Shown: one piece after another, positions 1 through 64,000 of the stretch
How positions within the stretch are numbered: the stretch's first letter is position 1
How the letters are laid out: each line of letters begins with the position of its first letter
Notes under the pieces: model-generated
Told to the model about the DNA's origin: nothing
Databases searched by the model: none
The model's input: only the letters and a program-made list of their open reading frames with translations
IMG/VR virus record: IMGVR_UViG_3300017971_000191
Length of the DNA stretch: 64,000 nt
Strand: one strand, 5' to 3'
DNA from: a virus
Lineage: Duplodnaviria; Heunggongvirae; Uroviricota; Caudoviricetes
Program-made: the position numbers and the translations under genes

Positions 1-164
1 GAGGAACAGCAGGAAGACGACCGTGGCGACGACCGTGGCGCCGACCGACTTCCCGTCGTTCTCGGCACAGAGGATGAAAATCAGCGTGAAGACGAGGAAC
101 AGCACCCAGAACGCAAACGTGCCCAGCAAAAACCACTCGAAGATCATGACTTCTCTCCTTGTGT

Positions 165-1022
165 CTAGGCCTCCAGTGCGGCGACCTGTTGGGGAATTTC
201 GATCCCATACACTATGTCGGAGAAGGGCGCCGGACGCAACTCCACATTCGCCACCAGGGGTACGCCGCGGATCTCGGCCGCGTGCTGGATCTGGTGGACG
301 TAGTAGCGGTCATCCGTCTTGGCGTTGACCCAGACGTCCAGCTCGTCGATCAGGGGGATCATCAACATGCGAGCCGGCACGGTGACATCGTTGACCGTTC
401 CCCGGGCTCCGCGGTCATCGACATGCTTCCGCTTGGTGCGGGGAGCCAGGTCGGCCCAGACGCAGCCCATCGGGTAGAAGTAGCCGCACTGGAACCCCGT
501 GCCCCAACACTCCTCGCAGTCGGGATTGCGGACCTCGTCGGTCTGGAAGTCGGTGCACTGGGTACACCTGGCCCCGGAGATCCGCCGCTTCAAGAGGTAG
601 CCGTTGTTGGTGGCCAGCTTGTTGCGGAGCCGCTCCTTGCGGACGATCTCGCGGGCGATCCGCCAGTCCCGTTTCTCCAGGATGCCCAGGCCGCCCACGG
701 GGTCGGAGTAGTAGGTCCCGTCCGTGGTCTCCAGCTTGACGCGGTAGTGGGTGAAGTTCGTCTTCCCCCAGACCCGCTGCTCGCCGTCGATGGCGTAGAA
801 GGTGTTCTCCACGGAGATGCCGACGTCTTCCCAGTCCCCGGCCATGGGGTTGGCCGACTTGCCCACCTGGAGCGTGAACTCCCACGGCAGCGGATCGGCG
901 AACTCCGGGAGCAGGTCCCAGACGACACGGGTGCCACCGCGGATCAGGTAGCTGACGTGGACCCGGTCGAAGACGCTAGGGCAGTCTTGCGGGCACGGGT
1001 CGCAACAGGTTGGCTGAGTCAT
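165..1022 (-). CDS. hypothetical Cys-rich protein (N-terminal CCDPCPQDC motif plus an internal CxxC...CxxC zinc-ribbon-like cluster)
   Basis: 285-aa ORF with ATG at 1020-1022. Same strand and codon bias as neighbours. No family recognised. Confidence 0.5.
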   Translation of the reverse strand: MTQPTCCDPCPQDCPSVFDRVHVSYLIRGGTRVVWDLLPEFADPLPWEFTLQVGKSANPMAGDWEDVGISVENTFYAIDGEQRVWGKTNFTHYRVKLETTDGTYYSDPVGGLGILEKRDWRIAREIVRKERLRNKLATNNGYLLKRRISGARCTQCTDFQTDEVRNPDCEECWGTGFQCGYFYPMGCVWADLAPRTKRKHVDDRGARGTVNDVTVPARMLMIPLIDELDVWVNAKTDDRYYVHQIQHAAEIRGVPLVANVELRPAPFSDIVYGIEIPQQVAALEA

Positions 1023-1037
1023 CCTTGACTCCTATCG

Positions 1038-1400
1038 TCAGAGACTAGGCACTTGCCACTGCCGCAGCTCGTCAACGTCCTTGGTAAACCGCGGGGTTGC
1101 GATATGGCCGAAGCAGACCCGGTACTTGGGGCCACGGATGTACGTGTTCACGGGCAGGCACGCGAACGGAATCGTGTAGGCGGCATACCCCTCTTCGTCG
1201 ATGAAGTCGGGCTCCCGCACCTCGTCGGGTTTTAGCTGGTCCTTGATAGGATGGGCCGCCAGGATCTCGCGGATGTCCGGCAGCTCTTTCCAGGGCAATC
1301 CCTTCCGTTTAGGCGCGGGGCTCGGCGTGGCAGGCACCAGTGGTGCCATCACGGCCGCCGCCCCGGCAGCTAATGCTTTGAGGAAATCCCGCCGCCTCAT
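1038..1400 (-). CDS. exported (Tat signal RRRDFLKALAAGAAAVMA) protein whose C-terminal part is homologous to residues ~85-130 of the capsid-like protein 6070..7011
   Basis: ATG at 1398-1400 is preceded by AGGAGGAG and overlaps the upstream stop as ATGA. The motif TIPFACLPVNTYIRGPKYRVCFGHIATPRFTKDVDELR matches SIPFATLPVNLYIRGPRYRVMFDRIVTPRFTKDVDELR in 6070..7011. Confidence 0.55.
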   Translation of the reverse strand: MRRRDFLKALAAGAAAVMAPLVPATPSPAPKRKGLPWKELPDIREILAAHPIKDQLKPDEVREPDFIDEEGYAAYTIPFACLPVNTYIRGPKYRVCFGHIATPRFTKDVDELRQWQVPSL

Positions 1401-2050
1401 GTCTTCTCCTCCTGGACCTCGTCCACGGCAACTTCGGTGCATTTCATGCCGCGGAGCACGGAAACGTCGTCGTACGCCTGCCACTTCGGATCAATGTGGC
1501 GTCTGACGGGAAAGCCGGAGTTGGCGATTGGCGGATGATAACGAAGGAGGGCCGCCTGGATGCGCTCGTAGTCGTCCTTCTTGAGGGTCTTCCGCCGGGC
1601 ATCTCTGGTATAGGAACACGCCCGCCGAAGTTTCTGTCGGAACTCCTCGACGAGTTCCTCCTCGGTGCCCACCGAGACCTCAAACGCGATGGCCGCTTCC
1701 TTGGCACGCTGGAACTCACCGGTAGGCGGCTGGAGGCCGAAGTATTCGATCCAGTACCTCGGGTCCCGTGGCGCGGACGGCACAGTGGATTTGGGCCGGA
1801 TGAGATCCGGCCGAGGACAATCGAAGGCCAGCATGACGCCGCCCATCACGGCGACGAACAGCTCGTCGTCTTTCTTCGTCGCGGGGACCCGGTAGGTCGG
1901 AGTGCGGACGACGGCGTTTTCGGGGAGCAGGCTCTTGTGGAACTCCCCGAAGATCTCGGTCGTCTCCTCGGCAGTTGTCTGGCGCCGCGGGAAACCGCAC
2001 CAGGCCAGGACCGCACCGGCAGCGGCAGCAAAGAATCCACGCCTCTTCAT
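1397..2050 (-). CDS. secreted hypothetical protein (signal peptide MKRRGFFAAAAGAVLAWC)
   Basis: ATG at 2048-2050 with a GGAGA ribosome-binding site. The long N-terminal extension of ORF 1397..2524 in the track is rejected. Confidence 0.55.
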   Translation of the reverse strand: MKRRGFFAAAAGAVLAWCGFPRRQTTAEETTEIFGEFHKSLLPENAVVRTPTYRVPATKKDDELFVAVMGGVMLAFDCPRPDLIRPKSTVPSAPRDPRYWIEYFGLQPPTGEFQRAKEAAIAFEVSVGTEEELVEEFRQKLRRACSYTRDARRKTLKKDDYERIQAALLRYHPPIANSGFPVRRHIDPKWQAYDDVSVLRGMKCTEVAVDEVQEEKT

Positions 2051-2063
2051 CGTTCTCTCCTTC

Positions 2064-2978
2064 TCAGAAAAACACGCCTCCGTACGAGGAGCTGACGCTC
2101 CCGATACAGAGCTGCTGGTTGATCTCCAACTTCTTGTAGTCGACGAACTGCCTCCACTCATCCAGCAACATGGCGCCGACACGGAGGTACGGTTCCTCCT
2201 TCTTCTTGTCGTCGACGGCCACGCCGCCGGCGTTGTAGGGCAAGTGGTTCCGCCGGTAATTGGCGGCGGCGATCTCGTAGAGATGCCCGCAGATGGCCCG
2301 CAGCCAGTTCTCGCGGAAGGGGAAGTTCCGCGTGTCGATCTGCGGCCGGATCGGAGGCGGCCGACTGTTCCAGAACTGAAGAGGCCGGCCGATCGCCGTT
2401 GCGAGCACGTCGTCCCCGAACTCGATGTCGTCCAGCAGCAGGTTGTCGACGCCGCCCGTGTCGAGCACCGCCTGGCGAAGCTCCAGCACGGTCGGCGGGC
2501 CCAGGTTATGGGTCTCATCGTCACTGCCGAAGAGGCTCCGCTCGACCCAGAGCAGGCCCGCGTTGACGACCTTGATCTCGTTCTCTGCGTCGACCACGGC
2601 GAAGCTGAGCTGGTAGATCCCCGAGTTCCGCACCATCGTCGCCAGGGTGGGGAAGCGGGCGGTTCCTCCTGCGGCCGAGATTACCGTACCCTGCGTGCTG
2701 AGCAGGGGATTGGTGGAGCTGTTGACCGGGGCCACCAACTCCTTGGTTCGCAGCCAGACGGCCCCCTCGTCGGCCTGGGACTCCGAGACAGAATCGTTCC
2801 CACCAGCAGCGCCGGGGAACAACTCGCTGAGGTCGATAGGGTTGCCGGCGGCATCCCGGAAGGTATGCTCCAGGGTGGGTTTGATCCCAAGCTGGGTGAC
2901 GAAGATCTTCATCCGCGTCAACGCGGGGCAGTCCTCGACGTTAGGGATACTCGCCGTGATGGTCCCGAGTGTCGGCAT
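2064..2978 (-). CDS. hypothetical protein (possibly structural)
   Basis: ATG at 2976-2978 with an AGGAGA ribosome-binding site. Translation MPTLGTITASIPNVEDC... No family recognised. Confidence 0.45.
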   Translation of the reverse strand: MPTLGTITASIPNVEDCPALTRMKIFVTQLGIKPTLEHTFRDAAGNPIDLSELFPGAAGGNDSVSESQADEGAVWLRTKELVAPVNSSTNPLLSTQGTVISAAGGTARFPTLATMVRNSGIYQLSFAVVDAENEIKVVNAGLLWVERSLFGSDDETHNLGPPTVLELRQAVLDTGGVDNLLLDDIEFGDDVLATAIGRPLQFWNSRPPPIRPQIDTRNFPFRENWLRAICGHLYEIAAANYRRNHLPYNAGGVAVDDKKKEEPYLRVGAMLLDEWRQFVDYKKLEINQQLCIGSVSSSYGGVFF

Positions 2979-2988
2979 CGTGCCTCTC

Positions 2989-4206
2989 CTAAATCTGCTG
3001 CTTGCCGGGGTGACGCTGCCCCTTGAGTGCGACCAACTGGATTGTAGCATACCGCAGGTTGTGCTGGCGATGGAATTTGCTGGGGTAGCGCTCGATGCCC
3101 TGGACAAGCTGGTAGCGGCATTTCCGCCGCGGATTCCGGCAGAGATCCTTGTTGCAGTAGGGGAAGAAGCTGGCCGTCGTATGGTAGGACTTCGCGCCGT
3201 GGTACAGGAAGGCAGCCTGGGTGGTGGCGCTGGGGACGCTAATCTCCAGGTAGCCGCCGGGAACGAGCTTCTTGTAGGCCTCGTCCATGAACCGGGGGAC
3301 CTGGTCCCCGGGGAGGAACTGAAGAATGTCGTTGCAGACGATCAGCCCCACCGGGTCGTTGTAGGCCGTGGCGTACCATTTCAGCCAGTCGCTTGCCGTG
3401 GCCCCGAGCCGCTGTAGCTCCAAGGCCAGGTCAAGGATCATGTAGCCCTCGCGGCGGCACCACTCCCGCATCAACGGCCCGGCGTACTTGGTACGGTTCT
3501 TTTCCACCTGCTTCCAGAGATCGTTGCTGCGAGCCCGGTAGGTGTTGTTCTGGTGGAGCCGGTAGAGGTAGTTGCAGCCGCCGGTGTGGACGAACTTGTG
3601 CTTCCCCAGGTAGGTCCGGCAGATCAGGTCGTGGTCGTCACCCACGGACATGTCCTTGTCGTGGCCGCCCACGTTGTAGTAGGCATCCCGGCTCCACACG
3701 CGGACATGGTCCGGGGCGTAGTAGACCTCGCAGAGACAGCGCGGCGTCAACGGGAAGCACCGGTGGGCATTGAGCTGGCGGCCGTAGACCCGGATTGGGT
3801 AGTTGATCCAGTCGTGGGCCTCCCCGAGCTTGTGGGCCCCAAATCCGGGATGCCTGAAGTAGGCGGCGTCGGAGTAGACGAACCCGGCCCCATCGGCGAT
3901 GTGCTTGGCAATCGTCGAGAGCGTCGAGCCCGGCATGAGAGCATCGTCATGGTCCAACTCGATGAAGGCGTCCCCGTTGGACGAGTCACAAGCGTATCGT
4001 TTGATCGCCCCGATGTTGTGCAGGCTGTAGGCTCCTTCGCACACCCGGACCCGGGGGTCCTCCATAATGTGCCGGGGGATGGAGGAGTCGATCCCGTTGG
4101 GAGCTAGGACCCATTCCCAACTGTCGAAGTCCTGGTAGAGGAGCGACCGGTACGCTTCGTCGAGCCACGTCGGGTGGTGGGTCGGCGTGATGACCGAGAG
4201 GAGCAC
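2989..4206 (-). CDS. family-2 glycosyltransferase fused to a class I SAM-methyltransferase-like C-terminal domain
   Basis: The N-terminus LSVITPTHHPTW...DHDD is the GT-A/GT2 signature. The C-terminal part (LIVCNDILQFLPGD...LVPGGYLEISVP) resembles an AdoMet-methyltransferase motif. Confidence 0.55.
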   Translation of the reverse strand: MLLSVITPTHHPTWLDEAYRSLLYQDFDSWEWVLAPNGIDSSIPRHIMEDPRVRVCEGAYSLHNIGAIKRYACDSSNGDAFIELDHDDALMPGSTLSTIAKHIADGAGFVYSDAAYFRHPGFGAHKLGEAHDWINYPIRVYGRQLNAHRCFPLTPRCLCEVYYAPDHVRVWSRDAYYNVGGHDKDMSVGDDHDLICRTYLGKHKFVHTGGCNYLYRLHQNNTYRARSNDLWKQVEKNRTKYAGPLMREWCRREGYMILDLALELQRLGATASDWLKWYATAYNDPVGLIVCNDILQFLPGDQVPRFMDEAYKKLVPGGYLEISVPSATTQAAFLYHGAKSYHTTASFFPYCNKDLCRNPRRKCRYQLVQGIERYPSKFHRQHNLRYATIQLVALKGQRHPGKQQI

Positions 4207-4496
4207 TTCTTCGTTCCCTTCTTCTTGGTCCGGGTGAGCCGTTTCAGTGAGACGCCGCAGAACGGGCAGTAGTTGAGGATGATCCCTTTCGACCGGAACT
4301 CGCCGGAGTGCAGTACGGGGATGGGCCGCATATCGCCGTTCTCTGCGTCGAACAGGAAACGGCTAACAAGGCCTTGGCGACGTTGGCCGTCCTCGTAGGC
4401 CGTGGAAATGACGTCGCAGGGCTGCCATTCTCCCTTCTTGCTGAACGTGCAACGGGTCTTCTTGCACTTGGGTAGGGGCGTGTCTTTTTTAGCCAT
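4104..4496 (-). CDS. small zinc-ribbon protein (CxxC...CPFC)
   Basis: Translation MAKKDTPLPKCKKTRC...NYCPFCGVSLKRL. Its 3' part overlaps the GT2 gene start by about 100 nt in another frame, so the true stop is uncertain. Confidence 0.4.
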   Translation of the reverse strand: MAKKDTPLPKCKKTRCTFSKKGEWQPCDVISTAYEDGQRRQGLVSRFLFDAENGDMRPIPVLHSGEFRSKGIILNYCPFCGVSLKRLTRTKKKGTKKCSSRSSRRPTTRRGSTKRTGRSSTRTSTVGNGS

Positions 4497-4620
4497 TGGG
4501 GCCTCCGGGTTGAGATGCAAGTAGTCTACCCGGAGATCCCGAGGCCGGTCGAGACAGTTTCCAGAAAGCCGTCAGTTTCCTGGGCGAGAAAACGAGCCCA
4601 AACAGGAATACGTCGGCGCG

Positions 4621-4655
4621 CAAAAGGAGGGCAGGGCCACGTGACCCCGCCCTCC
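4621..4655 (-). terminator. GC-rich hairpin (GGAGGGCAGGG...CCCCGCCCTCC, loop CCACGTGA) followed on the minus strand by CUUUUGCGC
   Basis: An inverted repeat with a U-run lies just downstream of the stop of gene 4696..5040. Confidence 0.4.
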
Positions 4656-4695
4656 AAGGGGCAAGAGCAGGTTTTGTCGAAACGCTTGTTCCCGG

Positions 4696-5040
4696 CTACT
4701 CGGAGACCGAGTTGAGCCAGCAGGGATCGGTCGTGCCGAGCGTCCCGCCGTCGAGCTGGAGCATCTTCGACTCGTTGGTCGTAGCGTCCAGGAGGATCGG
4801 CGACGGAGTGTTGAGGATCTGGATGTCCCCGCGAGCCATCGCGGCCTCGAAGGCCACAATGTGACGCCGGCAGCCGACCCGCTCGTCCTTGATCACCGCC
4901 TCGCGCACGTCACCGTACACCGTGAACTCTTCGTCCGCGGCCAGCTCGCGCCCGTGGGGCGGCAGGAACCCGAATCGCTTTCGGACTCCGCTCGTATTCT
5001 TCACCGAAGAATACAAGCAGGTGGTATCGTAAGTGGGCAT
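4696..5040 (-). CDS. hypothetical protein, probably highly expressed
   Basis: Start context CAAGGAGGGTAACCCATG is nearly identical to that of gene 7092..7622. Confidence 0.5.
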   Translation of the reverse strand: MPTYDTTCLYSSVKNTSGVRKRFGFLPPHGRELAADEEFTVYGDVREAVIKDERVGCRRHIVAFEAAMARGDIQILNTPSPILLDATTNESKMLQLDGGTLGTTDPCWLNSVSE

Positions 5041-5095
5041 GGGTTACCCTCCTTGGTTTTCAGAGGTCGTCCGCCGTCGTAGGTCGTCGTGGATG

Positions 5096-5554
5096 CTAGG
5101 CACCCGCGGCGGCCGGCTCCGGCTCCTTCTGTTGACCTTGTCCAAGGGCCATCGACGCCTCATGGGCCTTCAGAGAGAGGACGGAGTTGTAGATCGTCGG
5201 ATCGGCCATCGCCTGGGCGGCAGCCTCCTTGATCGCCAGCTCCTCTTCCTCCTCCTGGGCCTGCTTGAGGAAGCCTTCCTGACCCATCGCGGCGTCCAAG
5301 TCGGACAGGGCTTCACCGAAGCGGCTGTCCCCGGCGGACTTCGCGAGATCGACGTGCCGCAGCCTTCCGGCCAGGAGCAACAGATCCTGTGCTTCCTTCT
5401 CGGTCTGCGGCTGGATGCCGTGGGACGCGAGCTTGCCGAAGAAGACTTGCTGATGCACGCCGTCGAACAAGTTCTGGTACGCGACGTCGGGGCTCGGAAG
5501 CTGAGGCTTCTGATCCTTGGCGTCGGCGCCTTCCTTGGTCTGCTGTTCGCTCAT
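5096..5554 (-). CDS. hypothetical acidic protein
   Basis: 152-aa ORF with a coiled-coil-like, Glu-rich middle region. Confidence 0.5.
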   Translation of the reverse strand: MSEQQTKEGADAKDQKPQLPSPDVAYQNLFDGVHQQVFFGKLASHGIQPQTEKEAQDLLLLAGRLRHVDLAKSAGDSRFGEALSDLDAAMGQEGFLKQAQEEEEELAIKEAAAQAMADPTIYNSVLSLKAHEASMALGQGQQKEPEPAAAGA

Positions 5555-5609
5555 GGCGTGTCCTCGCAGTTCCTTATGATTGCGGACTCGGTCGCGACCA
5601 GGGTCGCTA

Positions 5610-5943
5610 CTAGCCCTGGTTCTGCATGAAATCCTGCCCGATCATGCCGTCGTTGCGGTAAGGATCGCGGCTCCGGGCGATACCGTCGCCGTCTTCCTCG
5701 ACCGCCATCTTGTTCGGCGCGTGGGGCGGGGTCGTGGCACCCTGATCGCCAGGAGAATGGTTCGTCCCGTCGACCTCGTAGACCTCGTTGTCCCCGAGCT
5801 TGTCGACGTCCGAAAACGGATCGACGGCCTCGGAAACCTGGTCATCGGGAGTGCCGTCCAGGGTGATTTCGGCGTCAACGCAGGCGCCCATGAACTCACC
5901 TTCGTTGGGATCGGGGTTGGTGCCCCGCATGTTGATTCCCATG
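5610..5943 (-). CDS. hypothetical acidic protein
   Basis: ATG (MGINMRG...) is preceded by AGGAG. The palindromic 20-mer lies immediately upstream. Confidence 0.5.
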
Positions 5944-5959
5944 ATGGTACTCCTGGTTC

Positions 5960-5979
5960 TCAAAAGCGGTTTTGAGGAT
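5960..5979. repeat. palindromic motif CTCAAAAGCGGTTTTGAGGA, copy 1 (intergenic, 5' of gene 5610..5943)
   Basis: Exact 20-mer shared with copies at 17386 and 43047. Confidence 0.6.
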
Positions 5980-6069
5980 CAGCCCACCCGAGCCCCCGAA
6001 GGGGCCCGGGATAGGCTGGTGCTTTCCGGTAGCGGTGCATGAGCACCTGGGGGCTTACGCCCCTGACGA

Positions 6070-7011
6070 CTACTGGAAGTCGACGCGAGCCAGACCGCTG
6101 GTGTGACCGATGGTCCCACCCATAGTCTCGTACGCGAAGAACTCCAGCATGTAGGCCTCACGACGAATGTACATCGTCGTATCTTCCAAAACGAAACTTT
6201 TGCCGATGAACTTGGGATCGGCAAAGTGGTACATCGTGTTGGTCGGCACGAGGCCCTTTTTGATCGTGATGATCCACTTGTAGCCCATGAACTCCTGGAG
6301 GGTCCACCCGTTCCGCATGATGTCTGCGGAAATGTCCCCACCCATTTCGTTCCGGGTCTGCTTGCAGACCTCCTTGATCGTGATGTTGTTCAGGAGGATG
6401 CAGTGCACCTCCAGGTTGCTGGGCGTGTTGGGCATCACCTTCACCGAGTCCCAGAGGGTGTCTCGGGTGATCCCACCAGCGATGACCTCGTGCTGGACCA
6501 CGCCCGACGTGGGCACGGTCAGACCGGGGCCGACCAGCGCGGTGTTGACGGCACGGATGAACTTGCCGTCCTCTTCCGCCAACATGTCCTTGATGGCGTT
6601 GTCCGACAAAACCTGCCGGATGTCCATCACCCAGGTGCGCAGTTCGTCGACGTCCTTGGTGAACCGAGGAGTGACGATGCGGTCGAACATCACGCGGTAG
6701 CGAGGACCGCGGATGTACAGGTTGACGGGCAAGGTCGCGAAAGGAATCGAGATTGCCGCGGGGCTCTCCGGCTCCTTGTCGATGACCTTGACGGGCTTGT
6801 CCGTGTCCACCTGCCGGTCCAACTCATCGTTGCCGATGGGGATGGGCGGCATGATGCGACGGAAGAAGCCATCTTCCCTCATCTTGACCCGGGTGAAGTC
6901 GTTGACGGCATCCACCGCCTGCTTCTCCAGCACGGGGTCACGAGAGGACAGCTTCTCGAAGATCGCCTCGTTGAGGAGTTTGGACTCCTCCATCGTCATC
7001 TGGGCACTCAT
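6070..7011 (-). CDS. putative major capsid / structural protein, about 313 aa
   Basis: It sits downstream of scaffold-like acidic proteins and a putative portal. It has no signal peptide and no recognisable enzymatic motif. The capsid call is positional and low-confidence. Confidence 0.4.
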   Translation of the reverse strand: MSAQMTMEESKLLNEAIFEKLSSRDPVLEKQAVDAVNDFTRVKMREDGFFRRIMPPIPIGNDELDRQVDTDKPVKVIDKEPESPAAISIPFATLPVNLYIRGPRYRVMFDRIVTPRFTKDVDELRTWVMDIRQVLSDNAIKDMLAEEDGKFIRAVNTALVGPGLTVPTSGVVQHEVIAGGITRDTLWDSVKVMPNTPSNLEVHCILLNNITIKEVCKQTRNEMGGDISADIMRNGWTLQEFMGYKWIITIKKGLVPTNTMYHFADPKFIGKSFVLEDTTMYIRREAYMLEFFAYETMGGTIGHTSGLARVDFQ

Positions 7012-7091
7012 CGAGTATTACCTCCGTGTGCTGGGTTGTTGGTTCGTCCGTGAAGACTGGAACCGTCAACCGTCAGCCGAAGCAAAAGCGC

Positions 7092-7622
7092 TTACGGCGT
7101 CGGGAAAACGGGGAACGGCCAGAAGGCCAGGGCCAGGTGGCCGTAACCGTTGTCGACGACACCGCGAGAGACGATGCCGACGATCATGTCGGTGTACAGC
7201 GTGCCCGCGACCAACTTGCCGGCGTTGGCACCGGTTTTCGCGGCCGTGAGCGGGTCGTTCGGCGAGTAGTCGGCATCGACGTACGCCGTGGAGACCAACT
7301 CGTAGGCGCCGACGGCCACGAGAGCCATCGCCTGCCCGGTCGGGTTGATCGCCACCCAGACGCCCTTCTCCGTGGCGGGATCTCCGCCCTCGTTGATCAC
7401 GTCGGGGTCGTCCGAGTTGTTGAAGGTGAACAGGGGCATGACGGCATCGGTGCCGACGCCCAGTTCGTACTTGCCGGAACTGTTGATGCGAACCACCGTG
7501 CCCGCAAGAACGACCGAAGTGATCGAGCTGGCGAACTCCGTGTGGAAATCGACAGCAGCGGGCTGCGGCCACCCCTTGAGGGCGTTGAGCGTGTTCGCCG
7601 TCATCTGGCGAGGAGCTGCCAT
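7092..7622 (-). CDS. putative head decoration / minor capsid protein
   Basis: 176 aa and Gly/Val-rich, immediately upstream of the capsid-like gene. It shares the strong start context CAAGGAGGATAACCCATG. Confidence 0.35.
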   Translation of the reverse strand: MAAPRQMTANTLNALKGWPQPAAVDFHTEFASSITSVVLAGTVVRINSSGKYELGVGTDAVMPLFTFNNSDDPDVINEGGDPATEKGVWVAINPTGQAMALVAVGAYELVSTAYVDADYSPNDPLTAAKTGANAGKLVAGTLYTDMIVGIVSRGVVDNGYGHLALAFWPFPVFPTP

Positions 7623-7698
7623 GGGGTTATCCTCCTTGACACTAGGTCGTGGGTTTCTGCGGACCTACGAAGTCCGTTCCATGCGGGTTGAAGAAGGG

Positions 7699-8148
7699 TC
7701 AGTGTCCGGGAGGTGCGTCGAGCACCTTCAGGATGGCCTCGTCAGAGGCCTTCTTCTGGCTCGTCTTCTTACCGACGTAGCCATCTTCGAGGCTGTTGTA
7801 ATCCCCGGCGGCCTTGTCGCCACCGAGGGAGGCCTCGTCCTCATCCGCCGGCTGACCCAGCTCGGCGGCTTGCTTCTCGATCTTGGCCTTCATGCCGGCC
7901 ATCTTCTCGATGGCCGACCGGAGCAAGCCCAGCGTCTCCGCGTGGCTGCCCAACATCGCGTCGGCGGCCTGCTTCTGCTCTTCGGAGACCGCGCCGGTCT
8001 CGATCATGAGCTGCAACAGGTCGGGTCGAAGCGCTGCGGCCTTGGTCTGGGAATCACGGTGAACTCCCAACTCGTCGAGGGCCTTCTTCGTCATCGCCGA
8101 AGAGACCGCGACGTAGTTGAGCGCCGCCGTGGCAATCTTGGTGTTCAT
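7699..8148 (-). CDS. scaffold-like helical charged protein
   Basis: The sequence MNTKIATAAL... contains helix-forming Lys/Glu/Ala repeats, and the start is preceded by GGAGGAG. Confidence 0.4.
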   Translation of the reverse strand: MNTKIATAALNYVAVSSAMTKKALDELGVHRDSQTKAAALRPDLLQLMIETGAVSEEQKQAADAMLGSHAETLGLLRSAIEKMAGMKAKIEKQAAELGQPADEDEASLGGDKAAGDYNSLEDGYVGKKTSQKKASDEAILKVLDAPPGH

Positions 8149-8218
8149 AGAACTCTCCTCCGTGAGTCGAGCTTGTCGTGTGGAAGAACGAGCAAGCAAA
8201 GCCTGGTCTCTGCCGAGG

Positions 8219-9526
8219 CTACTTCCGCTGCCGGTTACGGCTGCGGCCGATGACCTCCTTCACGTAGTCCCTGGCTTCCTTGCGAATGGCCTCCTTGTGG
8301 GCCTTTTTGTCCGCGGCGGCGACTTCCATACCGGGCGCGCCTCCGCCCTCCATGCCGCCCATTTCGCCGGGCATTTCGCCGGGCATGCCTCCACCTTCCG
8401 GAGGAGCGCCTTCACCGGCACCCTCGGCCAGCGCGGCTTCGAGTTCCTCGGGCGTCACGCCCAGCTCTTCGAGGATCTGGGCCAGTTCGAGGGCCTGAGG
8501 ATCGGCTCCGAGTTCCCCGCCACCACCGGCCATCGGATCGGCCGGAGCCTCACCGCCACCGAGGGCGTCGAGCATCTCTTCACCGCCTCCGCCGCCTCCG
8601 CCCATGGGCATCCCACCGCCCGGGCTACCCATAGCTGCGGCAGGGTCCGCGGCGGGGTCTCCTCCACCTTCGGCCTGCTTCTCGGAGGACTCGCCGCCCT
8701 TGTCTTCCTCCCCGGCCTGCTTCTCGGCCGCGTAGGTTTCGAGGTAATGGGCAACGCGATCAGCGTCGTCCGCGGCGACCTTGATGGTCTCTTCGAGGGT
8801 GGACCGGACCAGCTCGTCGGCGGCCTTCTTATCGAAGTTGCCGCTGGCCAATCCTGCCAGCTCCCAGCCGGCCTGGTGGGCCAGGTCGGCCTCGGCGTCC
8901 TCGCCCTCCTTCTGCTGCTCGCCTTCCTTGGCCTGCTCGCCGGCCGTCTTGGTCGGCTGGGGGCTTTCGGCGGCAATCAGCTCGCAGAGGTTGTCCCCGG
9001 CCGTCTTGCAGAGCTGGGCCAGGTCTTCGAGGCTCATCCCGTCGAGCTTGTCGGCGGAATACTTGTGGCCGTCCAGCTCCTCGTTGTCGGTGCGGGCCGG
9101 GTGGCTCGAACCGGGGTCCTCCTTGCCGGCCTTGGCCGAGGAGGTTTCGACGGAGCTGTCTTCACCGGTGGGCTGGGTGTTGGTGCCGATCTGGAGATGG
9201 TCGTCGGAGGCCGAGCCGGGGGACTGAACCGCTCCCCCCTCGCTCTTGCCGTCCGCAGCGGCCTTGGCATTGGGCGTGCCGTCGACACCGGGCTTGCCCT
9301 GATCTTCCTTGACGTCGGCCTCGTTCTCACTGGAACGCTCGCCTTCCTTGGCCGTCTCGCAACGGTCGTCGACATCCTTGACGGGGTGGGAAGTTTCACC
9401 GCCCTGGCTGCCAGGCTCGGTGTGCGCCTCGGCGCTCTTGTCAGCAGCCTGCTTTTCGGCGGCTCCCACCTGCTGAATGAAGGCGTCGATGGTGCCCATC
9501 GACTCCTGTGCAGACAGGGTAGTCAT
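8219..9526 (-). CDS. acidic low-complexity protein with Gly/Met/Pro-rich repeats (GGGMPGEMPGEMGGMEGGG); internal/scaffold-like
   Basis: It shares a C-proximal motif (ADPMAGGGG ... L.L..IL..G..P.EL) with gene 25518..26255. Confidence 0.5.
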   Translation of the reverse strand: MTTLSAQESMGTIDAFIQQVGAAEKQAADKSAEAHTEPGSQGGETSHPVKDVDDRCETAKEGERSSENEADVKEDQGKPGVDGTPNAKAAADGKSEGGAVQSPGSASDDHLQIGTNTQPTGEDSSVETSSAKAGKEDPGSSHPARTDNEELDGHKYSADKLDGMSLEDLAQLCKTAGDNLCELIAAESPQPTKTAGEQAKEGEQQKEGEDAEADLAHQAGWELAGLASGNFDKKAADELVRSTLEETIKVAADDADRVAHYLETYAAEKQAGEEDKGGESSEKQAEGGGDPAADPAAAMGSPGGGMPMGGGGGGGEEMLDALGGGEAPADPMAGGGGELGADPQALELAQILEELGVTPEELEAALAEGAGEGAPPEGGGMPGEMPGEMGGMEGGGAPGMEVAAADKKAHKEAIRKEARDYVKEVIGRSRNRQRK

Positions 9527-9581
9527 GCTGTTGCACTCCTTTGCTTGGTTTGTCGGTTTCCGTGCCGGCAGCACCACGTTC

Positions 9582-11081
9582 CTAAAGTGTAATGTGATTT
9601 TGCCGCGCACTCAACCGAGCTGTCAATGGGAAATCCGAATCGGAACACGCAATTCGCTGGAGTGCAGCCAGCTTGTAGATCGCATAGTCCCGAGCGAGTT
9701 CCTCGGCCTCGGGTTCGTCCGCAGCCGATTTCTCAAAACTACTCCGCACGTCCGGGGCCTTTTGGCCGCGGATTGACGCCAACATCGCCCGTTCCCGGAC
9801 GGCGTCCACGTCCAACGAATACTCCCTGGCCCCAAGGTTGGCCGCCGTACGAACCGCCGCAGAGGCCAGCTTCTCGGCCAGGGGGTACTTGTTTTGCTCG
9901 ATTCGACGCTCGATGGAGTCGTCGTCGATCATCCGCTGGTAGATCCCGGGCAGGTGCTCGGAGGCGGCCTTCACCAGGCCCTCTCCGTGCCCGAGCCAGC
10001 GGCCGAAGTCTCGAATGTGAAGGATGATCTTCCGGTCGGCCAAGGCCCCGAGATCCGCCGCACCCTTCTCCGAGCCGGGCTTTTCCAGCACGTCGACGTC
10101 GAAGGGGGACTGGGGCTCCAGGCCACAATAGGCCTCCGCCGAGCGCTGGGCCTCGATCGCCTCGCAGGAGGCCATTCCGTAGCCGAGCTTGATTTGGGCG
10201 GCGATCTTGGTGCTCCACTCCCCGGGCAGCCCGTCCTGGTACATGATGACCTGGATCGGAGCGGTATCCTGGGAGGCCAGCTCCGCAGCAGCCTTGAAGT
10301 CGAACACGCCGCCATCTGCCGCAGCCTTCTCGAAGTAGTTGGCCTTGGCCCCGGAGGCGATCCGGTCTGCCTGGCGGAAAACCCGGCTCATGTCGAACCA
10401 GGTGGGGAAGAGGTTCTTCACGCCCAGGTGGTGCATGTCTCCGGCGACCTTCACCACGCGGGTCAGATTGTCCTTGCAGCCGCCGGCCTTGCACATGCCG
10501 GGGGTGCAGTAGTCGTCGCGGCTCTTGGCCTGGTTGCCACAGAAGGTGCAGACATCGAAGGGGACACGGCAGGCCATCGACACCGGGAGATCGCCGTCGC
10601 GGGCGAGCTTCTCCAGCTCGATGTCGGCCACGAAGCCCCCGTTGCGATCGCAGGCGCTCTTCTCGGCGTTGAGCACGGCCAGCAGCTCCACCCGCTGCAT
10701 CTGCGGGTTCCAGGCCGAGGCCTTGATGATGCCGAAGTGGGGATGCCCCTTCTCGGGCTTGTTCTTGTGGTTGCGGAAGAACCGGGCGAACTTCACGAAG
10801 GTGGGATGGTACTTCTCGCAGGCACTCTTGGGGAAGCCGTCCCCGTTGCGGTTGATCCCGTACGCCTCCATGGCGCCCAGGGCGATGATGTGCAGGGGGA
10901 CCTCGTCCTTGGCGACCTTGATATTGTCCAGCACGTCAAGGAAGACGTGGGCGGCGCCGGCCGACTTGACGAAGTCAGCGCGGTCCGTCCCGATCAGCCC
11001 GCGGCTGGAACACTTCACGGGAACGACCACCGGTCGATCCCAGTCCCAACCTGCCGGTGAGACGTACTTGATCATGGACAT
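9582..11081 (-). CDS. hypothetical morphogenesis-module protein (499 aa) with a Cys cluster (CTFCGNQ...CTPGMCKAGGC); prohead protease candidate by position only
   Basis: It lies between the putative portal and the scaffold/capsid genes. No catalytic motif was assigned. Confidence 0.45.
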   Translation of the reverse strand: MSMIKYVSPAGWDWDRPVVVPVKCSSRGLIGTDRADFVKSAGAAHVFLDVLDNIKVAKDEVPLHIIALGAMEAYGINRNGDGFPKSACEKYHPTFVKFARFFRNHKNKPEKGHPHFGIIKASAWNPQMQRVELLAVLNAEKSACDRNGGFVADIELEKLARDGDLPVSMACRVPFDVCTFCGNQAKSRDDYCTPGMCKAGGCKDNLTRVVKVAGDMHHLGVKNLFPTWFDMSRVFRQADRIASGAKANYFEKAAADGGVFDFKAAAELASQDTAPIQVIMYQDGLPGEWSTKIAAQIKLGYGMASCEAIEAQRSAEAYCGLEPQSPFDVDVLEKPGSEKGAADLGALADRKIILHIRDFGRWLGHGEGLVKAASEHLPGIYQRMIDDDSIERRIEQNKYPLAEKLASAAVRTAANLGAREYSLDVDAVRERAMLASIRGQKAPDVRSSFEKSAADEPEAEELARDYAIYKLAALQRIACSDSDFPLTARLSARQNHITL

Positions 11082-11099
11082 CCTTGTCTAGCCTCCCTG

Positions 11100-12383
11100 C
11101 TACTGAGCCGGCACGGGCTTCGCGAACTGTGAAAGCTGTTTGGTCAGCTCGTCTTGAGCCTGGCCCGCCGTCCCCTTCTGTTTACCATAGCCGTAAATGG
11201 CACCGGCGAGCAACAGCGGTAGGGCATACTTCCCCGCCAAGCGGGCTTTACCGAGCCTGGTGTGCATGGCCACGGTCTTGGGAAACGGGTTCCGTTTACC
11301 AAGCCCGCTGAACAGTTTGTGCATCCGCGATTCCCGAAACGCGGGCGTTACGCTCTTCTCCGCCAGGCCCTTGGCCAAGGACGACTCGGCGCCGTGGGCA
11401 GCCAACTGGCTGATCAGCGACGGTTCGACCTTGAAGATCTGAGCGAGGCGTTCGTGCTGCCCGGACTGGAAAAGCTGCCGCATCTTGGGACCGATCGTCT
11501 TGTGGCGCAGATAACGCTGGAGCCGGGCCAATCGAGCCTGCTGCTGTGCCGAGCGGACATGGATACCGCTCTTGCTGGTCCAGGGCTTGAACTTCACCTC
11601 TCGGTTGGTTGCGAAACCCGTCCTCGGGTCGTACTTCGTGGTGACGGAGCGATCACCGCCGCCGATGCCGGAGAAGAGATCCTTCAACCCCCTCTCCAGA
11701 TGCTTGGCCTTGCTGGTCCCCACGTCTTCGCCAAACCGAGTAGGCGTTGTGGCCGTGTTGAGCCACCCCGGCATCTTCTGGCGGAGACTGTCCGGGATCG
11801 CATGTCTTCCGGCTACTGCCGCCGTGGCACCGATCCCGGCTGCCCCGGTTGGCGAGGTGGCGAAGTCGGCGGTACCTTTTCCGGCGGCATTGACGGTCTT
11901 CCGCCACCAACCGGAGTTGGCCTCGTTGCGGAGGTTCTCAATGATCGCCGCTTGCTCCGGCGTGGGCGTGACGCCGGGGCGGAGCTTCCACCACTTGCCG
12001 CCATGCTGGAAGTCGCCCGGTGAAGGCGTGCCGCCACCTGTACCGCCCTTCCTACCGGAGGTCAGCGCAGCCGCTCCGGCGCCCACAGCACCGCCAGCGA
12101 GAGCGCCGGTGAGAGTGCTTTGCAGGGGGTTCCGCTCTTCCTTGTCCCGCAGCATCGAGCTGCCCAGACCGAGGGCGCCGCCGGCTCCCACACCCATTAG
12201 CATCTTCTGATGCGCAGGGTTGAGGCCGCCCCACCAGGTCTTGGCCCGCTGGAGCAGGTCGGATGCAGCCAACGCCTCCTTGGTCATCCTCGGGGCTCCG
12301 TGCTGGAGAGCAACGGAGCGGAGGGCCAAAGCGTTGATGGCCGTATCCAGGTCGGCGCTAACTAAAGACGGGCTTGGGTCCAT
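11100..12383 (-). CDS. hypothetical Gly/Ala-rich protein
   Basis: 427-aa ORF. Confidence 0.45.
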   Translation of the reverse strand: MDPSPSLVSADLDTAINALALRSVALQHGAPRMTKEALAASDLLQRAKTWWGGLNPAHQKMLMGVGAGGALGLGSSMLRDKEERNPLQSTLTGALAGGAVGAGAAALTSGRKGGTGGGTPSPGDFQHGGKWWKLRPGVTPTPEQAAIIENLRNEANSGWWRKTVNAAGKGTADFATSPTGAAGIGATAAVAGRHAIPDSLRQKMPGWLNTATTPTRFGEDVGTSKAKHLERGLKDLFSGIGGGDRSVTTKYDPRTGFATNREVKFKPWTSKSGIHVRSAQQQARLARLQRYLRHKTIGPKMRQLFQSGQHERLAQIFKVEPSLISQLAAHGAESSLAKGLAEKSVTPAFRESRMHKLFSGLGKRNPFPKTVAMHTRLGKARLAGKYALPLLLAGAIYGYGKQKGTAGQAQDELTKQLSQFAKPVPAQ

Positions 12384-13773
12384 TGGGCATCAGGTTCGTA
12401 TTGAATGAGGGAGGCTGCCGACTTTCTTTGACAGCCTTCTCGGTGTCGGCGATTTCCTTGACCTCGAAAGGCTCGACGTTGCCCGCCAGGTGCTTCGCCA
12501 GCAAGGGCTGGACGGCCACCTGTTGCTCGGCCAGTCGCGGGGCCAGGCGGGCGATTTCGTTGTAGGCGTTGAGGACCTCCTCCGGGTCGTGCCCGGAGAC
12601 GGGGTTCTCGGGGTCGCTCATCATGCTGTTGAGCATGGCCTGGACCCGGATCTTCCGCAGCTCGTTCTCGTGCTCCGGGTCCTCCAGTTCCAGTTGGGCA
12701 TCCTCGATGGCCTTGTTCTTGCCGCCCGAGCCGAGGGCCGAATCCAGCAAGTGACGGGTGCCGGTGGCCACGGCCGAGCCGGCCGCGAACATGCCCATGC
12801 CGCCTTCTTTAGTCAGCGGCTTCCCCGAGATCAAACAGGTTGATTCCGGGGGCGGCGGGTTCGCACTCGACCCGCCTCGAACAAAAGGGCGCAAGTCCTC
12901 CCCGGCCTTATCCAGGGCCTCCTGTGCTGTATCCAGGGCCTCCTTGGTCTGGTTCACCGCGCGGGCCGCCTGGATGGCACCGGAGATGAACGTGAACGGC
13001 GGGCACTCCATGCAGACAGGCTTCTCGTGGAAGATCCGCATGTCGGCAGCCCGTTTCTCGTTGGGGAACTTGGACGCGAGATGATCAAAGAGGGCGCGTC
13101 CCTGCGCCCCAAAGTAGGTCCCCGCCACATCGTCTGCGACGTGGAAGGGCACGCGGTCCATCGCGAGTTTCTTGAAGTAGTTCTCCAGCAAACGGATGCG
13201 GACGTTCAAAACGTCGTTCGCCTGCGAGTGCTGGGCCCGAGCTTCGTCGAAGGCCCGCTTGGTCATGATGTGGGCGTGGTACGTCTTCCGCGCTTCCTTG
13301 TCGGCGGCGTGCTTGTGGATCATGGATTCGATTTCATGATCCACAACGGTATCTTGTCGCTCACCGGTGAGCGTCAACAGATCCATCCCGGCGAGTTTCT
13401 CCTGCTGGGGACGACGGAGCCACAGCTCCGGTCCCTGGCCGTACTCGGGGTGGACCTCGTTGGGGATCGCGTAGGCGTCCTGGGCCTCCTTGACGGAGCC
13501 TCCCCAGATCTCGTCGTGGATCTTCTCGTAGTCGGCCAGCTCGAACGAGGCCAGCTTGTCCAGCAGGTTCTGACTGTCGTTCCACTGGGCGACCTGGCGG
13601 CCGTTGTTGTAGGCGTTGACGATCGAGCGGACCGCCCCGGGGAGGAGAGCTTCCTCGCGGGCCACCTTGATGATGGCCTCGTCGGGCGTCATGCCGTCGT
13701 TGTCAACGTAGTCGACCGCGGTCTTGGTGGCTTCGACCAAGACCTTCTCTTCGGTGGGGCTCAGCGTGTCCAT
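12358..13773 (-). CDS. hypothetical protein (about 471 aa)
   Basis: ATG at 13771-13773 (MDTLSPTEEK) with an AAGGAGG ribosome-binding site. The N-terminal extension in the track is rejected. Confidence 0.5.
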   Translation of the reverse strand: MDTLSPTEEKVLVEATKTAVDYVDNDGMTPDEAIIKVAREEALLPGAVRSIVNAYNNGRQVAQWNDSQNLLDKLASFELADYEKIHDEIWGGSVKEAQDAYAIPNEVHPEYGQGPELWLRRPQQEKLAGMDLLTLTGERQDTVVDHEIESMIHKHAADKEARKTYHAHIMTKRAFDEARAQHSQANDVLNVRIRLLENYFKKLAMDRVPFHVADDVAGTYFGAQGRALFDHLASKFPNEKRAADMRIFHEKPVCMECPPFTFISGAIQAARAVNQTKEALDTAQEALDKAGEDLRPFVRGGSSANPPPPESTCLISGKPLTKEGGMGMFAAGSAVATGTRHLLDSALGSGGKNKAIEDAQLELEDPEHENELRKIRVQAMLNSMMSDPENPVSGHDPEEVLNAYNEIARLAPRLAEQQVAVQPLLAKHLAGNVEPFEVKEIADTEKAVKESRQPPSFNTNLMPNGPKPVFS

Positions 13774-13775
13774 GC

Positions 13776-14834
13776 CTATTTGGCCTCCTTTCCCTTGGGA
13801 AATTCGATGTCCGGGAGCGAGTCGGTGAAGTTCGGCATCTCGCCGGCCGCCACGAGCTGCAACTCGTCGTCGCGAAGCTCGGCGGCCATCTCGTCGAACT
13901 GTCCGACCGCGGTGCCCTCGAACAATTCCCTGGCTTCCTTGCCGACCGTCCAGGGAAGTTCCGCCAACATGGCGTGAATGTGCTTCTCGATGGGCGTCTG
14001 CTTGCCTCCGTCTGCTTCGGCCCCTCTGGCGATCTCGATTATACGCAGATGCGCCTGGAAAAGCTCCATCACATTGTACTTGTTGACGTCGAACTTCAGC
14101 GCGGCCTGCAACGAGCGGCGGCGGACGATCATCTGCATCGTCTCGTTGAGCCACTCGTCGATGTCGTCCTGGCTGCGGCACGGCCGCCCGGGGATGAACC
14201 CCCGGAACAGCAGATCGCAGAGATGCTCGCCACCGTAGTAGGCCATCGACTTGCAGGTGAAGTCGTACTCGGCCTTCACGACCGGGGGCACCTCGAATCT
14301 CGACTTGCCGTCTTCCTTCTCGTCGTTACCGCTGCTCTTGTCGAGCTTGTGGGCCCGCTCCGCCTGGACCAGGTGGTCTGCCGAGGAGTTGAGCACCATT
14401 TCGCCGATCCAGTCGACGGCGTCCAGCCAGGGCGTGACGTTGAAGAAGACTTTCTCGTACCAGTGGATGACGTCCACGTTGGTCCGCAGCCCGAAGGCGA
14501 TACGATCGTATGCCTGGCGGGCCAGGAGGCGGGCCTCCAGCATGAACCGGGTGTTGGGGTGAAGGCCGCCGTCCCCATCGTAGATCTTCCAGGCGTAGTA
14601 CAGGCCGGGCATCTTCTGCTCCAGCTTGTCCCGCTCCCGGCGCATCTTGTCTTCCGACTCCTCGCTGAACTTCCCGTGGAACTTCAGGAAGAAGTTACGA
14701 GTGTCCTTGATGTACTTGTCGTCCATCCGGTTGGGCTTGCCCGGCTCCGGAGTCTGAGAAGTCATCTCCAAAACCCGCTCGAACCGCCAGTCGGGGCGGA
14801 GATACGGGTCGTAGTCCATTCGATGAATCAGCAT
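13776..14834 (-). CDS. hypothetical protein
   Basis: 352-aa ORF. Confidence 0.5.
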   Translation of the reverse strand: MLIHRMDYDPYLRPDWRFERVLEMTSQTPEPGKPNRMDDKYIKDTRNFFLKFHGKFSEESEDKMRRERDKLEQKMPGLYYAWKIYDGDGGLHPNTRFMLEARLLARQAYDRIAFGLRTNVDVIHWYEKVFFNVTPWLDAVDWIGEMVLNSSADHLVQAERAHKLDKSSGNDEKEDGKSRFEVPPVVKAEYDFTCKSMAYYGGEHLCDLLFRGFIPGRPCRSQDDIDEWLNETMQMIVRRRSLQAALKFDVNKYNVMELFQAHLRIIEIARGAEADGGKQTPIEKHIHAMLAELPWTVGKEARELFEGTAVGQFDEMAAELRDDELQLVAAGEMPNFTDSLPDIEFPKGKEAK

Positions 14835-14846
14835 CCTTGCTCACCT

Positions 14847-15479
14847 TCAGTCGTCGTACTTGACGCTGTAGCTGACGACGATAACGCCCTTGTGGCTGGG
14901 ATTGCACTCCAAGTAGAGAGCGGAGTGGCGGCGTCGTGCCGTCAGGCTCTGGTTGTCGCGATTGCAATACTCCCGGTCCATGTTGTGCTGGGCATCGGGC
15001 AACGAAGAGGTCGAGTAGACCACGTAGGCCGCCGCCGGGAGGAGCGCGAAGCTCTCGATCTCGGGCTCCGTCTGCCAGTAGCCGCTGGCCACGGCCACGT
15101 GGTCGAGGTCCAGGTCGACGATGTCCGTGTCGGGCACGGCGGTGACGGTGCCCACCTCCAGGTCCAACGCCGTTCCCGTGTCTTTCAGGAGGAGCGTGTC
15201 CCCGATCCGCAGCTCGTGATCGGCATCGGTGGTCAAGCGGACCTTGCCGCTGCCATTGTCGGCCACGGCGCTGATGCCGCCGCCCGAGCAGTGCCGGTCG
15301 ATGCCGCCGAAGCAGGCACCCAACCGGTTGTAGAGGGTGGCTTCCAACGTGGTGATTGCGCCCGAGACCTTGGTGATCGTAAACCGATCCAGGATGCCCT
15401 GCATGGGAAACGGAAGTTCCTCGTACGCGAACGCCCCGCTGGGGAGCGTGATTTGTACTTCTCTGCTATAGACGCTCAT
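14847..15479 (-). CDS. hypothetical protein (about 210 aa)
   Basis: ATG (MSVYSREVQ) with an AAGGA ribosome-binding site. Confidence 0.45.
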   Translation of the reverse strand: MSVYSREVQITLPSGAFAYEELPFPMQGILDRFTITKVSGAITTLEATLYNRLGACFGGIDRHCSGGGISAVADNGSGKVRLTTDADHELRIGDTLLLKDTGTALDLEVGTVTAVPDTDIVDLDLDHVAVASGYWQTEPEIESFALLPAAAYVVYSTSSLPDAQHNMDREYCNRDNQSLTARRRHSALYLECNPSHKGVIVVSYSVKYDD

Positions 15480-15489
15480 GCTTGAGTCC

Positions 15490-18141
15490 TTAGTTCCGGG
15501 CCGTTTCGTCCAAGTCGAGATCACCCATCTCGCCGGCGATCGGCTCGACCGTCTTTTCCTTGAGGAACAAGGCCACGTCGCCCAGGGCCTCGAAGGCATT
15601 GCGGAGCGAGTCCTCCAGCTCCGGCAAGTCGGCCTTGCCGTAGCGGTCCTCGAACTCCTCCTGGTGCCAGTAGAAGAGGAACAAGATGCGGCCGAGCTTG
15701 TCCAGGGCCGTCATCAGGTCGCCCAGGTAGCGATCGACCAGGCTGTCCTGCCGGACGCTCTTCAGCAGGCCACCGATGACCGAGGTGTCGAAGACCTCCT
15801 TCTGCCCCGAGGCCGCGGCCTGCTGGGCCTGGCCCATGACGTTCTGGAAGTCCTCGGCCTGGTAGTTCTGCCAGTTATCCCAGACCTGCGGGTCGGTCAT
15901 GCCGGCGGACATCTCGTCGACCGGCATGTGCTCTTCCTGCGGCATGATCGAGCGCACGGCGTGCCGTCCGCCCATCGTCTCGATGCCCATTTCCGGGGGC
16001 ATCATCGCGGGGGCGTTCGGTCCGGGGCCGAGGGCCTCCTTGACCATGTCCTGCTTGTCCCCGAAGCCAGGCGCATAGACCATGCGAAACCGCCGGCCAC
16101 CCTTTGCCGCGGCCTGCTTGAGCATCTCCCGGGAAGCCTGCTCGGTGAGGCCGTGGTCGCGAACCAAATGGATCAGGGCCGCCCGCTTCGTGAGACGATG
16201 ATTGCCCAGGCACGAGCCGATCTGCACCTCGGAGCCGTCGTCCCAGATCTTCAGCGCGGCGGTCTTCTCGGTGAAGAGCATCTGGATGTCGTCCAACTTG
16301 CCCGGGTGAATCGGCTTGACCTCGGAGCCCGATTCACTATCCGGCTCGGCCTCGCAAGGCATCAAGTTGCACTCGTCCTTCGGCTTCTTGGGCTTGGGAG
16401 GATTCTTCAGCGTGAGAATCTTGAAGTCGCCAGGCACCCGCAGCTCGCCCTGGATCGAGCGGAGCTTCGTGCCACGATTCTCTTCGGCGTCGACGTAGAG
16501 CTTGGCTCCGTAGGGGCTGACGTAGTGCCCCGAACCCGATTCCTCAACTCTTCCAAACGTCGGGGCGTCACGGTCCCGTTCGTAAGCGTAGTCACAGTGC
16601 GACTTGAAATCGACCTTGTACGCGCCATCTCCGTAGACCTCCCGGACGACGAAGGGAACCGTCCCGTTGCCGCTTGCGCCAATGGCCAGGTACGTGCCTC
16701 CCTTCTTCAGGCTGTCCCGGTCGCCCAGATCCTCGAACCACTTGTCGAAATCCTCGCGGAGTTCGACCTTGTCGGCCCACAGGTTGGAGCGGTGAGCGTT
16801 TAGCCAGGCCTTCGAGCCGGAATCGCCGATCCGGACGACCGTGCAGAAGTCTCGCTGTCCCTCGTTGGACTGCGGGTTGGAGATAACCAGCATGCGGCTG
16901 AAGTCACCCGGCTTCTCCAGGACCTCGTAGAGCCCCGTCTCGTGCGGGTTGAGCAGCTTCTGCTCGACCTGGGTGTTGTAGGCCTTGGAGGCCTCGGAAC
17001 CGTGGGGGTCCCGCTTGTCCTTGATGAGGACGGTGTCCTTCAGCAGCTTCTCGCGATCGTCGTCGTCCAGCTCGGGGACGTTACGAGCGATGGCCACCTC
17101 TTCGTAGACGTGGATCGTCAGGGCGCCAGACTTGACGGGGTGATCCGGCTTGTCCTCTTCAGGGATCAAGCGGCACGAATCCGTCTGCATGCGACGACCG
17201 CCGCCAGGCCGTCCCTGGCCCCGTACTGATCCATCCATGGCAGGACGGTCGGCGGCGGTCTTGGGCATGATATTCGTCATGTCGGCGAGCGTGCCGCTAC
17301 GCAGCTCGCGAGCCCACCGGCTGAAACAGTCGGTGCCGTAGAAGCGATCGAACCCCTTCTTGATGAGGGGATACGCCCGCGAGATCTCAAAAGCGGTTTT
17401 GAGGAGTCCGAAGTGTTTGGGGAGGACGTTGTTGAGGTCCAGCCGGTTGGCGACCTCGGCCAGGGCCGCCTTCTGCGGGGCGGCACCGATCGCGTCCATG
17501 GCCAGTTTCGTGCCCGGTTCGGCGGTCCGGAAGAGGGCACGAGCAGCCCGATTCTTGGCGGCGGCCACCAGCGGCAGCATGCCCAGGCTCCACTCGTCGA
17601 AGCCGTGCTTGCCGAAGCTGGGGATGGAGGACATGCCTTGCATGTCGGGCATGAGCCCGCCGAGCTGGAAGGTATCCTGATCCGAGGGCTCGCCCAGGAC
17701 GTGGGGCTTCTTGGCCATCAGGTCGTTGACCCAGTTCTCCTTCATGGGCACGAAGGTGTCCTGGTTCTTGATGTACAACAGCTCGTGACCTTTGAGGTCG
17801 CCGTTGAGGAAGAACACCGGGGCGTAGAGCCACTGGTTGCCCACGCGGAAGCCGAAGATCCCCATCGCCTTGGTGGAGTCCTCGTTGCGGTCGACCAACT
17901 GGAAGCCGACCATGAAGTCGATCAGCCGGGGCGCCTTGTCCTTGAGGTAGGCGAACGCCAGCGAGCTGAACGCCTGCTCGAAGCCTTCCTCGGTGGAGCC
18001 GCCCAGGTTGGCGGTCTTGAAGAACGGTCCCCGCGTCCACTCGCGAAGCTGGTGCCGCAGAACCGCGTAGGGCTCCGACGACCGCCAGTACGTTCCGAGG
18101 TCGGTGGAGATCTTATCGAACTTGATCAGTTGTGTAAGCAT
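15490..18141 (-). CDS. large virion protein (883 aa), putative portal
   Basis: Its size and its position at the head of the morphogenesis block suggest a portal. It has no Walker A motif, so it is not a terminase. It contains an in-frame copy of the palindromic 20-mer. Confidence 0.35.
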   Translation of the reverse strand: MLTQLIKFDKISTDLGTYWRSSEPYAVLRHQLREWTRGPFFKTANLGGSTEEGFEQAFSSLAFAYLKDKAPRLIDFMVGFQLVDRNEDSTKAMGIFGFRVGNQWLYAPVFFLNGDLKGHELLYIKNQDTFVPMKENWVNDLMAKKPHVLGEPSDQDTFQLGGLMPDMQGMSSIPSFGKHGFDEWSLGMLPLVAAAKNRAARALFRTAEPGTKLAMDAIGAAPQKAALAEVANRLDLNNVLPKHFGLLKTAFEISRAYPLIKKGFDRFYGTDCFSRWARELRSGTLADMTNIMPKTAADRPAMDGSVRGQGRPGGGRRMQTDSCRLIPEEDKPDHPVKSGALTIHVYEEVAIARNVPELDDDDREKLLKDTVLIKDKRDPHGSEASKAYNTQVEQKLLNPHETGLYEVLEKPGDFSRMLVISNPQSNEGQRDFCTVVRIGDSGSKAWLNAHRSNLWADKVELREDFDKWFEDLGDRDSLKKGGTYLAIGASGNGTVPFVVREVYGDGAYKVDFKSHCDYAYERDRDAPTFGRVEESGSGHYVSPYGAKLYVDAEENRGTKLRSIQGELRVPGDFKILTLKNPPKPKKPKDECNLMPCEAEPDSESGSEVKPIHPGKLDDIQMLFTEKTAALKIWDDGSEVQIGSCLGNHRLTKRAALIHLVRDHGLTEQASREMLKQAAAKGGRRFRMVYAPGFGDKQDMVKEALGPGPNAPAMMPPEMGIETMGGRHAVRSIMPQEEHMPVDEMSAGMTDPQVWDNWQNYQAEDFQNVMGQAQQAAASGQKEVFDTSVIGGLLKSVRQDSLVDRYLGDLMTALDKLGRILFLFYWHQEEFEDRYGKADLPELEDSLRNAFEALGDVALFLKEKTVEPIAGEMGDLDLDETARN
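17386..17405. repeat. palindromic motif CTCAAAAGCGGTTTTGAGGAGT, copy 2, inside the CDS and translated LLKTAFEI
   Basis: The exact 22-mer is shared with the copy at 43047. Confidence 0.6.
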
Positions 18142-18168
18142 GCTTCGCTCCGTCCATGGAATCGAAGG

Positions 18169-19086
18169 TCACCGCAGGGATGCCAACGAGTACCGCCGAA
18201 ACGACGGATCTCCCAAAGGTCGTGTGGCGATGCCGGGGAACTGGGCCCGCTGCATCGGTTGCGGCGCCTGCGAGCGGAGCAAGCCGATGCTCCGCAGGTA
18301 TTCACGCTGGGCATCCAACTCCGCCTGCATCGCGGCAGCGTTGTTGCTGCCCCAGCCTCCGCCGTATTCACCAGACGCGAGCTGCTGCTGCAACTGGTCG
18401 AGCTTCGTTTTATGGGCGGCCTGGCGTTCGGCCACCGAGCCGCCGAACCAACCTCCGCCGTAGTTGCCCGACTCCAAGGCCTTCTGTGCGGCCGTGACTT
18501 TGGCTTCTTGTGCAGCTCTCGCGGCATCGTGTCTTTTCTTCAGCGCTTGATACTGTTCCAGCTTGTACTGATCGGCCGGCGAGTAGATCTTGCTGCGCTG
18601 AAACTGCTGGATCTCCTTGCCTGTCTCCGGGTCGATAGTCTTCTCGCCAGCCGACTCCCAGCCTCCCTGGACCGAAGTCGGTCCCTGCTGCGAGGAGAAC
18701 AGGGAATACAGCGATTTACCGGGCCGCGCGGCCCAGGCCTGGGCCATGTTGCCCATGCCGGCCTGGCCGGTGGCACGCTGCCGATGCCAGCCGATGTTTC
18801 CTTGACCCTTCCAGGAACCCCCGGTCCCAGGAAGAAAGTCCTTGGCCGCCATCGCAGCCGGGGCAGCCACGGCCGCCGTGCCCAAAGCACGACCTGGCGA
18901 AAACTTCCGCCTGAAACCTCCGGTGCTGAGAGGACGAGAGACGGAACGCCAGAGCTGTTTCCCGCCCCAACGTCCCGCGTCATCGGCCAATCCACCGAGC
19001 ATCTTCCCGAGCCCGAGACCGGCCTCTTTGCTCATCGACGAAGAGTTAGCGGCGGCCTTCCTGGCCAGATCTGCGATCACGTCCAT
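18169..19086 (-). CDS. hypothetical protein with GGGW/YGGGW repeats
   Basis: 305-aa ORF. Confidence 0.45.
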   Translation of the reverse strand: MDVIADLARKAAANSSSMSKEAGLGLGKMLGGLADDAGRWGGKQLWRSVSRPLSTGGFRRKFSPGRALGTAAVAAPAAMAAKDFLPGTGGSWKGQGNIGWHRQRATGQAGMGNMAQAWAARPGKSLYSLFSSQQGPTSVQGGWESAGEKTIDPETGKEIQQFQRSKIYSPADQYKLEQYQALKKRHDAARAAQEAKVTAAQKALESGNYGGGWFGGSVAERQAAHKTKLDQLQQQLASGEYGGGWGSNNAAAMQAELDAQREYLRSIGLLRSQAPQPMQRAQFPGIATRPLGDPSFRRYSLASLR

Positions 19087-19107
19087 GCTCTACTCCTCAG
19101 GTAGACT

Positions 19108-22100
19108 CTAGGCCGATTCTAGCCCATTTTGCGCGGCCTCGCCAATAGCAAAAGGCTCCTCCTCGAAGAGGATGGGAAATCCGCCGACCAGCGGCGCCCC
19201 GCCCATCTCGTCGAGACCTCGCTTGAAGAAGGGGTTGAAGGAGACCTCACCACGCCAGATTTCCGCCGGCGTGGCAAAGCGTTTGAGGCCCCAGCCGGCT
19301 CCGGGGAGGTGGATCGGCTCCACACCTGGGACACCCGGACGCTTCAGGTGAACATCCTCCATAATCCGTTCACCAGCCCCCATACCCTCGTGGGACAGCT
19401 CGTAGCCGGACATCTCCTGTCGCTGGCGGAGCTTTTCCAAAGACTGCTTCTGCCCGGGCGTCAGACCGCCGGCAGCCTCGATCTTCTCCAACTCGCGGAT
19501 CTGCTCGGGGAGGGCTGCTTTCTGGCTCTGAGCGGTCTCGGCCCGCTCCTGCAAGATCGGCTGGGCCTTGCCCTTCAGCGAGCTATACTCCTGGAGGGCT
19601 TCCATTCCAGCCTCGGCCGGCTCCTTGATGACGTCCTGGATGTCCATCATGCCCTGGGCGATCCCGGCGTACGGAAGGACCATCCCTTTGGCCTTATCCC
19701 AGAGCGTGCCGTCTTTCCCGTAACCGTGGCGTTCCTTGACCCGGCTCCACACCCGCGACAGCGGATCGAGGATCGACTTGTCGTTGTGCAACTGGTAGTC
19801 CCGCTGGTTGATCGGGTTGCTGGGATCGAGGCCCTCGGCCGAGCGGCGCTGATAGAGTTCCTGTTGCTGCGAACCCAAACCGTAACTCCGGCCGGCTTCC
19901 TGGGCACCGCGGATCGTCGCCTCGGTGGTACCCGCGACAGTCTCTGCGCCCGCAGCCCCCGTACTGAAGGGGCTGAAAAACTCTCCAGCGAAACCCACAG
20001 CGTCCAGGGGATTCCCTGCGGCGGCTCCTTCGATCTGCGACTGCCGACGCTGGTTGACTTGCTCGCCAGCGCTACCGTGGCCGGTAAGACCATGCTGAAC
20101 AACATTCCTGCCGGTACCAATCGCGTCCAGGGCGATCGCCAGATGGCCCAGCGGCCCTACGCCCGGCTTGGCACCCTTGGCGGCGCCCCACAGCTTGCTG
20201 GCCCCGGGGATGCGATTCATCAGTCGGGTAAGCATCCCCGGTCCGCCCTTGGGAGACATGAACTTCATGTTCCGCAGCCACTCACCGGCCCGCGTGTTGC
20301 GGAGCCACGGCAAGTAGCCAGTCCCCTTCACTGGAGCCCGCCAGAGCGTGCTCAGTCCGCGACCGATCGGGGCCAGGCCCTGACGGATCATGGCCGCCTG
20401 GCCCAGCTCCCGCGACGGGTTGGCCGGGTTGGGCATGAAACGGAGGAACATGTCCTCGGCCCAGTCAGGCGTGTAGTTCCTCACACTCTCGGGCAAGGCA
20501 TCTCGCAGGTTCGTGGGGGCTTCGTCACTGAAGACACCCGTGCCGGGCTTGGTTCCAAGGATCGTATCGAAGGCGTTGTCAACGCCCTGCTCGATCCGCT
20601 GGTCCATGGCCGCCTGGGGGTCCGCGGCAGGAGCAGCCGGCTGCTGGACTTCAGGGGCAGCTTCGGGGGTCGGCTGTTGCTGGTCAATCTGGTAGCCGGC
20701 TGGCGGGATGCCGCTGCCGCCTGCTCCCTGCCAGCCGCCGGTACCGGAGAGTGGGGAGTATCGTTGGCCGCTGGTCAAGACCCGCATGGACTGCGGCGAC
20801 ATCAGCGTTCCCATGGTCATCACGCCACCCACGCCGGGAAGCATCTTGTTGACCTGTTGAATCAGCGGCACAGCCAGCGGGCTGCCCATCATCCCCGGGC
20901 TTGCGTAGGAACCCCACTGCGGCCGAGCCGCCGGCATGGAGCCGACTTGCTCAACACCGCCAGCACCTCCCGCAGCGGCTGCTCCTGCGGCATACGGATT
21001 TCCGCCTGTACCCGCCGAAGGTACAGTTGTACCCATCTGCGCAGAGGGACTCGGACCGACCCCCTGCGCAGAACGCTCGGCGGCTCCCTGGACTCCGCCC
21101 GAGGTGCCGGGGGGAGTCGAAGTCGGTTTCTTGTACGGAGCAGGAAGCGAGGCGATTTTCTCCAGCTCGGCGTCCGAGGAGAGTTTGAACCGGCCACCGA
21201 ACCAGCTCTTGCGTACCGGCTTCGGCTTACGCTGCTCGGTCTGCTCACTGGCCAGGCTCGGCCGGGGTGGCTCGAATCCGGGGCCAGGCTTGCGGACGAC
21301 GCTGTTCGGCGTGCGGCCGAAATTGGTCGAGCGGGCCAGGGCGGGGACAAAGGAGCTGCCCCGCTCCTCGCTGGTGCCGCCTCGCTGGGCCGCGCTGAGC
21401 AAGCTCTTCTTCAAGCCGGAGCCGTAATGCCGGACCAGCCAGTCGGGGTCGTGCTGCATGGAGTACATGCCACGAATCATCTCCGGCTCGAAAGGCGGCG
21501 GGTTCTTGTGTACACTGAGCGTGTTCACTCCGAATCGCTCGAACTCCCGGAGCATCGAGGGCCGGACCTTCGTGCCGATCGTATAATGGAGGACAGGGCG
21601 TTCAAGGTACTGGCCAACCGCCCTCCGAGGTTCGACATCCTCGTAGTCCTCACGAGGCGTGTACCGGTGTTCGAGCGTTGAATACGGAATGACGTCACCC
21701 GGAACTCCGTCTTCGTATTCCTCGGTGAGTCTGACATGGTTGATAAGCCCCCTACTGAGCAGCTCGGTGTTTCTCCGGTGAGCCTTGAGCCCTGCATCCT
21801 GCAAAGCCTGGCGGAAAGCCCACGTGAAGTAACGACGTCCCTCGCCAACGCCTTTATGTCGAACGATCTGACCCGGATTCGGGAGACCCTCCGAAAGCAC
21901 GTCCCCGGCTTCGACCGTATCACCCTTCTTGACTTTCAAGTCGAAGCCCTGGCCCACATAGTGCTGCTCGCCGTCGATGGTGACGTAGTTACCACCCGCG
22001 GGAGCTTTCTCGATGCGACCCACGGTCCCATCGACCTGGGCATGTGCCGCGCCGCCTTTCATTACCCGTGGCGTCTGGACTAGCTGGTTGATCCGCTCGA

Positions 22101-23148
22101 ACCCCGAGACAGCCTTGTCCTCCCCGGCCACGCCTCCGCCGTGCTTGGCCGAGATCTGCGCTTGGGTCAGAGGCTCGGAGAGAGCCTGGGCGGCTGTGAG
22201 TCCAACCATCTCACCAAGTCCCGGAAGGTTACCGCGTTCACGTACACCCACGTCTCGCGAGTAAACGCCGCCTTCGGGCGAACCTCCGATAATCGGAGAC
22301 CTGACCAGGATTCGATCATGTCCCATTCGTTGGAGGTGCTTGAGGATCTTGGGGGTGAGATGGGTGTTTCGTTTGTAGGGTCCTGCGTCATAGGCCAGCA
22401 GCGCTCCTTCGTTATCCATGTCGTTGGTGTCGACGGGCATGCCGCGGAGGACCTTGGGTGCCTCCTCCTCGTCCTCGTCGACGACGACCAGCCGGTGAGC
22501 CACCTGGTTGAGCTGCTTGCTGAGGAAGCCGGCGTCCCGGGTGGCGGACTTCAAGGCGATGACGCCGTGGCGGGCACCGTAGGTGCCGGCCCAGTATTCT
22601 TCCGGCGACAAGCCTTCACTGTAGCTGCGAAGGATGGGGATGGGAAGCGGCCGTCCCCGGTGGTCCACGTAAAGCATGTCGGAGCCGCGGAGGCTTGCCA
22701 GGTTCATCTTGTTGCCGCGCGAACCGGACAGAACCTGAAGGGCCAGCGGGTTGCCCTCCTCCAGCGACTCCTTGAGGATTGCCTCTTGTTGGGGTTCTAT
22801 CTCCCGGCCGATGGCCCGCACGATCAGCTCTTCCCGTCTCCTGTCGTCCAGGTCATCGCGGTCAAGGATCTTCGCCAGGGCGTTGGTGAGCTTCTGGCGA
22901 GTCTTGACGGCGGCACGGGCTTTGCCCAGGTGTTTGACGCCGAAGGCCATGCCCCCGGACTCCTGGGACGCGCGGCTGCCAATCTCCAACAGCTTGTGGG
23001 AGATCTCCCGATACTTGTCGGGATGCTTCTCGGCGACCTCGCGCAACAGACTGGAGAGCCCCTTCTTGTCGAGGACCCGGTCGTAGTCGCGCATATCGTC
23101 GGGCAGCGTCTCGTTGACGAGATGCTGCCCCAGAGTTGCCGTTCGCAT
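19108..23148 (-). CDS. RNA polymerase beta-prime C-terminal half (regions F, G, H) plus a roughly 800-aa Gly/Pro/Gln-rich C-terminal extension
   Basis: SGSRGN...GARHG...LVV matches beta-prime region F. SEPLTQAQISAKHGGGVAG matches region G (GEPGTQLTMRTFHIGG). Confidence 0.7.
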   Translation of the reverse strand: MRTATLGQHLVNETLPDDMRDYDRVLDKKGLSSLLREVAEKHPDKYREISHKLLEIGSRASQESGGMAFGVKHLGKARAAVKTRQKLTNALAKILDRDDLDDRRREELIVRAIGREIEPQQEAILKESLEEGNPLALQVLSGSRGNKMNLASLRGSDMLYVDHRGRPLPIPILRSYSEGLSPEEYWAGTYGARHGVIALKSATRDAGFLSKQLNQVAHRLVVVDEDEEEAPKVLRGMPVDTNDMDNEGALLAYDAGPYKRNTHLTPKILKHLQRMGHDRILVRSPIIGGSPEGGVYSRDVGVRERGNLPGLGEMVGLTAAQALSEPLTQAQISAKHGGGVAGEDKAVSGFERINQLVQTPRVMKGGAAHAQVDGTVGRIEKAPAGGNYVTIDGEQHYVGQGFDLKVKKGDTVEAGDVLSEGLPNPGQIVRHKGVGEGRRYFTWAFRQALQDAGLKAHRRNTELLSRGLINHVRLTEEYEDGVPGDVIPYSTLEHRYTPREDYEDVEPRRAVGQYLERPVLHYTIGTKVRPSMLREFERFGVNTLSVHKNPPPFEPEMIRGMYSMQHDPDWLVRHYGSGLKKSLLSAAQRGGTSEERGSSFVPALARSTNFGRTPNSVVRKPGPGFEPPRPSLASEQTEQRKPKPVRKSWFGGRFKLSSDAELEKIASLPAPYKKPTSTPPGTSGGVQGAAERSAQGVGPSPSAQMGTTVPSAGTGGNPYAAGAAAAGGAGGVEQVGSMPAARPQWGSYASPGMMGSPLAVPLIQQVNKMLPGVGGVMTMGTLMSPQSMRVLTSGQRYSPLSGTGGWQGAGGSGIPPAGYQIDQQQPTPEAAPEVQQPAAPAADPQAAMDQRIEQGVDNAFDTILGTKPGTGVFSDEAPTNLRDALPESVRNYTPDWAEDMFLRFMPNPANPSRELGQAAMIRQGLAPIGRGLSTLWRAPVKGTGYLPWLRNTRAGEWLRNMKFMSPKGGPGMLTRLMNRIPGASKLWGAAKGAKPGVGPLGHLAIALDAIGTGRNVVQHGLTGHGSAGEQVNQRRQSQIEGAAAGNPLDAVGFAGEFFSPFSTGAAGAETVAGTTEATIRGAQEAGRSYGLGSQQQELYQRRSAEGLDPSNPINQRDYQLHNDKSILDPLSRVWSRVKERHGYGKDGTLWDKAKGMVLPYAGIAQGMMDIQDVIKEPAEAGMEALQEYSSLKGKAQPILQERAETAQSQKAALPEQIRELEKIEAAGGLTPGQKQSLEKLRQRQEMSGYELSHEGMGAGERIMEDVHLKRPGVPGVEPIHLPGAGWGLKRFATPAEIWRGEVSFNPFFKRGLDEMGGAPLVGGFPILFEEEPFAIGEAAQNGLESA

Positions 23149-23165
23149 CCTTGCCTCCAGGCGGC

Positions 23166-23492
23166 TTACGCCACCTTCAGTTTGCCGAGATCCTTGCTCG
23201 GCCGGGCTCCCTGCCAGGTAGTGCTGCCGGGGATGTAGGGGTCATCGTGCGGGGGCTTGGGAGCGTTGGTCTGGTCGATCTCAACGCCCACGCACTGCAC
23301 GCCCTTCACCTCGTACGCATATCCCCAACGGTCGTACGCGATCTTCATGCCGCCCTGACGGGCCGCCTTCGCGTACAAACGCTGAAGTTCGGGCTGGGGG
23401 TCATCGTGTTTGCGGGGCCACAAACGGCCTCGCAGAGCACGATATGGCCAAGTAAGGAGGCGCATAAGCTGCCAAAACTTTCGTCTCGACAT
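23166..23492 (-). CDS. small hypothetical protein
   Basis: 108 aa. The TGTCCGG repeat cluster lies in its 5' region. Confidence 0.45.
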   Translation of the reverse strand: MSRRKFWQLMRLLTWPYRALRGRLWPRKHDDPQPELQRLYAKAARQGGMKIAYDRWGYAYEVKGVQCVGVEIDQTNAPKPPHDDPYIPGSTTWQGARPSKDLGKLKVA

Positions 23493-23510
23493 CGAAGTCC
23501 TCCCTCATCG

Positions 23511-23605
23511 GTCTGCCGGAAGATGTCCGGATCGTGGCCGGATTCTCCCGTGGGAACTACAAAAACCGGACATTCTACCCGGGCAACGTGTCCGGAAATG
23601 TCCGG
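23511..23605. promoter_or_regulatory. cluster of four to five (A/G)TGTCCGG repeats in direct and inverted orientation; putative operator
   Basis: The copies are GTCTGCCGGA, GATGTCCGG, CCGGACATTC, GTGTCCGG and AATGTCCGG, all within a 113-bp intergenic region. Confidence 0.4.
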
Positions 23606-23896
23606 TTACTCGTAACGAACGCGATCAAGATGATAGCGCCGCAGATAACCCGTGTTGGTCAGCGCCAACAATCCCGTGATGATCCGGTCGCAAATCAGAC
23701 TTGCATCGCCGGAGATGTCGCCCTGGCCCGGCACGTTGATCCGAACGTGCAGGCCGAGCCGCAACTTCTTGGCGATGGACTGGACGAGCCGGCCCAAATG
23801 AGTGTCGTTGGTCACGTGGAACCGGGCAATCGGCCGCGTGCGCCGGCGGCGTCCAGTGCCGTCCGGCTTGTAGTTTGAACTAAATGGCAGTGCCAT
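23606..23896 (-). CDS. small hypothetical protein
   Basis: 96-aa ORF. Confidence 0.4.
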   Translation of the reverse strand: MALPFSSNYKPDGTGRRRRTRPIARFHVTNDTHLGRLVQSIAKKLRLGLHVRINVPGQGDISGDASLICDRIITGLLALTNTGYLRRYHLDRVRYE

Positions 23897-24347
23897 CGTT
23901 AGAGGCTCCGGCTACAGGGGGTCCTATCGGGAAGTGTTTCCCATTGGCGGTCAGAATCTCCTTCTTCGTGTCCGCGATCCAGACTTCGATGTCGATCTGG
24001 TGGCAAACCGTCAAGGCCCGGTAGACGTATTTCGATTCCTTACCCATGTCCTCAACGAGGAGCAAGACGACGGGTTCTAGCTGCACCATCGTCGAGTACC
24101 AGAGGCACTGGCCGATGGCTTCGGCCCACTTCGGGGCCCAGTCGATTTCCACCGCCGCCGTCTCGGTGAGCAAGTCGATTCGTGTTCCATCCCACAGGCG
24201 ATGCTCGTACTCCGCCTTCAACGCAAAGGCGATCCTCCGAGCCCAGGCCAGCTCGTTAAGCTGGTGCGCCCCCATGACGACGGGTTCCTCAGAGAACTTC
24301 CGCGCCAACTCTGTTTCAACGTGCTCCAGCTCCAGTTTCGGGATCAT
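23880..24347 (-). CDS. hypothetical protein
   Basis: 155-aa ORF. Confidence 0.45.
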   Translation of the reverse strand: MIPKLELEHVETELARKFSEEPVVMGAHQLNELAWARRIAFALKAEYEHRLWDGTRIDLLTETAAVEIDWAPKWAEAIGQCLWYSTMVQLEPVVLLLVEDMGKESKYVYRALTVCHQIDIEVWIADTKKEILTANGKHFPIGPPVAGASNDGTAI

Positions 24348-25236
24348 TTTCTTCCTCTTCGCTCATGAAATCGTCGAGTTCCTCCTCCTCGTCTTCTTCT
24401 TCGTCGTCGACCACGAACTGCTCGGGGTCGTCCAGGGGATCACCCGGCTCGTCGTCGGCTACGACCTCTTCCGGTTCCTCGTCTTCTTCGATCTCTTCCT
24501 CCTCGTCTTCATCACCACCGAAGACGAAGGCGGCAGGATCGCCCAGGTCGGCGCCGCTGGGGTCGATCTCCCCGGCTTCCGGCACCTCGGCAAGCTCCTC
24601 CGTGGACGGCGGGCCGGTGAGATCCTCAGCGAGCTTCTCTCCCCCGCCAAGCTCCACGCCGCGGACGGCGTCCTCGACCTCCGTGTAGCCGGCCGCCTCC
24701 GGGGTCAAGCCAAGCTGAATGTCGCGGCCCTGATCCTCGCTGATCGTCTCGCGAGTGACGGCGAACTCGATCTTCTGGCGGATATGCGGGATCAACCCCT
24801 TGTTGCCGATGGCGACTCGCACGGGGGAGTAGCCGGCCGCCACCATCTCGACGGCTCGCGACATGACATTGTCGATGTCAGCGGCCCGCGAGATGACCAA
24901 AGGGCCGACGCCGTGGGCCGCCGATTCGGGCGCCTCGGCCGTCTGCCGCGCCACGGTGACCGTCTGCGCCGGGGCTTCGTGACTCTTGTAATACTTGTCG
25001 GCCGAGATGATCGTGTTGCCTTCGTGGCCGCCGCCACCCGGAGCAACAGCCGGGGGTGTGGGGATCGGCTTGAGCTGGTGAGGCTTCTTCAGGGTGGAGT
25101 CGGCGATCGTACGGGGGATCACCGAGGACTGGCCCGAAGCGTAGTAGCGCTTGTCGGCGGAGCGGATGGTGTTGGGGTCGGTGACCTCGTTGATCTTAAC
25201 GGGTTGCCTCCTGGTCGGTCGCTTCTTCTTTGCCAC
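24316..25236 (-). CDS. hypothetical protein with a basic N-terminus and an extremely acidic C-terminal tail (DEDEEEEIEEDEEPEE...)
   Basis: 306 aa, located between the two RNA polymerase genes. It may be a polymerase-associated factor. Confidence 0.45.
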   Translation of the reverse strand: MAKKKRPTRRQPVKINEVTDPNTIRSADKRYYASGQSSVIPRTIADSTLKKPHQLKPIPTPPAVAPGGGGHEGNTIISADKYYKSHEAPAQTVTVARQTAEAPESAAHGVGPLVISRAADIDNVMSRAVEMVAAGYSPVRVAIGNKGLIPHIRQKIEFAVTRETISEDQGRDIQLGLTPEAAGYTEVEDAVRGVELGGGEKLAEDLTGPPSTEELAEVPEAGEIDPSGADLGDPAAFVFGGDEDEEEEIEEDEEPEEVVADDEPGDPLDDPEQFVVDDEEEDEEEELDDFMSEEEENDPETGAGAR

Positions 25237-25248
25237 GGGACTTCTCCT

Positions 25249-25521
25249 TCACTGAGGGCTGCGAGGATCACGGATCAACCGGGCACCGGGAGGCGGAGGC
25301 GGCAGACGAACGGTGTCGCAGAAGACCACCATGTCCACGCCCAGCTTCCTCAGTGTCTCGTTGAAGTCCTCGTCCTTCGCATGTGATGCTCGAATCGTTC
25401 CTTCGGGTCCATAGTGTCCTGCCACCATGACGGGCGTCCCAGCGGCGTTCTCGCAGATGACCATGGCGGCGTCGATCACCAACGGAGGTTCGCCAACTTG
25501 GGAGATGATTTTCAGTTTCAT
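25249..25521 (-). CDS. small hypothetical protein
   Basis: 90-aa ORF. Confidence 0.4.
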   Translation of the reverse strand: MKLKIISQVGEPPLVIDAAMVICENAAGTPVMVAGHYGPEGTIRASHAKDEDFNETLRKLGVDMVVFCDTVRLPPPPPGARLIRDPRSPQ

Positions 25522-26255
25522 GCAGCTTCCGCTCGCCGGCCGAGAACCGCCGCGATGGCGGTGGCCTTGTTTGCCATGCTGCCGAAATCAGGCAAGATGC
25601 CCTTGTCGGCAGCCACACCCTGGTCGTGGGCCGGCTTCTCCGGACCCTGGGCCGCGGGGATCGGCTCGATGGGACTGATGCCGCCACCACCGCCGGCCGG
25701 GGCACCTCCGCCAGCCGCAGCCGGATCATCCGACTGCATGGCCGCGTAACCGGGGCCGCCCTGGGCCATCTGCTGGAGATCCTCCGGCGTGACGACCATG
25801 TCGCTGGCCGGGATGTTGATCCCCATCGCGTCGGCGATCTTGGCCAGAATCTTGAGGACCTGAAGCATGACCACGTTCTGGTCGATCTTCGGCTTCAAGT
25901 CGCCTTGGGGATTCCCGCCCGGACCTCCCGCACCGCCGCCCATACCCTGGATTGCGGCCTGGACCTGCTGCTGGATCATGGTGTTCATGTCCGGCATGGC
26001 GCCGCCGCCGCCCGCCATCGGATCAGCCGGGGGCGCGCCACCGGGAGGCATCCCACCCGCAGCCATCGGATCGCCGCCGGGAGGCATCCCACCCGCAGCC
26101 ATCGGATCGCCACCGGGAGGCATGCCGCCACCCATGGCCTCTTCCCCGCCGGGGATCATCCCCTGCTTTTCCTGACCTTCCGGCTTGGCGAACGCCGCGA
26201 CACGCTCGCGGGCCAGACCGAGCAATTCCGGGTTCACGCTTCCGTACTTGAACAT
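25518..26255 (-). CDS. Gly/Met/Pro-rich repeat protein; paralog of the C-terminal part of 8219..9526
   Basis: It has three DPMAAGGMPPGG repeats, and the motif LQVLKILAKIADAMGINIP matches LELAQILEELGVTPEEL in 8219..9526. Confidence 0.5.
   Translation of the reverse strand: MFKYGSVNPELLGLARERVAAFAKPEGQEKQGMIPGGEEAMGGGMPPGGDPMAAGGMPPGGDPMAAGGMPPGGAPPADPMAGGGGAMPDMNTMIQQQVQAAIQGMGGGAGGPGGNPQGDLKPKIDQNVVMLQVLKILAKIADAMGINIPASDMVVTPEDLQQMAQGGPGYAAMQSDDPAAAGGGAPAGGGGGISPIEPIPAAQGPEKPAHDQGVAADKGILPDFGSMANKATAIAAVLGRRAEAA
26017..26136. repeat. about three tandem copies of a 36-bp unit (CATCGGATCGCCGCCGGGAGGCATCCCACCCGCAGC)
   Basis: The repeat is visible directly in the sequence. It is coding, giving the PMAAGGMPPGGD repeats. 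Confidence 0.6.
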
Positions 26256-26321
26256 AGTCGAACTCCCTTTCAAGGTCTTCTCAGTGTATCCGAGGCCCGT
26301 GCCGTGCGGAATACCGAATGG

Positions 26322-29300
26322 CTACTGATCCAAAATCTGTACCTGGTCGTCCAGGGACAGCTTGCCGGCTGCGTAGGCCGCCCTGGCGTCGGCCAAAGTG
26401 TGAAACTTCCGCACCGATTGTTTGCTTCGTGACTTGGTGGCGTGGTAGAGACCGCCGACGAACTCCTGCCCGGGAGCATGCACCGGGGACTTGAAATCGG
26501 CCGGGCTGAGCAGGTTGGCCGAAGGCAGCATCCGCTCGTAGGCCTCCTTGACGGCCGCCGCGTCCGTGGGGACGTGGAAGTTCATCTGGTCGCCGTCGAA
26601 GTCGGCGTTGAACCCCTTGACAATCAGGGGGCTCACTTGCATCGTGCTCCCCTTCACCAGCTTGGGGCGGAAGGCGAGGATGCCAAACTTGTGCAGCACG
26701 GGGGCGCGGTTGATGAACACCGGCCGCTCGTCCATTTCCTCGACGAGCGTTTCCCGGGCCAGGGGGGTACGATCCTTGATCTGCTGGAGGGCCCGGGTCA
26801 GAGGAACCCCCTGTCGACGCATACGCCTGGCGATGAATTTTCCGTAAATATCGAAGGCCGCATCCTCGGGCAGGCCCACCGTGTCCATGTCGAAATCGGG
26901 GTTGGGGGTGATCACGGACCGGCCGACGTTGTCCACTGTCGTGGAGATCAGCTTACGCTGCACGGTGCCGAACTTGGGAGAGCTTCCAAAAACGCTTTTG
27001 AGGATTCCCCGCACGTTCTTCTCGCGGCTCTTCTGGCTGATCGGATCTCCCAGGCCGGTGACTGCCTTGAAGGCGTGGTAGACGGCCAGCCGCTCCGGGC
27101 CAGCACCCTCGTCCCCCAGCTCCTTCTTCATGGCCGCCAGGTTATCGTTGGCCTCCATCAGCTCCTTGTAGAGGTAGTTGGCGTCGGAGATCATCGGCAG
27201 GTCGTTGTCCATCATCGAGACCGGGCGGAACGCCGGCGGCAGCACCGGGGCCCGCTTCAACACCCAGTCGCCAGGATGGATACCGAGCTTCTTGGCCCGC
27301 TTGAGATAGTCGAGCTTGCGGACAGCTTGGTCCCTCTCCGTCTTGCTGCCTTGCGAGACTTGGGCCCTTGCCATGGACAACTCTTTGTCCAAGTTGAGGG
27401 CTTGCAAGGCTTTACCGATGGCCTGGGCGCCGGTGCCGAACTTGGGCAGCTCATGGTCCCCGGAGATGACGGCCTCGAACTTGGCCTTGGTCAGCCCGAG
27501 CACGCGACGGATCGGCTCCTCCATCACCGGATTGGGCATCGGCTCGGTCAGGCGGATCGCAGACCATCGCCGACCGGAGTGGCCGCCGGTGAGCTTCTTG
27601 TCGAACAGACCGCCCCGGATGGGACGCAGGCCCCGGCCCCAATCGACGCCGTCGTTCTTCATCAGGTTGCGATCCCCGGCCAGCTCGTCGACGTCCTTGT
27701 CGGTCAGCGCCATGATGTTCGTCTGCGTGCCCTCGCGGACGACGTTGATCCCCGAGGCCCGGAGTTGCTCGACGAATTTATGGTAGGCCATCGGCACCCG
27801 AGGCATCGGCGGGTTGTGCCCCATCATGAACTGGAGCCAGTAGTCCTCGTTCCGCTGACCACGAATGGCGCCCACGTCTTCCAGGTTGTGGACCGCTCCA
27901 TGGCTAAGCAGGGCGTTGGTGTCCAGCAGGGCGACTCGCTTGGAACCTTGCTTGCCGCCCTTGGCCGGGGCGTCCTCGGCCGTGTAGGCGCCGCCGCCTC
28001 GTCCCTGCTCCTTGGCTTCTGCTTGATGGTGGAGCTTCATGAAGAAGCGATTACCGGTAGGGATGCCGCGGATCTTGGAGTCGTTGCTAGGGTCGATGAT
28101 GTCCTCGGTGTCCGACAATCCGGCCTTGCGGAGCTGCTCGCGGGCCCAATCCACGTAATCGCGGCTGTCGTCCCAATCCTCGACCCGAATCGGCTTGCCC
28201 TGCTTGGCAGCCAACTTGCCCAACCACAGCTCGATCTTTTGCGACGGATTGGTCCGGCCGATAATCCCCAGCGGATTCAGCAGCACCTCGAAAGGCTTCC
28301 CGTCCTGCCCCTGCGGCATCTGCGCGTCGGGGATGATCGCGGAAATGACGCCCTTGTCTCCGTATCGTCCTGAGAGCTTGTCTCCCTTTTGCATGGGAGA
28401 CGTACTCTTGACGAGGACCACCGGCCCTTTCTTGCCGTCAACAACGTCGGTAACGATTCCGGGATCGTTATGATCCCAGACAATACTATGATCTGCATGG
28501 GACGCCTGCTTCCTCTTGTGGACCTTGTTGTGCGACAGCTCCCGCTGGCGTGCCGCCAAGATCAACGGATGCCCCTTCTCGACCTCGGTTCCCGGTTTGA
28601 CGACTCCGCGGTCGTCCAGCGTCTCCAGGATCTTGCGCTCGTATCGGGACGGAAACAGGCTGACATAGGTCTTCTTACCGATCTTCGTTCTGTCGTCGAC
28701 CTCCAGCTCATTCTGGTACATGTGCTCCGAGGCCAGCTTCTTGGCAAAACCCTCGGAGATCACGATGGCGTCTTCGTGGTTTTTCCCCTGCCAGGAGACG
28801 TAGGCCACCCGGGCGTTGCGGCCCAGGGCCGTGGCGCCGCGCTCGTCGGTGTAGTTCGAGCGGGCCAGCAAGGCACCAGGAGCAAACCTCTGGCCGGGCC
28901 GGACCAGGGGTGTCTGGTGCAGGTATGTCTTCCGGTTGAAAGGGAAATGGTGGTACAGCTCGATGCTGTCCTCGCTGCCGTCGTCGTAGCGGACCTTCAT
29001 GCCGTCGTCGTCGATACCCAGCACCCGGCCGCCGCGTTTGGCGTGAACCGCCCCCATCTGCTTGGCGTACTCCTCCTCGTAGCTTCGGCCGCCACGGGTC
29101 CCGGGCATCGCCGACTGGACCCAGGGGGACTCAGGCTCGACCAGGGGCAGCGCCTGGGTGAGCATCCGCGAGGCCATGGCCATCCGCTGCCCCTTGACGG
29201 CGCCCTTCATGGGGACCAGGTTGCCCAGCGGGGAGAAGGCGTCCTCGAAATTGGGCATCACCAGGTTGACGTCCCGCTTCTTGGCCCAGATCATCTTGCT

Positions 29301-30764
29301 GCCCTTCATGGCGATCACCCGCTTTCCGGGGCGGGCCAGCGCTCTGGGGAAGGTGATCACCGAGTCGGCAACATCCTGCGGAGAAAGCCACTTCAGCTTG
29401 CCGCTACGGGGGTCCTTGAACTGCGTGTAGATCCGGCCGTTCTTCCCCTTGCGGGCGTTGCGGGTCATGTAGACGTCCACGCCCACACGAAAGCTCTCCG
29501 GCGTGCGTAGCGGGTCCACGAACCCGAAGTGGCTGGGTTGCACGCTACGGGCCTCCGCGGGCACGGCATCTAGCGAGGGGATACCTCCTTCTCCGAGCCG
29601 GCTGATGGAGTATTGCTTGTCGAAGATCTCGGCGGGGTTGATTTCCTCCAGGGGCTGTCCGAGACCTGAGTGCAAGATTGCAGACTCGACCTGTGGCCGT
29701 AGGGCTGAAGAAGGCATGCCCGAGAGGTTACCCTTGCGGGCGGCCTTCCAGAGAAGCTGGCGGCGGAGCCGACCGTGGTCCTTGGCAATCCTCTCCGCCA
29801 GAAGATCCTCCGGGCCCAGGAAATGCTGGTACGCCAGAGAATCACGGTCATCCACATCAGCCTCGTCGCGAGAAATAGCAAGTAGCTTTCGAGTCGTGTC
29901 AAGGATGGCCTCCTTGCTCATGCGATCGTACGGTTTTCCCAGGGTACGCCCGGTGACCTCGGGGTCCAGCTCCATCGAGGTCCAACGATCGACGAGCTTC
30001 TGCGCCGTCGTCCGCTCCTCGTCCTCCTGGTCGGCGCGGGTCAGCACGTGTCCCGCGTACTTCTTGATGGCGGCACCTTCATCCTTCGGATAGTTGGCCG
30101 CATACAGGTCGTCGCCCCAGATCTCGCGAAGCTCCGCGGGAGTCGCTCCCATCGCTTTAAGAAGCGGCATGAGGGGGAGCTTGGCGTTGTGGAGCCGAAC
30201 GTAGAAAACGCCCTTCTCAGGATCAAGAAAGTAGCGATGAGACACCCCTTTTCCAGGAAGGATGTTCGCATGGGCTTCGATCTCTCCATTTTCACGGACA
30301 CGAGTGAAGACACCGCCCCGCAGCCGCTGCTGGTTGCGAAGCGTATTCTCGTTGCCCCTATGGACGAACGTCCCCCGGGGCGTCAGATGCGGGACCGTGG
30401 CCACGACCTGGCGACGGCGATCCAGCACGCCGCCGGTCTCGTTGTCGACGAGTTCCCAGGTACCACGCAATCGCCGGCCGAGAGTTCGGCCGCCGAGGAT
30501 GGCTTCCTTCTGTTGGCGCAGGGTGAAGGTGTCCGGGTCCTGCCAGTCCACCTTGCTGAGCCGCAGGGTGTGGGTCTGATTTGAGACCGGCTCGATCCCC
30601 TGGGCCGCTACCAGCACCTGATCATAGATGTTGCGGCGCGTGGCGTCAGTGTCTCCGAACTCCCGTGTCTCCTCGTCAGTGGGAGGTGGAGCGGCAACAG
30701 GTGCAGGTGCCCCCGACAGCAGATTGGACGGCGTCGGCGGCATCAGGTTCAGATCGAGCGGCAT
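26322..30764 (-). CDS. fused RNA polymerase subunit: a compact beta subunit joined to the N-terminal half of beta-prime
   Basis: Beta-subunit motifs: RGTFVHRGNENTLRNQQRLRGGVF and GDKLSGRYGDKGVISAIIPDAQMP...LLNPLG. Beta-prime motifs: VLPPAFRP and RAPVLHKFGILAFRP...NADFDGDQMNFHVP. Confidence 0.8.
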   Translation of the reverse strand: MPLDLNLMPPTPSNLLSGAPAPVAAPPPTDEETREFGDTDATRRNIYDQVLVAAQGIEPVSNQTHTLRLSKVDWQDPDTFTLRQQKEAILGGRTLGRRLRGTWELVDNETGGVLDRRRQVVATVPHLTPRGTFVHRGNENTLRNQQRLRGGVFTRVRENGEIEAHANILPGKGVSHRYFLDPEKGVFYVRLHNAKLPLMPLLKAMGATPAELREIWGDDLYAANYPKDEGAAIKKYAGHVLTRADQEDEERTTAQKLVDRWTSMELDPEVTGRTLGKPYDRMSKEAILDTTRKLLAISRDEADVDDRDSLAYQHFLGPEDLLAERIAKDHGRLRRQLLWKAARKGNLSGMPSSALRPQVESAILHSGLGQPLEEINPAEIFDKQYSISRLGEGGIPSLDAVPAEARSVQPSHFGFVDPLRTPESFRVGVDVYMTRNARKGKNGRIYTQFKDPRSGKLKWLSPQDVADSVITFPRALARPGKRVIAMKGSKMIWAKKRDVNLVMPNFEDAFSPLGNLVPMKGAVKGQRMAMASRMLTQALPLVEPESPWVQSAMPGTRGGRSYEEEYAKQMGAVHAKRGGRVLGIDDDGMKVRYDDGSEDSIELYHHFPFNRKTYLHQTPLVRPGQRFAPGALLARSNYTDERGATALGRNARVAYVSWQGKNHEDAIVISEGFAKKLASEHMYQNELEVDDRTKIGKKTYVSLFPSRYERKILETLDDRGVVKPGTEVEKGHPLILAARQRELSHNKVHKRKQASHADHSIVWDHNDPGIVTDVVDGKKGPVVLVKSTSPMQKGDKLSGRYGDKGVISAIIPDAQMPQGQDGKPFEVLLNPLGIIGRTNPSQKIELWLGKLAAKQGKPIRVEDWDDSRDYVDWAREQLRKAGLSDTEDIIDPSNDSKIRGIPTGNRFFMKLHHQAEAKEQGRGGGAYTAEDAPAKGGKQGSKRVALLDTNALLSHGAVHNLEDVGAIRGQRNEDYWLQFMMGHNPPMPRVPMAYHKFVEQLRASGINVVREGTQTNIMALTDKDVDELAGDRNLMKNDGVDWGRGLRPIRGGLFDKKLTGGHSGRRWSAIRLTEPMPNPVMEEPIRRVLGLTKAKFEAVISGDHELPKFGTGAQAIGKALQALNLDKELSMARAQVSQGSKTERDQAVRKLDYLKRAKKLGIHPGDWVLKRAPVLPPAFRPVSMMDNDLPMISDANYLYKELMEANDNLAAMKKELGDEGAGPERLAVYHAFKAVTGLGDPISQKSREKNVRGILKSVFGSSPKFGTVQRKLISTTVDNVGRSVITPNPDFDMDTVGLPEDAAFDIYGKFIARRMRRQGVPLTRALQQIKDRTPLARETLVEEMDERPVFINRAPVLHKFGILAFRPKLVKGSTMQVSPLIVKGFNADFDGDQMNFHVPTDAAAVKEAYERMLPSANLLSPADFKSPVHAPGQEFVGGLYHATKSRSKQSVRKFHTLADARAAYAAGKLSLDDQVQILDQ
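26986..27004. repeat. degenerate copy of the palindromic motif (CCAAAAACGCTTTTGAGGA), in the CDS and translated ILKSVFG
   Basis: Imperfect match; weak. Confidence 0.25.
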
Positions 30765-30775
30765 GCTGTCTCACC

Positions 30776-31618
30776 TCAAGCGGCCTCTTCTTCGACGTCC
30801 ACCGGTACCGGGACGGCGTGGATTTCCGCAGGCTGCGTGGCGTACGCCCGACGACGGCGGCGTTCAAGAGCCTTCTTGAGGACGTTCTTCCGCTGTCGCT
30901 TGCGCGCTGCGCTGTAGGCAAACCAGCCGGCCATCAAGCTGGCCGGCACGGCGTAGTACCCGTAGGTTCCCAGAGTGGCCCCTGCCGTGTCCGGGTTGAA
31001 GAGCGCTTGCTTCTCCATGCAGAGATCGTAGAGGGCGTCCAGGTCGGCAGCCAGCTTCTCCATCGGCTCGTCGCTGCTGATCTTGACCGGCTCGTCGTAC
31101 TGGCCCACCAGGGCCCCACGGAAGCGCTCCCGCTCCCGTTCCACCTGGGAGTCGACCTCTTCCTTGCGGCGCTTGTCGAGGATCTTGTCGACCAGGTGCC
31201 AGCCGAGACCTCCAGCCGCCAGTCCGCCGACCATCGCCGCCGGCTGGTACCAGGGGATGCCGATCGGCGTGGTGGCTTTGTTGCCCTTGAAGAAGTCGCC
31301 AAGCCAGCCAGCGGCCTTCGCCAGCTCGGGCTCTTCCTCCTCGTCTTCCTTGGCGGGGACGGGCAGCGGCAGAGGTGAGACGGCCGGGTAAGTCGGCTTT
31401 CGCGTGCGGACGTTTCGCCGGACAAGGTTGAGCAGCCCGTAGATACCGCGGGCTCCCGCACCGGCTCCGGCCGAGATGACGGCGATGCGGCCCAGGTCCT
31501 TCAACGCCTGGGTCTTGAGGTTCCGGGTGGCCGCTTCCTGAAGGACGGCGACCGGGTCCGTGGCCTCCTTTTCCTGGCGCACCTCGTCAATGATGCGCTG
31601 GGATACTTTGCTGTCCAT
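30776..31618 (-). CDS. hypothetical protein
   Basis: 280-aa ORF. Confidence 0.45.
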   Translation of the reverse strand: MDSKVSQRIIDEVRQEKEATDPVAVLQEAATRNLKTQALKDLGRIAVISAGAGAGARGIYGLLNLVRRNVRTRKPTYPAVSPLPLPVPAKEDEEEEPELAKAAGWLGDFFKGNKATTPIGIPWYQPAAMVGGLAAGGLGWHLVDKILDKRRKEEVDSQVERERERFRGALVGQYDEPVKISSDEPMEKLAADLDALYDLCMEKQALFNPDTAGATLGTYGYYAVPASLMAGWFAYSAARKRQRKNVLKKALERRRRRAYATQPAEIHAVPVPVDVEEEAA

Positions 31619-32000
31619 AGCTGATTGTCCCTCCTGGACCTATCGCAGCCTGTGCGGGCTGACCGTCTTCGAGGAAGTATTCCGCCCACTCGATGTAGAC
31701 GACATGCTGCCCCCGCTTCTTCGACCTCCAACGCTCGACGAAGAGCAACTGTGCCCAGTTGTTGAGGATCTTGTCGAGCACGTCGAGGTAAGCCTTGTTC
31801 TCCTCCTTGATCCACGTACGAAACGTACCATTCTGCGGATCGGCCACCCGGACGACCCGCGAGTCGAACTCCGCCTCCGTGAAGAACGGGGGGCTGGCGC
31901 CGCGGAAAGGCAGACCGTCGACGTCGGCCCGACCCCAGTACAGCTTTCCGCGCCCATTCCCTTCCGTCCTCGCTGCAAACTTAACCAGGCTGTTTGCCAT
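31587..32000 (-). CDS. hypothetical protein
   Basis: 137-aa ORF. Confidence 0.45.
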   Translation of the reverse strand: MANSLVKFAARTEGNGRGKLYWGRADVDGLPFRGASPPFFTEAEFDSRVVRVADPQNGTFRTWIKEENKAYLDVLDKILNNWAQLLFVERWRSKKRGQHVVYIEWAEYFLEDGQPAQAAIGPGGTISYGQQSIPAHH

Positions 32001-32009
32001 AAGTTCACG

Positions 32010-32420
32010 CTACAGGAACACTCGTCCTGTTTGCTTGCGACGAGCCCGGTACTCCCGCATGGCTCGCTGCCTCAGCAAACGTGCCGTTTGGCGTCGGTAC
32101 TCGTCGGCGACCTCCTGTTTCTTTACTTCCTCGGGGTCCTGGTCATCGACATCCGTGGCTTTGGCCAGGCCGTAGCCGGCGACTCCGCCGAGGATTGGCG
32201 GGGCCGCGATGGCGAGAGGCAACCCGTAGCTCAGCAACGGTGCGGCGACCGCCTTGCCGGCTTCCAGGGCCTTGACGGGGATACTGGTGATGTCCCCGAC
32301 GATCCCGCCCATCTTGTCCATGGCTTCCTTGACGCGCTCGTGGGCCTCTTCGAGAGTCAGACCCTCTTCCACGCAACGGCTGAGGAAACCAACCTTGAAC
32401 GCATCTCGTGAGCTGAGCAT
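32010..32420 (-). CDS. hypothetical protein
   Basis: ATG (MLSSRDAFKV) chosen; the upstream Arg-rich extension is rejected. Confidence 0.4.
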   Translation of the reverse strand: MLSSRDAFKVGFLSRCVEEGLTLEEAHERVKEAMDKMGGIVGDITSIPVKALEAGKAVAAPLLSYGLPLAIAAPPILGGVAGYGLAKATDVDDQDPEEVKKQEVADEYRRQTARLLRQRAMREYRARRKQTGRVFL

Positions 32421-32430
32421 CCTTGCCTCG

Positions 32431-32817
32431 CTACAACTGGTATTGGGAGCCGGAGCCGGGCATGACCACCGTCTTCTTACGCCGGCGGAGCCTGTCCTTG
32501 ACGGCATCCTTGTCGGTGGGCATCCCCTGTTCCCGTGCCTTCTGGGCCAGGGCGACTCCCTCCTCGATAAACTTCTGCTGCCGATCGACGTCGATGCCGA
32601 TCTGCTTGCCGACCTGACGATCGCCCCTGATCATCTGGTTGATGGCGTTGAGCCGCTCCAGAAACTCGCGGACCGACAGCGACTCGTACTCTCCAGTGTC
32701 CCGGTCTTCGTGGTGGACCAGGCCGTTCTCGGCCCAGTACCGGTCGCGTTTCTGATTGTCGCGGGGCCCAAAGTAGATGACCTTGTGCTGGCCGCCGAGC
32801 AAGGGGACCTTCGCCAT
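32431..32817 (-). CDS. hypothetical protein
   Basis: 128-aa ORF. Confidence 0.45.
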   Translation of the reverse strand: MAKVPLLGGQHKVIYFGPRDNQKRDRYWAENGLVHHEDRDTGEYESLSVREFLERLNAINQMIRGDRQVGKQIGIDVDRQQKFIEEGVALAQKAREQGMPTDKDAVKDRLRRRKKTVVMPGSGSQYQL

Positions 32818-32835
32818 CCCTGGCTCCTTCCATGG

Positions 32836-33300
32836 TTAGAACTGGTAGATGAAGAAATTCCCTTTCTTCGCTTGGTGGGGAATCGGAAGCCGGTGCATAT
32901 AGCTGATGACCTTCACCCCGCGACATCGTTGGAGTTTTGGGGTGAGTTCACGCACCAGCGGCATCGGCAGGTACATATAGTAGACCGTGGCCGGCAGCTT
33001 CTCGAAGTCCACCTCGCGGAGATCCTTGCGATAGACCGCGACGAGGCTACCCAGTTTGTTGAACCTGACGTTCTCCTGAGCGTGCCGGACCTTATCGACG
33101 TCGTAGTCGATTCCGACTGCCTTGCACCCGTACCGCTTGGCTGCAAACACGCACAGCCGGCCGTCCCCGCAACCCAGGTCGTAGAAGACGTCCTTCTCGT
33201 CCAGGTCCGCCAGGGCGAGCGCCGTGTAGCACTCATTCACCGGCGTCGGGGCATCGGGTTGTGCGCCGAGTACGGCACAGAGGACAAGGGCCAGGTACAT
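32836..33300 (-). CDS. secreted class I SAM-dependent methyltransferase (signal peptide MYLALVLCAVLGAQP)
   Basis: LGCGDGRL is a glycine-rich AdoMet motif I. The start overlaps the upstream stop as ATGA. Confidence 0.5.
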   Translation of the reverse strand: MYLALVLCAVLGAQPDAPTPVNECYTALALADLDEKDVFYDLGCGDGRLCVFAAKRYGCKAVGIDYDVDKVRHAQENVRFNKLGSLVAVYRKDLREVDFEKLPATVYYMYLPMPLVRELTPKLQRCRGVKVISYMHRLPIPHQAKKGNFFIYQF

Positions 33301-34157
33301 CAGTAGCAACCTCCTCCGTAACACATGGCGCAGGCCGCGTTGCCGCAACCGCCGCCGGACATCATCATCCCGCCGCCGTAGTAGCCGCCGTAGGATTGAG
33401 ACGGCATCGCGTAGCTCTGACTCGGATACGACGACTGCAACGGCATCCCGCCATAGTAGGTGCCGCCGGATGCGACGGCACTGGATTGCGGGCACATCCC
33501 CGTGCCCTGATACGGGCAGGAGGCACAGTTGCCGTCGCACTGGATGCCGGAGCCGTTGCCCAAGCGGTAGGACCCGTCCGCCGTCACGTACATCGGCGTA
33601 GTCGAGTAGGCCAGGCCGCTTGCCTTCAGCGCAGTCTGCTTTACCCCGAGTTTCACGGCGATCCACCTGAACTGGGACTGCTCCATATTACCGCAGCCCG
33701 TCCAGCGACAGATCTCGTTCCCCTCGGAGTGCAAGATGAGGGTGGGGACCAATTCGATCTTCCAGTCCCTGGCCAGCTCGGCATGCGCGGGGTTAGCCGT
33801 GTTGCCGAACTGGACATCGTAGCCTTCGGCCGCAAGCCGTTTCAGCATGGGCTTGACTTTTTCGCAAGGCGGGCAACCCTCACCGCACCACAGCAACATC
33901 GTAGGCGGCGAATCTGCGGCCTCGATCTTGGCGAAAATCGTGTCCCAGCTTGTTTTGGCACGCTGCTCGGTAGTCCTGGTCTGTTCCTGGACGATTTGAG
34001 CGCTCCTCTGCGGCGAGAAGAGGCCCCAGTTGTCGCTGGCCATCGCCAGCATGGAGGGGACCTCAGCTCGGCTTGCCGGACTGATGAGGAACCCCAAGAG
34101 CAGAATCGTAGAAACTACCGTAGCGATACATAGACCGACATTCTTTGGAGAGGACAT
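33300..34157 (-). CDS. secreted thioredoxin-like protein (WCGEGCPPC) with a C-terminal Gly/Tyr/Cys/Met-rich tail
   Basis: N-terminal signal/transmembrane segment, CxxC active-site motif, and a tail ending GGGCGNAACAMCYGGGCY. Confidence 0.5.
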   Translation of the reverse strand: MSSPKNVGLCIATVVSTILLLGFLISPASRAEVPSMLAMASDNWGLFSPQRSAQIVQEQTRTTEQRAKTSWDTIFAKIEAADSPPTMLLWCGEGCPPCEKVKPMLKRLAAEGYDVQFGNTANPAHAELARDWKIELVPTLILHSEGNEICRWTGCGNMEQSQFRWIAVKLGVKQTALKASGLAYSTTPMYVTADGSYRLGNGSGIQCDGNCASCPYQGTGMCPQSSAVASGGTYYGGMPLQSSYPSQSYAMPSQSYGGYYGGGMMMSGGGCGNAACAMCYGGGCY

Positions 34158-34755
34158 GGCGAACCTCCTTTTCCGTGATCAGCACATCCTGCGCATACCA
34201 GCGCCGATGAGCCTCGTGGGCGTCCCAGGTACTACATGCTGGGATCTTTCGGTGCCACTCAATATACAGCGCATCACGGGCCTGGAGGAAGTCCGAAACG
34301 TCCGGTGGGCCGAGGAGCCCCGGGGCCCCACGACGGAGGGCCGCTTCCCTGTCGGCTAAAAGAAAGAACTCATAATCCTCGTCGGCCAGCCGCTGACGAA
34401 GATCCCGGTTGATCCGGACCCTCTGGAGGATCAGACTCGGCGTGATCGCCATGACGGCTCGGAGGTAGCGGAGACAGTCGTGGATCTCCTTCCGCATGGC
34501 GGGCTCGTAGAGCCAGATTTTCTCGCCCTGCTTGACCGGAGGGAGAAGGAGGATCTCGAAGGCAATCCCACAGGCCTCCCGGGCCATCAGCTCCTCCTCG
34601 GTCGGGGCCAGCACGTCCGCCAGGGAGATGCGCTCAAACGACCGGGGCGGCGCGGCGACGGAGCTTTCCGATTTTTCGGTTGCGGCTCGCAAGGCTGTTG
34701 CAGGCCATGCTAACAGGGAGAGAATCCCTGCCTTCAAGCAGTCTCGTCGCTTCAT
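34063..34755 (-). CDS. Tat-signal (MKRRDCLKAGILSLLAWPATALRA) exported hypothetical protein
   Basis: Twin-arginine motif followed by a hydrophobic segment and an AxA cleavage-like site. Confidence 0.45.
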   Translation of the reverse strand: MKRRDCLKAGILSLLAWPATALRAATEKSESSVAAPPRSFERISLADVLAPTEEELMAREACGIAFEILLLPPVKQGEKIWLYEPAMRKEIHDCLRYLRAVMAITPSLILQRVRINRDLRQRLADEDYEFFLLADREAALRRGAPGLLGPPDVSDFLQARDALYIEWHRKIPACSTWDAHEAHRRWYAQDVLITEKEVRHVLSKECRSMYRYGSFYDSALGVPHQSGKPS

Positions 34756-35335
34756 TCTTCTGCTCCTCGTCGACAATGAACTCGATACGGTTGCCATCCA
34801 CAGCGGTCACGACGGCGGAAAAGTCCCCGACCGACGCGCCGAAGTCGATACCGGCGCTGAAATTGATCTTGTCGCCCGGTTTCACGCCGCCCGCCAGCAA
34901 GGGCTCCGACGTGATGATCGGCGGCAGGATGGTCGACTTGCTCACGTAGACCTTGTTCGGGTGGGCCACCTGGTCCAGCTCGTCGTTGGAGATGGGAACT
35001 GGCGGGAGAATCCGGCGGAAGAAACCATCTTCTCGCATTTTTACCCTCGTGAAGTCGTTGACGGCATCCATGGCCTCCTTTTCCATCACAGGATCGCGAG
35101 AGCAGAGCTTCTCGAAGATCGCCTCGTTGAGGAGCTGCGTGTCGCTCGGCGACATCGTCACCGGTTTCTTCTCGGGCAACCACAGCGCAGGAGGTACCGC
35201 CACGGAGACGCCGATCGCTCCGATGGCCTTGAGGAAGCCCCGCCGCTGCATCAGGAACAGCTCCTGCTCGCTGTCGGAGAGCTTCTCGCGGCCGAAGCCG
35301 AAGAACTGCTTGATAAGACCCCAGTTGACGTTCAT
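34634..35335 (-). CDS. Tat-signal exported chimeric protein whose N-terminal region duplicates residues ~11-66 of the capsid-like protein 6070..7011
   Basis: The signal RRGFLKAIGAIGVSVA is followed by LLNEAIFEKLCSRDPVMEKEAMDAVNDFTRVKMREDGFFRRILPP, about 87% identical to the 6070..7011 region. Shared 20-27-nt DNA identities show a recent duplication. Confidence 0.55.
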   Translation of the reverse strand: MNVNWGLIKQFFGFGREKLSDSEQELFLMQRRGFLKAIGAIGVSVAVPPALWLPEKKPVTMSPSDTQLLNEAIFEKLCSRDPVMEKEAMDAVNDFTRVKMREDGFFRRILPPVPISNDELDQVAHPNKVYVSKSTILPPIITSEPLLAGGVKPGDKINFSAGIDFGASVGDFSAVVTAVDGNRIEFIVDEEQKNEATRLLEGRDSLPVSMACNSLASRNRKIGKLRRRAAPVV

Positions 35336-35417
35336 TGATCCTGCCTCTGCGCCCGGGGGGCGCCGGGTTGCTGCTGGACCCGACGCCCCCTTCCGAGAAC
35401 CGCCGCCGCAAATGTCG

Positions 35418-35858
35418 CTAGTCGTCCTCAGGCATCTTGCAGAGCATCAGGATCTGCCCGTCGTCGATGTTCGGCTGGGGAACAGGCACCGGCAGCGGAC
35501 CGAACTCTCCCAGCTTGTCGAGGATGTCCACCAGGGCGTCGACGGCACCGCGGGCGATCTCCATGATGACCGTCTTGAGGCCGCGATCGACGACCGGCTC
35601 CAGCCAGTTGGGCACCGGCTTGAGGTCGATCGGCGTGATCACGTCGTCGATGAGGGTCTCCACGGCGGCGAGGATCGCTTCCTTCCGCTCGGCGGCCGAG
35701 TAGCCGCTGATCTGGGCCACCAGGTCGATGCACTTCTTGACGAACAGCATCACCAGGGCCACGACCTCGCTGAACGTCAGCTTCTGATCGGCGTAGGCCT
35801 CTTTGTAGGCCGCCACCATCGCCGCAACCGCCTCGTTGATCCGGTCGTACAGACTCAT
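35418..35858 (-). CDS. hypothetical protein
   Basis: ATG (MSLYDRINEA). Confidence 0.45.
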   Translation of the reverse strand: MSLYDRINEAVAAMVAAYKEAYADQKLTFSEVVALVMLFVKKCIDLVAQISGYSAAERKEAILAAVETLIDDVITPIDLKPVPNWLEPVVDRGLKTVIMEIARGAVDALVDILDKLGEFGPLPVPVPQPNIDDGQILMLCKMPEDD

Positions 35859-35885
35859 GGTGCAGAACTCCTTCTGCAAAAGGTG

Positions 35886-37085
35886 TCAGCGGAACAGGCG
35901 AGGCACCACCGCATTGATGACGCCGAGGATCGCGCCGCTCCGTTTGAGAGTATTCTGCGTTCCAGCGGGCATCCCCGTCAATAGACCTAGCGCTTTTCCA
36001 ACGGCCCAGCCGGCCGCATAGCCCTGGACGCCCCCGCCGGCCGCCCCCATCATCGTCCCCAGGAGCCCCGTCTGGTGCGGCGTGACCTGCCCAGGCTGCG
36101 AGTTGGAGTCGGGCATCTGCTGGGCCGCGTAGAGGGCTCCCATCGTCGTAGCGGCCGTCTGCGGGCTCGCTCCGACCTCCCAGAGGGTCTGGCCCATCTT
36201 GTTCGTGTTGACCGTCAGAGGACCAGGGGGGATGCGGGTGTAGGAGGGACGAGAGAAGGTGCCCAGGGAGGCGAACTTCTCGGTCGCCTGGGTGTAACGC
36301 TGGCCCAGCTCCACGCCGGCCAGGACGTCGCAGGCCTCCTTCAGCGGCTCGTACTCCCCGATGCCGTAGTCCGCCGGAGTGTAGTCCTCGCTGGCCATGA
36401 TCCGTCGCCACAGGGGAGCGGGCTTGTCGGCCCAGGTGGGGACGGGGATTGCCGGCGTCTCGTTGACGGGCTTGTCCCCGGGCTTGCCGGCCAGGTCGGA
36501 GCCATCCGTGAGGGAGCGACCCCTGGAGAGAGCCGAAAGGGTCCACATGGCCCCGGGCGTGCTGCCTGTCAGGCCGCCGATGAGGGCCAGGGTGCGGCGG
36601 AGTCGACCACGCCGCCAGCTCGACGGCAACAGCTTCTCGCCCAGCCAGCCGGCTCCATAACCGAGGCCAGCGCCGACCAGGCCGCCTGTCAGGGTGGCCG
36701 CCAACGGACTCGGGGCGTTCGGGATTCCGCCGGGGTACTTACCAGGGAAGAAGTTGAGCAGCTCGCCGGCGCGTCGCAGCGTGGGCGAGTAGGCAACCTT
36801 CACGAAGTGCCCAGACGATACCTCCGGGAACGTCAACGGCTCGGGCAGAACCTGGTCAGCGCCGACCGCTCGGGTTAGGGCTGCCGTGCACAGTGCAAGG
36901 TCCTGGGCCGTGGCTTCCCTGCCATGCAGCCCACCGATCTCTTTGTCCGGGTTCCAATAGTACCCCACGTCCCCGCGGGTGAACACTCGCGACGTCCCCC
37001 GGCGGATGGCCTCGGCCGGGGAAGCAATCTTCAGGAGCCACTCGTCAACGACGTCAGGCACTTCGTCCCAGAACACCGCTACCAT
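35886..37085 (-). CDS. hypothetical Gly-rich protein
   Basis: 399-aa ORF. Confidence 0.45.
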   Translation of the reverse strand: MVAVFWDEVPDVVDEWLLKIASPAEAIRRGTSRVFTRGDVGYYWNPDKEIGGLHGREATAQDLALCTAALTRAVGADQVLPEPLTFPEVSSGHFVKVAYSPTLRRAGELLNFFPGKYPGGIPNAPSPLAATLTGGLVGAGLGYGAGWLGEKLLPSSWRRGRLRRTLALIGGLTGSTPGAMWTLSALSRGRSLTDGSDLAGKPGDKPVNETPAIPVPTWADKPAPLWRRIMASEDYTPADYGIGEYEPLKEACDVLAGVELGQRYTQATEKFASLGTFSRPSYTRIPPGPLTVNTNKMGQTLWEVGASPQTAATTMGALYAAQQMPDSNSQPGQVTPHQTGLLGTMMGAAGGGVQGYAAGWAVGKALGLLTGMPAGTQNTLKRSGAILGVINAVVPRLFR

Positions 37086-37095
37086 CCTTGGTCTC

Positions 37096-37380
37096 CTAGT
37101 CGGACTCGCGCATCATCTCGCGAAACACATTCACGCTGGAAACACGGGCGGTGACCATCACGCCGTGGATGAAACTGAGCCACCGCATGGCCTTCCCCGG
37201 CTTGCCGGCCTCCACGAATTTCGGAATCTCTTCCAACATCCAGAAGAGGTGGCCAACCGTGACGCCCCTGTTGGCGCTCAGGTACTCCTCGCCATCCTGC
37301 TTCGGGTCCACTTTAGGGTGGCGCATCTTGAGCAGGTTCTTGGTGAGGACGGTCGCGTGGATCAGATGCTCGCGTTCCAT
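37096..37380 (-). CDS. small all-alpha protein, possibly a MazG-like NTP pyrophosphohydrolase
   Basis: LFWMLEEIPKFVEAGK is a weak EExxE-type motif. Confidence 0.3.
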   Translation of the reverse strand: MEREHLIHATVLTKNLLKMRHPKVDPKQDGEEYLSANRGVTVGHLFWMLEEIPKFVEAGKPGKAMRWLSFIHGVMVTARVSSVNVFREMMRESD

Positions 37381-37422
37381 GCAAACAGTGTACCAGAAGC
37401 CGCCGAGGCCTGACCACCCGGT

Positions 37423-38046
37423 TCACGCCGCCCGCCGGTACAATCGACGCTTGCGGACTGCCTCGTAACGGCCACTCGGCTCGACCAGGAGACGGACGAT
37501 TTGGGCCACGTGGGCCGTTTTGAGCTGCTCCCGGGTGTACCACTCCGCCATGGCCGGAAATCTGCGGGGTCCCATTGTGGGCGACTTGGAGAGCCTCCAA
37601 TGATAGTCGTCCAGCTCCAGATAGCTCCCCTTCCGCATCAGGAGGTCGACCAGGAAGAAGGCCAGCCCGTCCACGTCGTAGGTGTGGGCGCCGTCGAGGA
37701 AGACGTAGTCGAATACCGGCGGCTCCGGCTCCTCCAGCAACCGCAGCAGCGACCAGTTGTAGGAGTCTTTCAGCCGGCGAGAGTTCCCGTGGAAATGCCA
37801 GCGATGCTTGTCCTCCAGGCCTGCCCGCTGAACCCTCTCCTTGGCCCGATCGAGCATGTCCTCGAAATCGAACAGGTGGAAGTCGCCACCCGGTTCCATC
37901 GCTTCAGCGACGGCACAAGCCGAACTACCGTAGAGCACCCCGAGTTCTGCGTAGGTGCGGATCTCGGGGTGCTCCCGGACAATCTTCGGGCCGCAGATTC
38001 GCGGGTTGCGAGCATCCCGCGGCGGCTTGAAGGACTGCTCGTCCAT
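37423..38046 (-). CDS. class I SAM-dependent O-methyltransferase (macrocin-O-methyltransferase / CmcI-like fold)
   Basis: The motif FDYVFLDGAHTYDVDG is typical of this family. Confidence 0.5.
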   Translation of the reverse strand: MDEQSFKPPRDARNPRICGPKIVREHPEIRTYAELGVLYGSSACAVAEAMEPGGDFHLFDFEDMLDRAKERVQRAGLEDKHRWHFHGNSRRLKDSYNWSLLRLLEEPEPPVFDYVFLDGAHTYDVDGLAFFLVDLLMRKGSYLELDDYHWRLSKSPTMGPRRFPAMAEWYTREQLKTAHVAQIVRLLVEPSGRYEAVRKRRLYRRAA

Positions 38047-38049
38047 CGG

Positions 38050-40380
38050 CTAAACTTCGCATGCGCCTCCAACGCAAGCACACTGCTGCGCCAGGTCGGT
38101 GTAATCCGAATCCTCGTAGCGGATCAGTTTCCACCACTCGATCTCGGGCATCGCCTTGGCCCGCCGCTCGTACTCGTCCTCGTCGATGGTCTCGTACGGG
38201 GCCAGCGGGTAGATGCCGCCGTCAAACGGCTGGAAGGCCAACCCACCGACGATGTCCCAATTCCCGTAGACCCAGTTGCCGACCTCGAACCACTCGTGGT
38301 CCTTGACGTAGATCGTCACGCTGGGATTATGCTCACACCAGTGGAGCTTGTACTTCTTCCAGTGCTCAAGCTGCTCGATGGCCGTCATCTGGCCCAGCAG
38401 CAACGCCCCTTCCGGCGCCCGGCAGGGGAACTCCAGCACCAGCAGCCCGGCATTGTCGTAGTCGACGTGGCAGGGCACACCCTGGGCGGCGAGCATCTTG
38501 GCCACGGGGTTCGTGTTGTTGGCCCGCACGCGACGGATGTAGAACTGGCCGTGCCAGGCCTTGAAGCCGGGGGCACAGTCGAAGAACACGCTGCTGTCCC
38601 CGGAGGGCTTGCCACAGGTCACGGCGACCGACTCGTTGACACCCAGCCGCTGGGCCCAGGTGCGGTTCGTGTCGATGGCATGCTGCTTCAACTCAGAGAG
38701 CCGCTGAGCCAGATCCGTGGCTCCGGGACGGAGCATCGAATGGTCCAGGTGGCCGAGCATGTCCACGCCCAGCAAGGCCTCTTCCTCGCAGTTCTTCTTC
38801 CACAGCGGATCGACGTAGGAGAAGTCCGTCATCGACGACTGGATGGTGCCCCAAAGGGTGGCCAGCTCGACGCGGCGGAAGATCTCCCGTTCGGAGATGT
38901 CGCCGCGGACGACGGCGATGGAGAGGTTGCAGAACTGCTTGTGACGAAGGTTGATCTCGCCGCAGGGGTTGGTGCCGAAGATCTGACCCTTCATGCTGCG
39001 GCGCTTGGGAAACTGCTTCCTGAGCGCGCCCCGGTTGAAAATGCCTCGCTCCCCGGAACCGCTCTTGGCCAGGGACATCCACTCCTCCATGAACGTCAGG
39101 GCGTCGGGACGCTCGTCGTACACGGCGGAGTTGTTGGCCTGGTTCCGCTGCGGGTTGTGGTTCCAGAACTCCCCGGCCTTGCAGTCGCGCATCAGGTCGT
39201 CGTCCAGGTCGGAGAGGCTGATCCCCGAGGCCCGGCGGACGCCGCCCATCTGCACGATACGGTGGGCGTAGCAGTTGATGTCGTGCAGGTCCAGCGACGA
39301 GAGCCGCTTGCCTTGCACCGAGAGGATGCGGCTGCGGGCGAAAGTCAGCAGGTCCCTTAACGGCTGAGGGCCGCTGGCGCGGCCTCCCTTGGTCTTGAGG
39401 ATCGAGCCTTCGGGCCTGATCTGCGAGAAGTCGTAGACCACGTCGTGGCCGGACAGCCAGTGCTCCAGACCCGTCTTGTAGGCATCGCACCAGCCTTCGG
39501 TCGTATCGGGGATCGCGAACCTCGTCGGCTGGCCCCGCTTCTGCTTACGAACCCGGGGCCAGCGATCCGTAGCGTGAGCCGACTCGACGGAGAAACCCAC
39601 GCCACAACCCTGCATCAGCAGGTAGAGTTCCTCGGCCATGTCCTGCGGATTCTGCAAGAACTGGAACGAGCAGTTGAACACGCCGGTCTGGCAACGCTCC
39701 AGCGCCGGTCCGGCCATCTGCACCAAGCGCATCGCCGGCGAGGCTTCCTGCTTCAACAGGGCGTCCCGCAAGTCGAGCCAGGTGCTGTCGTCGACGGCGT
39801 CCGGTCCGCACCGTCGATGAACATGGTTACGGCTGTAGCAGAGCACCCGGTCGACCGACTCGGGCCACGTCTCCCTCCGCCCCTTCTCCCAATCGAAGCG
39901 GGCGAACTTGTCGAAGGCCTGGAAGACACGAACAGCCTGGTTGGGTCCAGTGAAGTGGGAACACCCCTCCTGGAACGCTTCTTGAATCTTGGGGTCCACG
40001 GGTCGCTCCTCCCTGAGCCGACGATGTTCCTCACGGTAGAGAATGTACTCCTTCGCTTCCTGGTGGTGACCCCTCGCCATGAGCTGCTGCTCGACGAGGT
40101 CCTGGATTGCTTCGACCGTGACGCTCCCGTCCTGGAAGAGCAGGAGCTGTTCCACCTGCTCGGCGACACGATCGGCTTCGTGGTCGGTGTGATCGTTCTG
40201 CGGCCAGTTGCAGGAATTGACCAAACACCGGTAGATCGCCCTGAAGACCTTGTGGCGATCGTAACCCACGACAGACCCATCACGCTTGGTGACGGTTGAG
40301 GGATGGTGCCCGTTGCCTCGGGCGAGAGAGCGGCGCCCATGAGGGACGCGCGCAGACGACGCAGCAACAGCATGTTGCAT
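38050..40380 (-). CDS. ribonucleotide reductase catalytic subunit, probably class II (B12-dependent, monomeric) with an N-terminal ATP-cone
   Basis: NPCGEI active-site motif; an ATP-cone-like VTKRDGSVVGYDRHKVFRAI; no nrdB-like neighbour. The true start is probably an alternative codon downstream of 40380. Confidence 0.6.
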   Translation of the reverse strand: MQHAVAASSARVPHGRRSLARGNGHHPSTVTKRDGSVVGYDRHKVFRAIYRCLVNSCNWPQNDHTDHEADRVAEQVEQLLLFQDGSVTVEAIQDLVEQQLMARGHHQEAKEYILYREEHRRLREERPVDPKIQEAFQEGCSHFTGPNQAVRVFQAFDKFARFDWEKGRRETWPESVDRVLCYSRNHVHRRCGPDAVDDSTWLDLRDALLKQEASPAMRLVQMAGPALERCQTGVFNCSFQFLQNPQDMAEELYLLMQGCGVGFSVESAHATDRWPRVRKQKRGQPTRFAIPDTTEGWCDAYKTGLEHWLSGHDVVYDFSQIRPEGSILKTKGGRASGPQPLRDLLTFARSRILSVQGKRLSSLDLHDINCYAHRIVQMGGVRRASGISLSDLDDDLMRDCKAGEFWNHNPQRNQANNSAVYDERPDALTFMEEWMSLAKSGSGERGIFNRGALRKQFPKRRSMKGQIFGTNPCGEINLRHKQFCNLSIAVVRGDISEREIFRRVELATLWGTIQSSMTDFSYVDPLWKKNCEEEALLGVDMLGHLDHSMLRPGATDLAQRLSELKQHAIDTNRTWAQRLGVNESVAVTCGKPSGDSSVFFDCAPGFKAWHGQFYIRRVRANNTNPVAKMLAAQGVPCHVDYDNAGLLVLEFPCRAPEGALLLGQMTAIEQLEHWKKYKLHWCEHNPSVTIYVKDHEWFEVGNWVYGNWDIVGGLAFQPFDGGIYPLAPYETIDEDEYERRAKAMPEIEWWKLIRYEDSDYTDLAQQCACVGGACEV

Positions 40381-40411
40381 CTTCCGACTCCTGTTCTAGT
40401 TGCACACCGGT

Positions 40412-40882
40412 TTAGCCCGAGACGGACCGGCTCTTCTCACGAATCTCGCCGCTGGCAGGATCGACGAGCAGGGACGCTTCTTCGTCGCCCGGTGGCCAGT
40501 GGAAAATCCTCAACCACAACGGAACGCCGGTGAAAGTCCCCTGGATGGAGAGATTCGGCCCGTCCAAGTCCCCAGTATAATGCACGGGGTTATTCCACAC
40601 AACCCCCTCCACTGAGGAAAATGTAGCCAACATTGTGTCGATGTCCAGGGCGAAACCGGGAAACAGAAAAGAACCGTCCTGTTCCCCGCCGACAACCTCG
40701 TTAGCGGTGGGATACACGGCGATCTGCCAACCCTCGAACTCGTTCTCGGGATGCTCTGGTTCGAGGAACCGATAGCCCAGCGGGCCCATGATGTTGAGCG
40801 GCTCCATGCACTCGATGACGACCTCCATTAAAGCCTTCATCCACTGGGGGTGCTCAACGGTCGCGACTTCGACATCCATGAA
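40412..40882 (-). CDS. hypothetical protein
   Basis: ATG (MDVEVATVEH); the longer N-terminal extension is rejected. Confidence 0.4.
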   Translation of the reverse strand, partial: FMDVEVATVEHPQWMKALMEVVIECMEPLNIMGPLGYRFLEPEHPENEFEGWQIAVYPTANEVVGGEQDGSFLFPGFALDIDTMLATFSSVEGVVWNNPVHYTGDLDGPNLSIQGTFTGVPLWLRIFHWPPGDEEASLLVDPASGEIREKSRSVSG

Positions 40883-40887
40883 ATCTC

Positions 40888-41487
40888 CTAGCTCTCCTTC
40901 AGATAGTACATCACTTCCAAGGCGCCGGGCAACGGCGGTTCCAGATCGGCTGGGATCTGCTTGCGGCCCTTCAACGGTTTGAGGTTTGCACAGTTGCGAA
41001 CGGCCCAGCGTTTGATGACTTTCTTCGCCTCGATCCGAGTCTGAAAATGTTTTGCTACCTCGTCCACGTGCTTCAACTGCACGTGCGCCCGGTGGCATTT
41101 CCAGTCGACCCACTTGAAGGTGTAGCCGAACTTTGCCAGCCGCTTCAAGGCAGCTTCCTCGAAGCTCGGCAGTAAGAGCCACACGCACTGCCGCGAGAAA
41201 GCGAACATCTTCGTCAGCACCTTCTGGGCGGCCTCGATGCTGTTGAGATGCTCAAGGAAGTTCCAGGCCAGATAGACGTCGGCCCGCTCCCAAGAGAAAC
41301 CCATCTGCACGTCGGCGCTGACAAACTGGAAGCCCCGCTTCTCGACCGGCCGACGATACGCCGCCACACGCTCCACCGCCATACACTCTTCAGGCTTGGC
41401 CCGAGGAAGCCCGCGGCTCGGTCCCCGTTTTATCGCCGCCGCCAAGGCACCTGCGTTCTTGGCGCCCAAGTCCACGTACTTGATCAT
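40888..41487 (-). CDS. putative methyltransferase-like protein (FkbM/class I-like)
   Basis: N-terminal IKYVDLGAKNAGALA nucleotide-binding-like motif; weak. Confidence 0.35.
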   Translation of the reverse strand: MIKYVDLGAKNAGALAAAIKRGPSRGLPRAKPEECMAVERVAAYRRPVEKRGFQFVSADVQMGFSWERADVYLAWNFLEHLNSIEAAQKVLTKMFAFSRQCVWLLLPSFEEAALKRLAKFGYTFKWVDWKCHRAHVQLKHVDEVAKHFQTRIEAKKVIKRWAVRNCANLKPLKGRKQIPADLEPPLPGALEVMYYLKES

Positions 41488-42119
41488 TCGTCGGTCTTTC
41501 CTGCCGTCGCACTGGCTTGAATCGAGAGCCCTACGTGGTGCATCGCCGTTGTGGGACAGACGCTCACCAACACTTCTTCCACGTAGAAGCCGTACTTCTG
41601 CATACGATCTCGTACACCGTTGGTCACGTCTTCGTCAACAGTAGCTTCGACAAGATAGTCTCCCAGCTCCGCCAGCGTGTTCTGATTGACCATGTAGCGC
41701 AGCTCGGGGATGGCCTGCGTCTGGACCATCTCGTCCAGGTCGTGGCACTTCAACGAGGCCCGCAACGGAGCCCGGACGTAGCCTACCACGGTGGCGTCGA
41801 CGGTGACGGCCTGGCCGTCCTTGGTCATGGCCGGCTTCTCGACGATGTCCAGCGGGTAGGGCACGACCATCCAGGAGTGAATGTCCGTGAGCTGCGGGAC
41901 GTACCAGTAGAAACCCGCCTTGAACGCCTGCGGTTTGGGGACGGGACCCCGCAGCCAGTAGAACCGACTCCACCACTCTTTCCGCCAGAACATGAAGAAC
42001 GACGTCGTCCTCAGCTTCACGACGCGCTCGATAGGGGTGACCTTGATCGGATGAGGAAACCACTTGGCCAGGTAACGAAGCAGCTCCGACAGCCAACTGA
42101 ACGCGCCTTCAATGGTCAT
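41484..42119 (-). CDS. hypothetical protein
   Basis: 211-aa ORF whose start overlaps the upstream stop. Confidence 0.45.
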   Translation of the reverse strand: MTIEGAFSWLSELLRYLAKWFPHPIKVTPIERVVKLRTTSFFMFWRKEWWSRFYWLRGPVPKPQAFKAGFYWYVPQLTDIHSWMVVPYPLDIVEKPAMTKDGQAVTVDATVVGYVRAPLRASLKCHDLDEMVQTQAIPELRYMVNQNTLAELGDYLVEATVDEDVTNGVRDRMQKYGFYVEEVLVSVCPTTAMHHVGLSIQASATAGKTDE

Positions 42120-42652
42120 CGCTGCGGCCTCCTTTTGTTGAATCTACGCTGCACGCTCTGGATCAACATCTCCCCCGCCTTCGTCAGGCCCTTGCACCTC
42201 TTCCGCTCGTTGCCAAACAACCTTAGGGCATGATACTCACAATGCCACTCACCTTCCGGACGCTTGATCCACACCACGTCACCGTCTTCGTAGATGATTT
42301 CGTCGTCGTCGGGCAGAACGCGATCCGGATCGTAGTAATCCTCGACCGGGTAGGAGTTCATGAACTTGCCGACGCGGACCGTACCGATCATCTGAAAACC
42401 AGGTCCCGTGCGACGATAGACGACATACCACTGGTAGTCGCACAGGGGCTCGATCCTTCCGCCCTCGATCTCCCTGACGAAGTCCCCCTCGGTCCAGGCC
42501 ATGTCGTACTCGAACTCAATCTGGACCATGGGCCGCGCTGCCGGCCGCGGCGGTGCCAGGTGGGGCGTGGGCGCCGGCTTCGGTGCCTTATGCAAAGGCA
42601 TCGGAACGACAGACAACAACATCGCGGCAATCCAGGTGACGTCCATGTTCAC
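42116..42652 (-). CDS. secreted hypothetical protein (signal peptide)
   Basis: MNMDVTWIAAMLLSVVPMPLHKA, followed by a Pro-rich region. Confidence 0.45.
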   Translation of the reverse strand: MNMDVTWIAAMLLSVVPMPLHKAPKPAPTPHLAPPRPAARPMVQIEFEYDMAWTEGDFVREIEGGRIEPLCDYQWYVVYRRTGPGFQMIGTVRVGKFMNSYPVEDYYDPDRVLPDDDEIIYEDGDVVWIKRPEGEWHCEYHALRLFGNERKRCKGLTKAGEMLIQSVQRRFNKRRPQR

Positions 42653-42656
42653 CTCC

Positions 42657-44138
42657 TCACGCCGCCGCTGCCTCCAACTCTTCGACCACGGTCGGAGCCG
42701 AATCCGCCAGGCGACCGGCGGCGTTCACGCCGCGATCGTCCCAGTAGACGTCGGCCAACACCTTGTCGGAAGCATCGTCCGGTTGGTCGGGGTTGTGGTT
42801 GACGAAGTCATACGGGATCTCGTTCTCCTTGAGCCACTTCTTCACCATCCCCGTGTCGCCGCGGACGGTGAAGACGATGACCCGGGCACCGATGCTCTTG
42901 AACTTCGTCAGCCACTTCTTGGCGCCGGGGCGAGGAGGGCCGATCGACTTGGGATCGAAAGGCTCCTCTTTCACCGCAATCGTGCCGTCCAGGTCGACGG
43001 CCACGGTGGGAATGTGTTCGTCGTCGGCCGCGAGCTTCTGGAGAACCTCAAAAGCGGTTTTGAGGAGTTCCTCGTCCGGCGTCTCTGCCGCCTGCCGCTC
43101 CTTCTCCGCCGCGTCGTCCTCCCCCGCCCGCCGCAGCACTTCACTGACCTCGTCGTCGGAGAGGACCTGGCGGATCTTCATGCCGCCGCCGATAAGCCAC
43201 TCACCGCCCTGCATCCTCGGGGCCTTCTTCCGGTAGTGCCCACCCTCCGGCACCTGGTCGCGGACATCGCCGGTCGGGCTCGCATCGGCGACTGCTTGCC
43301 AGTCGACATCGTCGGGCAGCTCGACCTCGGCCCATACCCGGCCGGGCTGAATCCGATCCCGCTTCGACCGCAGATGCGGAGCGGACGGCAGCGCTCCCGC
43401 GTGCCAGCCGGGCCTCGGGGCAAAGCCCTCGGTGGGGATGTTCTCCGCCTCGACCCACTCCTCCCGGGGCACCGGGTTCGTCTTGTCGATGAACAGCGGG
43501 AACAGCTCCCCGGGCCGCGTCGGTAGGGTGCGGAAGAGCTTGTAGGCCTGGACCGTGTCTTCCGCCGCCTTGGCGAAGGCGCCGTCCTCGATGGCCTTTT
43601 TGGTGTTGCCGTACTCCAGCCACCACTTGAGCTGGGGCACGGTTAGCGGGAAGATGCTCCCCAGGCCCTTCCAGCCACGCTCGTAGTTGGCCAGGTAGAC
43701 CTTGCGAGCCTGGGCCTCGGTAGTTGTCCCCAGGACCACCTTGTGCTCGTCGAACTTGCCGCTGCCGGGGTCGACCTGGTTGACGACGAAGACCAGCTCA
43801 CTGTGGCGATCGGGGCCGAGAAAGACGTCCACCTGGTCGCCGTCCTTGCCCTCGCTACGGGAGAAGTACCCGTAGTCGTGCTGCATCTCGATCTCCCAGC
43901 CGTCGCCGGATCGGATGGAGCCCTTGGGGTTCTCGATGACGATGGTGAGCCCCTGCCAGGAATACTTCCCCTTGCGGTAGTTGCCGGCCTCGGCTTGGGC
44001 CTCAGAGGGATTGGTGTCAGTCGCCTGCCTGGCCTCGGTTAGGGTGGCCGCCAGCTTGGTAAGCCCGGCAAACTCTCCCCCCAGCTCCGCCAGAGTCAGG
44101 CCCTTCGGGAGCAACAAATCGGCGACTTTCTCGTTCAT
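42657..44138 (-). CDS. two-domain protein with a C-terminal HAD-superfamily phosphatase domain (VDLDGT motif)
   Basis: ATG (MNEKVADLL) chosen because csrA occupies the opposite strand over the track's N-terminal extension. The DxDGT motif plus downstream Lys and Asp fit HAD motifs I-III. It contains an in-frame palindromic 20-mer. Confidence 0.5.
   Translation of the reverse strand: MNEKVADLLLPKGLTLAELGGEFAGLTKLAATLTEARQATDTNPSEAQAEAGNYRKGKYSWQGLTIVIENPKGSIRSGDGWEIEMQHDYGYFSRSEGKDGDQVDVFLGPDRHSELVFVVNQVDPGSGKFDEHKVVLGTTTEAQARKVYLANYERGWKGLGSIFPLTVPQLKWWLEYGNTKKAIEDGAFAKAAEDTVQAYKLFRTLPTRPGELFPLFIDKTNPVPREEWVEAENIPTEGFAPRPGWHAGALPSAPHLRSKRDRIQPGRVWAEVELPDDVDWQAVADASPTGDVRDQVPEGGHYRKKAPRMQGGEWLIGGGMKIRQVLSDDEVSEVLRRAGEDDAAEKERQAAETPDEELLKTAFEVLQKLAADDEHIPTVAVDLDGTIAVKEEPFDPKSIGPPRPGAKKWLTKFKSIGARVIVFTVRGDTGMVKKWLKENEIPYDFVNHNPDQPDDASDKVLADVYWDDRGVNAAGRLADSAPTVVEELEAAAA
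43047..43066. repeat. palindromic motif CTCAAAAGCGGTTTTGAGGAGT, copy 3, inside the CDS and translated LLKTAFEV
   Basis: The exact 22-mer is shared with the copy at 17386. Confidence 0.6.
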
Positions 44139-44228
44139 TTTCCACCCTTGACGATGTCCCCCATGAGGGATATACTTCTTAGATCGGATGCGGTCGTGAC
44201 CGGAGGCTACTGTAGGAAGGAGTCCATG

Positions 44229-44408
44229 ATGTTGGTTCTTTCGAGGAAGAAGAACGAGAGCATCGTTATCAACGACGACATCACCGTGGTCGTTGTTGAG
44301 ATCCGAGGCGACAAAGTACGCCTTGGCATCGAGGCACCAAAGGAGGTGCCTGTCCACCGACGTGAGGTCTTCGATGCGATCAAGCGCAACGAAGACGTGA
44401 CTACCTAG
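44229..44408 (+). CDS. csrA: carbon storage regulator CsrA/RsmA homolog
   Basis: MLVLSRKKNESIVINDDITVVVVEIRGDKVRLGIEAPKEVPVHRREVF aligns along its length with canonical CsrA ([48 protein letters not shown]). An AAGGAG ribosome-binding site precedes the ATG. It is the only convincing plus-strand gene. Confidence 0.8.
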   Translation: MLVLSRKKNESIVINDDITVVVVEIRGDKVRLGIEAPKEVPVHRREVFDAIKRNEDVTT

Positions 44409-44971
44409 CTCGTCTCTCCCTTGTGACTTTCGTTCCGTCCGAGGACACTTTTCCTCCGTACCGCGACCGTGATATGGAAATCGAATTGGCCGTCCTTGGG
44501 CAACGACGTGAGTCCGTACGAGCGACGAAGCCGTTGGAGATCTGGGGAGTGCACCCTCAGCATCCAACACTTCGACATTTCGGGCCAACCATGAGGCGTG
44601 ACCTCGACCAAACCGCCGAGCCGATAACGGAACCGCTTGCCGCGCTCTGAGATTCGGTCAGGTCCGCCAATCCGGGCAAGCTCCTCCGGTCGCATGACCG
44701 AGATGTGAGCTTCGAGCTGCTCCCCAGGGCCCGAGGGGGGCAGCTCCACGCCCGCTTCGTCCATCGCCGCGAAGACGCCGCGGACCAGGGCATTGGGGAC
44801 ACCGAGCATGATCCAGTCCCCGTTCTCTCCCTGCTTGTGGAAGAGCATGCCGCTGAGCACGTACGCCGGCCTCGGTGGATCTGCCGCCTGCTTGGTGAGC
44901 AGCCGGTAACCCAGCTCGTAGAACCAGCGGACGGCCGGAGACGGCACGTCGGTGACGGAGATCAAGGTCAC
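44405..44971 (-). CDS. 2H phosphoesterase superfamily protein (LigT / 2',3'-cyclic phosphodiesterase-like)
   Basis: Two H-x-T/S-x motifs (AHISVM and FHITVA). A GTG start at 44971 overlaps the upstream stop as GTGA; an ATG at 45073 is the alternative. Confidence 0.55.
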   Translation of the reverse strand: MTLISVTDVPSPAVRWFYELGYRLLTKQAADPPRPAYVLSGMLFHKQGENGDWIMLGVPNALVRGVFAAMDEAGVELPPSGPGEQLEAHISVMRPEELARIGGPDRISERGKRFRYRLGGLVEVTPHGWPEMSKCWMLRVHSPDLQRLRRSYGLTSLPKDGQFDFHITVAVRRKSVLGRNESHKGETS

Positions 44972-45447
44972 GGCGTTACTCCCGACTGGGCCATCGTGTA
45001 GATCAACCAGAAGACCAGGAAGCCGACCCAGGTCAGCAGCACCGGCAGAGCCTGGATGAGGACCTCCCGCCATCCGCGCCTGCCTTCCCCGGCGGCCTCG
45101 TTAAGTGTTCGCAGTTCGTTCTCCGCCACCGTCATCCGCGTGGCAAAGCCCGTGTGGCCGTTGCCCTCGATGACGCGACACAGCCGCTTCACCGTCTCGG
45201 TCAGGGCATCGACCTTCGTGCCCACCAGGCTCCGCTCCGACTCGGCAAGCTGCGTGAGCTTGGTGATAGAGATGTCATGCTGCTGGACAAGCGTCCGCAG
45301 TCCTTCGCAGGTGGCATGAAACGAGTTGCGGTGGCCTTTGCAGTTTTCCGCGATGTAGTCCTTCATTTCATCGCGGAGCTTCACAACGGCGTGCTCGATC
45401 AGCTCTTGAACCTCTGCCTTAGTCACCTCCGGCATCGCAGCCTCCAT
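44968..45447 (-). CDS. coiled-coil protein with a C-terminal transmembrane helix (holin/spanin-like candidate)
   Basis: C-terminal ALPVLLTWVGFLVFWLIYTMA. Confidence 0.4.
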   Translation of the reverse strand: MEAAMPEVTKAEVQELIEHAVVKLRDEMKDYIAENCKGHRNSFHATCEGLRTLVQQHDISITKLTQLAESERSLVGTKVDALTETVKRLCRVIEGNGHTGFATRMTVAENELRTLNEAAGEGRRGWREVLIQALPVLLTWVGFLVFWLIYTMAQSGVTP

Positions 45448-45754
45448 TCTTTTCGGCACCCATTCTAAGCCAGAGCCCCACCAGGCCACTGCACATCAAC
45501 AAGGAGATCATCAGCGCGATGAACTCGGCGGTAGGATCGCCGGTGTGCTGGTGAACCACGCAGTGAACCAGAGTGACCGTTCGACGAATCGCCATCAAGA
45601 AGAAGGCCGTGCTCATCGGCCACCAGCACCAGATCCAGGCGCGGTAGTTGCAGTACCTGGCCAACGAGCGGCGGACGCAGAGGCCCAAGGAGATGATGGC
45701 ATTGGCCCACTGGAGCGTAGTAGACAGGACCAGTGCGAGCAATCCGACATCCAT
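45419..45754 (-). CDS. small multi-pass membrane protein
   Basis: ATG (MDVGLLALVL) with a CAAGGAG ribosome-binding site. Hydrophobic segments. Confidence 0.45.
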   Translation of the reverse strand: MDVGLLALVLSTTLQWANAIISLGLCVRRSLARYCNYRAWIWCWWPMSTAFFLMAIRRTVTLVHCVVHQHTGDPTAEFIALMISLLMCSGLVGLWLRMGAEKNGGCDAGGD

Positions 45755-45989
45755 GTCTCGGACTCCTTGGAGGAGTGACTTCCCGAGATCCCCTACCTCG
45801 GGTCCTCGGTTCCGACTTGCGGCCGGAACAACACGACAGCCGAGCGGGTGTGCTGCCGTCCCGCCTGTCACTCGGCCTTTCCGCCATGTGACGTACCAGG
45901 CCCGACGAAACATCCTAGTTACGCCGGGACACCTAACCTGCCGACACCCGCGGCAAAGTCACTGCATCAAGGATACCGGATACGGAGGC

Positions 45990-46259
45990 TCAACGTCGAG
46001 AGGATTTCGCGACTCTGGCGCCGGTGAACTCCTGGGCCCGATGGAAACGGGCCGGGCAGTCACAACGGGCCGTCAGCTCGGCCAGGGCTTTGCGGACCGA
46101 TTCGTCTGCATGCCCCCAGATCGGGCCCACCTGCCCACCGGACAACTGGCACTCGGCGTACACACATCGTTGCCGCCTGCCGGCGGAGTTCTTCGCCGAG
46201 GTGAAATGGATCGTCGCCTCCGCGGTCTTTCGTTTGCTGGTTCGCTTGCGTCCACGCAT
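45990..46259 (-). CDS. small basic hypothetical protein
   Basis: 89-aa ORF. Confidence 0.35.
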   Translation of the reverse strand: MRGRKRTSKRKTAEATIHFTSAKNSAGRRQRCVYAECQLSGGQVGPIWGHADESVRKALAELTARCDCPARFHRAQEFTGARVAKSSRR

Positions 46260-46403
46260 GGCTGGTCCATGAAAAAAGGCTGGACGAGCGTCCGAACTCG
46301 ACCAGCCCCCGGTGCGCCTCCAACAGGAGACTCTCTTATTGTAAGTGGCATTTGGCGGTAAAGCCAGCCACTCACACGGGTTATCGGCCGGTCCACCGGC
46401 CGG

Positions 46404-48239
46404 CTAGTCGTCCTCTCTTTGCTTCAACTTCGACATACGCCTGGGTTTACGAGCAGCCAGGCTGTCGAGAAATTGCTCCTTCTTCTTTTTGTCGGGTTCC
46501 TTCGGCGGTTTAGACGTCAACGGGATTGGCTTGGTGGAGGGGTCCACCGGGGTCAGGGCCAGCGACTGGCCGGTACTCTGCTCGAAAGCCGCCAGGAACT
46601 GCTTGGCCTCCGCGGAGAGCGGGGCGCCGACCGAGTGGTAGGCCACCAGCTCGGCCTGGATCTTCTTGGCCAGGGCGGCCAGGGAATCCGGGTGCATCTT
46701 CCCGAGCGGAGTCTGAAGCTCCTGGGCGCCGGCAGCGACCATGCCGGTAACCGGCGGGATCGCCGCACCAGGCTCAGACCAAGCGGGCGTCGGCGACAAG
46801 TTCACCGTTGGAGCCGGTCCCGGCACCGGGGTCGTCGGCCCCGGATTGGGATGCTCGTGCGGCACCTTCTGGGGCTTGACGTGCTTGGGAACCTTCTTGG
46901 CGATCACAGACGGGTTGACCGGCTTGGAGATGTAGCCGGCTTTCTGGGCCTGGGCCTCAGTGGTCGGCGCGGCCGCGCAGGCCTCGGTGAGATGCTCCGG
47001 CCTAATCCCTAACTTGTGTAACGCCTGGGCCGTTTCCCACAGTGCGTTGGCTACCTTTTCGTTGTTGGGCGAGATGTTGTGGTCGTCCGCTAGCTTCTGG
47101 AGGAAGAGGCTCTTGGTCAACTCCGTGATCGAGTGAACGGCACCGGCCAACATCGCCATCGTCTCCTCTCCGAACTTGTCCAAGCCGTTATTGACCGCAG
47201 ACATTGCCATCGCGCAGTCCTTGGAGGGAGCAGCGATGATCTCCTTGCTTTTGAAGGGCAGTTTCATTTTGGGAGTCTCGAACTTGCCCATCAGCTCTTG
47301 GTGGAGCTTCTCCTGCTCGGCGAGGTAGGCAGCCTCCTGCTGTATCAGCTTCATCTCGTCCTCGAAGTTGAGCCCGGCCGACTCCGCCGCGGCCGTAGCC
47401 GAGACGATGCCGCCGGCCTTGAGGATTTCCAGGATGGCGTCCGTCCCGGGGATCACGCCGCCCGGCTTGGGCGGCAAGGCCAGTTGGTTCTTCGAGGCCC
47501 AGCCCAGCGTCGACTGGGAGAGGTTCGTCTGGGGCAAACGGTTGTGCTCTCCGGGGCAGAGCCGCATGAACTGGTCGACCTTGACCACCAGCTCCTTTTC
47601 GAGCTTGGGGATCTCTGCCGCGGAGAACATGTCCCCCGCAGCCTTCCGCTGCTCGATGAGCTTGTAGATGTTGCCTATCGACTTCAGCAGGGATTTCTTC
47701 CGCCCTTCCTTCTGCGAGGCCGTCATCTCCACGACCTCCTTGGGCTCCTTGCCCTGGCGGCGGCGAAGGACTTCGGCCGCGTAGGCTCCGGCCCACTCCT
47801 GGGAGACCTGGCAACCGCAGGGATTCATCCGGTAGACAAGACGCAGCGCCTGCGTCTGCTGGCCGGGAACCGGAGGCGTGACGGGGTCCTGGTTGAACTT
47901 GGGCTTCTTCTGCCCCACGGCCGTCACGGTCGGCGAGCCCAGCGGCACCTTCTCCTGACCCTCGCGCAATCCATTGACCACCGACTGGCAGTTGGGGCAG
48001 CGGATCTGCGGCTCCTTCCAGGTGTGCATCGCATCGTTGACGTCCTGACTGGGAGGATTCTCGATGTTCGAGGGCACGTTAATCGGTGGTTGGTTCGTGT
48101 CCATGATTGCCGGCTGCTGGACGTACGCGATTGGTCCCGATTTTCCCAGCTCATAAAGCGGCACCGGGGGCGGCAATAGTTGAGCATTGAATCCCATGCT
48201 CGGCCCGAGCCAGCCTTTGAGCTTATCCAGTGTTGCCAT
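46404..48239 (-). CDS. large hypothetical protein (611 aa, Pro-rich C-terminus)
   Basis: Long ORF. Confidence 0.5.
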   Translation of the reverse strand: MATLDKLKGWLGPSMGFNAQLLPPPVPLYELGKSGPIAYVQQPAIMDTNQPPINVPSNIENPPSQDVNDAMHTWKEPQIRCPNCQSVVNGLREGQEKVPLGSPTVTAVGQKKPKFNQDPVTPPVPGQQTQALRLVYRMNPCGCQVSQEWAGAYAAEVLRRRQGKEPKEVVEMTASQKEGRKKSLLKSIGNIYKLIEQRKAAGDMFSAAEIPKLEKELVVKVDQFMRLCPGEHNRLPQTNLSQSTLGWASKNQLALPPKPGGVIPGTDAILEILKAGGIVSATAAAESAGLNFEDEMKLIQQEAAYLAEQEKLHQELMGKFETPKMKLPFKSKEIIAAPSKDCAMAMSAVNNGLDKFGEETMAMLAGAVHSITELTKSLFLQKLADDHNISPNNEKVANALWETAQALHKLGIRPEHLTEACAAAPTTEAQAQKAGYISKPVNPSVIAKKVPKHVKPQKVPHEHPNPGPTTPVPGPAPTVNLSPTPAWSEPGAAIPPVTGMVAAGAQELQTPLGKMHPDSLAALAKKIQAELVAYHSVGAPLSAEAKQFLAAFEQSTGQSLALTPVDPSTKPIPLTSKPPKEPDKKKKEQFLDSLAARKPRRMSKLKQREDD

Positions 48240-48738
48240 CCGGTCGTTCCTTGGGGAAGAGCTGCTTGAGCACCGTGCCCTCCGACAGGTCGGCCTTCAA
48301 CTTCGTCTTGTCGTCCGCGTGGTACTGGTCGACGCGGGCCAGACAGCGTGTCAACGCCGCCTCGAACCGCTCGCGGCTGGTCACCGACATGCTCTCCAAC
48401 TCCTCGACAACCGCCATGAGCATCGCCGCCGTGTGCTTGTTGAAGTCCTCCTGCGTAGGACCTCCTTGGACCTCGACCGACTGGGCTGCCATGCCGGTAC
48501 CGGCCAGCACCTGGCTAGCCTGGGCCGCTTCGACAAGCGACAAGGCCTCGTGGGGGTAGACGTAGCAGCTCAGGAATCTCCGCTCGTCGCTGAGCATCCG
48601 CGTGGCGACGAGGCAGGGAAACTGACGCGGCCCACTACCCCACTCGACCATGTTGGGGTGGACGTTGTGCTGCTGGGCCATGCTGAGCTGGTACGTCTGC
48701 CAGTCAGCCGGCGTCTTTACGAGTGCCATACCCGGCAT
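48223..48738 (-). CDS. hypothetical protein
   Basis: ATG (MPGMALVKT). Confidence 0.45.
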   Translation of the reverse strand: MPGMALVKTPADWQTYQLSMAQQHNVHPNMVEWGSGPRQFPCLVATRMLSDERRFLSCYVYPHEALSLVEAAQASQVLAGTGMAAQSVEVQGGPTQEDFNKHTAAMLMAVVEELESMSVTSRERFEAALTRCLARVDQYHADDKTKLKADLSEGTVLKQLFPKERPDGNTG

Positions 48739-48934
48739 GAAGCCTCCTCCCATTCTTCATCCCCCAGATCGCAATCGCGGTCCGGGAGTTGACGCCGAGC
48801 TTCTTGCGAAGCCGTTTCGCGTACGTCTTGATCGTCTCGTAGGTCAAGCCGAGACCCTCAGCGATCTCACGGTACGTCATTCCTTCGACGACACCGCAAA
48901 CGATCTGGCGTTCGCGCTGGGACAGCTCGACCAT
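48704..48934 (-). CDS. LuxR/GerE-family helix-turn-helix transcription regulator (helix-turn-helix domain only)
   Basis: LSQRERQIVCGVVEGMTYREIAEGLGLTYETIKTYAKRLRKKLGV is the canonical LuxR C-terminal helix-turn-helix. Confidence 0.6.
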   Translation of the reverse strand: MVELSQRERQIVCGVVEGMTYREIAEGLGLTYETIKTYAKRLRKKLGVNSRTAIAIWGMKNGRRLHAGYGTRKDAG

Positions 48935-48941
48935 TCCGTCC

Positions 48942-49904
48942 TCATTTCTTCTCGGCCGCCGCAGCTTCCTGGCGGAGCTTCTTTTCGTGAGCCGCGGCCA
49001 GCTTGGCGGCCGTCTTCTGCCGAGAACTGGGCAGCCACAGCTTGTAATCCTCAGGATACGCCGTCGTTGCCAACCAGTCCGGCCACATCCGCTGCTGTTC
49101 CGCCCGGAAAGCCTGGAGATCCTTGCCGCAGACATCGACCGCGGTGCTGGGGAACCTGTAGAAGGAAAGCCAGCCCTCGACCTCCTCGGCCTTACTCTCC
49201 TGGCACAACTGCGCCCGGGTCAGCGTCCCCGGCAGCTTGCTCCCCAGGCGGCGATGCAGCTCCTCTCCACGATAATTGTCACCGTTGGAGCCGGCAAGGA
49301 AATACCCCGCACAATCGCCGATCAAGTCGTACTCCATGCCCATCTTCGTGAGCACCTGGATCGACCAGGGACCGCCAGCCCTCACGTCGAGCACCGGCAA
49401 GGCCGCCCGGGGAAACAGCAGCGAGCCCAGAGCACACCGCTCGTGAGGCTGGCCGGCCGGCTGGGCGTAGTCGGTCACGAACAGCTCGTCGCTGTCGTAG
49501 AAGTAGTACAGCGACTGCGCCAGCAAGCAGGGGCCATGGGGGCCGGCACGGTTAAGCTGGAAGTTGAAACGATCGGGGTGGGACAGGTTGTCGTCGTCCC
49601 AACATGCAATCCAGTCGCACCAGGCCCAACCGAGAGCCAGGACGAAAGCCTCGGTCGGCGTCTGGAAATCGACCAGCCTGACCTCGACGAACTCCGAGGG
49701 CACGACCTCGACGCTGTTGAGAAGCCGGCGGTCGTTGAGGAACGTGCGGATCTGCTCCGCGTAGCCGGGTTCCTTGACGACGATCCACAACCGCCGCTCG
49801 GAATACTCCTGCTCCAGGAAATTGACGATCGCCCGCTGGAGCAGGCCCCAGCGGGACGAGTGCGATACGCAGATCGCACCGATGGTAACGGGTTCGTTCA
49901 ACAC
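48942..49904 (-). CDS. GT-A fold glycosyltransferase (GT2-like)
   Basis: TIGAICVSHSS and WDDDN motifs. Confidence 0.4.
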   Translation of the reverse strand: MLNEPVTIGAICVSHSSRWGLLQRAIVNFLEQEYSERRLWIVVKEPGYAEQIRTFLNDRRLLNSVEVVPSEFVEVRLVDFQTPTEAFVLALGWAWCDWIACWDDDNLSHPDRFNFQLNRAGPHGPCLLAQSLYYFYDSDELFVTDYAQPAGQPHERCALGSLLFPRAALPVLDVRAGGPWSIQVLTKMGMEYDLIGDCAGYFLAGSNGDNYRGEELHRRLGSKLPGTLTRAQLCQESKAEEVEGWLSFYRFPSTAVDVCGKDLQAFRAEQQRMWPDWLATTAYPEDYKLWLPSSRQKTAAKLAAAHEKKLRQEAAAAEKK

Positions 49905-49916
49905 TCTGCCTCCTGT

Positions 49917-50561
49917 CTAGGAGCCGAAGGCCGCCAGGGTGAAAGCCATTTCCCACCCGCGAGCGTCTCGCAAGTTGATAGCCTCCAACTGATTGATGCT
50001 AACCAGGCCAACCGTATGACCCAAACGAAGATCTTTACCGTCCGCCAGCCCCCCAGCCTGCGACTCCCATAAACCGTGCGTCACAGCCAGGCAGGCATCG
50101 TAGACCGAGCAGCCGCGGATGAGACGGGCACCGTCCGCCTGGGCCTGGACGATGTACTTGCCGCTCACGGTGACTGCGGCCGGGTGACCCTCCGGATGGA
50201 CAGCGTACAGCACCTTGGCGATCGTGTCACGATCAAGGAACGGGAAAGCGGGATTCACGAGCAAATAGTGGCTCGCGTGGCCGTCGTCGCTGGCCCGCAA
50301 GTAGGCCGCGATCTCGTCGGCCAGCGGGGCGTGCTCATCGCGAGCGATAGGAAAGTAGACACGCACCCGGTCGTCCACGGCGACGGCGTCTCGGAGAGCC
50401 GGGGTCTCGTCGGGATGGCTGACTTCCTTGTCCACCAGCACGGCAATTCGGTCGATCTCGCGGAAGTCTTCGAGCTTCCGCACGGCCAGCTCCAAGGAGG
50501 AGCTGTCACCCAGCCAATCAAGGATCGGCGGGTCTGCTGGGACAATAGCCACTATATCCAT
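49917..50561 (-). CDS. nucleotidyltransferase, cytidylyltransferase-like (CMP-sugar synthetase / IspD-like)
   Basis: N-terminal MDIVAIVPA...LVNPAFPFLD pattern; weak. Confidence 0.35.
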   Translation of the reverse strand: MDIVAIVPADPPILDWLGDSSSLELAVRKLEDFREIDRIAVLVDKEVSHPDETPALRDAVAVDDRVRVYFPIARDEHAPLADEIAAYLRASDDGHASHYLLVNPAFPFLDRDTIAKVLYAVHPEGHPAAVTVSGKYIVQAQADGARLIRGCSVYDACLAVTHGLWESQAGGLADGKDLRLGHTVGLVSINQLEAINLRDARGWEMAFTLAAFGS

Positions 50562-50562
50562 T

Positions 50563-51350
50563 TCAGAACAAATCCTCCGCGTCAAGGTACACTCGGACGT
50601 CGTCCGGCAACTCAAGCCGAACAGTGTGGAAGTTGGCGATTCGTTGCCGCATGCTCCGGTTCTTCAACCGCCGGCAGCTCGGCGTCACAGCGGCATAGGG
50701 AGGCAGTTCGAGATACTCGAACACCTGACCCATGACCTCGTGATAGTTGAGGAACAACTCGCGGTAGTGAATCTCCAGCCGATCATCACAATACTGCCGA
50801 ACCCGCTCCTCGAAGGCCACGTGCCAACGCACGAACGGCACGAGCTTGGAGGGTTCGAGATCGACCGGCAGCGGAGAGTTCAATGGTTGCCGGTCGTCGA
50901 TGTCCTGCTGGAAGACCCCGGTCTGGAGTGCTTGCTTCCAAGAGACGTAGCAAGCCACGGGGTTGCGCAGGACCAAGATGGTACAGAAGTCCCCCTCCAG
51001 GCTACGCTCATGCAGGAACTCCCACAGATCGTTGGCCTTCAGGTGGGGGAACAGAACTTTGACGCCGATTGCCTCCTCGCCGTTCAGCGGGCTGTCGAAG
51101 ACTCGGGCGCTTAGGTATTGCTCGGGGTTGACCTCGCCGGGGATGCAGTGCTCCGGCATGGCCGCCTTAAAAGGCGCCCCGAAATACTCCTCATGGGTCT
51201 CGCGGCGGACATCCTCCTCGTGATGTAGCAAGTCTCCATGGCATGTCGCCTTAGGGTGAGATCGTACGGACGTCTGGATGACGCTCGCTCCGCATCGTAC
51301 TTGACCTGTTACCACGAAGTTGAGGATGTCCTTGCTTCTCTGGGAAGACA
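50563..51350 (-). CDS. sulfotransferase-family protein
   Basis: NFVVTGQVRCGASVIQ is a PAPS 5'-phosphate-binding-like loop. ILVLRNPVACYVS is an RNP 3'-PB-like motif. Confidence 0.45.
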
Positions 51351-51386
51351 TGGACAGTTCCTCGTCACACACGTCTTTTGTCGAGT

Positions 51387-52250
51387 TCAACGTAGGGTCA
51401 CAGACCCTACCACATCCTCTTCCGGAGGACGTTCCAGCGTGCGGACGTTGAAGTGCCCGACCGCCACCTTCACGTACTCCAGCACGTCGTCCGTAACATT
51501 CGGGCAACGCGCCCCGTGAAACACGGGGCCAGCATACTCGCCCAGGAACTCCTCTCGACTCTTGACGTTGAGGCCGTGGTAAATGGCCACATGGAGACAG
51601 GGCCCGGGAAACCAGTCCGGGCCGTTATCAAGGATGACGCGCCGCTCGCCGAACTGCTCGACGAACTGCTTGTCTTCGCCAGGCGCTCCGTTCTCCGGAA
51701 AGAACGGAGAGTCCGCGGCGGACCACAACACCGTACTGGCGTGGCCCAGGCTTTCCACCGGAACGCAGATCACCGTGTTCCGGATGTCGACACGAACCTG
51801 GTGGGAGAGCAACACACAGCAACCCTCGACACGGTGGGCCATCTGGAAGGCCACGCGATGAGGATGGCTATGATCATCGTCGTCGATCGACAGCAGCCAA
51901 TCGCCCTTCGCCTCCCGGATAGCACGATTCCGTAGACCACCGATGGTCGGGTAGTCGTCCCGGGGGACGAGGAACTCGCGTACCAGAGGATGATCGTGGG
52001 TCGTCACACGACGGCCCGACGAGTTGACGATGACGATTTCTTTGCGGCTGTAGGTCTGGCGAACAAACTGGTTCACCGTGGTTCGTGCAATCACGAGCCT
52101 TCGCGGATCGGCTAGTACCAAAAGACCGGTGACCAAAGGACAAGGCTGCCCGCGGTGGGTAGTCGCCTCGGCGTTGGTCTCCTGGTTCTCATCCGACTGA
52201 CCGGGCTTGTCCCCAACATCGTCTAAGGTCGGAGGGACCAGGGTAGGCAT
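51387..52250 (-). CDS. family-2 glycosyltransferase
   Basis: LLVLADPRRLVIARTTVNQFVRQTY...IVIVNSSG...LLSIDDDD. Confidence 0.5.
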   Translation of the reverse strand: MPTLVPPTLDDVGDKPGQSDENQETNAEATTHRGQPCPLVTGLLVLADPRRLVIARTTVNQFVRQTYSRKEIVIVNSSGRRVTTHDHPLVREFLVPRDDYPTIGGLRNRAIREAKGDWLLSIDDDDHSHPHRVAFQMAHRVEGCCVLLSHQVRVDIRNTVICVPVESLGHASTVLWSAADSPFFPENGAPGEDKQFVEQFGERRVILDNGPDWFPGPCLHVAIYHGLNVKSREEFLGEYAGPVFHGARCPNVTDDVLEYVKVAVGHFNVRTLERPPEEDVVGSVTLR

Positions 52251-52302
52251 CAGACAGTTTACTCCTGGGGTCGTTGTTCGAGTTTAGTCGACTGACCGGC
52301 CT

Positions 52303-53304
52303 TTACAGGCTGGACAGCAGCGAGGCAAAGGAAACGCTGAAGGCCTCCGCGAAGGGAGACGGCTTCGGCTCCACCTGTGCCACCGGTCGCTTGCCTACCT
52401 CCATGCCCAGCCATTGCGGCCGGTTGCTGACGTCGAGATCACCCGGGCCCAACGGCCACGGAGGCGCCGCATGCGCAGCACGAGACGGCTTCCAGTGCGG
52501 ATCAGGCTCACTGAAGACCAGATGGCTGCTAGTGGGCGTCATGTAGAGCTTCTCGATGTCGAGGACATCCTTGTACTCAATACGCTCTCGCTCCCTGTGG
52601 CGACACCGCGGACAGACGTCCGTCGAAGTGTCGACCTTCTCGTGCAGCACCCAGTTTCTGGTGAAACCCATCGGCTCGCCCGCCTCGTGGGTCAGGCAGC
52701 GATGGTAGAAGCCGCACTTCTTGCAACGCATGAAGGCGATCTTCAATTCCTCCAGCGACCGGGTGAACTTCACGGGCAAGAGCCCTCCCATGAAGATGCG
52801 GTCGACCTGGAGCCGGCGGTCGCGCTGGCAAGCCATCAACTGGAGCGGGAACCGCCTTCCCTGGGCGTCGAACAACGCGGGAAAGGCATCGCAGTTGCGA
52901 TTCTCCTCGTAGCGCAGCTCGGGGAGAAAACCCTTTGGGGAGCACACGCACACTGACTGGGCGAACGCCTGGCGATCGTGAGGGATAAGGAACTGCGCAC
53001 CGACCCACGGCTGCGACCGCAAGGGCCGGTAGACGAGCAGCTCATCAACCAGGGACACCTGCCCGTCGTCCTGGTGAAGGACCGAGGTGCCCGGGGGAGT
53101 AAAGTCGGTCTCGACAGTGAGTCGAGATGTACCCTTGCCAAAGCTCTTCTCCGTATCGGGGGACGGAGAAAACGGCAAGGCCTTCTTCTCTGTTGCAGCG
53201 GCGTCGACTGCCACCGCAGAAGCACCCAGGCCCAGCGGGATCGCCAGGCCGCCAAGGCACTTCGTAAGGAAACCACGTCGGGAGTCTCCCATCAGTACCT
53301 CCAT
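52303..53304 (-). CDS. Tat-signal exported Cys-rich protein (CKKCGFYHRC...CPRCRHRE)
   Basis: SRRGFLTKCLGGLAIPLGLGASAVA twin-arginine signal. Confidence 0.5.
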   Translation of the reverse strand: MEVLMGDSRRGFLTKCLGGLAIPLGLGASAVAVDAAATEKKALPFSPSPDTEKSFGKGTSRLTVETDFTPPGTSVLHQDDGQVSLVDELLVYRPLRSQPWVGAQFLIPHDRQAFAQSVCVCSPKGFLPELRYEENRNCDAFPALFDAQGRRFPLQLMACQRDRRLQVDRIFMGGLLPVKFTRSLEELKIAFMRCKKCGFYHRCLTHEAGEPMGFTRNWVLHEKVDTSTDVCPRCRHRERERIEYKDVLDIEKLYMTPTSSHLVFSEPDPHWKPSRAAHAAPPWPLGPGDLDVSNRPQWLGMEVGKRPVAQVEPKPSPFAEAFSVSFASLLSSL

Positions 53305-53444
53305 TCGAGAAAGGCGTACACCGGGGAAGGCAACCTAAAGCTACCTACCTGCTGGAGAATCTAACACAGGAGGGGATCAATTACAAGCCGAGCTGACAAG
53401 CTAGGCAGATTTTCCCATCCCCAGTGCTAGCATGATATTAAGCT

Positions 53445-53486
53445 GCGCAAAAGACAAGGCCAGGGCTGGGCGACCCTGGCCTTGTC
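53445..53486 (-). terminator. perfect 13-bp inverted repeat (GACAAGGCCAGGG / CCCTGGCCTTGTC, loop CTGGGCGA) followed on the minus strand by CUUUUGCGC
   Basis: Seen directly in the sequence. It lies downstream (minus-strand sense) of the tRNA-like element. The flanking GCGCAAAAG context matches the 4621 hairpin. Confidence 0.5.
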
Positions 53487-53549
53487 TACCGTCCGAGTGG
53501 AAGCGGGAAAGTGACCGGCTCTCCCCGATACCACCATTGCACGAATAGG

Positions 53550-53624
53550 GGCCGGCGGAGGGAATCGAACCCCCAACCTTCTCCGCCCGTAGGCTGAGAC
53601 GCTCTGTCACTGAGCTACGCCGGC
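53550..53624 (-). tRNA. tRNA-like element with a non-canonical anticodon arm (possible pseudo-tRNA, attachment-site core, or unusual tRNA)
   Basis: Reverse complement reads GCCGGCG-TA-GCTC-AGTGACA-GAGC-G-[TCTCAGCCTACGGGCGGAGA]-AGGTT-GGGGG-TTCGATT-CCCTC-CGCCGGC-C. The acceptor stem, D-arm and T-arm (GGTTCGATTCC) are canonical. The anticodon arm is 20 nt instead of 17. Confidence 0.4.
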
Positions 53625-53847
53625 GCGACACCGACCCCTTGAAAAGCCGCGGGGCGGTTCGATCCCGCCCATTTCCGCCCTGGTTGTCTCCGGCGAGCAG
53701 GAGGGCAACGGCCCAGTGCTGCGTCGGACGCTAAGAGCGACGTCCTCGCTTAGACGACGCGGCTCGGCCACCGGCCGGTAGGACCTCCGGTCGGCGTCCA
53801 GTGCATCTGACAATCAACCCTGATTGTAGCGGTAGACTTGTTGCAAG

Positions 53848-54957
53848 TCAAGCGCCGGCCAGCTTCTTCCGCTGCACCGTCCACTCGGGATGCTGGAGAG
53901 TCCACTCGATGACCCGAGAGAGGGTCTGCTCGAAGGTGAACGGGGGCGTCCAGCCGAGACTGGCCAGCTTGGAGCCGTCCAGGGCATAGCGGCGATCGTA
54001 ACCAGGACGGACCTGGTCCCCCCTCACATGCCTGGTATAGAGAGGCTTGCCCATCTGATCGGCCACCTTGCCAGCCAGGTCGAGGACGTTCAGCTCCGTC
54101 TCCCCCACGATGTTGAAGCGGCCGGGACACGAAGCTCCCTCGCCCTGCCGGTACATCGGGGGATCGACCTCCTCCAGGATGAACCGCAGGGCGTCGGCCA
54201 TGTTCTTGGCGTCCAACCAGACCCGCTTGGCAATCCGTTCCGGCGAGTCGCCGTGGATCTCTACCGTCTCGCCGTGGAGGATCTTCTGGATCACCTTGGG
54301 CAGGAACTTCTCGGGGTCCTGGCGCTCACCGATCACGTTCATGGTGTTGGTGATCATGATCGGCATGTCGTAGGTCCGCCAGTAGGCGATGCACAACGCT
54401 TCCTGGGCCGCCTTGGAGGCCGAGTAGGGGTTGCTGGGCATGATCGTGGCCCACTCGGGATGCCCGGGACCGTCCCAGCCGGCATCGCCGTAGACCTCGT
54501 CGGTGGAGATGTGGAGGAACTTGAACGGCAGCATGTTCGGCAAGCTGTAGTTCGGCCCCCTGAACAACTCCAGCATGTTGAGGATGAGCTGCGTGTTGTT
54601 CAGCCAACATCGAGCCGGGTCGGTGATCGAACGGGTCACGTGGGAGTCGCTGGCCAGGTTGAGGACGTAATCGAACTGATCGACCAGGGCACGCTCCTCC
54701 ACAACTTCGTAGAGCAGGTTGCCCCACACGTCGGAGAACGGCACCGTCATATCAGCCTTGTGCAGCTTCAGGCGACCCTTCGCCTCGTAGGCTTGCAGCT
54801 CGGGACTGATCCGCGTGCGGTCTCCCTTGTGGAGAGGATGCCAGGAGTCGACCCCCACGACGATCCAATCCGTTCGATCGAGAATCCACTGGGCCACGTG
54901 GTGGCCGATAAACCCACCGATACCGGTGAGCAAGAGTCGAGGAGTTCGGGTGTTCAT
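53848..54957 (-). CDS. NAD-dependent sugar-nucleotide 4,6-dehydratase / epimerase (extended short-chain dehydrogenase/reductase family)
   Basis: Rossmann motif TGIGGFIGHH, plus YSASKAA (YxxxK) and ASDSHVTRS. Confidence 0.6.
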   Translation of the reverse strand: MNTRTPRLLLTGIGGFIGHHVAQWILDRTDWIVVGVDSWHPLHKGDRTRISPELQAYEAKGRLKLHKADMTVPFSDVWGNLLYEVVEERALVDQFDYVLNLASDSHVTRSITDPARCWLNNTQLILNMLELFRGPNYSLPNMLPFKFLHISTDEVYGDAGWDGPGHPEWATIMPSNPYSASKAAQEALCIAYWRTYDMPIMITNTMNVIGERQDPEKFLPKVIQKILHGETVEIHGDSPERIAKRVWLDAKNMADALRFILEEVDPPMYRQGEGASCPGRFNIVGETELNVLDLAGKVADQMGKPLYTRHVRGDQVRPGYDRRYALDGSKLASLGWTPPFTFEQTLSRVIEWTLQHPEWTVQRKKLAGA

Positions 54958-54977
54958 CTCAAAACCGCTTTTGAAGT
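54958..54977. repeat. palindromic motif (opposite loop orientation: CTCAAAACCGCTTTTGAAG) filling the entire spacer between the GT-D stop and the dehydratase ATG
   Basis: The motif abuts the ATG with no Shine-Dalgarno sequence in between. Confidence 0.5.
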
Positions 54978-55673
54978 TTAGGCATCGGGAATAACGGGCG
55001 CCGGGGTGCCGGCTTGCATGTACTTCCGGCTCTTGACGCCCACGTACTGGTCCCACAAGGAACCAAAGTCGATCAGCGTGTGACGCTGGCCCGCCTTGGC
55101 GTACAGCTCGTGCAGGATGATCTCGGCCGGCATCGAGGCCGACACGGAGACCACGGCGGGTTCGTCGATGGAGTCGAGGGCAGCCAGGGTCTCCCGCACG
55201 ATCTTCCGCCTGGCCAGGAAAGCGTTCTTCGGGGGAACGTCAACGAACTGGGCGTAGGGGACCAGCTTGTTGATACGCTTGAGATGGTCCGGCCCCACGA
55301 TCACCACCTTCCGCTCTTGCAGAGCCTGGATCAGGCGGCCGAGCTTACCGTTGCCAGCCGCCTTGTGGAAGACGTCCGCGTTGATCCAGTTGAAGGTCAG
55401 CTTGTTGGAGGCCAGCCACTTTTCGATCCGCTGCCCAAGCAGCCGCGTGGCGAATGGCTGCATCCCCATCAGGTAGGAAGGCTGCGAGCGGAGCACGGCC
55501 TGCAACTCCTCTCCCATCTCGGGAAAGAAAGCATGCCCGTCGCAGTTGGCACCCCGCACCGTACCCAGCACTGCCCGCCACTCGCCGTCTCCCCAGCGGG
55601 AAAAGGTGAAGGGCTTCCCCTCTCGAATATCCTTCGAGAGCTGTCTAAGGCTGAAATCTCTGGGTCGGATCAC
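54978..55673 (-). CDS. GT-D type glycosyltransferase (DUF1792-like)
   Basis: FSRWGDGEW motif. Confidence 0.45.
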   Translation of the reverse strand: MIRPRDFSLRQLSKDIREGKPFTFSRWGDGEWRAVLGTVRGANCDGHAFFPEMGEELQAVLRSQPSYLMGMQPFATRLLGQRIEKWLASNKLTFNWINADVFHKAAGNGKLGRLIQALQERKVVIVGPDHLKRINKLVPYAQFVDVPPKNAFLARRKIVRETLAALDSIDEPAVVSVSASMPAEIILHELYAKAGQRHTLIDFGSLWDQYVGVKSRKYMQAGTPAPVIPDA

Positions 55674-55826
55674 GAGGCTCTTCCTTGGGCATCAGATCGA
55701 GCTTGAAGAGATCCTGGCCGGGCAGGATCTTGGGTTCCGTACCGGTAGCTCTCCGCTTCTGCTTGCAGACGTCGCAGTCGCAGATTCGCCAGTCGTGGCC
55801 GTCGTTGGGGTAGCGGATGCGCTGGC

Positions 55827-56216
55827 TCACCACAGGTTCATTTGAATGACCGGGGGAATAAACGTAAGGGCCAGGTAGTTGACTCCAAGCTGGAGCACCT
55901 GGCTGACGATCAGCACCCACCAGAACCGAACGTACTCCGGCGGAGGCGTCCACCGGGTGTAGTACGGCTCGTTGGGCGGAGGATGCCCGATGCCCACCAG
56001 CTCGCAGTACCGGCTCGCGATAGCCAGCCGGCCGAAGAGGAAGTGGTAAAGGGCGATCACGAGAATCGCCACCCAGTTCCCCGTCAGCAACCAGAAGAAC
56101 GCCTGGTAGATGATCGTGTGGAGCAAGGCGGCGAACCAACTGTTCGTCTTGTTCAGACGCATCCAGTCGTTCTGAAGCAAGAACTCAGGGACGAGATGGC
56201 AAAGTAGTTGACCCAT
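55827..56216 (-). CDS. small polytopic membrane protein
   Basis: Three to four hydrophobic helices. Confidence 0.45.
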   Translation of the reverse strand: MGQLLCHLVPEFLLQNDWMRLNKTNSWFAALLHTIIYQAFFWLLTGNWVAILVIALYHFLFGRLAIASRYCELVGIGHPPPNEPYYTRWTPPPEYVRFWWVLIVSQVLQLGVNYLALTFIPPVIQMNLW

Positions 56217-56569
56217 TATAGGCCTCCGTTCCTACGAGTAGTCCAGCCGCCGTCGTTGCTAGGGTCGCCTTTCCGCCGACCCGTTTTGCGGCCAGGACGG
56301 TTTGTGTACTCCGTCGTCAGGTTGCTCCGCTGGCAGTTCAATGGGTTGCCATCTCTGAAGTAGATGTGAGTGCCGGGGCGGGTGCCCAGGACCTCGCGAT
56401 GCAGGCGGAGAACAACCCAGCGGAAACCGCTGTCCTCCTCACTCCAGATTCTCTCCTTACAGACAACGTAGCCTTGGGACCAGCGCCATGACCTCGCGGC
56501 CAAATAGGCATCCTCCTTGGAAACCAGCGCCTCCCTACCATCAGGAAGCGGTATCCGTACCGCCGCCAT
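56216..56569 (-). CDS. HNH homing-endonuclease-like protein
   Basis: VLRLHREVLGTRPGTHIYFRDGNPLNCQRSNL fits the H-N-N pattern. Confidence 0.45.
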   Translation of the reverse strand: MAAVRIPLPDGREALVSKEDAYLAARSWRWSQGYVVCKERIWSEEDSGFRWVVLRLHREVLGTRPGTHIYFRDGNPLNCQRSNLTTEYTNRPGRKTGRRKGDPSNDGGWTTRRNGGL

Positions 56570-56750
56570 CGCTCTTGATCCTGTCCACAAGAAAGCCGAA
56601 CACCAGCGCCACGGCGACGATGATTCCCAAACTGCGGCCGTCGATCCACCACTTCCCCGTGACCAGCCACAGGGCCAGCAGGTCCTCGACGAGCCCGGCC
56701 AGGACCATCACACCGACGATCTTGGCGTACTTCCATGCGCGCCGCACCAT
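56541..56750 (-). CDS. small two-transmembrane-helix membrane protein
   Basis: 69 aa; hydrophobic. Confidence 0.35.
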   Translation of the reverse strand: MVRRAWKYAKIVGVMVLAGLVEDLLALWLVTGKWWIDGRSLGIIVAVALVFGFLVDRIKSDGGGTDTAS

Positions 56751-56807
56751 TGGCCTGCTCTCTGTTCATGGGATTCCGTTCCTGGTGAGGCTGTATTGTC
56801 CGCCAAA

Positions 56808-57026
56808 TCAGCCGGCGAGGCAACGCCGATCGACCTCCGCTTTGGTCTTGGCTAGTGCGTCCTCTGGAGTTCTGCCCTCCTTGTTGAAGCCAACGATCTT
56901 GCTGTCTTTCTCCTGCTTCGCCCAGCCGCACCACGGCGTTGGATAGGCGGGCGAGCAGGCCATGCGGAAGACGTGGACCTTCCAGCCACGATACTCAATC
57001 TTCTGGGAGTTCGGCAGCGAGTTCAA
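56808..57026 (-). CDS. small hypothetical protein
   Basis: 72-aa ORF. Confidence 0.35.
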   Translation of the reverse strand: MNSLPNSQKIEYRGWKVHVFRMACSPAYPTPWCGWAKQEKDSKIVGFNKEGRTPEDALAKTKAEVDRRCLAG

Positions 57027-57297
57027 AAATCTTCTCCTTCAGATTCTTCAACTTCCGGGGGACGATCTCCGCCATGGGGGCGCCGATGTCGAGATGACCC
57101 TGAAAAGCCGTCTCCAACTGGGCTTCGCCGAGGAAGATCCACTTGTGGAGCGTACCCTCGCAGTTCGGCTTGGGGACGACTCCCTGCTGACAAGCCTCCA
57201 GGTACTTCAGGGTTAGCTTGAAAAGTTCGGAGCAGGCCTTAGCCCGCCTGTCTCTTCTTGCCACGACCTCCTCCGGCGGAAGGTGACGTTCGTCCAC
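56995..57297 (-). CDS. small hypothetical protein
   Basis: 100-aa ORF. Confidence 0.35.
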   Translation of the reverse strand: MDERHLPPEEVVARRDRRAKACSELFKLTLKYLEACQQGVVPKPNCEGTLHKWIFLGEAQLETAFQGHLDIGAPMAEIVPRKLKNLKEKIFELAAELPED

Positions 57298-57472
57298 GCT
57301 TCTTCTCCCTCTGAAGGGCTCGGATGAGCCAGTCGAGATCCTCGAACTTGAACAGCAGCATGTGAACTCGCTCCCGAGAGAGCGGCTTCAACGCCGTGTC
57401 GTACCGCGAGGTCGGAGCAGCGACGAAGACATCCCCGCTACTCTTTTCCCTCCCCACTTCCAGGCCCGCCAT
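57239..57472 (-). CDS. small hypothetical protein
   Basis: 77-aa ORF. Confidence 0.3.
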   Translation of the reverse strand: MAGLEVGREKSSGDVFVAAPTSRYDTALKPLSRERVHMLLFKFEDLDWLIRALQREKKRGRTSPSAGGGRGKKRQAG

Positions 57473-58370
57473 CGACGATACTCCTTTTGATCTTGTCGCT
57501 CAGGTCATCCGTGACCGGTAACGTCCGGTCAGTAGTCTTGCTGTTCGACCGTTGCAGGTCGTCAGCGTCAAAGTCGCAGCGTGCCAGGGCCGCCGTGTGC
57601 CCGATACACTGCCCGGCCGTCCGCTTGGCCGGTGTCTCCTTGCCCGCCTGCATATCACGGCGGATCTCATTGAGGTCGGCACCGCTGCCATAGAGGACCG
57701 GGATCTCCTGCTCGATGAAGTCGACCTTGTCGTCCTTGTCGAGGAAGATGGTGATCCGGCCCGTCATGGCGTCACAGCAGACCTCGCCGTGGCTGATGCG
57801 GATCGCCGAAGGGTTGAAGCCCCAGCAGTAGCCCAGAATGAGGTTGCTGTACGGCGTGCCCTTCAGCTCGGGGAGGATCTTCGTCACCGTGTAGCCGCTG
57901 CTATGGGCCTGGCGGCTCTTGGGCCGCTCGAAGTGGGCGCCGTTGTGCTGGTTGCGGTAGTGGTCGATGTCCCCGGTGGCCTTGCAGTGGGCGATCATCT
58001 CGGAGAGGTCGATCTCCGCGCCCGGGGGGATCTCGTAGGCGTAGAACTCGACCAGGGAGTCCGGGGGCTTGGCCTGGACATTCTCCACAGGATGCTTGCC
58101 GAGGAACTTCGACGGGTCGAACGGCGTAGACCGTCTATGGCCGTAGACCTGCTTCTCAACTTCCGGGGGCATCCGGCAACCGTTCTCGGCGGTCACCTGT
58201 TGCCCTAGATCATGGGCGGCGGCGTGGGCCATCGACGTCGACTCGCCGGCATGGGTCTGCTCGCGAACGATCAGGCCGCCGGGGGTCTTGGTTTCCTCGG
58301 GCCGCACGATCAGGCCGCCCTGCCTCTTGGCCAGTTCCTCCGCTCGCTTCAGTTTCTTAGGGTCCATTTC
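57438..58370 (-). CDS. hypothetical protein with duplicated GGLIVRPEETKTPGGLIVREQ motif
   Basis: ATG (MDPKKLKRAEEL) chosen; the N-terminal extension in the track is rejected. Confidence 0.45.
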   Translation of the reverse strand, partial: EMDPKKLKRAEELAKRQGGLIVRPEETKTPGGLIVREQTHAGESTSMAHAAAHDLGQQVTAENGCRMPPEVEKQVYGHRRSTPFDPSKFLGKHPVENVQAKPPDSLVEFYAYEIPPGAEIDLSEMIAHCKATGDIDHYRNQHNGAHFERPKSRQAHSSGYTVTKILPELKGTPYSNLILGYCWGFNPSAIRISHGEVCCDAMTGRITIFLDKDDKVDFIEQEIPVLYGSGADLNEIRRDMQAGKETPAKRTAGQCIGHTAALARCDFDADDLQRSNSKTTDRTLPVTDDLSDKIKRSIVDGGPGSGEGKE

Positions 58371-58381
58371 CACGCTCCTGG

Positions 58382-59347
58382 TTAGAGCTGCTTGTAGACT
58401 CGGCTCGTAGCTATCCGCTTGACGAACGCTTCCACGCTCAGATGGTCGGTGTCCATCTCCCGCAGGTACTGGTGGGCCGCCTTGATGGCCCCCGGGTCCT
58501 TGACCAGGCTGCTGGCCTGATCCAGGTCGTCCCAGAAGAAGGGATAGGACGCGCCAAGGTAATCCATGGTAGCCGGCAATCGGTTTACCAAACAGGGCGT
58601 CCAGGAACCGATGCAGTCCCCGATGGTCGTGGAGGCGGCCACGTGACGGAAGGAGAGGAACACGATATTGCGGGTGATCATGGCGTCCCACTCCTCGGGT
58701 GAGAGCCTCCGCACGCACGGCGTCGTGCAGCCCAGAGCCCGCAGCCGCCTGGATGTCTGGGGCACGCCGATGACGAACCGCTTTGTCAACCACTCGGGCA
58801 CCTGGAGCCGGTCGAGATGCTGGAACCGCCGCAGCCAGTTGCCCAGCATGACGACCTTCCGCTCCTCGTGCTCCTCGAAGGCCTCCCAGCTCCACTTGGG
58901 AGCCCCGAGGCGGGCCGGTAGCCACGCGCGGCTGACCATGAAGTGAGGGTCCAGACGCCTCTGCTGCTCGTCGCTGAGCACGAACAAGCCGCGGTTGCCG
59001 GGGAGAAACTCCATCTTCCGCCGGATCAGCTCCTCCAAGGCGGACGGCGCCTCCGTGCCGGGCGGCGTGTTGTTGGGCCAGTAGGTCCCCGGAGGCTGGT
59101 GAACGAAGCCGACCCACGGCTCCGGGGGCGTCTTCTTCCAGGGCACGTCGGTCTCCGCTTTCCGCCGGAAGACGACATAGTCGTCCAACGAAGTGAGCAG
59201 CGTTACTCCGTCCTTGTTGTGAAGCTGCTCAACCGTCGCCGTAATAGCCTGGGGCCAACCGTACCGGTGGTGAGGCCAGACGATCGGATCGGCGATGCGT
59301 ACGCGGCGTGGATACATGTCAGAGTGCTCGGGCGGGGTTGCCGACAA
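58382..59347 (-). CDS. hypothetical protein (glycan-cluster member, unknown fold)
   Basis: 321-aa ORF. Confidence 0.45.
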   Translation of the reverse strand: MSATPPEHSDMYPRRVRIADPIVWPHHRYGWPQAITATVEQLHNKDGVTLLTSLDDYVVFRRKAETDVPWKKTPPEPWVGFVHQPPGTYWPNNTPPGTEAPSALEELIRRKMEFLPGNRGLFVLSDEQQRRLDPHFMVSRAWLPARLGAPKWSWEAFEEHEERKVVMLGNWLRRFQHLDRLQVPEWLTKRFVIGVPQTSRRLRALGCTTPCVRRLSPEEWDAMITRNIVFLSFRHVAASTTIGDCIGSWTPCLVNRLPATMDYLGASYPFFWDDLDQASSLVKDPGAIKAAHQYLREMDTDHLSVEAFVKRIATSRVYKQL

Positions 59348-59972
59348 CGACCTGACGATACTCGGTGCTCTTGAGGACGACGGCGCCCATGCCGACGACG
59401 GAGTAGCGGCCGAGGCGGACGTACTCCTTGGTGGCGGCGTTGGTGCCCACGAAGACGCCCTCGCCGACGTCGTTGTTGGCGCCGATGGCGGCGTTGTTGG
59501 CCAGGGTCACGTAGTCGTGGACGATCGTGTCGTGGCCGACGAAGGCGTGGCCCAGGACATGGACGCACTTGCCGATGGTCACATCGGGGCCGAGCTGGGC
59601 GTGGGGGCCGATCAGACAGCCGCGACCGAGACCCACCGCCCCTTGCGGAATGGAGGCCGTCCTGTCGACGCAGCCCACCAGGCGATCGTCGGGGATCTCC
59701 AGCGACTTGATGAAGTCGACCTGCTTCTTGCGGTCGGGGATGCCCACGTAGGCCACGAAGAAGTATGTCTCCCGGTCCCGCTTCAGATGCTCCCGGACGT
59801 CTTCGCTGCGGCCGAGCACGGGGACCTTGAACTGGTGCTTGCCGATCCAGGTGCCCGGCTTCTCGTTGTCATTGAGGAAGCCGAGGAGTTCGTCACCCAC
59901 CTCGGCCTGCTGCTTGAAGATGTAGGCGGCGATCATTCCGATCCCACTACCGCCCAGAATCAGCACTTTCAT
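59319..59972 (-). CDS. sugar N-acetyltransferase, NeuD/PglD-like (left-handed beta-helix with an N-terminal Rossmann-like domain)
   Basis: MKVLILGGSGIG N-terminus, followed by hexapeptide repeats (IGKCVHVLGHAFVGHDTIVHDYVTLANNAAIGANNDVGEG...). Confidence 0.55.
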   Translation of the reverse strand: MKVLILGGSGIGMIAAYIFKQQAEVGDELLGFLNDNEKPGTWIGKHQFKVPVLGRSEDVREHLKRDRETYFFVAYVGIPDRKKQVDFIKSLEIPDDRLVGCVDRTASIPQGAVGLGRGCLIGPHAQLGPDVTIGKCVHVLGHAFVGHDTIVHDYVTLANNAAIGANNDVGEGVFVGTNAATKEYVRLGRYSVVGMGAVVLKSTEYRQVVVGNPARAL

Positions 59973-60441
59973 CGGGAACTCCACGTTTGGGAATGAGAAC
60001 CTCGCGAACGAACTCCAGCACCTGCGTTTCATCCTGGTTGTGGGTCACCGTCTTCACGACAATGATCCCCCGGTCCGGCTTCTTGCAGTCGCGCACGCCG
60101 CGGATGATGCTCGCCGAGCGTAGCGTGTCGCCGATGAACACCGGGGCCTGATGGCTAATGTGGTCGAAGCACAGGTTGGCAATCGCCGTGAGGGAGATGT
60201 CGCGGACCGACTGCCCCACGGCCAGGCTCAAGACCAGCGTGCCGGGCACGAGGATCTTGCCGTGCTGGGACGCCTCGGCAAAGGTGGCGTCGATGTGCAA
60301 TGGATGATGGTTCATCGTGATCAACGAGAACAGATGACACTCCGCCTCGGTGATCGTCTTGCCGGGGAAGTGCCGGTAGATGTGGCCCACCTTGAAGTCT
60401 TCGAGGTAGTTGCCCTCGGGCCGGCGCTTGTCGCTGCGCAT
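59947..60441 (-). CDS. MaoC-like (R)-specific hydratase/dehydratase, hot-dog fold
   Basis: ATG (MRSDKRRPEGNYLEDFKVG...MNHHPLHID). The extension in the track is rejected. Confidence 0.5.
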   Translation of the reverse strand: MRSDKRRPEGNYLEDFKVGHIYRHFPGKTITEAECHLFSLITMNHHPLHIDATFAEASQHGKILVPGTLVLSLAVGQSVRDISLTAIANLCFDHISHQAPVFIGDTLRSASIIRGVRDCKKPDRGIIVVKTVTHNQDETQVLEFVREVLIPKRGVPDESADSGR

Positions 60442-61382
60442 CACTCTCCCTCCTCGTATGGCCAGTTGGGCATCGTCTCGATGTCCCTGCCTTCGCGCTT
60501 GAGGATCTTCTTGTACAGCTCGACCGTTTGACGAGCACGGATCAACGTGGGCGGGGCCACGAAGCGGCCGTCCTCGAAGCTGATACTCCGGTCCGGGTCC
60601 GCCCGGCCGGCACCCTCGACAATCTCCCGGGCCTCGGCCACCTCCTCCTGGGTCGGAGAGAAGGCATGGTTGGCCACGCCGATCTGCCGGGGGTGGAGGA
60701 CCAGCATGCCGGAGAAGCCGATCTCGTAGCTCTGCCTGGCGCGTCGGTAGAGTCCTTCCAGGTTGGTCAGGTCCAAGTAGGGCGTGTCGATCGCCAGGCC
60801 CTTGACGGCCCGACTCGACATGGCCACCAAGGCCCTGGGGACGAACAGTGCCCTTTCGTCCAATGTGCGAGGCGCTTGCAGATCGGCCAGGAAATCCTCG
60901 TGGCCGAAGACCAGCCCAGCCACCCGATGGGAGGAGAGCACGAGGCCGCCGGTGACCATAACTGCTTCGCAGGACTCGACTAAGGGAAACACGCAGAAAG
61001 GCTCCTCGGGAAAACCCGAGGTACACTCCACGTGCTCCATCGACGCATTGAGGTAGCGGACGTCGCGGGCCTCGCGGACCTTGGGCAGGACCAGGCCCGT
61101 CAACTCCCGGCGGATGGACATGGAGACGTCTCCCTCCAGCCGGCCGCTCTCGGCGTCGTTGATGCGGACGAAGACCGGGAAGCCGGCCTCGGCGGCTGCC
61201 GACAGCTTGTCGGGCAGGCTGTCGCGGGCGGCATCCTTCTTCTTCGGCGGTACCGAGTCCTCCAGGTCAAGGACTAAGGCATCTGCCTTGCTCCGCAGAG
61301 CACTCTGGAAGTACCGGTCCACATGGCCCGGTACGAACAGGAGACTACGCAGAAGCAGGTTCTTCGCTTCCTTGGCTTGCAT
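60441..61382 (-). CDS. HpcH/HpaI aldolase / citrate-lyase beta-subunit-like (CitE family) lyase
   Basis: LLFVPGHVDRYFQSALRSKADALVLDLEDSV is the CitE signature region. Confidence 0.5.
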   Translation of the reverse strand: MQAKEAKNLLLRSLLFVPGHVDRYFQSALRSKADALVLDLEDSVPPKKKDAARDSLPDKLSAAAEAGFPVFVRINDAESGRLEGDVSMSIRRELTGLVLPKVREARDVRYLNASMEHVECTSGFPEEPFCVFPLVESCEAVMVTGGLVLSSHRVAGLVFGHEDFLADLQAPRTLDERALFVPRALVAMSSRAVKGLAIDTPYLDLTNLEGLYRRARQSYEIGFSGMLVLHPRQIGVANHAFSPTQEEVAEAREIVEGAGRADPDRSISFEDGRFVAPPTLIRARQTVELYKKILKREGRDIETMPNWPYEEGE

Positions 61383-62457
61383 CGGCTTCTTCCTGGTCGT
61401 GAATGGGTTCGAGGTGCCAGACGAAGGCACTGGGGATCTCCACGCTTATGGGATGCTTCCCGCAGACCATGACGTCGAATTTGGTCTCGTCGACGACTCG
61501 GTAGGGAATCTGCTCCTTGACTCTCTCCCACTCCAGCCAGTCGAGCACGCCCTGGTGGGAGGCATCGTGGAAGAGGAGGAACTCGGGCATCGCGCTGCCG
61601 TGGCGATGCTCGGCAAGAACCTGCGGCGGCACGGCGACGATCTCCCCGATGATCAGGTGGGCGCCGTTGAAGCGGTAGCGGAGATGCTTGAGGAACTCGA
61701 CGACGTTTTCTGCCTTCTTGGCGGCGATCTCGTGGATGAGGAACCACATGGAGATCACGCCGACACCCTCGCCGATCGAAGACAGGTGCCCCTGGAAATG
61801 CTCGGCCCAACCGGCCACGGAGCGAGCATCCGAGGCCACCATGGTGACGTCCCGCCAGGGAAATCTCTTACGGAGACGCTCCCGGGCTCCCTCCAGTGCC
61901 TCGCTCGACAGATCCACGGCGCCGGCCTTGATGCCGGGGTAGCGCTCGATCATCTGGGCAAGGAACGTCCCGTCGCCGCAAGCGATGTCGATAACCCCGT
62001 AAGGCGGCTTCTCCAGCTTGTCGAGCATCTCCATGGCGGCCGGGAAGAACCGCCGGCTGTTGGTCAAGCCACTACCTACGACATTTTCCCAGCGGTTGCA
62101 ACGGGCCCGATCCAGGTCCTGGGTGAGCATCCGGTCCAGGTCCACAGCGAACGAACGGTAGGAGTTAAGCAGTACGAAGGAGCCGAAGCGGCTGAGGACC
62201 TTCCTGCCCAGCTCGGTCACCTCGCAGTCGATGCGCCCGGGATGAGGCTTGTCGACCTTAACCAGCCCCAACGCGACCAGGTAGCGGAAGACAGCCTCCA
62301 GCAGGTCAGGATCGCTGACCTTGAACTCTTCAATCTGGAACGGTCCCTGGAGCATCCGCTTGATCATGCCATGCTTGCCCAGCGTGGCGATTACGGGGCA
62401 GGCAAACAGACCCCGCATCAAAGAGATCAACTCCTCCCTGGGATTCAGCTCCGCCAT
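61345..62457 (-). CDS. SAM-dependent O-methyltransferase (family-2-like, with an N-terminal dimerisation domain)
   Basis: VIDIACGDGTFL is motif I. Confidence 0.5.
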   Translation of the reverse strand: MAELNPREELISLMRGLFACPVIATLGKHGMIKRMLQGPFQIEEFKVSDPDLLEAVFRYLVALGLVKVDKPHPGRIDCEVTELGRKVLSRFGSFVLLNSYRSFAVDLDRMLTQDLDRARCNRWENVVGSGLTNSRRFFPAAMEMLDKLEKPPYGVIDIACGDGTFLAQMIERYPGIKAGAVDLSSEALEGARERLRKRFPWRDVTMVASDARSVAGWAEHFQGHLSSIGEGVGVISMWFLIHEIAAKKAENVVEFLKHLRYRFNGAHLIIGEIVAVPPQVLAEHRHGSAMPEFLLFHDASHQGVLDWLEWERVKEQIPYRVVDETKFDVMVCGKHPISVEIPSAFVWHLEPIHDQEEADASQGSEEPASA

Positions 62458-62460
62458 GAC

Positions 62461-63579
62461 TCATTCCTTCATTGTGCGGAACGCGGCGATGAGATAGCAG
62501 ATCTCCAGCACCTCGTCCCTCGTAAGCGATGTAAACATCGGCAGCACCAGGATGCGCTGGGCAACGGACGTGGCCAACGGGACGTCGGGTCTCGGGAGCG
62601 ATCTGTAGCACGAGTAGTCGCTGACCAGCGGGTAAAAGTACCGCCGCGAGGCAATTCCCCGTTTCTTGAGGAAGTTCATCAACGCCGTCCTGTCGTGGCC
62701 GTAGTCTTCCGGGTCCACCAGGATCGGCATGTAAGCGTAGTTGTACTGGATATTCCCCGACAGGGGAGCAGCAAAACTGATCCCGGGGACCTCGGAGAGC
62801 GCCTGCCGATAGAGGTTGTAGAGGGTCTGGCGATGCGAGATGTCGGCCATCAGCCGGCCCAGGTTGCACACACCCATGAGGGCTTCCAGCTCGTTCATCT
62901 TGGCGTTCGTGCCGGGGACGACGACATCCAGGTCGCCCTCGAAGCCGAAGTAGCGGAGCTTCCGTAGCAGATGACCGACAGCTTCCTCGCGATACACCAC
63001 CAGGCCGCCCTCGCCCGCCTGCAAGACTTTGGTACCGTGGAGACTGAAGACGCTGGCATCGCCGAAGCGCCCGATCGGCTTGCCGTCGACGCGGACGCCG
63101 AAAGCCTGGGCTGCATCATAGATCACCTTCAGGTTGTGCTGCTCGGCGATGATCTCCAAGGCTTTCATGTCGCAGGGATGACCGAAAAGGTGGACCGGCA
63201 GGATCGCGCTGGTGAAGGGGGTGATGGCCGCTTCGACGGCCGCCGGATCGAGGTTGAAGTACCCGCCCTCGATGTCGACGAAGACGGGGCGGAGCCCGGC
63301 CGCATGGCAGGCATGCGTGGTGGCCGCGAAGGTGAAGGGCGTGGTGATCACCTCGCCACGCAGATCCATGGCCCGGAGCGTGAGCTGGAGGGCCAGCGTG
63401 CCGTTGGCCAGCAGGCAGAGCTTGTCGGTGTCCAGGTAGGCGGCTAGTGCCGTCTCGAACGACTTCAGCACGGGGCCGTCGTTGGTCACCTGGCCGCGGC
63501 TCCAGATCATCCGGAGCCCGTCGACGTACATCTCGAAGTCCGGCATCGCGGAACGATTGATGGGGATACGTTCAGCCAT
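62461..63579 (-). CDS. DegT/DnrJ/EryC1/StrS-family PLP-dependent sugar aminotransferase
   Basis: FSLHGTKVLQAGEGG is the PLP-lysine region, and the overall length fits. Confidence 0.6.
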   Translation of the reverse strand: MAERIPINRSAMPDFEMYVDGLRMIWSRGQVTNDGPVLKSFETALAAYLDTDKLCLLANGTLALQLTLRAMDLRGEVITTPFTFAATTHACHAAGLRPVFVDIEGGYFNLDPAAVEAAITPFTSAILPVHLFGHPCDMKALEIIAEQHNLKVIYDAAQAFGVRVDGKPIGRFGDASVFSLHGTKVLQAGEGGLVVYREEAVGHLLRKLRYFGFEGDLDVVVPGTNAKMNELEALMGVCNLGRLMADISHRQTLYNLYRQALSEVPGISFAAPLSGNIQYNYAYMPILVDPEDYGHDRTALMNFLKKRGIASRRYFYPLVSDYSCYRSLPRPDVPLATSVAQRILVLPMFTSLTRDEVLEICYLIAAFRTMKE

Positions 63580-64000
63580 GATATTCCAACGGGTAGTCGT
63601 AGTTTCCGAAGTCCTCCCGGGCCCACACGCGGACAAGCCGTTGTGCCTCCGGATTCTTCAGTGGATCGGGCAGGAAATGCTTCACCTGCTGCCCCCAGTT
63701 GGTCTGCCGTAGAGGATGGTTCTCCGTGAGAATGGGGTTGCGATTGCGGAAGGGGATGCTGATCTTCTCCCAGTCCAGCATCGGCAACGCTGCCTGCAAA
63801 TCTGCATGCAAATTCTCGAATTGCAGCACCTGGTCGACCTCCACCCAGCGAGTCCACTCGGTGAGTGTCCGCCAGAAGAAGTCATCCAGTTCCTGTTCGC
63901 GCACCTCGTCCATGAACGTGAGGAAGGTGTACTTGGTCGGGTCGACCTGCAAGGTCTCGGGGTGATACCATTCCTCCCCTTCGACCTGCAACTCCCCGAG
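63572..64000 (-). CDS. hypothetical protein, 5'-truncated by the window edge
   Basis: The ORF continues beyond the window. Confidence 0.35.
   Translation of the reverse strand, partial: LGELQVEGEEWYHPETLQVDPTKYTFLTFMDEVREQELDDFFWRTLTEWTRWVEVDQVLQFENLHADLQAALPMLDWEKISIPFRNRNPILTENHPLRQTNWGQQVKHFLPDPLKNPEAQRLVRVWAREDFGNYDYPLEYHG

Follow-up and report, generated by a model that had tools for sequence, protein, structure and literature searches.

Chimeric accessory genes of a jumbo phage join predicted twin-arginine signals to segments of its own major capsid protein

Why would a phage place pieces of a virion protein behind signals for export? The question is raised by a 64,000-nucleotide stretch of DNA (the window) from a jumbo phage with a genome of ~236 kb. 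Two of its accessory genes, here called A and C, had been noted to carry a twin-arginine (Tat) signal followed by different segments of a capsid-like protein. The donor gene and the two copied regions are:

6070..7011, minus strand: major capsid protein (MCP), 313 aa, HK97 fold; source of the duplicated pieces
6796..6999, minus strand: MCP N-arm, aa 5-72, with helices 7-22 and 26-46 and an extended stretch; copied in gene C (from alignments and AF2 secondary structure)
6631..6759, minus strand: MCP E-loop hairpin region, aa 85-127, which follows the N-arm and precedes the spine helix (H137-158); copied in gene A

The original prediction called the donor capsid-like while allowing that the family may not be a capsid at all, and our searches bear out the former view and reject the latter. 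In tblastn searches the annotated MCP of the Salmonella phage Arash was matched with 2e-31 and 95% coverage, as was phage G gp27 with 99% coverage; the capsid structure of the latter has been solved (6WKK). A phmmer search recovered 6wkk_A, the gp27 MCP, across aa 76-310 (E 3e-4), and the PHROG 2522 major head protein was matched with 9e-5. An AF2 model of the MCP had a low overall pLDDT of 56.7 with a confident core at aa 140-265, and its top Foldseek matches in the PDB were weak HK97 MCP matches without exception (best 8.7e-3, probability 0.90). Furthermore, the head-module gene order around the MCP is kept in 80 relatives, and the MCP itself has no signal peptide. As far as sequence similarity can tell, the product of 6070..7011 is a genuine major capsid protein of the HK97 fold, a homologue of both phage G gp27 (PDB 6WKK) and the Arash MCP. 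There is next to no chance that the three proteins form a secreted protein family and that 6070..7011 is not a capsid protein: we found nothing in support of this reading, which is refuted by full-length homology to experimentally defined MCPs (phage G gp27/6WKK, with the annotated Arash MCP) and the HK97 fold matches, and which also sits poorly with the conserved head-module position and the signal-less MCP. MAG bins with relatives of the MCP belong to Nanopelagicales, Gemmataceae and Nannocystaceae, and are unreliable as host evidence.

The assignment of aa 85-127 to the E-loop was derived from how the elements of the HK97 fold follow one another along the chain. AF2 confidence in the monomer is low from aa 43 on, with pLDDT <50 across aa 43-135, and the copied segments lie mostly inside this stretch, which AF2 cannot order as a monomer. 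The invariant columns of the MCP are densest at aa 20-148, the most conserved part of the protein, which overlaps both aa 43-135 and the copied segments. The two chimeric genes are laid out as follows:

1038..1400, minus strand: gene A, 120 aa; Tat signal, linker and MCP E-loop copy
1311..1400, minus strand: gene A Tat signal, aa 1-30, MRRRDFLKALAAGAAAVMAPLVPATPSPAP; possible VPA|T cleavage site, by eye
1221..1277, minus strand: gene A aa 42-60, perhaps copied from the first part of the MCP spine helix (aa 130-148)
1056..1184, minus strand: gene A E-loop copy, aa 73-115, copy of MCP aa 85-127
34634..35335, minus strand: gene C, 233 aa; leader, Tat signal, MCP N-arm copy and an unrelated tail without predicted structure
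35252..35335, minus strand: gene C leader, aa 1-28, preceding the twin arginine (MNVNWGLIKQFFGFGREKLSDSEQELFL); conserved in P0002, P0111, P0219 and P0231 (alignment)
35162..35251, minus strand: gene C twin-arginine region, aa 29-58; MQRRGFLKA, a hydrophobic region and then a conserved LW(L/R)P motif
34952..35155, minus strand: gene C N-arm copy, aa 61-128, copy of MCP aa 5-72

An MCP HMM built from 81 MCPs (profile length 305 positions) and run on the six-frame translation of the window had three matches and no others: the MCP, gene C at positions 3-65 (8e-25) and gene A at positions 75-122 (1.6e-18). In an all-against-all BLASTP comparison of the window ORFs no other strong paralogy was found, and no gene of the window other than the MCP had donated duplicated segments. 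The different, adjacent MCP pieces that were initially described behind twin-arginine signals are recovered by both the BLASTP alignments and the MCP profile. Gene C aa 61-128 share 49/68 identities (72%) with MCP aa 5-72 (E 1e-32). The block at MCP aa ~11-66 in the original prediction is there, with a measured identity of 84% aa and 81% nt in place of the quoted ~87%; the 27-mer quoted with it occurs exactly twice (6952..6978 and 35108..35134) versus 0 occurrences expected, and the longest exact DNA run is 29 nt. The identical gene C protein was read on 7 contigs. Its AF2 model was uninformative (pLDDT 45.6), with no predicted structure outside the N-arm copy. In gene A, aa 73-115 share 33/43 identities (77%, E 2e-21) with MCP aa 85-127, and cysteines stand where the MCP has T93 and M108. 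A weak BLASTP match (42% identity, E 0.003) links gene A aa 42-60 to MCP aa 130-148, a piece that on its own is not significant with the MCP profile (i-E 33). Here the order is swapped, the spine-helix-like piece standing before the E-loop copy. No homologue of gene A besides itself was found.

Both A and C are real genes, as indicated by strong ribosome-binding sites, the ATGA coupling of X1 (the adjoining gene) and A, and coding-like GC3 throughout: gene A has the ribosome-binding site GGAGGAG, an ATGA overlap with the X1 stop and a GC3 of 0.77, and gene C has a coding-like GC3 of 0.81 (0.88 in the leader). Neither holds a complete HK97 fold, the A- and P-domain core being absent, and neither is a capsid protein. 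Since the pieces are arms and not the folded core, their products would presumably be unable to build a shell.

For the signal peptides we used two HMMs, with cut-offs of 16.7 bits for TIGR01409 and 22.7 bits for Pfam TAT_signal (PF10518), together with inspection; export is thus predicted only. Gene A starts with MRRRDFLK and scores above the cut-off on both models (22.8 bits with TIGR01409, 23.5 bits with Pfam TAT_signal). Gene C, with MQRRGFLK at aa 29-36, scores 17.6 bits with TIGR01409, above the cut-off, and 14.0 bits with Pfam TAT_signal, below it. The proposed signals therefore hold for both genes by the curated TIGR01409 cut-off and for A only by Pfam. By inspection, the S/T-R-R-x-F-L-K motif and an uncharged hydrophobic region near the N-terminus are present in A (MRRRDFLKALAAGAAAVMAPLV) and in C (MQRRGFLKAIGAIGVSVAV, at aa 29). 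The long region before the twin arginine in gene C and the lack of an obvious AxA cleavage site suggest that its product may be an uncleaved membrane anchor. The products of genes A and C are probably exported.

The genomic setting of the two genes was examined by comparing loci, for which the following features are needed:

165..1022, minus strand: conserved core gene, one flank of the X1/A slot; homologue in 61/81 loci
2064..3107, minus strand: conserved core gene, other flank of the X1/A slot (locus comparison)
1397..2050, minus strand: X1, 217 aa; starts MKRRGFF, Tat-like by eye only; orphan, translationally coupled to gene A
35418..35879, minus strand: conserved 153-aa gene, one flank of the gene C island (locus comparison)
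32431..32817, minus strand: conserved 128-aa gene, other flank of the gene C island (locus comparison)
34063..34755, minus strand: X2, 230 aa if its start is MKRRDCLK (Tat-like; GAGGAG 7 nt upstream)
33300..34157, minus strand: thioredoxin-fold protein of the gene C island, 285 aa; hydrophobic signal-like N-terminus, CPPC motif and Cys/Gly/Tyr-rich tail
52303..53304, minus strand: protein E, 333 aa; third locus with a Tat-like start (DSRRGFLTKCLGGLAIPLGLGASAVAVDA), beside sugar-modifying genes

Gene A is located within the structural module. In L004, L010 and L030 the homologues of its two flanking core genes directly adjoin each other, leaving the X1/A slot empty; in L002 the slot holds other genes, and in L024 a different gene with an MCP N-arm copy. 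The gene C island is likewise empty in L255-L259. Both X1/A and gene C are in a typical phage accessory ('moron') position, namely variable slots between conserved core genes. With the MKRRDCLK start, X2 and the end of gene C share 122 nt; the JGI gene call places the start 47 nt past the gene C stop (= M57) and skips the X2 leader. A further gene of the gene C island appears to code for a thioredoxin whose N-terminus resembles a signal and which matches PF00085 with 31.8 bits versus a cut-off of 23.5; its signal-encoding start overlaps the X2 end by 95 nt and is uncertain. With these signal-encoding starts unsettled, the exported status of the neighbouring genes is uncertain. X1, X2 and protein E matched neither TIGR01409 nor the Pfam Tat model. 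X2 and protein E had no significant similarity to the MCP, and the E-loop-like match of X1 to the MCP profile was weak and not significant (hhalign P 0.019, probability 2.4%). In a scan of 32500..36200 for promoters and terminators belonging to the accessory genes themselves, consensus counts were no higher than in shuffled sequence.

A search for the same chimeras in related metagenomic contigs, suggested along with the original prediction, was productive: among 268 proteins retrieved from metagenomes Tat-like leaders are combined with MCP pieces in at least 11 separate clusters. The clusters share one design, which recurs in many uncultured relatives: a Tat-like leader with N-arm and/or E-loop and sometimes the C-terminal strand, in varying order. 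P0267 is an independent Tat and E-loop protein like gene A, and P0174, P0197 and P0267 have no cargo beyond the arms. The related mosaics P0163 and P0184 have N-out/C-in membrane anchors, which would keep their MCP-like portions on the cytoplasmic side. Members of the gene C family have the leader, the Tat motif and the N-arm in common; in their alignment RR, F, L and G never vary, and residues conserved in MCPs are kept in the copies. The family occupies the same position in L001, L248/249 and L250/251, phages whose core proteins are only 43-67% identical. The L001 member, P0111, has an Arg-rich tail and an MCP piece that is out of frame, and gives the impression of partial decay. Most relatives are without such chimeric genes, and their function is hence dispensable.

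The exact DNA runs had been read as a sign of recent duplication, which the divergence of the copies contradicts: dS against the MCP is ~1.1 for both A and C, and the 29-nt run is only marginally unusual given the overall identity (P ~0.05-0.06). The DNA identity of gene C to its own MCP (0.81) is slightly above that to the MCP of phage L008 (0.79). At this dS the dN/dS is 0.08 for the gene C core and 0.19 for gene A. On these estimates the copies are old and kept by purifying selection. This bears directly on whether the genes could be functionless products of illegitimate recombination, in which parts of a strongly expressed gene were copied and came to lie behind existing leaders. Such an origin would accord with A and X1 being orphans and with the state of P0111, and in GC-rich DNA, where stop codons are rare, open frames persist. 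We nevertheless consider it very improbable, and the suggestion of neutral duplication debris is contradicted by several lines of evidence beyond the low dN/dS: the omega of the copy branch is ~0.15-0.4, assuming equal synonymous rates on both branches; 18 replacements are seen in gene A where ~38 are expected under neutrality; gene C relatives stand at one position across divergent phages; eleven independent clusters follow one design; and the genes have coding-type GC3 and ribosome-binding sites.

Two other functional readings were considered. As anti-immunity decoys, the chimeras would carry those MCP parts by which a host defence senses the capsid, bind the sensor in the cytoplasm and either compete with the MCP or drag the sensor to the membrane or periplasm by Tat hitchhiking, in which Tat exports a partner without its own signal. 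MCPs or MCP peptides are known to trigger defences, as with the T4 Gol peptide and Lit, CapRel, and PifA, and the chimeras resemble these triggers in that a short MCP part suffices for recognition by those systems; however, the Gol/CapRel/PifA peptides lie within the normal MCP and are used by the host against the phage, whereas here the phage encodes separate fragments with an export signal. Sporadic occurrence in variable slots, typical of anti-defence genes, and the retained MCP-conserved residues also speak for a decoy. We regard it as unlikely, as the export signal takes the decoy away from the compartment in which the known capsid sensors work, this phage group has no known sensor, and PADLOC models gave no match at E <= 0.01 to the MCP, the thioredoxin or genes A, X1, X2, C and E. 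In the other alternative the chimeras are assembly or packaging factors: the arms, being lattice-contact elements, would join MCP capsomers or the scaffold, with the hydrophobic leader tethering the early procapsid to the inner membrane face, or an arm would serve as a capsid-targeting tag for a packaged protein. T4 proheads begin on the membrane and the N-arms of P22-like systems contact scaffold proteins, and both the place of gene A inside the structural module and the cytoplasmic MCP-like parts of P0163 and P0184 would fit. Yet relatives with the same head module mostly lack the genes, which argues against a core role in assembly; from a twin-arginine leader one expects an N-in/C-out topology or export, and hence arms across the membrane from where they would be needed; and many chimeras (P0174, P0197, P0267) carry no cargo to be packaged. 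This role therefore seems rather improbable to us.

Our tentative preference, held with a little less than even confidence, is that A and C are accessory proteins that present arms of the phage's own MCP outside the cytoplasm behind a Tat signal, as mimics in phage-phage or phage-host conflict. Each joins an in-frame N-terminal Tat signal to a piece of the N-terminal third of the MCP, the N-arm in gene C and the E-loop, perhaps with the start of the spine helix, in gene A; these would be the arms by which capsid subunits hold their neighbours. The host Tat pathway would take the proteins to the cytoplasmic membrane or periplasm, where they may mimic capsid contact arms and bind whatever normally recognises these, be it a host factor, the MCP itself or a protein of a related phage that is ejected or lies inside the virion. 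Conflict would be the likeliest role, for example excluding or sensing related superinfecting phages, by likeness to other exported phage accessory proteins. From the export signals and the likely signal-bearing neighbours, we consider such a role beyond the cytoplasm likelier than that of a decoy which stays wholly within it. It speaks against this reading that capsid arms have no known partner in the periplasm, and that an infecting phage leaves its capsid outside the cell. A more specific proposal, which we hold to be doubtful, is that a jumbo-phage clade has repeatedly made Tat-exported capsid mimics from the contact arms of its MCP, a counterpart of hepatitis B HBeAg, that either trap or sense virion parts of superinfecting relatives in the periplasm or remove a capsid-binding protein (a host immune sensor or a rival MCP) by Tat hitchhiking. 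We found no prior description of Tat signal-capsid arm fusions in the literature. If export is real, these would be the first phage proteins, as far as we could find, that send capsid pieces out of the cytoplasm, and capsid contact surfaces would have a second use away from the virion. They could form a new class of proteins for conflict between phages or between phage and host, supply a natural set of minimal peptides binding HK97 capsid subunits, and serve as a case study of new genes that arise from fragments of a gene both essential and highly conserved.

Several known systems share parts of this design. Exported exclusion and sensing proteins, such as T4 Imm/Sp, the periplasmic antiholin RI, P22 SieA, HK97 gp15 and the Cor/Llp lipoproteins, are likewise small, dispensable, signal-bearing genes in variable slots, and are known to act in the envelope. 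To our knowledge none is capsid-derived and none has a twin-arginine signal; we found no sequence similarity between them and A or C, and PADLOC returned nothing. In Tat hitchhiking, as in hydrogenase-2 HybO/HybC and DmsA/DmsB, a Tat-signal protein binds its partner in the cytoplasm; A and C may be comparable in pairing a Tat signal with capsid arms, which are by nature partner-binding elements, but the known hitchhikers are cofactor enzymes. The T4 vertex protein gp24 and the MCP homologues by which satellites redirect capsid size also arose by duplication of an HK97-fold MCP gene, inside a phage or a mobile element; unlike A and C, which lack the A-/P-domain core and have export signals, these are complete HK97 folds that enter the shell. 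The hepatitis B precore protein/HBeAg, in which a signal peptide precedes a capsid protein part, leaves the assembly compartment and forms no capsids, an extra cysteine locking the non-assembling form. The chimeras are alike in joining a signal to a part of the capsid protein, in being predicted not to assemble and in having gained cysteines. However, HBeAg retains the entire assembly domain, leaves by the eukaryotic ER route and comes from the capsid gene itself by use of a start further upstream, whereas the chimeras are separate genes with a bacterial Tat signal and contact arms only. The MCP-derived segments of the chimeras contain 0.83 cysteines per 100 aa versus 0.18 in MCPs, a modest excess among sequences that are not independent.

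A profile of 81 major capsid proteins (MCPs), run against all six frames of the window, gave only two extra matches, genes C and A, and the relationship of these two genes to the MCP is the only strong paralogy inside the window. The genes discussed here are:

6070..7011 (-), MCP, 313 aa, donor of the copied pieces
34634..35335 (-), gene C, 233 aa, Tat-like leader followed by an MCP piece
1038..1400 (-), gene A, 120 aa, Tat-like leader followed by an MCP piece
1397..2050 (-), X1, upstream of gene A
34063..34755 (-), X2, downstream of gene C
52303..53304 (-), E, 333 aa

Residues 61-128 of gene C align with MCP residues 5-72, with 72% of positions identical (E 1e-32). The original prediction of a block ~87% identical to MCP residues ~11-66 was correct as to the copy, with the identity of this core measured at 84% in protein and 81% in DNA. 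The adjacent segment (~85-130) attributed to gene A was recovered as its residues 73-115, aligned to MCP aa 85-127 (77%, E 2e-21), with a weak additional piece in swapped order at aa 42-60 (MCP 130-148). The exact DNA identity was also confirmed, the quoted 27-mer being present exactly twice in the window.

The donor was proposed to be capsid-like, and we found it to be a major capsid protein, probably of the HK97 fold. It has matches to three Vibrio phages, to the protein annotated as MCP in Salmonella phage Arash (2e-31, 95% coverage) and, across 99% of its length, to the Bacillus phage G major head protein gp27. Chain 6wkk_A of the solved phage G capsid and PHROG 2522 ('major head protein') were matched too. 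An AF2 model built from 46 sequences was confident in the core only (aa 140-265), and every one of its top PDB fold matches, though weak, was an HK97 capsid protein (lambda gpE, YSD1, the ICP1 capsid and jumbo phage S6). Furthermore, the gene lies inside a head module with an order shared by 80 IMG/VR relatives, 155-235 kb in size. On these grounds the alternative that 6070..7011 is not a capsid protein was rejected. The model places two helices at aa 7-46 and a long spine helix at aa 137-158, with pLDDT below 50 at aa 43-135. This topology and the order of HK97 elements suggest that the gene C piece corresponds to the N-arm and the gene A piece to the E-loop, extended arms that would be ordered only against neighbouring subunits. 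The stretch of the MCP with the strongest conservation and the highest density of invariant columns, aa 20-148, overlaps the copied arms. The AF2 model of gene C itself was uninformative (pLDDT 45.6).

Gene A starts with MRRRDFLK and passes both the TIGR01409 (22.8 bits, cut-off 16.7) and the Pfam TAT_signal (23.5, cut-off 22.7) models. In gene C the equivalent MQRRGFLK stands at aa 29, passing TIGR01409 (17.6 bits) and falling below the Pfam cut-off (14 bits). Given that the 28-aa leader ahead of the twin arginine is kept in homologues, the long form of gene C is probably real; no shared ribosome-binding-site remnant, as could yield a leaderless isoform, was seen before M61. An LW(L/R)P motif is conserved after the hydrophobic region of the signal in gene C (window ~35162..35185) and the metagenomic proteins P0002, P0231 and P0194, standing where a typical AxA cleavage site would be in this family. 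A Tat-like motif also begins three more minus-strand ORFs, X1 (2050), X2 (34755) and E (~53280), none of which matched the Tat models; against the MCP profile they gave hhalign P values of 0.019, 0.3 and 0.16, respectively, and we claim no MCP origin for them. X1 and A are preceded by ribosome-binding sites (AAGGAG and GGAGGAG) and coupled via an ATGA overlap. The start of X2 is uncertain, as it lies 122 nt inside gene C and was skipped by the JGI gene call. GC3 is of coding type (0.75-0.90) throughout A, X1 and C, their leaders and the stretches outside the MCP copies included. The exception is the final 54 codons of gene C (aa 180-233), which overlap X2 and have a GC3 of 0.65.

The exact DNA runs were initially taken as a sign of recent duplication. 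However, dS between copy and MCP is ~1.1 for both genes, the longest exact run (29 nt) has a P of ~0.05-0.06 at the overall identity observed, and gene C DNA is barely closer to its own MCP (0.81) than to that of the related locus L008 (0.79), so that neither a recent duplication nor a gene-conversion tract is supported. The dN/dS ratios are 0.08 (C core), 0.18 (full C segment) and 0.19 (A). If each branch received half of the synonymous change and the copy took almost all of the replacements, omega on the copy branches comes to ~0.15-0.4, well below 1. Taken together, these values establish that the duplication is old and that the copies are under constraint as proteins.

The gene C and gene A products and the MCP are found in identical form on contigs as long as 236,137 bp, and 7 contigs, drawn from JGI, ENA and Logan assemblies, carry gene C; hence gene C is part of a jumbo phage and an assembly artefact is ruled out. 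The window has a GC content of ~63%, with coding-like ORFs nearly all on the minus strand, and also encodes ribonucleotide reductase, methyltransferases, sugar-modifying enzymes and a 1480-aa fused multisubunit-type RNA polymerase. This polymerase (26322..30764 (-)) carries Rpb2-type (beta) and Rpb1-type (beta-prime) domains in a single chain and shares 57-67% identity with its counterparts in relatives. ARAGORN detected one tRNA-like gene (53548..53624 (-), anticodon undetermined). A conserved 285-aa structural-module protein (165..1022 (-)) with a zinc-finger-like CxxC…CxxC…GTGF motif has homologues in 61 of 81 loci and no match in Pfam or PHROG. The product of 9582..11081 (499 aa) is probably a head-module protein; its L008 homologue (3409..7299) is broken into three separated blocks, suggesting inserted introns, inteins or mobile genes.

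Gene C and its positional counterparts, P0111 (L001), P0231 (L248/249, 10 contigs) and P0219 (L250/251, 6 contigs), all lie between a 153-aa and a 128-aa gene in the stretch from ribonucleotide reductase to RNA polymerase. The window has four genes in this slot (C, X2 and the genes of a methyltransferase and a thioredoxin-fold protein), and the slot is empty in five IMG/VR relatives. As anchors, ribonucleotide reductase drew in mostly unrelated phages, L255-L259 alone being useful, and the 153-aa neighbour found no relatives in IMG/VR. The two conserved structural-module genes flanking X1/A adjoin directly in L004, L010 and L030, enclose small membrane proteins in L002, and enclose an MCP N-arm mosaic lacking the Tat motif in L024; most relatives have no such chimera genes at all. 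As the slots are empty or differently filled in relatives, genes A and C are dispensable accessory genes in hot spots. P0111 (L001 8630..9655) contains an in-frame piece resembling the MCP C-terminus (EFFAYETVG) and an out-of-frame piece (9501..9620) that corresponds to MCP aa 230-269 and has an Arg-rich tail behind it. This suggests that a larger MCP paralogue has been frameshifted or is decaying.

A HMMER search with MCP aa 1-135 against 1.84 billion representatives returned 794 hits, and 268 proteins were classified, of which 188 were ordinary MCPs and many others were truncated at contig ends. Eleven clusters combine a Tat-like RR leader with MCP pieces: N-arm and E-loop in P0174, P0231 and P0197; the swapped order, E-loop then N-arm, in P0194; C-terminal strand, N-arm and E-loop in P0172; and, like gene A, the E-loop only in P0267. 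These chimeras come from contigs of 50-66% GC, and the motif stands at starts with good ribosome-binding sites, making it unlikely that GC-rich composition produced false Tat motifs. Of the other mosaics, P0163 and P0184 bear membrane anchors of the N-out/C-in type, and P0155, P0177, P0217 and L024 13617..14663 an unknown N-terminal domain. The latter four share a PNRNGD motif in the N-terminal region and an …EDIRAWGR(N/D)E… stretch resembling ITIKEV..RNEMGG of the MCP A-domain, have no Pfam match, and may be scrambled MCP paralogues. Searching IMG/VR, metagenome and genome contigs with an alignment of the gene C family yielded almost exclusively ordinary or contig-end-cut MCPs, the sole extra mosaic being that of L024 (= L096). 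Apart from the Tat-signal scores of A and C, none of A, C, X1, X2, E and the large mosaics lacking a Tat motif had a match in Pfam, PHROGs or PADLOC, and gene A and X1 found only themselves in a 5.8-billion-protein index. Every chimera N-arm is nearer to the MCP consensus (52-79%) than to any other chimera, which fits a parent that evolves very slowly and copies that have diverged faster, yet under constraint, and might also reflect repeated capture.

It is firmly supported that A and C are selected, recurrent accessory proteins joining a Tat-type leader to capsid contact arms, that they are unable to be shell subunits, and that they are not recent debris. Their leader and accessory distribution, together with a modest cysteine gain in the chimeras and neighbours likely to bear signals too, lead us to favour the interpretation that they would act at or past the cytoplasmic membrane as capsid-arm mimics, probably with a role in phage-phage or phage-host conflict. 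The nearest known analogy is the hepatitis B e antigen, in which a signal peptide ahead of the capsid protein gives a secreted form that does not assemble. A cytoplasmic decoy or a Tat 'eviction' device directed against capsid-sensing immunity is a less likely alternative, and a membrane-tethered assembly or packaging factor a slightly less likely one still. Neutral duplication debris, one of the explanations offered originally, is the least likely, being disfavoured by the copy-branch omega and by recurrence in 11 clusters. A literature search of incomplete coverage found no prior description of such phage genes.

The thioredoxin-fold protein of the gene C slot (33300..34157 (-); PF00085, CPPC motif) has an N-terminus that is strongly hydrophobic and signal-like, and a long C-terminal tail rich in Cys, Gly and Tyr (…CDGNCASCPYQGTGMCP…GGGCGNAACAMCYGGGCY). 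Should this N-terminus be genuine, the protein would be an oxidoreductase destined for export; should translation start internally, it may serve just as a reductant for the nearby ribonucleotide reductase. The same-strand overlaps of C with X2 (122 nt, 34634..34755 (-)) and of X2 with the thioredoxin gene (95 nt, 34063..34157 (-)) are unusually long, and in both the shared stretch encodes the downstream gene's putative signal. For the C/X2 overlap, GC3 is intermediate in either frame (0.65 and 0.61). E, the third Tat-like protein, contains zinc-ribbon-like CxxC…CxxC motifs and adjoins GDP-mannose 4,6-dehydratase and glycosyltransferase-like genes (53848..55673 (-)), a setting which suggests that the phage may modify envelope sugars.

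Follow-up and report, generated by a model that had tools for sequence, protein, structure and literature searches.

Genomic context and Tat-type leaders

The window (the whole stretch of 64,000 nucleotides analysed) is part of the circular genome, about 236 kb long, of an uncultured phage, and the phage identity of the region follows from this large circular genome, a fused multisubunit RNAP, an RNR and a major capsid protein (MCP) of the HK97 fold. The MCP gene (6070..7011, minus strand, 313 aa), the donor of the copied fragments described below, encodes a protein that is 30% identical to the MCP annotated in Salmonella phage Arash. Its AF2 model (pLDDT 74.5) matches HK97 capsids and encapsulins in Foldseek (E ~1e-9), and comprises a helical N-arm (aa 7-53), a beta region (aa 74-120) and a long helix (aa 131-159).

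Five ORFs, all on the minus (coding) strand, carry Tat-type N-termini: 1038..1400 (120 aa, MRRRDFLKALAAGAAAVMAPLVP..KRK), 1397..2050 (217 aa, MKRRGFFAAAAGAVLAWCGFPRR), 34063..34755 (230 aa if the start is 34755, MKRRDCLKAGILSLLAWPATALRAATEK), 34634..35335 (233 aa, with a 29-residue n-region followed by MQRRGFLKAIGAIGVSVAVPPALWLPEKK) and 52303..53304 (329-333 aa, M(EVLM)GDSRRGFLTKCLGGLAIPLGLGASAVAVDAAATEKK). These leaders have a common layout (Z-RR-x-F/C-L/F, then an h-region of moderate hydrophobicity and a c-region that is basic), with an ATG 1-4 codons before the RR in four of the five. TIGR01409 scores above its cut-off in 1038..1400 (22.8 vs 16.7) and 34634..35335 (17.6 vs 16.7), and Pfam TAT_signal (PF10518) in 1038..1400 (23.5 vs 22.7). 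Neither of these two short HMMs reports 1397..2050, 34063..34755 or 52303..53304, which nonetheless match the Tat consensus and have h-regions of moderate hydrophobicity; the best 10- to 19-residue windows of the Tat h-regions reach KD ~1.6-2.2, against ~2.6 in the Sec-like thioredoxin of the same window. A strict six-frame scan for Tat leaders gave five matches in the 64 kb window, and the same scan over 1.87 Mb of related phages gave 10, all in spurious frames (~0.34 expected per 64 kb). Public gene calls agree with four of the starts, namely 1038..1400 (identical, 120 aa), 1397..2050 (217 aa), 34634..35335 (identical, 233 aa, found on 6 contigs) and 52303 (329 aa, start 53292), and omit the leader of 34063..34755. 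Additionally, five to six independent JGI, ENA and Logan contigs carry identical proteins, which indicates that the genes are real and not artefacts.

The twin-arginine signals that a preliminary description had read in 1038..1400, 34063..34755, 34634..35335 and 52303..53304 are thus borne out by consensus, start codons, hydrophobicity and enrichment, and the in silico evidence supports the window as unusually rich in Tat-type export signals for a virus-like region. The same description had counted at least eight exported proteins, of which five strong Tat-type leaders and one plausible Sec signal or anchor stand, and two candidates (see below) do not.

The leaders occur in two forms, a short one (RR at residues 3-9) and a conserved one of ~55 residues, made up of an amphipathic n-region, SRRxFLK, a G/V/T-rich h-region and LWLP. 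An AxA signal-peptidase site is absent from most long leaders and present in 52303..53304. In metagenomes, the DNA pattern of the leader core, G[VIM]SRRxFL[KR]AxG[VI]T, retrieves phage mosaics and, alongside them, authentic Tat substrates of bacteria, among them solute-binding proteins, oxidoreductases of the molybdopterin and FAD types, and Gfo/Idh/MocA enzymes.

Two insertion islands

Four of the five ORFs lie in two islands that synteny identifies as insertions relative to close relatives. Island 1 (1023..2063) holds two Tat genes between the conserved genes 2064..2978 and 165..1022, the homologues of which adjoin in L003, L093 and L096 (gaps of ~40-80 nt). In 1038..1400, the leader (~aa 1-27, 1320..1400) is followed by a stretch weakly similar to a later, spine-helix part of the MCP (aa 42-58, 1227..1277) and then by a fragment of the MCP beta-hairpin (E-loop region; aa 70-117, 1050..1193), so that the bit resembling the later helix precedes the copy of MCP aa 80-127. 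This fragment has 71% aa identity to the MCP, matches the MCP-HMM at hmm 75-122 (E 6.6e-20, and E 5e-19 when the window is searched in six frames) and corresponds to a 112-nt DNA repeat (D6). The second gene, 1397..2050, previously listed as Sec-type or Tat-like, has a Tat-type N-terminus with an SD and an ATG two codons upstream of the RR (MKRRGFFAAAAGAVLAW), and found only itself among 5.8 billion proteins. Possible internal similarities are to the MCP E-loop, in degenerate form (LPENAVVRTPTYRV..TKKDDEL), and to the C-terminal end of the methyltransferase 32836..33300; the Smith-Waterman z is 2.6 against the MCP, which is not significant, and 4.8 against the methyltransferase.

Island 2 (32818..35417, 2.6 kb, four genes) lies between the conserved genes 35418..35858 and 32431..32817. 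Its slot is empty (~110 nt) in L088-L091, and is filled by a gene with a leader and an MCP mosaic in L102 (P0014), L109, L114 and L134 (P0013). The long-leader gene 34634..35335 consists of a conserved leader (aa 1-58, 35162..35335), a copy of the MCP N-arm (aa 61-128, 34952..35155, matching MCP aa 5-72) and a C-terminal part that weakly resembles a 945-aa structural protein just outside the window (tblastn E 0.006) and ends in a basic tail. Coding potential favours the start at 35335, which places the RR at residues 31-32. The N-arm copy has 72% aa identity to the MCP (MCP-HMM E 3.8e-26), and includes a 183-nt DNA repeat (D2) at 80%. The ORFan 34063..34755 has the least certain start of the five and is the weakest case: its leader requires that it overlap the upstream gene 34634..35335 by 122 nt, and the public call, which begins at 34587 (174 aa), leaves the leader out. 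The frame is coding by ~34700, and a GAGGAG upstream of the ATG at 34755 supports the longer form.

The remaining two genes of island 2, both on the minus strand, had also been taken for exported proteins. The thioredoxin-fold protein 33300..34157 (CPPC motif, PF00085 E 8e-7, with a Cys/Gly/Tyr-rich tail) plausibly has a Sec-type signal or signal anchor: it has K5, a 19-20 residue h-region of KD 2.6 (19-mer 2.59), ASRA|E and the SD AAGGAGG, and the coding frame changes near 34160; the public call shortens it to 250 aa. The SAM-dependent methyltransferase 32836..33300 (Methyltransf_25/31, similar to protein-lysine methyltransferases, NF041081 E 7e-18) has a hydrophobic N-terminus of 12 residues that, counted from the SD-supported ATG 33300, lacks a basic n-region, and is unlikely to be exported. 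Equally unconvincing is the signal peptide on the lineage-specific small gene 42116..42646 (minus strand), where the hydrophobic N-terminus (MDVTWIAAMLLSVVPMPLHK) has an acidic n-region and no AxA cleavage motif. This gene is missing in L102 between the homologues of 42657 and 41484.

Outside the islands, 52303..53304 combines AxA-type cleavage motifs with a Cys-rich, zinc-ribbon-like region, and its homologue search returned only the protein itself. Both it and 9582..11081 contain NRNxDxF and DVCxxC..R.R.EY, spaced by 96 and 99 residues, respectively, a likeness that is not significant by HMM (E 0.3). On the minus strand as well, 57438..58367 has bits resembling the MCP C-terminus (LVEFYAYE; CIGHTAALARCDF) and is suggestive of a leaderless MCP mosaic: its MCP-HMM E is 0.024 against 74 proteins and its Smith-Waterman z of 5.2 is the best of the 74, and in the six-frame search of the window the likeness is not significant.

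Since close relatives lack Tat ORFs at the matching positions, these are accessory genes and not a clade-wide adaptation to the cell plan of the host. This bears on the preliminary description, which had proposed remodelling of the periplasm or envelope, or a compartmentalised host in which Tat is dominant. The Sec-type thioredoxin-fold oxidoreductase in island 2 fits a remodelling of the periplasm, alone among the genes considered, and the sample JGI 3300017963, which holds this phage and which we presume may be hypersaline sediment, would also count in favour of the description. Nevertheless, no Tat cargo contains an enzyme domain, none of the five is recognisable as an envelope-remodelling enzyme (two being MCP patchworks), and domain and profile searches detected no phage tatA or tatC within the window. 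The MAG-binned relatives, moreover, scatter over Actinomycetota, Myxococcota, Planctomycetota (2/9) and Gamma-, Beta- and Alphaproteobacteria, pointing to no single host, and their GC ranges from 44 to 71%, which makes the binning uninformative for the host. We therefore regard both proposals as very improbable.

Capsid fragments under selection

At least two of the five Tat ORFs, with 34634..35335 and 1038..1400 as the certain members, are by sequence patchworks of the phage's own MCP (blastp E 5e-30 and 2e-19, respectively). The other three (1397..2050, 34063..34755 and 52303..53304) are ORFans with no significant capsid similarity, their cargoes being unrecognisable or weakly like other phage genes. 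Among the clade MCPs compared, each fragment scores highest with the resident MCP, by a small margin, and residues specific to the resident lineage are present in the fragments at 11/20 and 3/5 sites. Both copies are under purifying selection: identity to the MCP at the three codon positions is 0.74/0.90/0.66 and 0.77/0.77/0.50, and dN/dS against the resident MCP, measured at pS 0.58, is 0.12 for the copy in 34634..35335 and 0.19 for that in 1038..1400 (0.28 for the leader of 34634..35335 against P0004).

An exhaustive HMMER search for the MCP N-arm module gave 233 cluster representatives at E<=1e-3, with the module present in many proteins other than the MCP. Within the best 150 of these, complete MCPs number 11, a Tat-like leader stands ahead of the first MCP segment in 31, and 23 have two or more MCP segments, non-collinear in 15. 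Truncation of MCP genes at contig ends may explain many of the short 'non-MCP' matches. Across 97 N-arm segments (full-length MCPs excluded), conservation of the core AxDAvNdFTR..REdGFxRrIxPP is 80-98%, and the C-terminal tails of several members are very basic (RRRRRAISRR; KLRRRAAPVV). Occurrence is sporadic: neither ~74 IMG/VR clade genomes nor Arash and Vibrio D69/D148/D181, which are cultured relatives, contain a further exact copy of the N-arm. The capsid fold cannot be rebuilt from the copied segments, which comprise the helical N-arm, the E-loop hairpin and the first part of the long helix. Elsewhere in the family MCP segments occur in permuted order, as tandem head-to-tail MCP fusions later trimmed by in-frame deletions would give.

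The partial copies in the window are dispersed, with 75-80% nucleotide identity that includes a 27-nt stretch at 96% (D2, D6, D14). Together with the lineage-specific states common to fragments and resident MCP, this is what might be seen if they were silent donor cassettes, i.e., templates for segmental gene conversion diversifying the capsid gene, as in pilS/vls. The copies, however, are translated from ORFs that have an SD and a leader of their own, are selected at the amino-acid level, and hold the invariant and not the variable parts of the MCP; this is, in our judgement, the least probable of the readings considered here.

Segment orders compatible with tandem duplication plus deletion are also compatible with a process of debris and gene birth, in which hot-spots gather partial copies of conserved genes that decay by deletion, an ancestral gene with a leader being the recipient and the product having little or no function. 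The three ORFans, the sporadic occurrence and the long gene overlaps in island 2, which resemble the outcome of recent insertions, fit such a process. Against it, invariant MCP residues are retained although synonymous sites are near saturation, the dN/dS values of 0.12-0.28 are below the ~0.5 expected under a neutral fragment branch, all segments of multi-segment proteins remain in their original frame within long ORFs, even distant members have a conserved leader, and the slot has been used more than once. We consider this process unlikely.

Proposed role

The reading of these loci as accessory genes in lineage-specific slots, combining a Tat-type leader with a patchwork of the phage's own segments, above all of the MCP, is well supported by the sequence comparisons. 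This type of gene recurs in related uncultured phages, and we found no description of it; searches of Pfam, PHROG, PADLOC and the literature found no precedent for genes joining Tat leaders and capsid fragments. As to function, which we infer from sequence only, the leader would bring the protein to the host Tat translocase and, as most long leaders lack AxA, would probably remain as its anchor in the cytoplasmic membrane, with the capsid-like peptides facing the periplasm; 52303..53304, which has AxA, could be released. The peptides would mimic the MCP and bind the usual partners of those MCP parts, for superinfection exclusion or sensing against incoming related phages or, as a close alternative, as a decoy for MCP-recognising host factors. 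We favour this account as a whole tentatively, giving it slightly below an even chance. Several observations count against it: probably unstructured patchworks would be exported, whereas Tat prefers folded cargo; the very basic tails of several members would be more natural in the cytoplasm; three of the five leaders have no Tat HMM score, with the overlap required by 34063..34755 and the sporadic family adding to this; and, as ejection does not bring the capsid shell into the periplasm, a periplasmic partner for capsid peptides is hypothetical.

The basic tails instead suggest a cytoplasmic location, where the leader would reach the membrane or TatBC and the capsid-like peptides would soak up or misdirect a defence sensor that recognises the MCP (Tat 'hitch-hiking' might even expel the bound sensor). 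Sensing of the MCP has parallels in the Lit protease with the Gol peptide of T4 gp23, in CapRel with the MCP and in the membrane-associated PifA with the T7 capsid protein. The segments kept are the most conserved linear MCP pieces, under purifying selection outside the capsid fold, and the genes are accessory, sporadic and located in hot-spots, as is typical for counter-defence. Yet isolated capsid peptides are known to trigger, rather than inhibit, such sensors, the genes match no known anti-defence or defence family, and conservation of the full Tat consensus, in place of a plain membrane anchor, is left unexplained. To this cytoplasmic decoy we give only a small share of the probability, and an exported or membrane-tethered capsid mimic is still our preferred reading.

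Comparison with known systems

The leaders most closely resemble bacterial Tat signals (TIGR01409/PF10518), with which they have in common Z-RR-x-F-L-K, a moderate, G/A/V/T-rich h-region and basic residues after it; two ORFs pass the curated thresholds, and the leader-core pattern is common to genuine substrates. They differ in being phage-encoded, in carrying capsid-protein fragments and not a cofactor enzyme, in the conserved 25-30 residue n-region and LWLP added by the long form, and in the absence of AxA from most leaders, for which uncleaved Tat signal anchors (e.g., the Rieske protein) are the comparison; Tat dependence is here predicted.

Duplication of structural genes is known from the T4 gp24 vertex protein, an MCP paralogue, and dispersed partial copies from pilS/vls cassettes. 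The gp24-type paralogues keep the fold, whereas here it is lost and the segments are permuted, and the pilS/vls copies are silent, whereas those described here are translated and leader-bearing, with selection acting on the protein.

Superinfection-exclusion or envelope 'moron' proteins include T4 Imm, T4 Sp, T5 Llp, TP-J34 Ltp and HK97 gp15. Like the genes described here, they are small accessory genes at variable positions with an N-terminal signal or anchor, and their presumed site of action against related phages that arrive later is the envelope. They have no sequence relationship to the present genes, use Sec, lipoprotein or TM targeting, and none is made of capsid-gene fragments; they serve as an analogy only, and any exclusion activity of the Tat-leader mosaics is one that we purely infer. 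Capsid-derived immune ligands, namely the Gol peptide of T4 gp23 with Lit and the MCP with CapRelSJ46, illustrate the biological activity that short linear stretches of an HK97-fold MCP can have outside the assembled shell; those peptides lie within the normal MCP and are active in the cytoplasm, whereas here they are encoded by separate genes with export leaders.

Results

Twin-arginine and Sec-type leaders

Five ORFs of the window, all on the minus strand, begin with a Tat-type leader: 1038..1400 (MRRRDFLKALAAGAAAV..), 1397..2050 (MKRRGFFAAAAGAVLAW..), 34063..34755 (MKRRDCLKAGILSLLAW..), 34634..35335 (..LFLMQRRGFLKAIGAIGVSVAVPPALWLPEKK) and 52303..53304 (MGDSRRGFLTKCLGGLAIPLGLGASAVAV..), named below by first coordinate where this suffices. 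In all five, a Z-R-R-x-hydrophobic-hydrophobic motif lies within about 35 residues of the start (that of 34063..34755 being uncertain), with the arginine pair at residues 3-4 in three ORFs, at 5-6 or 9-10 in 52303 and at 31-32 in 34634. The motif is followed by an h-region of 13-18 uncharged residues (best-window KD about 1.6-2.2, below the value of about 2.6 for the Sec-like N-terminus of the thioredoxin-fold protein 33300..34157) and then by basic residues (KRK, RR, R, KK or KK). A strict six-frame Tat scan gave 5 matches in the 64-kb window, and the same scan over 1.87 Mb of related phage DNA gave 10, all in non-coding frames (about 0.34 per 64 kb); the enrichment of Tat-type leaders is thus beyond chance.

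Profile models agree in part. The leader of 1038..1400 exceeds the curated cut-offs of both TIGR01409 and Pfam TAT_signal (PF10518) and that of 34634..35335 exceeds the TIGR01409 cut-off, those of 1397, 34063 and 52303 are unreported by these two very short models, and the Pfam Rieske Tat-signal model matches the long leader weakly (E 0.008). An indirect control used a degenerate DNA pattern of this core, G[VIM]SRRxFL[KR]AxG[VI]T, which retrieved from metagenomes both classical bacterial Tat substrates (solute-binding proteins, molybdopterin and FAD oxidoreductases, and Gfo/Idh/MocA enzymes) and the phage leader-mosaic proteins described below. Single-protein leader patterns had no match in IMG/VR, where leader-pattern matches were unconfirmed with a 58-aa query. 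A clear AxA site for signal peptidase I is found only in 52303 (AVA|VD, AAA|TE); the 34063 leader has a possible cleavage site (LRA|A), and AxA is absent from the 34634 leader (VAVPP..LWLP), which suggests an uncleaved anchor.

The preliminary description had counted at least eight export signals, twin-arginine in four of these ORFs and Sec-type or Tat-like in 1397..2050 and three further genes. All five Tat ORFs fit the consensus, h-region and c-region; the total comes down to five Tat-type leaders and one Sec-type signal. The latter, on 33300..34157, is credible from its sequence features: K5, a hydrophobic 19-mer with h-region KD 2.6, a site ASRA|E, a strong SD and a frame switch at about 34160. 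This protein has a CPPC thioredoxin domain and then a ~90-residue tail rich in Cys, Gly, Tyr and Met (..GGGCGNAACAMCYGGGCY). Export signals on the other two were judged not credible, since the methyltransferase 32836..33300, at its SD-supported ATG, lacks the combination of basic n-region, h-region and small residues at -3/-1, and 42116..42646, with its acidic n-region, does not show this combination either.

The same description had allowed that its starts might be wrong and the RR motifs internal. Public gene calls agree with four of the ORFs, and coding potential favours the upstream start of 34634..35335 that places RR at residues 31-32. The weak case is 34063..34755, whose leader falls within the final 122 nt of the gene before it and for which public calls begin at 34587; its frame is coding already by about 34700, and GAGGAG precedes the ATG at 34755. 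Serial gene overlaps of 95-122 nt run through the surrounding island (32818..35417), where the signal-coding region of 33300-34157 overlaps the 3' end of its upstream gene by 95 nt.

Capsid fragments behind two leaders

The major capsid protein (MCP) gene, 6070..7011 on the minus strand, encodes a 313-aa protein of HK97 fold that is 30% identical to the protein annotated as MCP in Salmonella phage Arash. Its AF2 model, computed with an alignment of database proteins (pLDDT 74.5, pTM 0.71), contains N-arm, E-loop, spine helix and P and A domains, and Foldseek matches it to HK97 capsids and encapsulins (E about 1e-9). In an all-against-all comparison of window proteins, residues 61-128 of 34634..35335 were 72% identical to MCP 5-72, and residues 68-115 (approximately) of 1038..1400 were 71% identical to MCP 80-127. 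Against a profile of the MCPs of 81 relatives they score E 4e-26 and 7e-20, respectively, and a six-frame search of the window with this profile found these two as the only significant extra MCP-like stretches. The copies are visible in the DNA itself, as repeats of 183 nt at 80% and of 112 nt at 75%.

In the MCP model, the first fragment corresponds to the helical N-arm (helices 7-22 and 26-47) and the second to the beta-hairpin region preceding the long helix. Upstream of its hairpin piece, 1038..1400 also weakly resembles the first part of that helix (DIREILAAHPIKDQL vs DIRQVLSDNAIKDML), and so the segment order is permuted. With only MCP residues 5-72 in one, and residues 80-127 plus the displaced helix bit in the other, neither has a complete HK97 fold and, judged by sequence, 34634..35335 and 1038..1400 are not capsid proteins.

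The preliminary description had suggested that the exported proteins remodel the periplasm or envelope, which stands here as a rival reading; that interpretation is only partly supported.

Another rival is that the fragments are non-functional recombination debris. Identity to the MCP by codon position is 0.74/0.90/0.66 and 0.77/0.77/0.50, third positions being the most diverged, and with pS at 0.58 the dN/dS values against the same phage's own (resident) MCP are 0.12 and 0.19, below the roughly 0.5 expected under a neutral fragment branch. Nearly all clade-invariant MCP residues are kept, and for the leader of 34634..35335, compared with that of P0004 as the closest homologue, dN/dS is 0.28. 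The fragments are neither recent copies nor freely decaying, and both they and the leader are under purifying selection.

Among all MCPs compared, each fragment scores best, by a small margin, with the resident MCP, whose lineage-specific states it has at 11/20 and 3/5 informative sites, respectively, which indicates that the fragments arose within this lineage. A further rival reading is that of silent donor cassettes for MCP gene conversion. A diversity-generating retroelement was rejected: the mismatches fall on all four bases (37 and 28 sites) with no adenine bias, and no RT domain was found in the window.

A wider family of leader-mosaics

An exhaustive HMMER search of 1.84 billion cluster representatives with 34634..35335 as query returned 233 proteins at E<=1e-3, among which the genuine MCPs of 313 aa, at E about 1e-8, rank below many proteins that are not MCPs. 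The best 150 of the 233 include 11 full-length MCPs; a Tat-like leader precedes the first MCP-like segment in 31, at least two MCP segments are present in 23, and their order is non-collinear in 15. Examples of such mosaics (proteins patched from MCP segments) are P0029 (MCP residues 278-303 / 3-77 / 76-104), P0031 (102-144 / 23-53 / 254-279) and P0150 (279-305 / 81-114 / 257-289 / 18-65). From the sequences, these orders are what would be expected of MCP copies fused head to tail and then subjected to in-frame internal deletions. Some short matches may be MCP genes cut by contig ends, which cannot account for the leader-bearing and multi-segment proteins. The architecture is widespread in uncultured phages.

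Many of the leaders are built on one conserved stretch some 55 residues long, M..L..I.KL...GVDP..I.RP.GVSRRDFLKAxGVTxVSVAV....LWLP. The N-arm is conserved as well: across 97 such segments from proteins other than full-length MCPs, the core A-x-D-A-v-N-d-F-T-R-x-x-m-R-E-d-G-F-x-R-r-I-x-P-P is 80-98% conserved. Additionally, many mosaics (P0013, P0014, P0005, P0057, P0073, P0076, P0053, P0108 and P0129) contain, or end in, a basic motif RRRRRAISRR, RRIRSIDV or RIRGLRxxxVIIDDE, the last and longest form resembling a Walker-B region, and the same basic feature is found in the window at 34637-34680. Long leaderless mosaics have GVPNRNGD-type bits resembling 9582..11081, so segments of other head-morphogenesis genes may be included, with a likely ascertainment bias, as this relies on recognising conserved genes.

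The other Tat ORFs are less readily placed. In a 5.8-billion-protein search, 1397, 34063 and 52303 matched only themselves, and the mature parts of the five Tat ORFs have no significant homology to one another. Suggestive, non-significant resemblances link 1397 to MCP 93-129 and to the C-terminus of the methyltransferase 32836..33300, 52303 to 9582..11081 (two motifs with matching spacing) and the leaderless 57438..58367 to the MCP C-terminus; these weak matches are all that was found for an origin of 1397, 52303 and 57438 from capsid or protease genes. As for general intragenomic peptide sharing, common 6-/7-mers are near chance apart from the MCP pairs. LPVSMAC (tail of 34634 vs 9582) and IRQVLSD (42657 vs MCP) are short and without DNA-level support, and the second, a 7-residue match to an MCP helix, is probably chance; it lies in 42657-44138, whose 493-aa product joins an inorganic-pyrophosphatase-like domain (PF18823, E 3e-49) to a C-terminal region and which adjoins a 2H phosphoesterase (44405-44971).

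Pfam, NCBIfam, PHROG and PADLOC contain no family for the Tat ORF cargoes, and Pfam, PHROG and PADLOC gave no match for P0013, P0014, P0029 and P0093; by sequence, none of these proteins belongs to a described superinfection-exclusion or anti-defence family. A Tat-like N-terminus (..NRRQLLGNTIMAGLGYLAGVF..) is also present on a 209-aa protein of the same phage about 5 kb past window position 64000 (L141:3211-3840), and the genome may thus hold more than five Tat-leader genes. The pattern SRRDFLKAxG[VI]T had one unrelated match in IMG/VR, a 149-aa viral-contig protein (L105:2325-2359, IMGVR_UViG_3300033074_002209) that begins with a textbook Tat signal (MNLSRRDFLKALGVTVAASTVGLPATAASA) and in which no stretch resembles the MCP. 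Among phage accessory genes, Tat leaders may be commoner than assumed.

Genomic setting, clade and host

The window has a GC content of 63% and nearly all its genes on the minus strand, the only confident plus-strand gene being a CsrA homologue (44226-44408; PF02599, E 1e-24) kept in the relatives L086-L090. Identical proteins occur on a 236,137-bp ENA contig, round whose ends the window coordinates wrap, indicating a circular genome, and on JGI and Logan contigs; the phage's source samples include JGI 3300017963 and 3300028840. Identical products on 5-6 independent contigs, with public calls matching four of the five Tat ORFs, rule out an assembly or gene-call artefact. An MCP 65-88% identical to this one is encoded on over 100 IMG/VR contigs, 150-235 kb long, which points to a large clade of uncultured phages; among cultured phages, Arash and three Vibrio phages are closest to it. 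RNA polymerase is divided between two proteins, one of 1480 aa in which beta is fused to the N-terminal half of beta' (26322..30764) and one of 1346 aa that comprises the C-terminal half and a long low-complexity tail (19108..23148), both surrounded by structural genes; some relatives have an interrupted gene, the Vibrio phages, for instance, with a homing endonuclease in it and the related locus L087 with gaps. The window also contains a class II ribonucleotide reductase, the InPase/2H-phosphoesterase pair, a sugar-modification cluster, a scaffold-like gene (8219..9526) and a portal candidate (15490..18141).

Both Tat clusters are insertions. The pair 1038..2050 lies between genes that are adjacent in three related loci (L003, L093 and L096). 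The island 32818..35417, with its four genes (leader-mosaic, leader ORFan, thioredoxin and methyltransferase), has flanks only about 110 nt apart in L088-L091, and in four other phages the same slot holds a leader-plus-MCP-mosaic (L102, with P0014; L109; L114; and L134, with P0013). The genes are accessory and sit in hot-spots, and the slot is re-used. A 915-aa leaderless mosaic (P0093) is found among early-type genes on a 159-kb phage contig. No second exact N-arm copy exists in about 74 IMG/VR genomes of the clade (the sole double match is a terminal redundancy), the cultured relatives Arash and Vibrio D69/D148/D181 have one MCP place each, and no Tat-like ORFs lie within 10 kb of the MCP in relatives; the leader-mosaic trait is sporadic.

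The ORF 52303..53304 lies inside a cluster for sugar biosynthesis and transfer (window 48942-64000 and about 10 kb beyond, L141:1-10000) which encodes GT2 glycosyltransferases, a 4,6-dehydratase, a GT-D-like protein, a PglD-like acetyltransferase, a MaoC hydratase, an HpcH/citrate-lyase-like aldolase, methyltransferases, a DegT aminotransferase, a sugar isomerase and a sulfotransferase-like protein. Just upstream of this ORF, in the direction of transcription, ARAGORN places a tRNA-like element (53548-53624, minus strand) of undeterminable anticodon. An 18-nt palindromic hairpin, CTCAAAAGCGGTTTTGAG, occurs at 5959-5976, 17386-17403, 43047-43064 and 54958-54975, with a weaker copy at 26985-27006 (4-5 copies vs 0 expected); two of them immediately precede the gene starts at 5942 and 54933, and two lie inside ORFs. 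The hairpin may serve the phage-encoded RNA polymerase as a promoter or terminator.

A host with a compartmentalised cell plan had also been suggested. Nine relatives in GTDB genomes fall in bins of six different phylum- or class-level groups, with locus GC from 44 to 71% (a 'Gemmataceae' contig at only 44%), and host assignment from MAG bins was inconsistent over phyla and GC values. The scatter leaves the suggestion unsupported; additionally, domain searches of the window detected no phage-encoded Tat component, and the only tRNA-like element there has no assignable anticodon.

Discussion

As far as the sequences tell, these genes represent a previously undescribed type that is really there, in which a Tat leader precedes pieces of the phage's own capsid protein fused into a patchwork. 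In the literature we found no report of signal-peptide fusions to reshuffled pieces of a virus's own capsid, for any virus and, to our knowledge, Tat-exported phage proteins are barely documented.

The leader would engage the host Tat pathway, and the conserved capsid peptides would mimic the capsid protein and so bind one of its partners. We favour an envelope-side role towards incoming related phages, in exclusion or sensing. Its weak points are that Tat prefers folded cargo, that several members have very basic C-terminal tails and that shell-protein peptides have no obvious periplasmic partner. A rival reading places the same mimics at the membrane face as a decoy for capsid-sensing host defences.

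A broader and rather doubtful proposal, which we put forward tentatively, is that a clade of large uncultured phages evolved dedicated 'self-mimic' proteins. Tandem capsid-gene copies would have been trimmed down to their most conserved peptides and joined to a conserved Tat leader; the product would be exported to, or tethered on, the cell envelope, and there act as a decoy that either keeps out related superinfecting phages or disarms the capsid-sensing immunity of the host. If true, this would be a new principle (capsid-mimic export via Tat) and a new route of gene birth, through duplication, permutation and deletion. Exported mimics would also be a new kind of device in phage-phage or phage-host conflict and a natural example of functional peptides outliving their parent fold, and the conserved N-arm module may point to a binding partner central to head assembly in the clade. 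Even as debris, the mosaics would be a striking mark left by recombination hot-spots in phages of 200 kb and a reason for caution when annotating 'capsid-like' ORFs.

With bacterial Tat signals the leaders have in common, from sequence, the RR motif, a moderately hydrophobic h-region and basic residues behind it. The long leaders without AxA, ending in LWLP and then basic residues, are predicted to remain uncleaved, so that the protein probably stays leader-anchored, and in this the mosaics may be likened to known uncleaved Tat anchors. The proposal of exclusion or sensing draws, in turn, on the analogy with other signal-bearing phage accessory genes.

Follow-up and report, generated by a model that had tools for sequence, protein, structure and literature searches.

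Why should one AT-rich palindrome recur, letter for letter, in a GC-rich phage genome, both between genes and in frame inside them? The question is raised by a window of 64,000 nucleotides (the whole stretch of DNA analysed here), which is part of the ~236-kb genome of an uncultured jumbo phage in which every gene lies on the minus strand, forming one long co-directional array. A sequence-only reading had called the genome GC-rich, and 60-66% GC was measured; it had also reported the exact palindrome, whose recurrence was confirmed with the first copy at 5959 instead of 5960. On the plus strand CTCAAAAGCGGTTTTGAG stands exactly at three sites; a further copy has three mismatches, and a minus-strand TTCAAAAGCGGTTTTGAG differs by one mismatch and carries a flipped loop. 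Because all genes are on the minus strand, the common form in gene orientation is CTCAAAACCGCTTTTGAG. The sites and the genes around them are:

5959-5976, minus strand: exact intergenic copy; in gene orientation CTCAAAACCGCTTTTGAG, then A, AGGAG and the ATG at 5942
5987-6010, minus strand: terminator-like GC-rich hairpin, CCCGGGCCCC-TTCG-GGGGCTCGGG, folding with a 10-bp GC stem
5610-5942, minus strand: 110-aa gene that follows the 5959 copy and has a normal Shine-Dalgarno sequence
17386-17403, minus strand: exact copy within an 883-aa ORF (15490-18141), read as LLKTAFE, aa 246-252
19108-23148, minus strand: C-terminal part of RNA polymerase beta', 1346 aa, Pfam Rpb1_5
26322-30764, minus strand: RNA polymerase beta-beta' (N-terminal part) fusion, 1480 aa, Pfam Rpb2_6, Rpb2_3, Rpb1_1 and Rpb1_2
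26985-27002, minus strand: degenerate copy CTCAAAAGCGTTTTTGGA within the polymerase fusion gene, 3 mismatches, read as ILKSVFG
43047-43064, minus strand: exact copy within a 643-aa ORF (42657-44588), read as LLKTAFE, aa ~508-514
53848-54957, minus strand: epimerase/dehydratase gene with its ATG abutting the motif, a candidate for a leaderless mRNA
54958-54975, minus strand: 1-mismatch, flipped-loop copy TTCAAAAGCGGTTTTGAG, abutting the ATG at 54957, no Shine-Dalgarno sequence

The motif is an AT-rich 7+7 bp dyad of 18 bases, with the extended consensus C-CTCAAAA-SCGS-TTTTGAG-A. A 20-mer is common to all three exact copies and a 22-mer to those at 17386 and 43047. With up to 3 mismatches allowed, dinucleotide shuffles of the window averaged 0.04 matches, against five observed sites, and none of 100 shuffles reached the observed count, in line with the earlier claim that chance recurrence is negligible. 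In 157 kb of the phage genome there are 14 copies of the motif, and no other 12-mer comes close to the 11 occurrences of the motif's 12-mer there. Independent assemblies from ENA and JGI (loci L126-L129) contain the same sites, which rules out an origin of the copies as assembly artefacts. The degenerate copy, placed earlier at 26986, was found at 26985 and its function is uncertain; the peptides that had been read from it and from the two exact in-gene copies are as described.

The copies are strongly biased in their position relative to genes, which was the test that the earlier reading had set: 10 of the 14 are intergenic, compared with 11.6% of non-coding DNA (P = 3e-7), and the other four lie within genes. 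Six copies begin 1-3 nt past a stop codon. From the intergenic copies to the next start codon, the distances are 0, 0, 0, 2, 11, 16, 16, 22, 31 and 72 nt. All four genes that start 0-2 nt from the motif use ATG and are devoid of a Shine-Dalgarno sequence, while four copies precede a start codon that has a normal Shine-Dalgarno sequence; about 75% of genes have a Shine-Dalgarno sequence and most of those without one are stop/start-coupled. The flanks are conserved as well: all 10 intergenic copies have A after the motif, and 8 of the 10 have C before it. As these bases are found with either loop orientation, the signal is directional relative to transcription. The 54958 copy begins 2 nt past the TAA of the upstream gene, and copy plus 2 nt fill the whole TAA-to-ATG gap, as the earlier description of a 20-nt spacer implied. 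The epimerase/dehydratase start at 54957 is the same in the JGI and ENA gene callers, and its position is fixed by the N-terminal Rossmann motif. The 5959 copy lies 93 nt past the stop of the major capsid gene and 16 nt ahead of the 110-aa gene; its location upstream of a Shine-Dalgarno sequence and ATG thus stands, with measured distances of 4 nt to AGGAG and 16 nt to ATG in place of the 15 nt given before. The terminator-like hairpin lies 10 nt upstream of this copy; past the capsid gene come, in order, the GC-rich hairpin, the motif, the Shine-Dalgarno sequence and the next gene.

Along a contiguous 101.7 kb the copies are evenly spaced (P for the minimum gap, 2e-4 to 8e-4), with gaps of 10.8, 18.3, 11.9, 16.1, 9.6, 11.4 and 10.8 kb, and counting the degenerate 26985 copy improves the regularity. 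Elsewhere in the genome two copies are just 6.6 kb apart.

In RNA folding the stem of 7 bp is AT-rich, reaches -3.9 to -4.8 kcal/mol and is followed by no U-tract; when the flanks were included the stability was no better than that of shuffles. Separate canonical GC-rich hairpins adjoin two of the copies. An intrinsic (Rho-independent) terminator is rejected on these grounds, and with it the termination half of the earlier proposal of an RNA processing or termination hairpin. A search of the window against Rfam matched nothing at the motif, its sole match being a tRNA at 53550-53624.

How did a palindrome come to lie inside a gene? Homologues of the 883-aa protein in the relatives align across the 17386 site without a gap, and the closest of them encode MLKTAFD there by the GC-rich codons CTG AAG ACG GCC TTC GAC. 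Relative to these, the exact motif amounts to six third-position changes in a setting where GC3 is 0.87, and with the peptide fixed, the probability of the exact motif is about 3e-4. Such a series of changes leading to the exact motif indicates that selection or conversion acted on the DNA sequence itself at this site. An origin of the 17386 copy by insertion is excluded by the gapless alignment and the codon-by-codon substitution, and the suggestion of a small in-frame mobile palindromic element must be abandoned here, the same peptide being written in other codons. That both exact in-gene copies are read in the LLKTAFE frame is attributable to the TGA stop that one of the three frames contains in both orientations. 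The 43047 copy falls at the boundary of two PHROG matches (aa 345-498 and aa 526-624).

Relatives of the phage also have an equivalent hairpin downstream of the capsid gene, and in L215, L216 and L353/L354 a diverged AT-rich dyad occupies the same post-capsid spot. At orthologous sites the dyad is kept and the sequence is changed, as in AAAGAT|ATCTTT (L353) and AAAACC|GGTTTT (L219). In L216 a motif variant fills one gene junction that has no Shine-Dalgarno sequence; at the same place L353/L354 show a 1-nt stop/start coupling, and the window phage has a Shine-Dalgarno junction. The L216 junction looks like a motif-sized insertion between two genes that are tightly coupled in relatives. In Paenarthrobacter sp. 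Z7-10, a long hairpin repeat present in multiple copies carries the same 18-mer as its cap.

Among the genes of the phage are those of a multisubunit RNA polymerase, recognized by tblastn matches to phage polymerase genes and by Pfam Rpb2/Rpb1 domains in the 1480-aa and 1346-aa proteins. Its nearest cultured relatives are Salmonella phage Arash and Vibrio phages D69, D148 and D181, at ~30% protein identity, and the 1480-aa protein is 31% identical to the RNA polymerase beta of Arash, which is the most abundant Arash virion protein (PMC10585845). In the 157 kb of phage genome no sigma-like factor was found, and the examined phage sequence showed no signs of a temperate lifestyle.

Taken together, we tentatively favor the motif as a promoter for the phage's own RNA polymerase, possibly giving leaderless mRNAs where it abuts an ATG. 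Among the four roles first suggested from the sequence, this is the one best supported by placement, flanks and polymerase genes, and we infer from them the promoter identity, the start at the A and the reading by the phage polymerase. For another of the four, a nuclease or recombinase site, the analysis gave evidence neither in favor nor against. In its favor we count the over-representation, intergenic enrichment and gene-start geometry, the directional flanks (A after, C before), the order of elements past the capsid gene with a dyad kept there in relatives, the L216 junction filled by a variant lacking a Shine-Dalgarno sequence, the codon-level creation of the 17386 copy, the even spacing, and the encoded multisubunit polymerase with its abundant virion homologue in Arash. 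Promoters of other jumbo-phage virion polymerases are likewise long, AT-rich and highly conserved and tolerate little deviation, and AR9 has known promoters that lie within ORFs (PMC5312081). The early promoters of AR9, phiKZ and phiR1-37, which belong to another clade, are alike in serving a multisubunit polymerase through a near-invariant element in tens of copies upstream of genes; yet they are not palindromes and have leaders of 26-491 nt, whereas here an ATG can abut the motif, and the motif bears no resemblance to AAATATATATTAT-(6N)-G, to the phiKZ consensus or to AACA-(6N)-TA/G. Virion-polymerase transcripts of phiKZ and phiR1-37 start 6 nt downstream of the element (PMC5312081). As 6 nt is incompatible with an ATG at 0-2 nt, a start of the phiKZ or AR9 type is impossible for the abutting copies and the start geometry would have to differ. 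Further points weigh against a promoter: the strong GC hairpin directly after the L126 copy at 15889, outside the window, is awkward for a start site; the lack of a sigma-like factor in the 157 kb counts too; Arash has an ordinary -10-like repeat TGGTATAAGTAA and lacks the palindrome; the genes downstream of the copies form no obvious temporal class; and about 20 copies per genome are too few for the sole promoter type.

The virion RNA polymerase of phage N4 is single-subunit, and its promoters are DNA hairpins with a 3-nt loop and specific purines. The motif resembles them as a short inverted repeat just upstream of the start, associated with a virion-carried polymerase, and if transcription started at the A its dyad center would lie at about -9 to -10; unlike in N4, no result points to a reading of the DNA as a hairpin here. 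The start-associated sequence (SAS) of Cluster K mycobacteriophages is asymmetric with a Shine-Dalgarno-like core. It too is a short conserved sequence set right before the start codons of some of the phage genes, but the motif described here is palindromic, lacks that core and can also lie within genes. A start-associated sequence of the Cluster K type can be dismissed, the motif being symmetric and the genes that it abuts having no Shine-Dalgarno sequence at all.

Perfect dyads that occur with both loop orientations are uncommon among promoters; dimeric proteins more typically have sites of this kind. Perhaps, then, a phage-encoded dimer bound to the dyad acts as an operator or roadblock that gates read-through, setting ~11-kb units under temporal control in a stoperator-like manner, which we consider rather unlikely, though second only to the promoter. 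The 7+7 symmetry, its maintenance at the orthologous sites of L353 and L219 despite sequence change, the even spacing and the occurrence of copies within genes too would all suit such a protein, and one copy lies 31 nt upstream of the gene for a 308-aa protein that has a lysine-rich tail and weak ParB-HTH (E = 0.005) and DUF1016_N matches. These matches are below the curated cut-off, however, and no cognate binding protein was identified; nor would a symmetric dimer site explain the asymmetric C and A flanks, or the translation of genes without a Shine-Dalgarno sequence 0-2 nt past the motif. Cluster A mycobacteriophage stoperators are also dispersed in many copies at gene junctions and start/stop codons and act on transcription, but they are asymmetric, keep one orientation to transcription and serve as binding sites for a temperate phage's immunity repressor, whereas this motif is symmetric and the phage sequence shows no temperate signs. 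A precedent is found in the 17-bp dyad repeats of Cluster O mycobacteriophages, TGTTCGGNNNCCGAACA, which are similarly distributed as dispersed, near-exact short palindromes, mostly intergenic with about one third coding, and for which a dimeric DNA-binding protein was predicted (PMC4351075). Those repeats differ in sequence and are reported to have no close link with translation starts and to reach a higher density at one end of the genome, while the motif here sits at stop/start junctions and is evenly spaced. The even spacing over the contiguous 101.7 kb, the palindromic site and the in-gene copy created by synonymous changes would also fit a genome-organising site, loading or anchoring a condensing, partition-like or topology protein with selected spacing in the manner of parS, NBS, SBS or matS. 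Intergenic and pre-start enrichment is not shown by known chromosome-organising sites, and the directional flanks and the two copies only 6.6 kb apart in another part of the genome speak against it as well, making this role improbable.

If the signal acted in RNA, a hairpin CUCAAAA-NNNN-UUUUGAG could be recognized by an endoribonuclease or translational regulator, or aid re-initiation at junctions without a Shine-Dalgarno sequence; an endoribonuclease cut at the 3' base of the stem would leave an mRNA starting at AUG. Both orientations give one and the same RNA stem and differ only in the loop, the arm variant of the 54958 copy (TTC...) still pairs through a G-U wobble in the sense RNA, and stop and start codons closely flank the stem base. 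We nevertheless regard an RNA signal as doubtful, only a little ahead of a genome-organising site, because the hairpin is weak and with flanks no better than shuffles, the L353 element is a loopless 12-bp palindrome and the L216 element has lost its outer pairs, leaving no usable hairpins, the long mRNAs of the phage itself would be cut or blocked at the in-gene copies, and there is no Rfam family match. Least probable of all, and very unlikely, is a selfish or neutral REP- or MITE-like palindrome spread by transposition or gene conversion with no function for the phage. Exact copies in both orientations, often directly past stop codons, the motif-sized insertion splitting a coupled gene pair in L216 and the Paenarthrobacter repeat would be in line with it; yet the 17386 copy is a substitution, the spacing is regular and unclustered with conserved directional flanks, and the post-capsid element keeps its place across diverged relatives.

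Returning to the promoter explanation, the extended motif would be a compact signal, recognized in the DNA itself, at which transcription starts. Its reader would be the multisubunit RNA polymerase that the phage encodes and probably carries in its virion, for which the 1480-aa fusion is a candidate, or a factor recruiting the polymerase. Transcription would start at the conserved A directly past the motif. Genes whose ATG abuts the motif would then have leaderless transcripts, and this may be why those genes have no Shine-Dalgarno sequence, while a copy 11-31 nt upstream would give a short leader with a normal one. Copies every ~10-18 kb would allow transcription to be restarted at intervals along the co-directional array, and where no junction was available, a copy may have been written into the coding sequence itself by mostly synonymous changes.

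Within the 64-kb window (GC 60-66%), CTCAAAAGCGGTTTTGAG was found exactly at 5959, 17386 and 43047 on the plus strand, TTCAAAAGCGGTTTTGAG, with one mismatch and a flipped loop, at 54958 on the minus strand, and a copy with three mismatches at 26985. Dinucleotide shuffles of the window predict just 0.04 matches at ≤3 mismatches; the recurrence is thus beyond chance, as the sequence-only reading had maintained, and the flanks and translations it described were the same on re-check. GC3 analysis places every window gene on the minus strand, so that the common form in gene orientation is CTCAAAACCGCTTTTGAG. TGA is present in one of the three reading frames of the motif in both orientations, which halves the significance of the common LLKTAFE frame.

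In IMG/VR, exact copies were identified in seven stretches of a 107-kb contig that comes from the JGI sample of the window, and a metagenome scan identified the same contig together with a 37.6-kb contig from a sister sample. We reassembled 74.5 kb of the 107-kb contig and extended the window at both ends; one piece of the former overlaps the 37.6-kb contig, which in turn overlaps the window extension, giving 101.7 kb of contiguous sequence. Fourteen motif sites are present in 157 kb, 10 of them intergenic compared with 11.6% non-coding DNA (binomial P = 3e-7), a positional bias relative to genes of the kind on which the sequence-only reading had made a functional element depend. Six copies start 1-3 nt past the stop codon of the upstream gene, and the ten intergenic copies lie 0, 0, 0, 2, 11, 16, 16, 22, 31 and 72 nt from the next start. 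The four genes at 0-2 nt have an ATG start without a Shine-Dalgarno sequence, while copies at 11-31 nt are followed by a canonical AGGAG-type site and then the start, with the exception of a weak GAGA at the 22-nt site. In this genome, about 75% of the genes have a Shine-Dalgarno sequence, and those without one are mostly coupled via overlapping or adjacent stop and start codons. The start codons abutting the motif are credible: the Rossmann motif of the epimerase and the DxH motif of an SbcD/Mre11-like nuclease lie within a few residues of the N-terminus. Moreover, all ten intergenic copies have A directly 3′ of the motif and eight have C directly 5′, the pattern being the same for the GCGG and the CCGC loop; the core is symmetric, yet the element is directional relative to genes. 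A loop-orientation rule pairing GCGG with an abutting ATG and CCGC with a Shine-Dalgarno leader (4/5 vs 0/4, Fisher P ~0.04) was dropped because the relative L216 breaks it.

Two further observations concern pieces of the 107-kb contig. On c107_1, a perfect 16-bp palindrome, ATTCCCGATCGGGAAT (3875-3890), lies between a motif copy (3857) and the next ATG. On c107_3, a 308-aa protein encoded directly downstream of a copy (11479-12405) shows weak matches to DUF1016_N and ParB-HTH and carries a long tail that is lysine-rich and histone-like, making it a candidate DNA-binding protein.

On the contiguous 101.7 kb (c107_4, the locus L168 and the extended window), the gaps between sites are 10.8, 18.3, 11.9, 16.1, 9.6, 11.4 and 10.8 kb, a range of 9.6-18.3 kb that is far more even than random placement. 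With the degenerate copy counted, random placement yields so large a minimum gap with P = 2e-4 and so small a coefficient of variation with P = 7e-4; with it left out, these become 8e-4 and 0.02. In other parts of the genome, one pair of copies is 6.6 kb apart and another 10.0 kb apart, and the relative L219 has four copies at ~5-6-kb intervals.

The copies inside genes speak to how the motif arose. Relatives of the 883-aa protein that holds copy 17386 align gap-free across the motif, LLKTAFE of the window being aligned to LLEAAYD, LLFKAYA and LVKSAVA. The closest relatives (capsid 92% identical) have MLKTAFD, with the codons CTG AAG ACG GCC TTC GAC where the window has CTC AAA ACC GCT TTT GAG; five of these six third-position differences are synonymous, and the GC3 of the gene is 0.87. 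Under the codon usage of this phage, the probability of the exact motif given the peptide is ~3e-4. Taken together, the gap-free alignment, the codon differences and this probability indicate that the copy is no insertion and is unexplained by protein constraint, and that the DNA or RNA sequence itself was selected or converted at this site. The in-frame mobile palindromic element once proposed for such copies does not agree with the codon substitutions here, which leave no gap in relatives. In addition, each hexapeptide would be expected 0.003 times in the proteome vs three observed in total, each of them encoded by the exact motif. Copy 43047, within the gene of a 643-aa protein, falls exactly between protein-family matches at aa 345-498 and aa 526-624. 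For the 883-aa and 643-aa proteins, IMG/VR searches found no relatives.

No nucleotide match to the window was found among deposited phages. Exact-protein look-ups place it on a 236,137-bp ENA contig (ERZ27256798, k141_2288034) and on contigs from JGI and Logan, 99.9% identical; the phage occurs in samples JGI 3300017963, 3300017964-like and 3300028840 and in SRR14699966. Its genes include:

Minus strand, RNA polymerase beta-beta′(N) fusion protein, 1480 aa
Minus strand, RNA polymerase beta′(C) protein, 1346 aa
6070-7011, minus strand, major capsid protein
Minus strand, ribonucleotide reductase, and a large cluster of sugar-modification genes

Homologues of the capsid protein number 1650, many of them on 200-240-kb contigs with GC of 0.43-0.69, and the phage belongs to a large uncultured jumbo-phage clade. 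The cultured phages nearest to it, at ~30% identity for capsid and polymerase alike, are Salmonella phage Arash and Vibrio phages D69, D148 and D181. Polymerase beta and beta′ are among the most abundant proteins of the Arash virion, which also contains a sigma-like protein (PMC10585845). No palindrome comparable to the motif was found in the 66 kb of Arash examined (L352 and L356, 1-66000), where the most repeated non-tRNA words, GGTATAAGTA (seven copies) and TGGTATAAGTAA (four copies), resemble an extended -10 promoter element.

Several other features of these genomes are worth recording. The sugar-modification cluster spans ~51000-64000 of the window and 8.5 kb past its end (L128/L129, other assemblies of the same phage), and encodes a dTDP-sugar isomerase, several glycosyltransferases, a DegT aminotransferase, methyltransferases, a sulfotransferase, a GDP-mannose-dehydratase-like epimerase, an HpcH lyase and a MaoC hydratase; what it modifies could be virion, DNA or cell surface. 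An unusually long non-coding stretch (53293-53847, 555 nt) immediately downstream of the epimerase gene has sigma-70-promoter-like sequences and a tRNA gene on the minus strand (53548-53624), which scores 50.8 bits in Rfam and is assigned no anticodon by ARAGORN. A 163-nt stretch at 34972-35134 is 82% identical to the capsid-gene part at ~6816-6978, which suggests a second, partial or paralogous capsid-like gene ~28 kb from the capsid gene. In L216, a 1294-aa protein of mostly collagen-like repeats with a 9-nt period (GGN NNN CAA GG...) is encoded at 12989-16873, a few genes downstream of the capsid gene, a position at which the window phage has no equivalent.

Between the window phage and its close relatives, the exact 18-mer is confined to the former, and related elements occur in L215, L216/L218, L219 and L353/L354; in these relatives the motif is present as a related form and not as the identical sequence. 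L216/L218 (capsid 87% identical) have four intergenic copies, all in one orientation, of the form T[AC][AT]AAA-N4-5-TTTTGA, with a strict right arm and a loose left arm, while the L219 copies read (T/C)CAAAA(A)CCGG(T)TTTTGA. At the post-capsid site, the order is hairpin, element, Shine-Dalgarno sequence and gene, the element being CTCAAAACCGCTTTTGAG in the window, CCAAAGACATCTTTTGA in L215, CCAAAGATATCTTTTAG in L353/L354 and CTAAAAGCCAGTTTTTGA in L216; in L217, L219, L223 and all more distant relatives, the site consists of hairpin and Shine-Dalgarno sequence only. One junction has a 1-nt stop/start coupling in L353/L354 and a Shine-Dalgarno sequence in the window phage, and in L216 its spacer is the motif only, without a Shine-Dalgarno sequence.

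An IMG/VR scan with a free loop (CTCAAAANNNNTTTTGAG) gave just unrelated single matches, as did nearly all exact-18-mer matches in metagenomes (84 loci) and genomes (55 loci), the exceptions being contigs of the window phage and Paenarthrobacter sp. Z7-10. A single exact copy, at 5798 of L003 (= 10467 of L136; 49.7-kb contig, 45% GC), reads LKTAFE in frame within an open frame of 179 codons (stop to stop) in a distant relative with homologues of three window genes (24-30% identity). No further copy was found in these overlapping stretches (13.3 kb of L003, 14.7 kb of L136), so this single copy is indistinguishable from chance. In Paenarthrobacter, the 18-mer occurs on scaffolds 71, 68 and 2 (L303 at 1396 and 2019, L305 at 17 and 940, L315 at 3280) as the tip of a far longer hairpin repeat, ...ACTAACAGCAGATGCA-18mer-TGCATCTGCTGTTAGT..., of about -26 kcal/mol as DNA, with a common tail ending AATCTGTGGATAAC. 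Compensatory changes are present in the outer stem of one copy, and one copy has the outer-arm variant TTTTGAA / TTCAAAA, as does window copy 54958. The position of two copies at the ends of scaffolds (L305 position 17, L303 position 2019) points to a multi-copy repeat; no match to it was found in plasmid or phage collections or in Rfam. The 18-mer in common may reflect a host link; with just 11 free positions in a palindromic 18-mer, it may also be a coincidence.

As a hairpin the motif is weak, at -3.9 to -4.8 kcal/mol as RNA and about -4 kcal/mol as DNA, no better than shuffles when folded with its natural flanks, and it has no U-tract. Separate strong GC-rich hairpins adjoin two copies, one upstream of copy 5959 after the capsid gene and the other directly downstream of the copy at L126 15889, in another assembly of this phage. 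The motif is thus no intrinsic terminator, and the termination hairpin among the roles first suggested for it can be set aside. No Rfam family matches the motif, a Shine-Dalgarno sequence split by the hairpin (T4 gene 38 type) can be dismissed since none lies upstream of the stem, and the consensus sites of IHF, CIRCE, LexA and Zur do not fit. A host sigma-70 reading with TTGAGA as -35 fails because the start site would land within genes in which conserved motifs fix the N-terminus.

The motif is best explained as a compact promoter, with transcription predicted to start at the A after it, in view of its placement, its directional flanks, the starts without a Shine-Dalgarno sequence and the order of hairpin, motif and gene; where it abuts the ATG, a leaderless mRNA would result. 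The phage polymerase is probably carried in the particle. Other jumbo phages have virion-polymerase promoters that are long, AT-rich and nearly invariant, with internal ones inside ORFs (PMC5312081), and because of these features and the polymerase that this phage itself encodes, we infer that the phage enzyme is the natural reader of the motif. The proposal of a phage-polymerase promoter, also inside genes, therefore gains from placement, flanks and polymerase genes, but the geometry is unlike known jumbo-phage promoters, the dyad is perfect with the loop in either orientation, a strong hairpin directly follows one copy, and tblastn with the sigma-like Gp10 of Arash found no homologue in the 157 kb. 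The main rival, an operator or roadblock site of a dimeric DNA-binding protein, would account well for symmetry and spacing, but it leaves the flanks and the missing ribosome-binding sites unexplained, and we regard it as rather unlikely. Less likely roles are one at the RNA level for so weak a hairpin, a purely architectural one for the evenly spaced copies, and that of a selfish repeat, which at 17386 would have left codon substitutions and no gap. Quite improbable, finally, is a more elaborate form of the promoter reading, a promoter of a new kind for a multisubunit virion RNA polymerase, in which symmetric or extruded-hairpin DNA would direct a start at the adjacent A and yield leaderless mRNAs, with selection keeping copies ~11 kb apart, if necessary at the expense of coding sequence, so that the copies double as genome-organisation units. 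If this were true, the Paenarthrobacter 18-mer would point to a shared host factor or host lineage.

The closest described systems are jumbo-phage virion-polymerase promoters and the functionally unassigned 17-bp dyad repeats known from Cluster O mycobacteriophages (PMC4351075); also close are the stoperators of Cluster A phages, the hairpin promoters of phage N4 and the start-associated sequences of Cluster K phages. The motif has features in common with all five and departs from each in one or more defining features, so that we describe it as a dispersed short regulatory repeat of the phage genome, belonging to no named family. The clade with similar capsid genes is very common in metagenomes, and none of its members is cultured; one easily recognised signal, which marks gene junctions, stands in for a ribosome-binding site at some genes and is evenly spaced, would give a first handle on the transcription units and polymerase specificity of this clade. 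The codon-level evidence is a clean case of a nucleic-acid signal overriding codon bias within a conserved protein, and if the leaderless-promoter reading is true, the motif would be a compact, portable expression signal.
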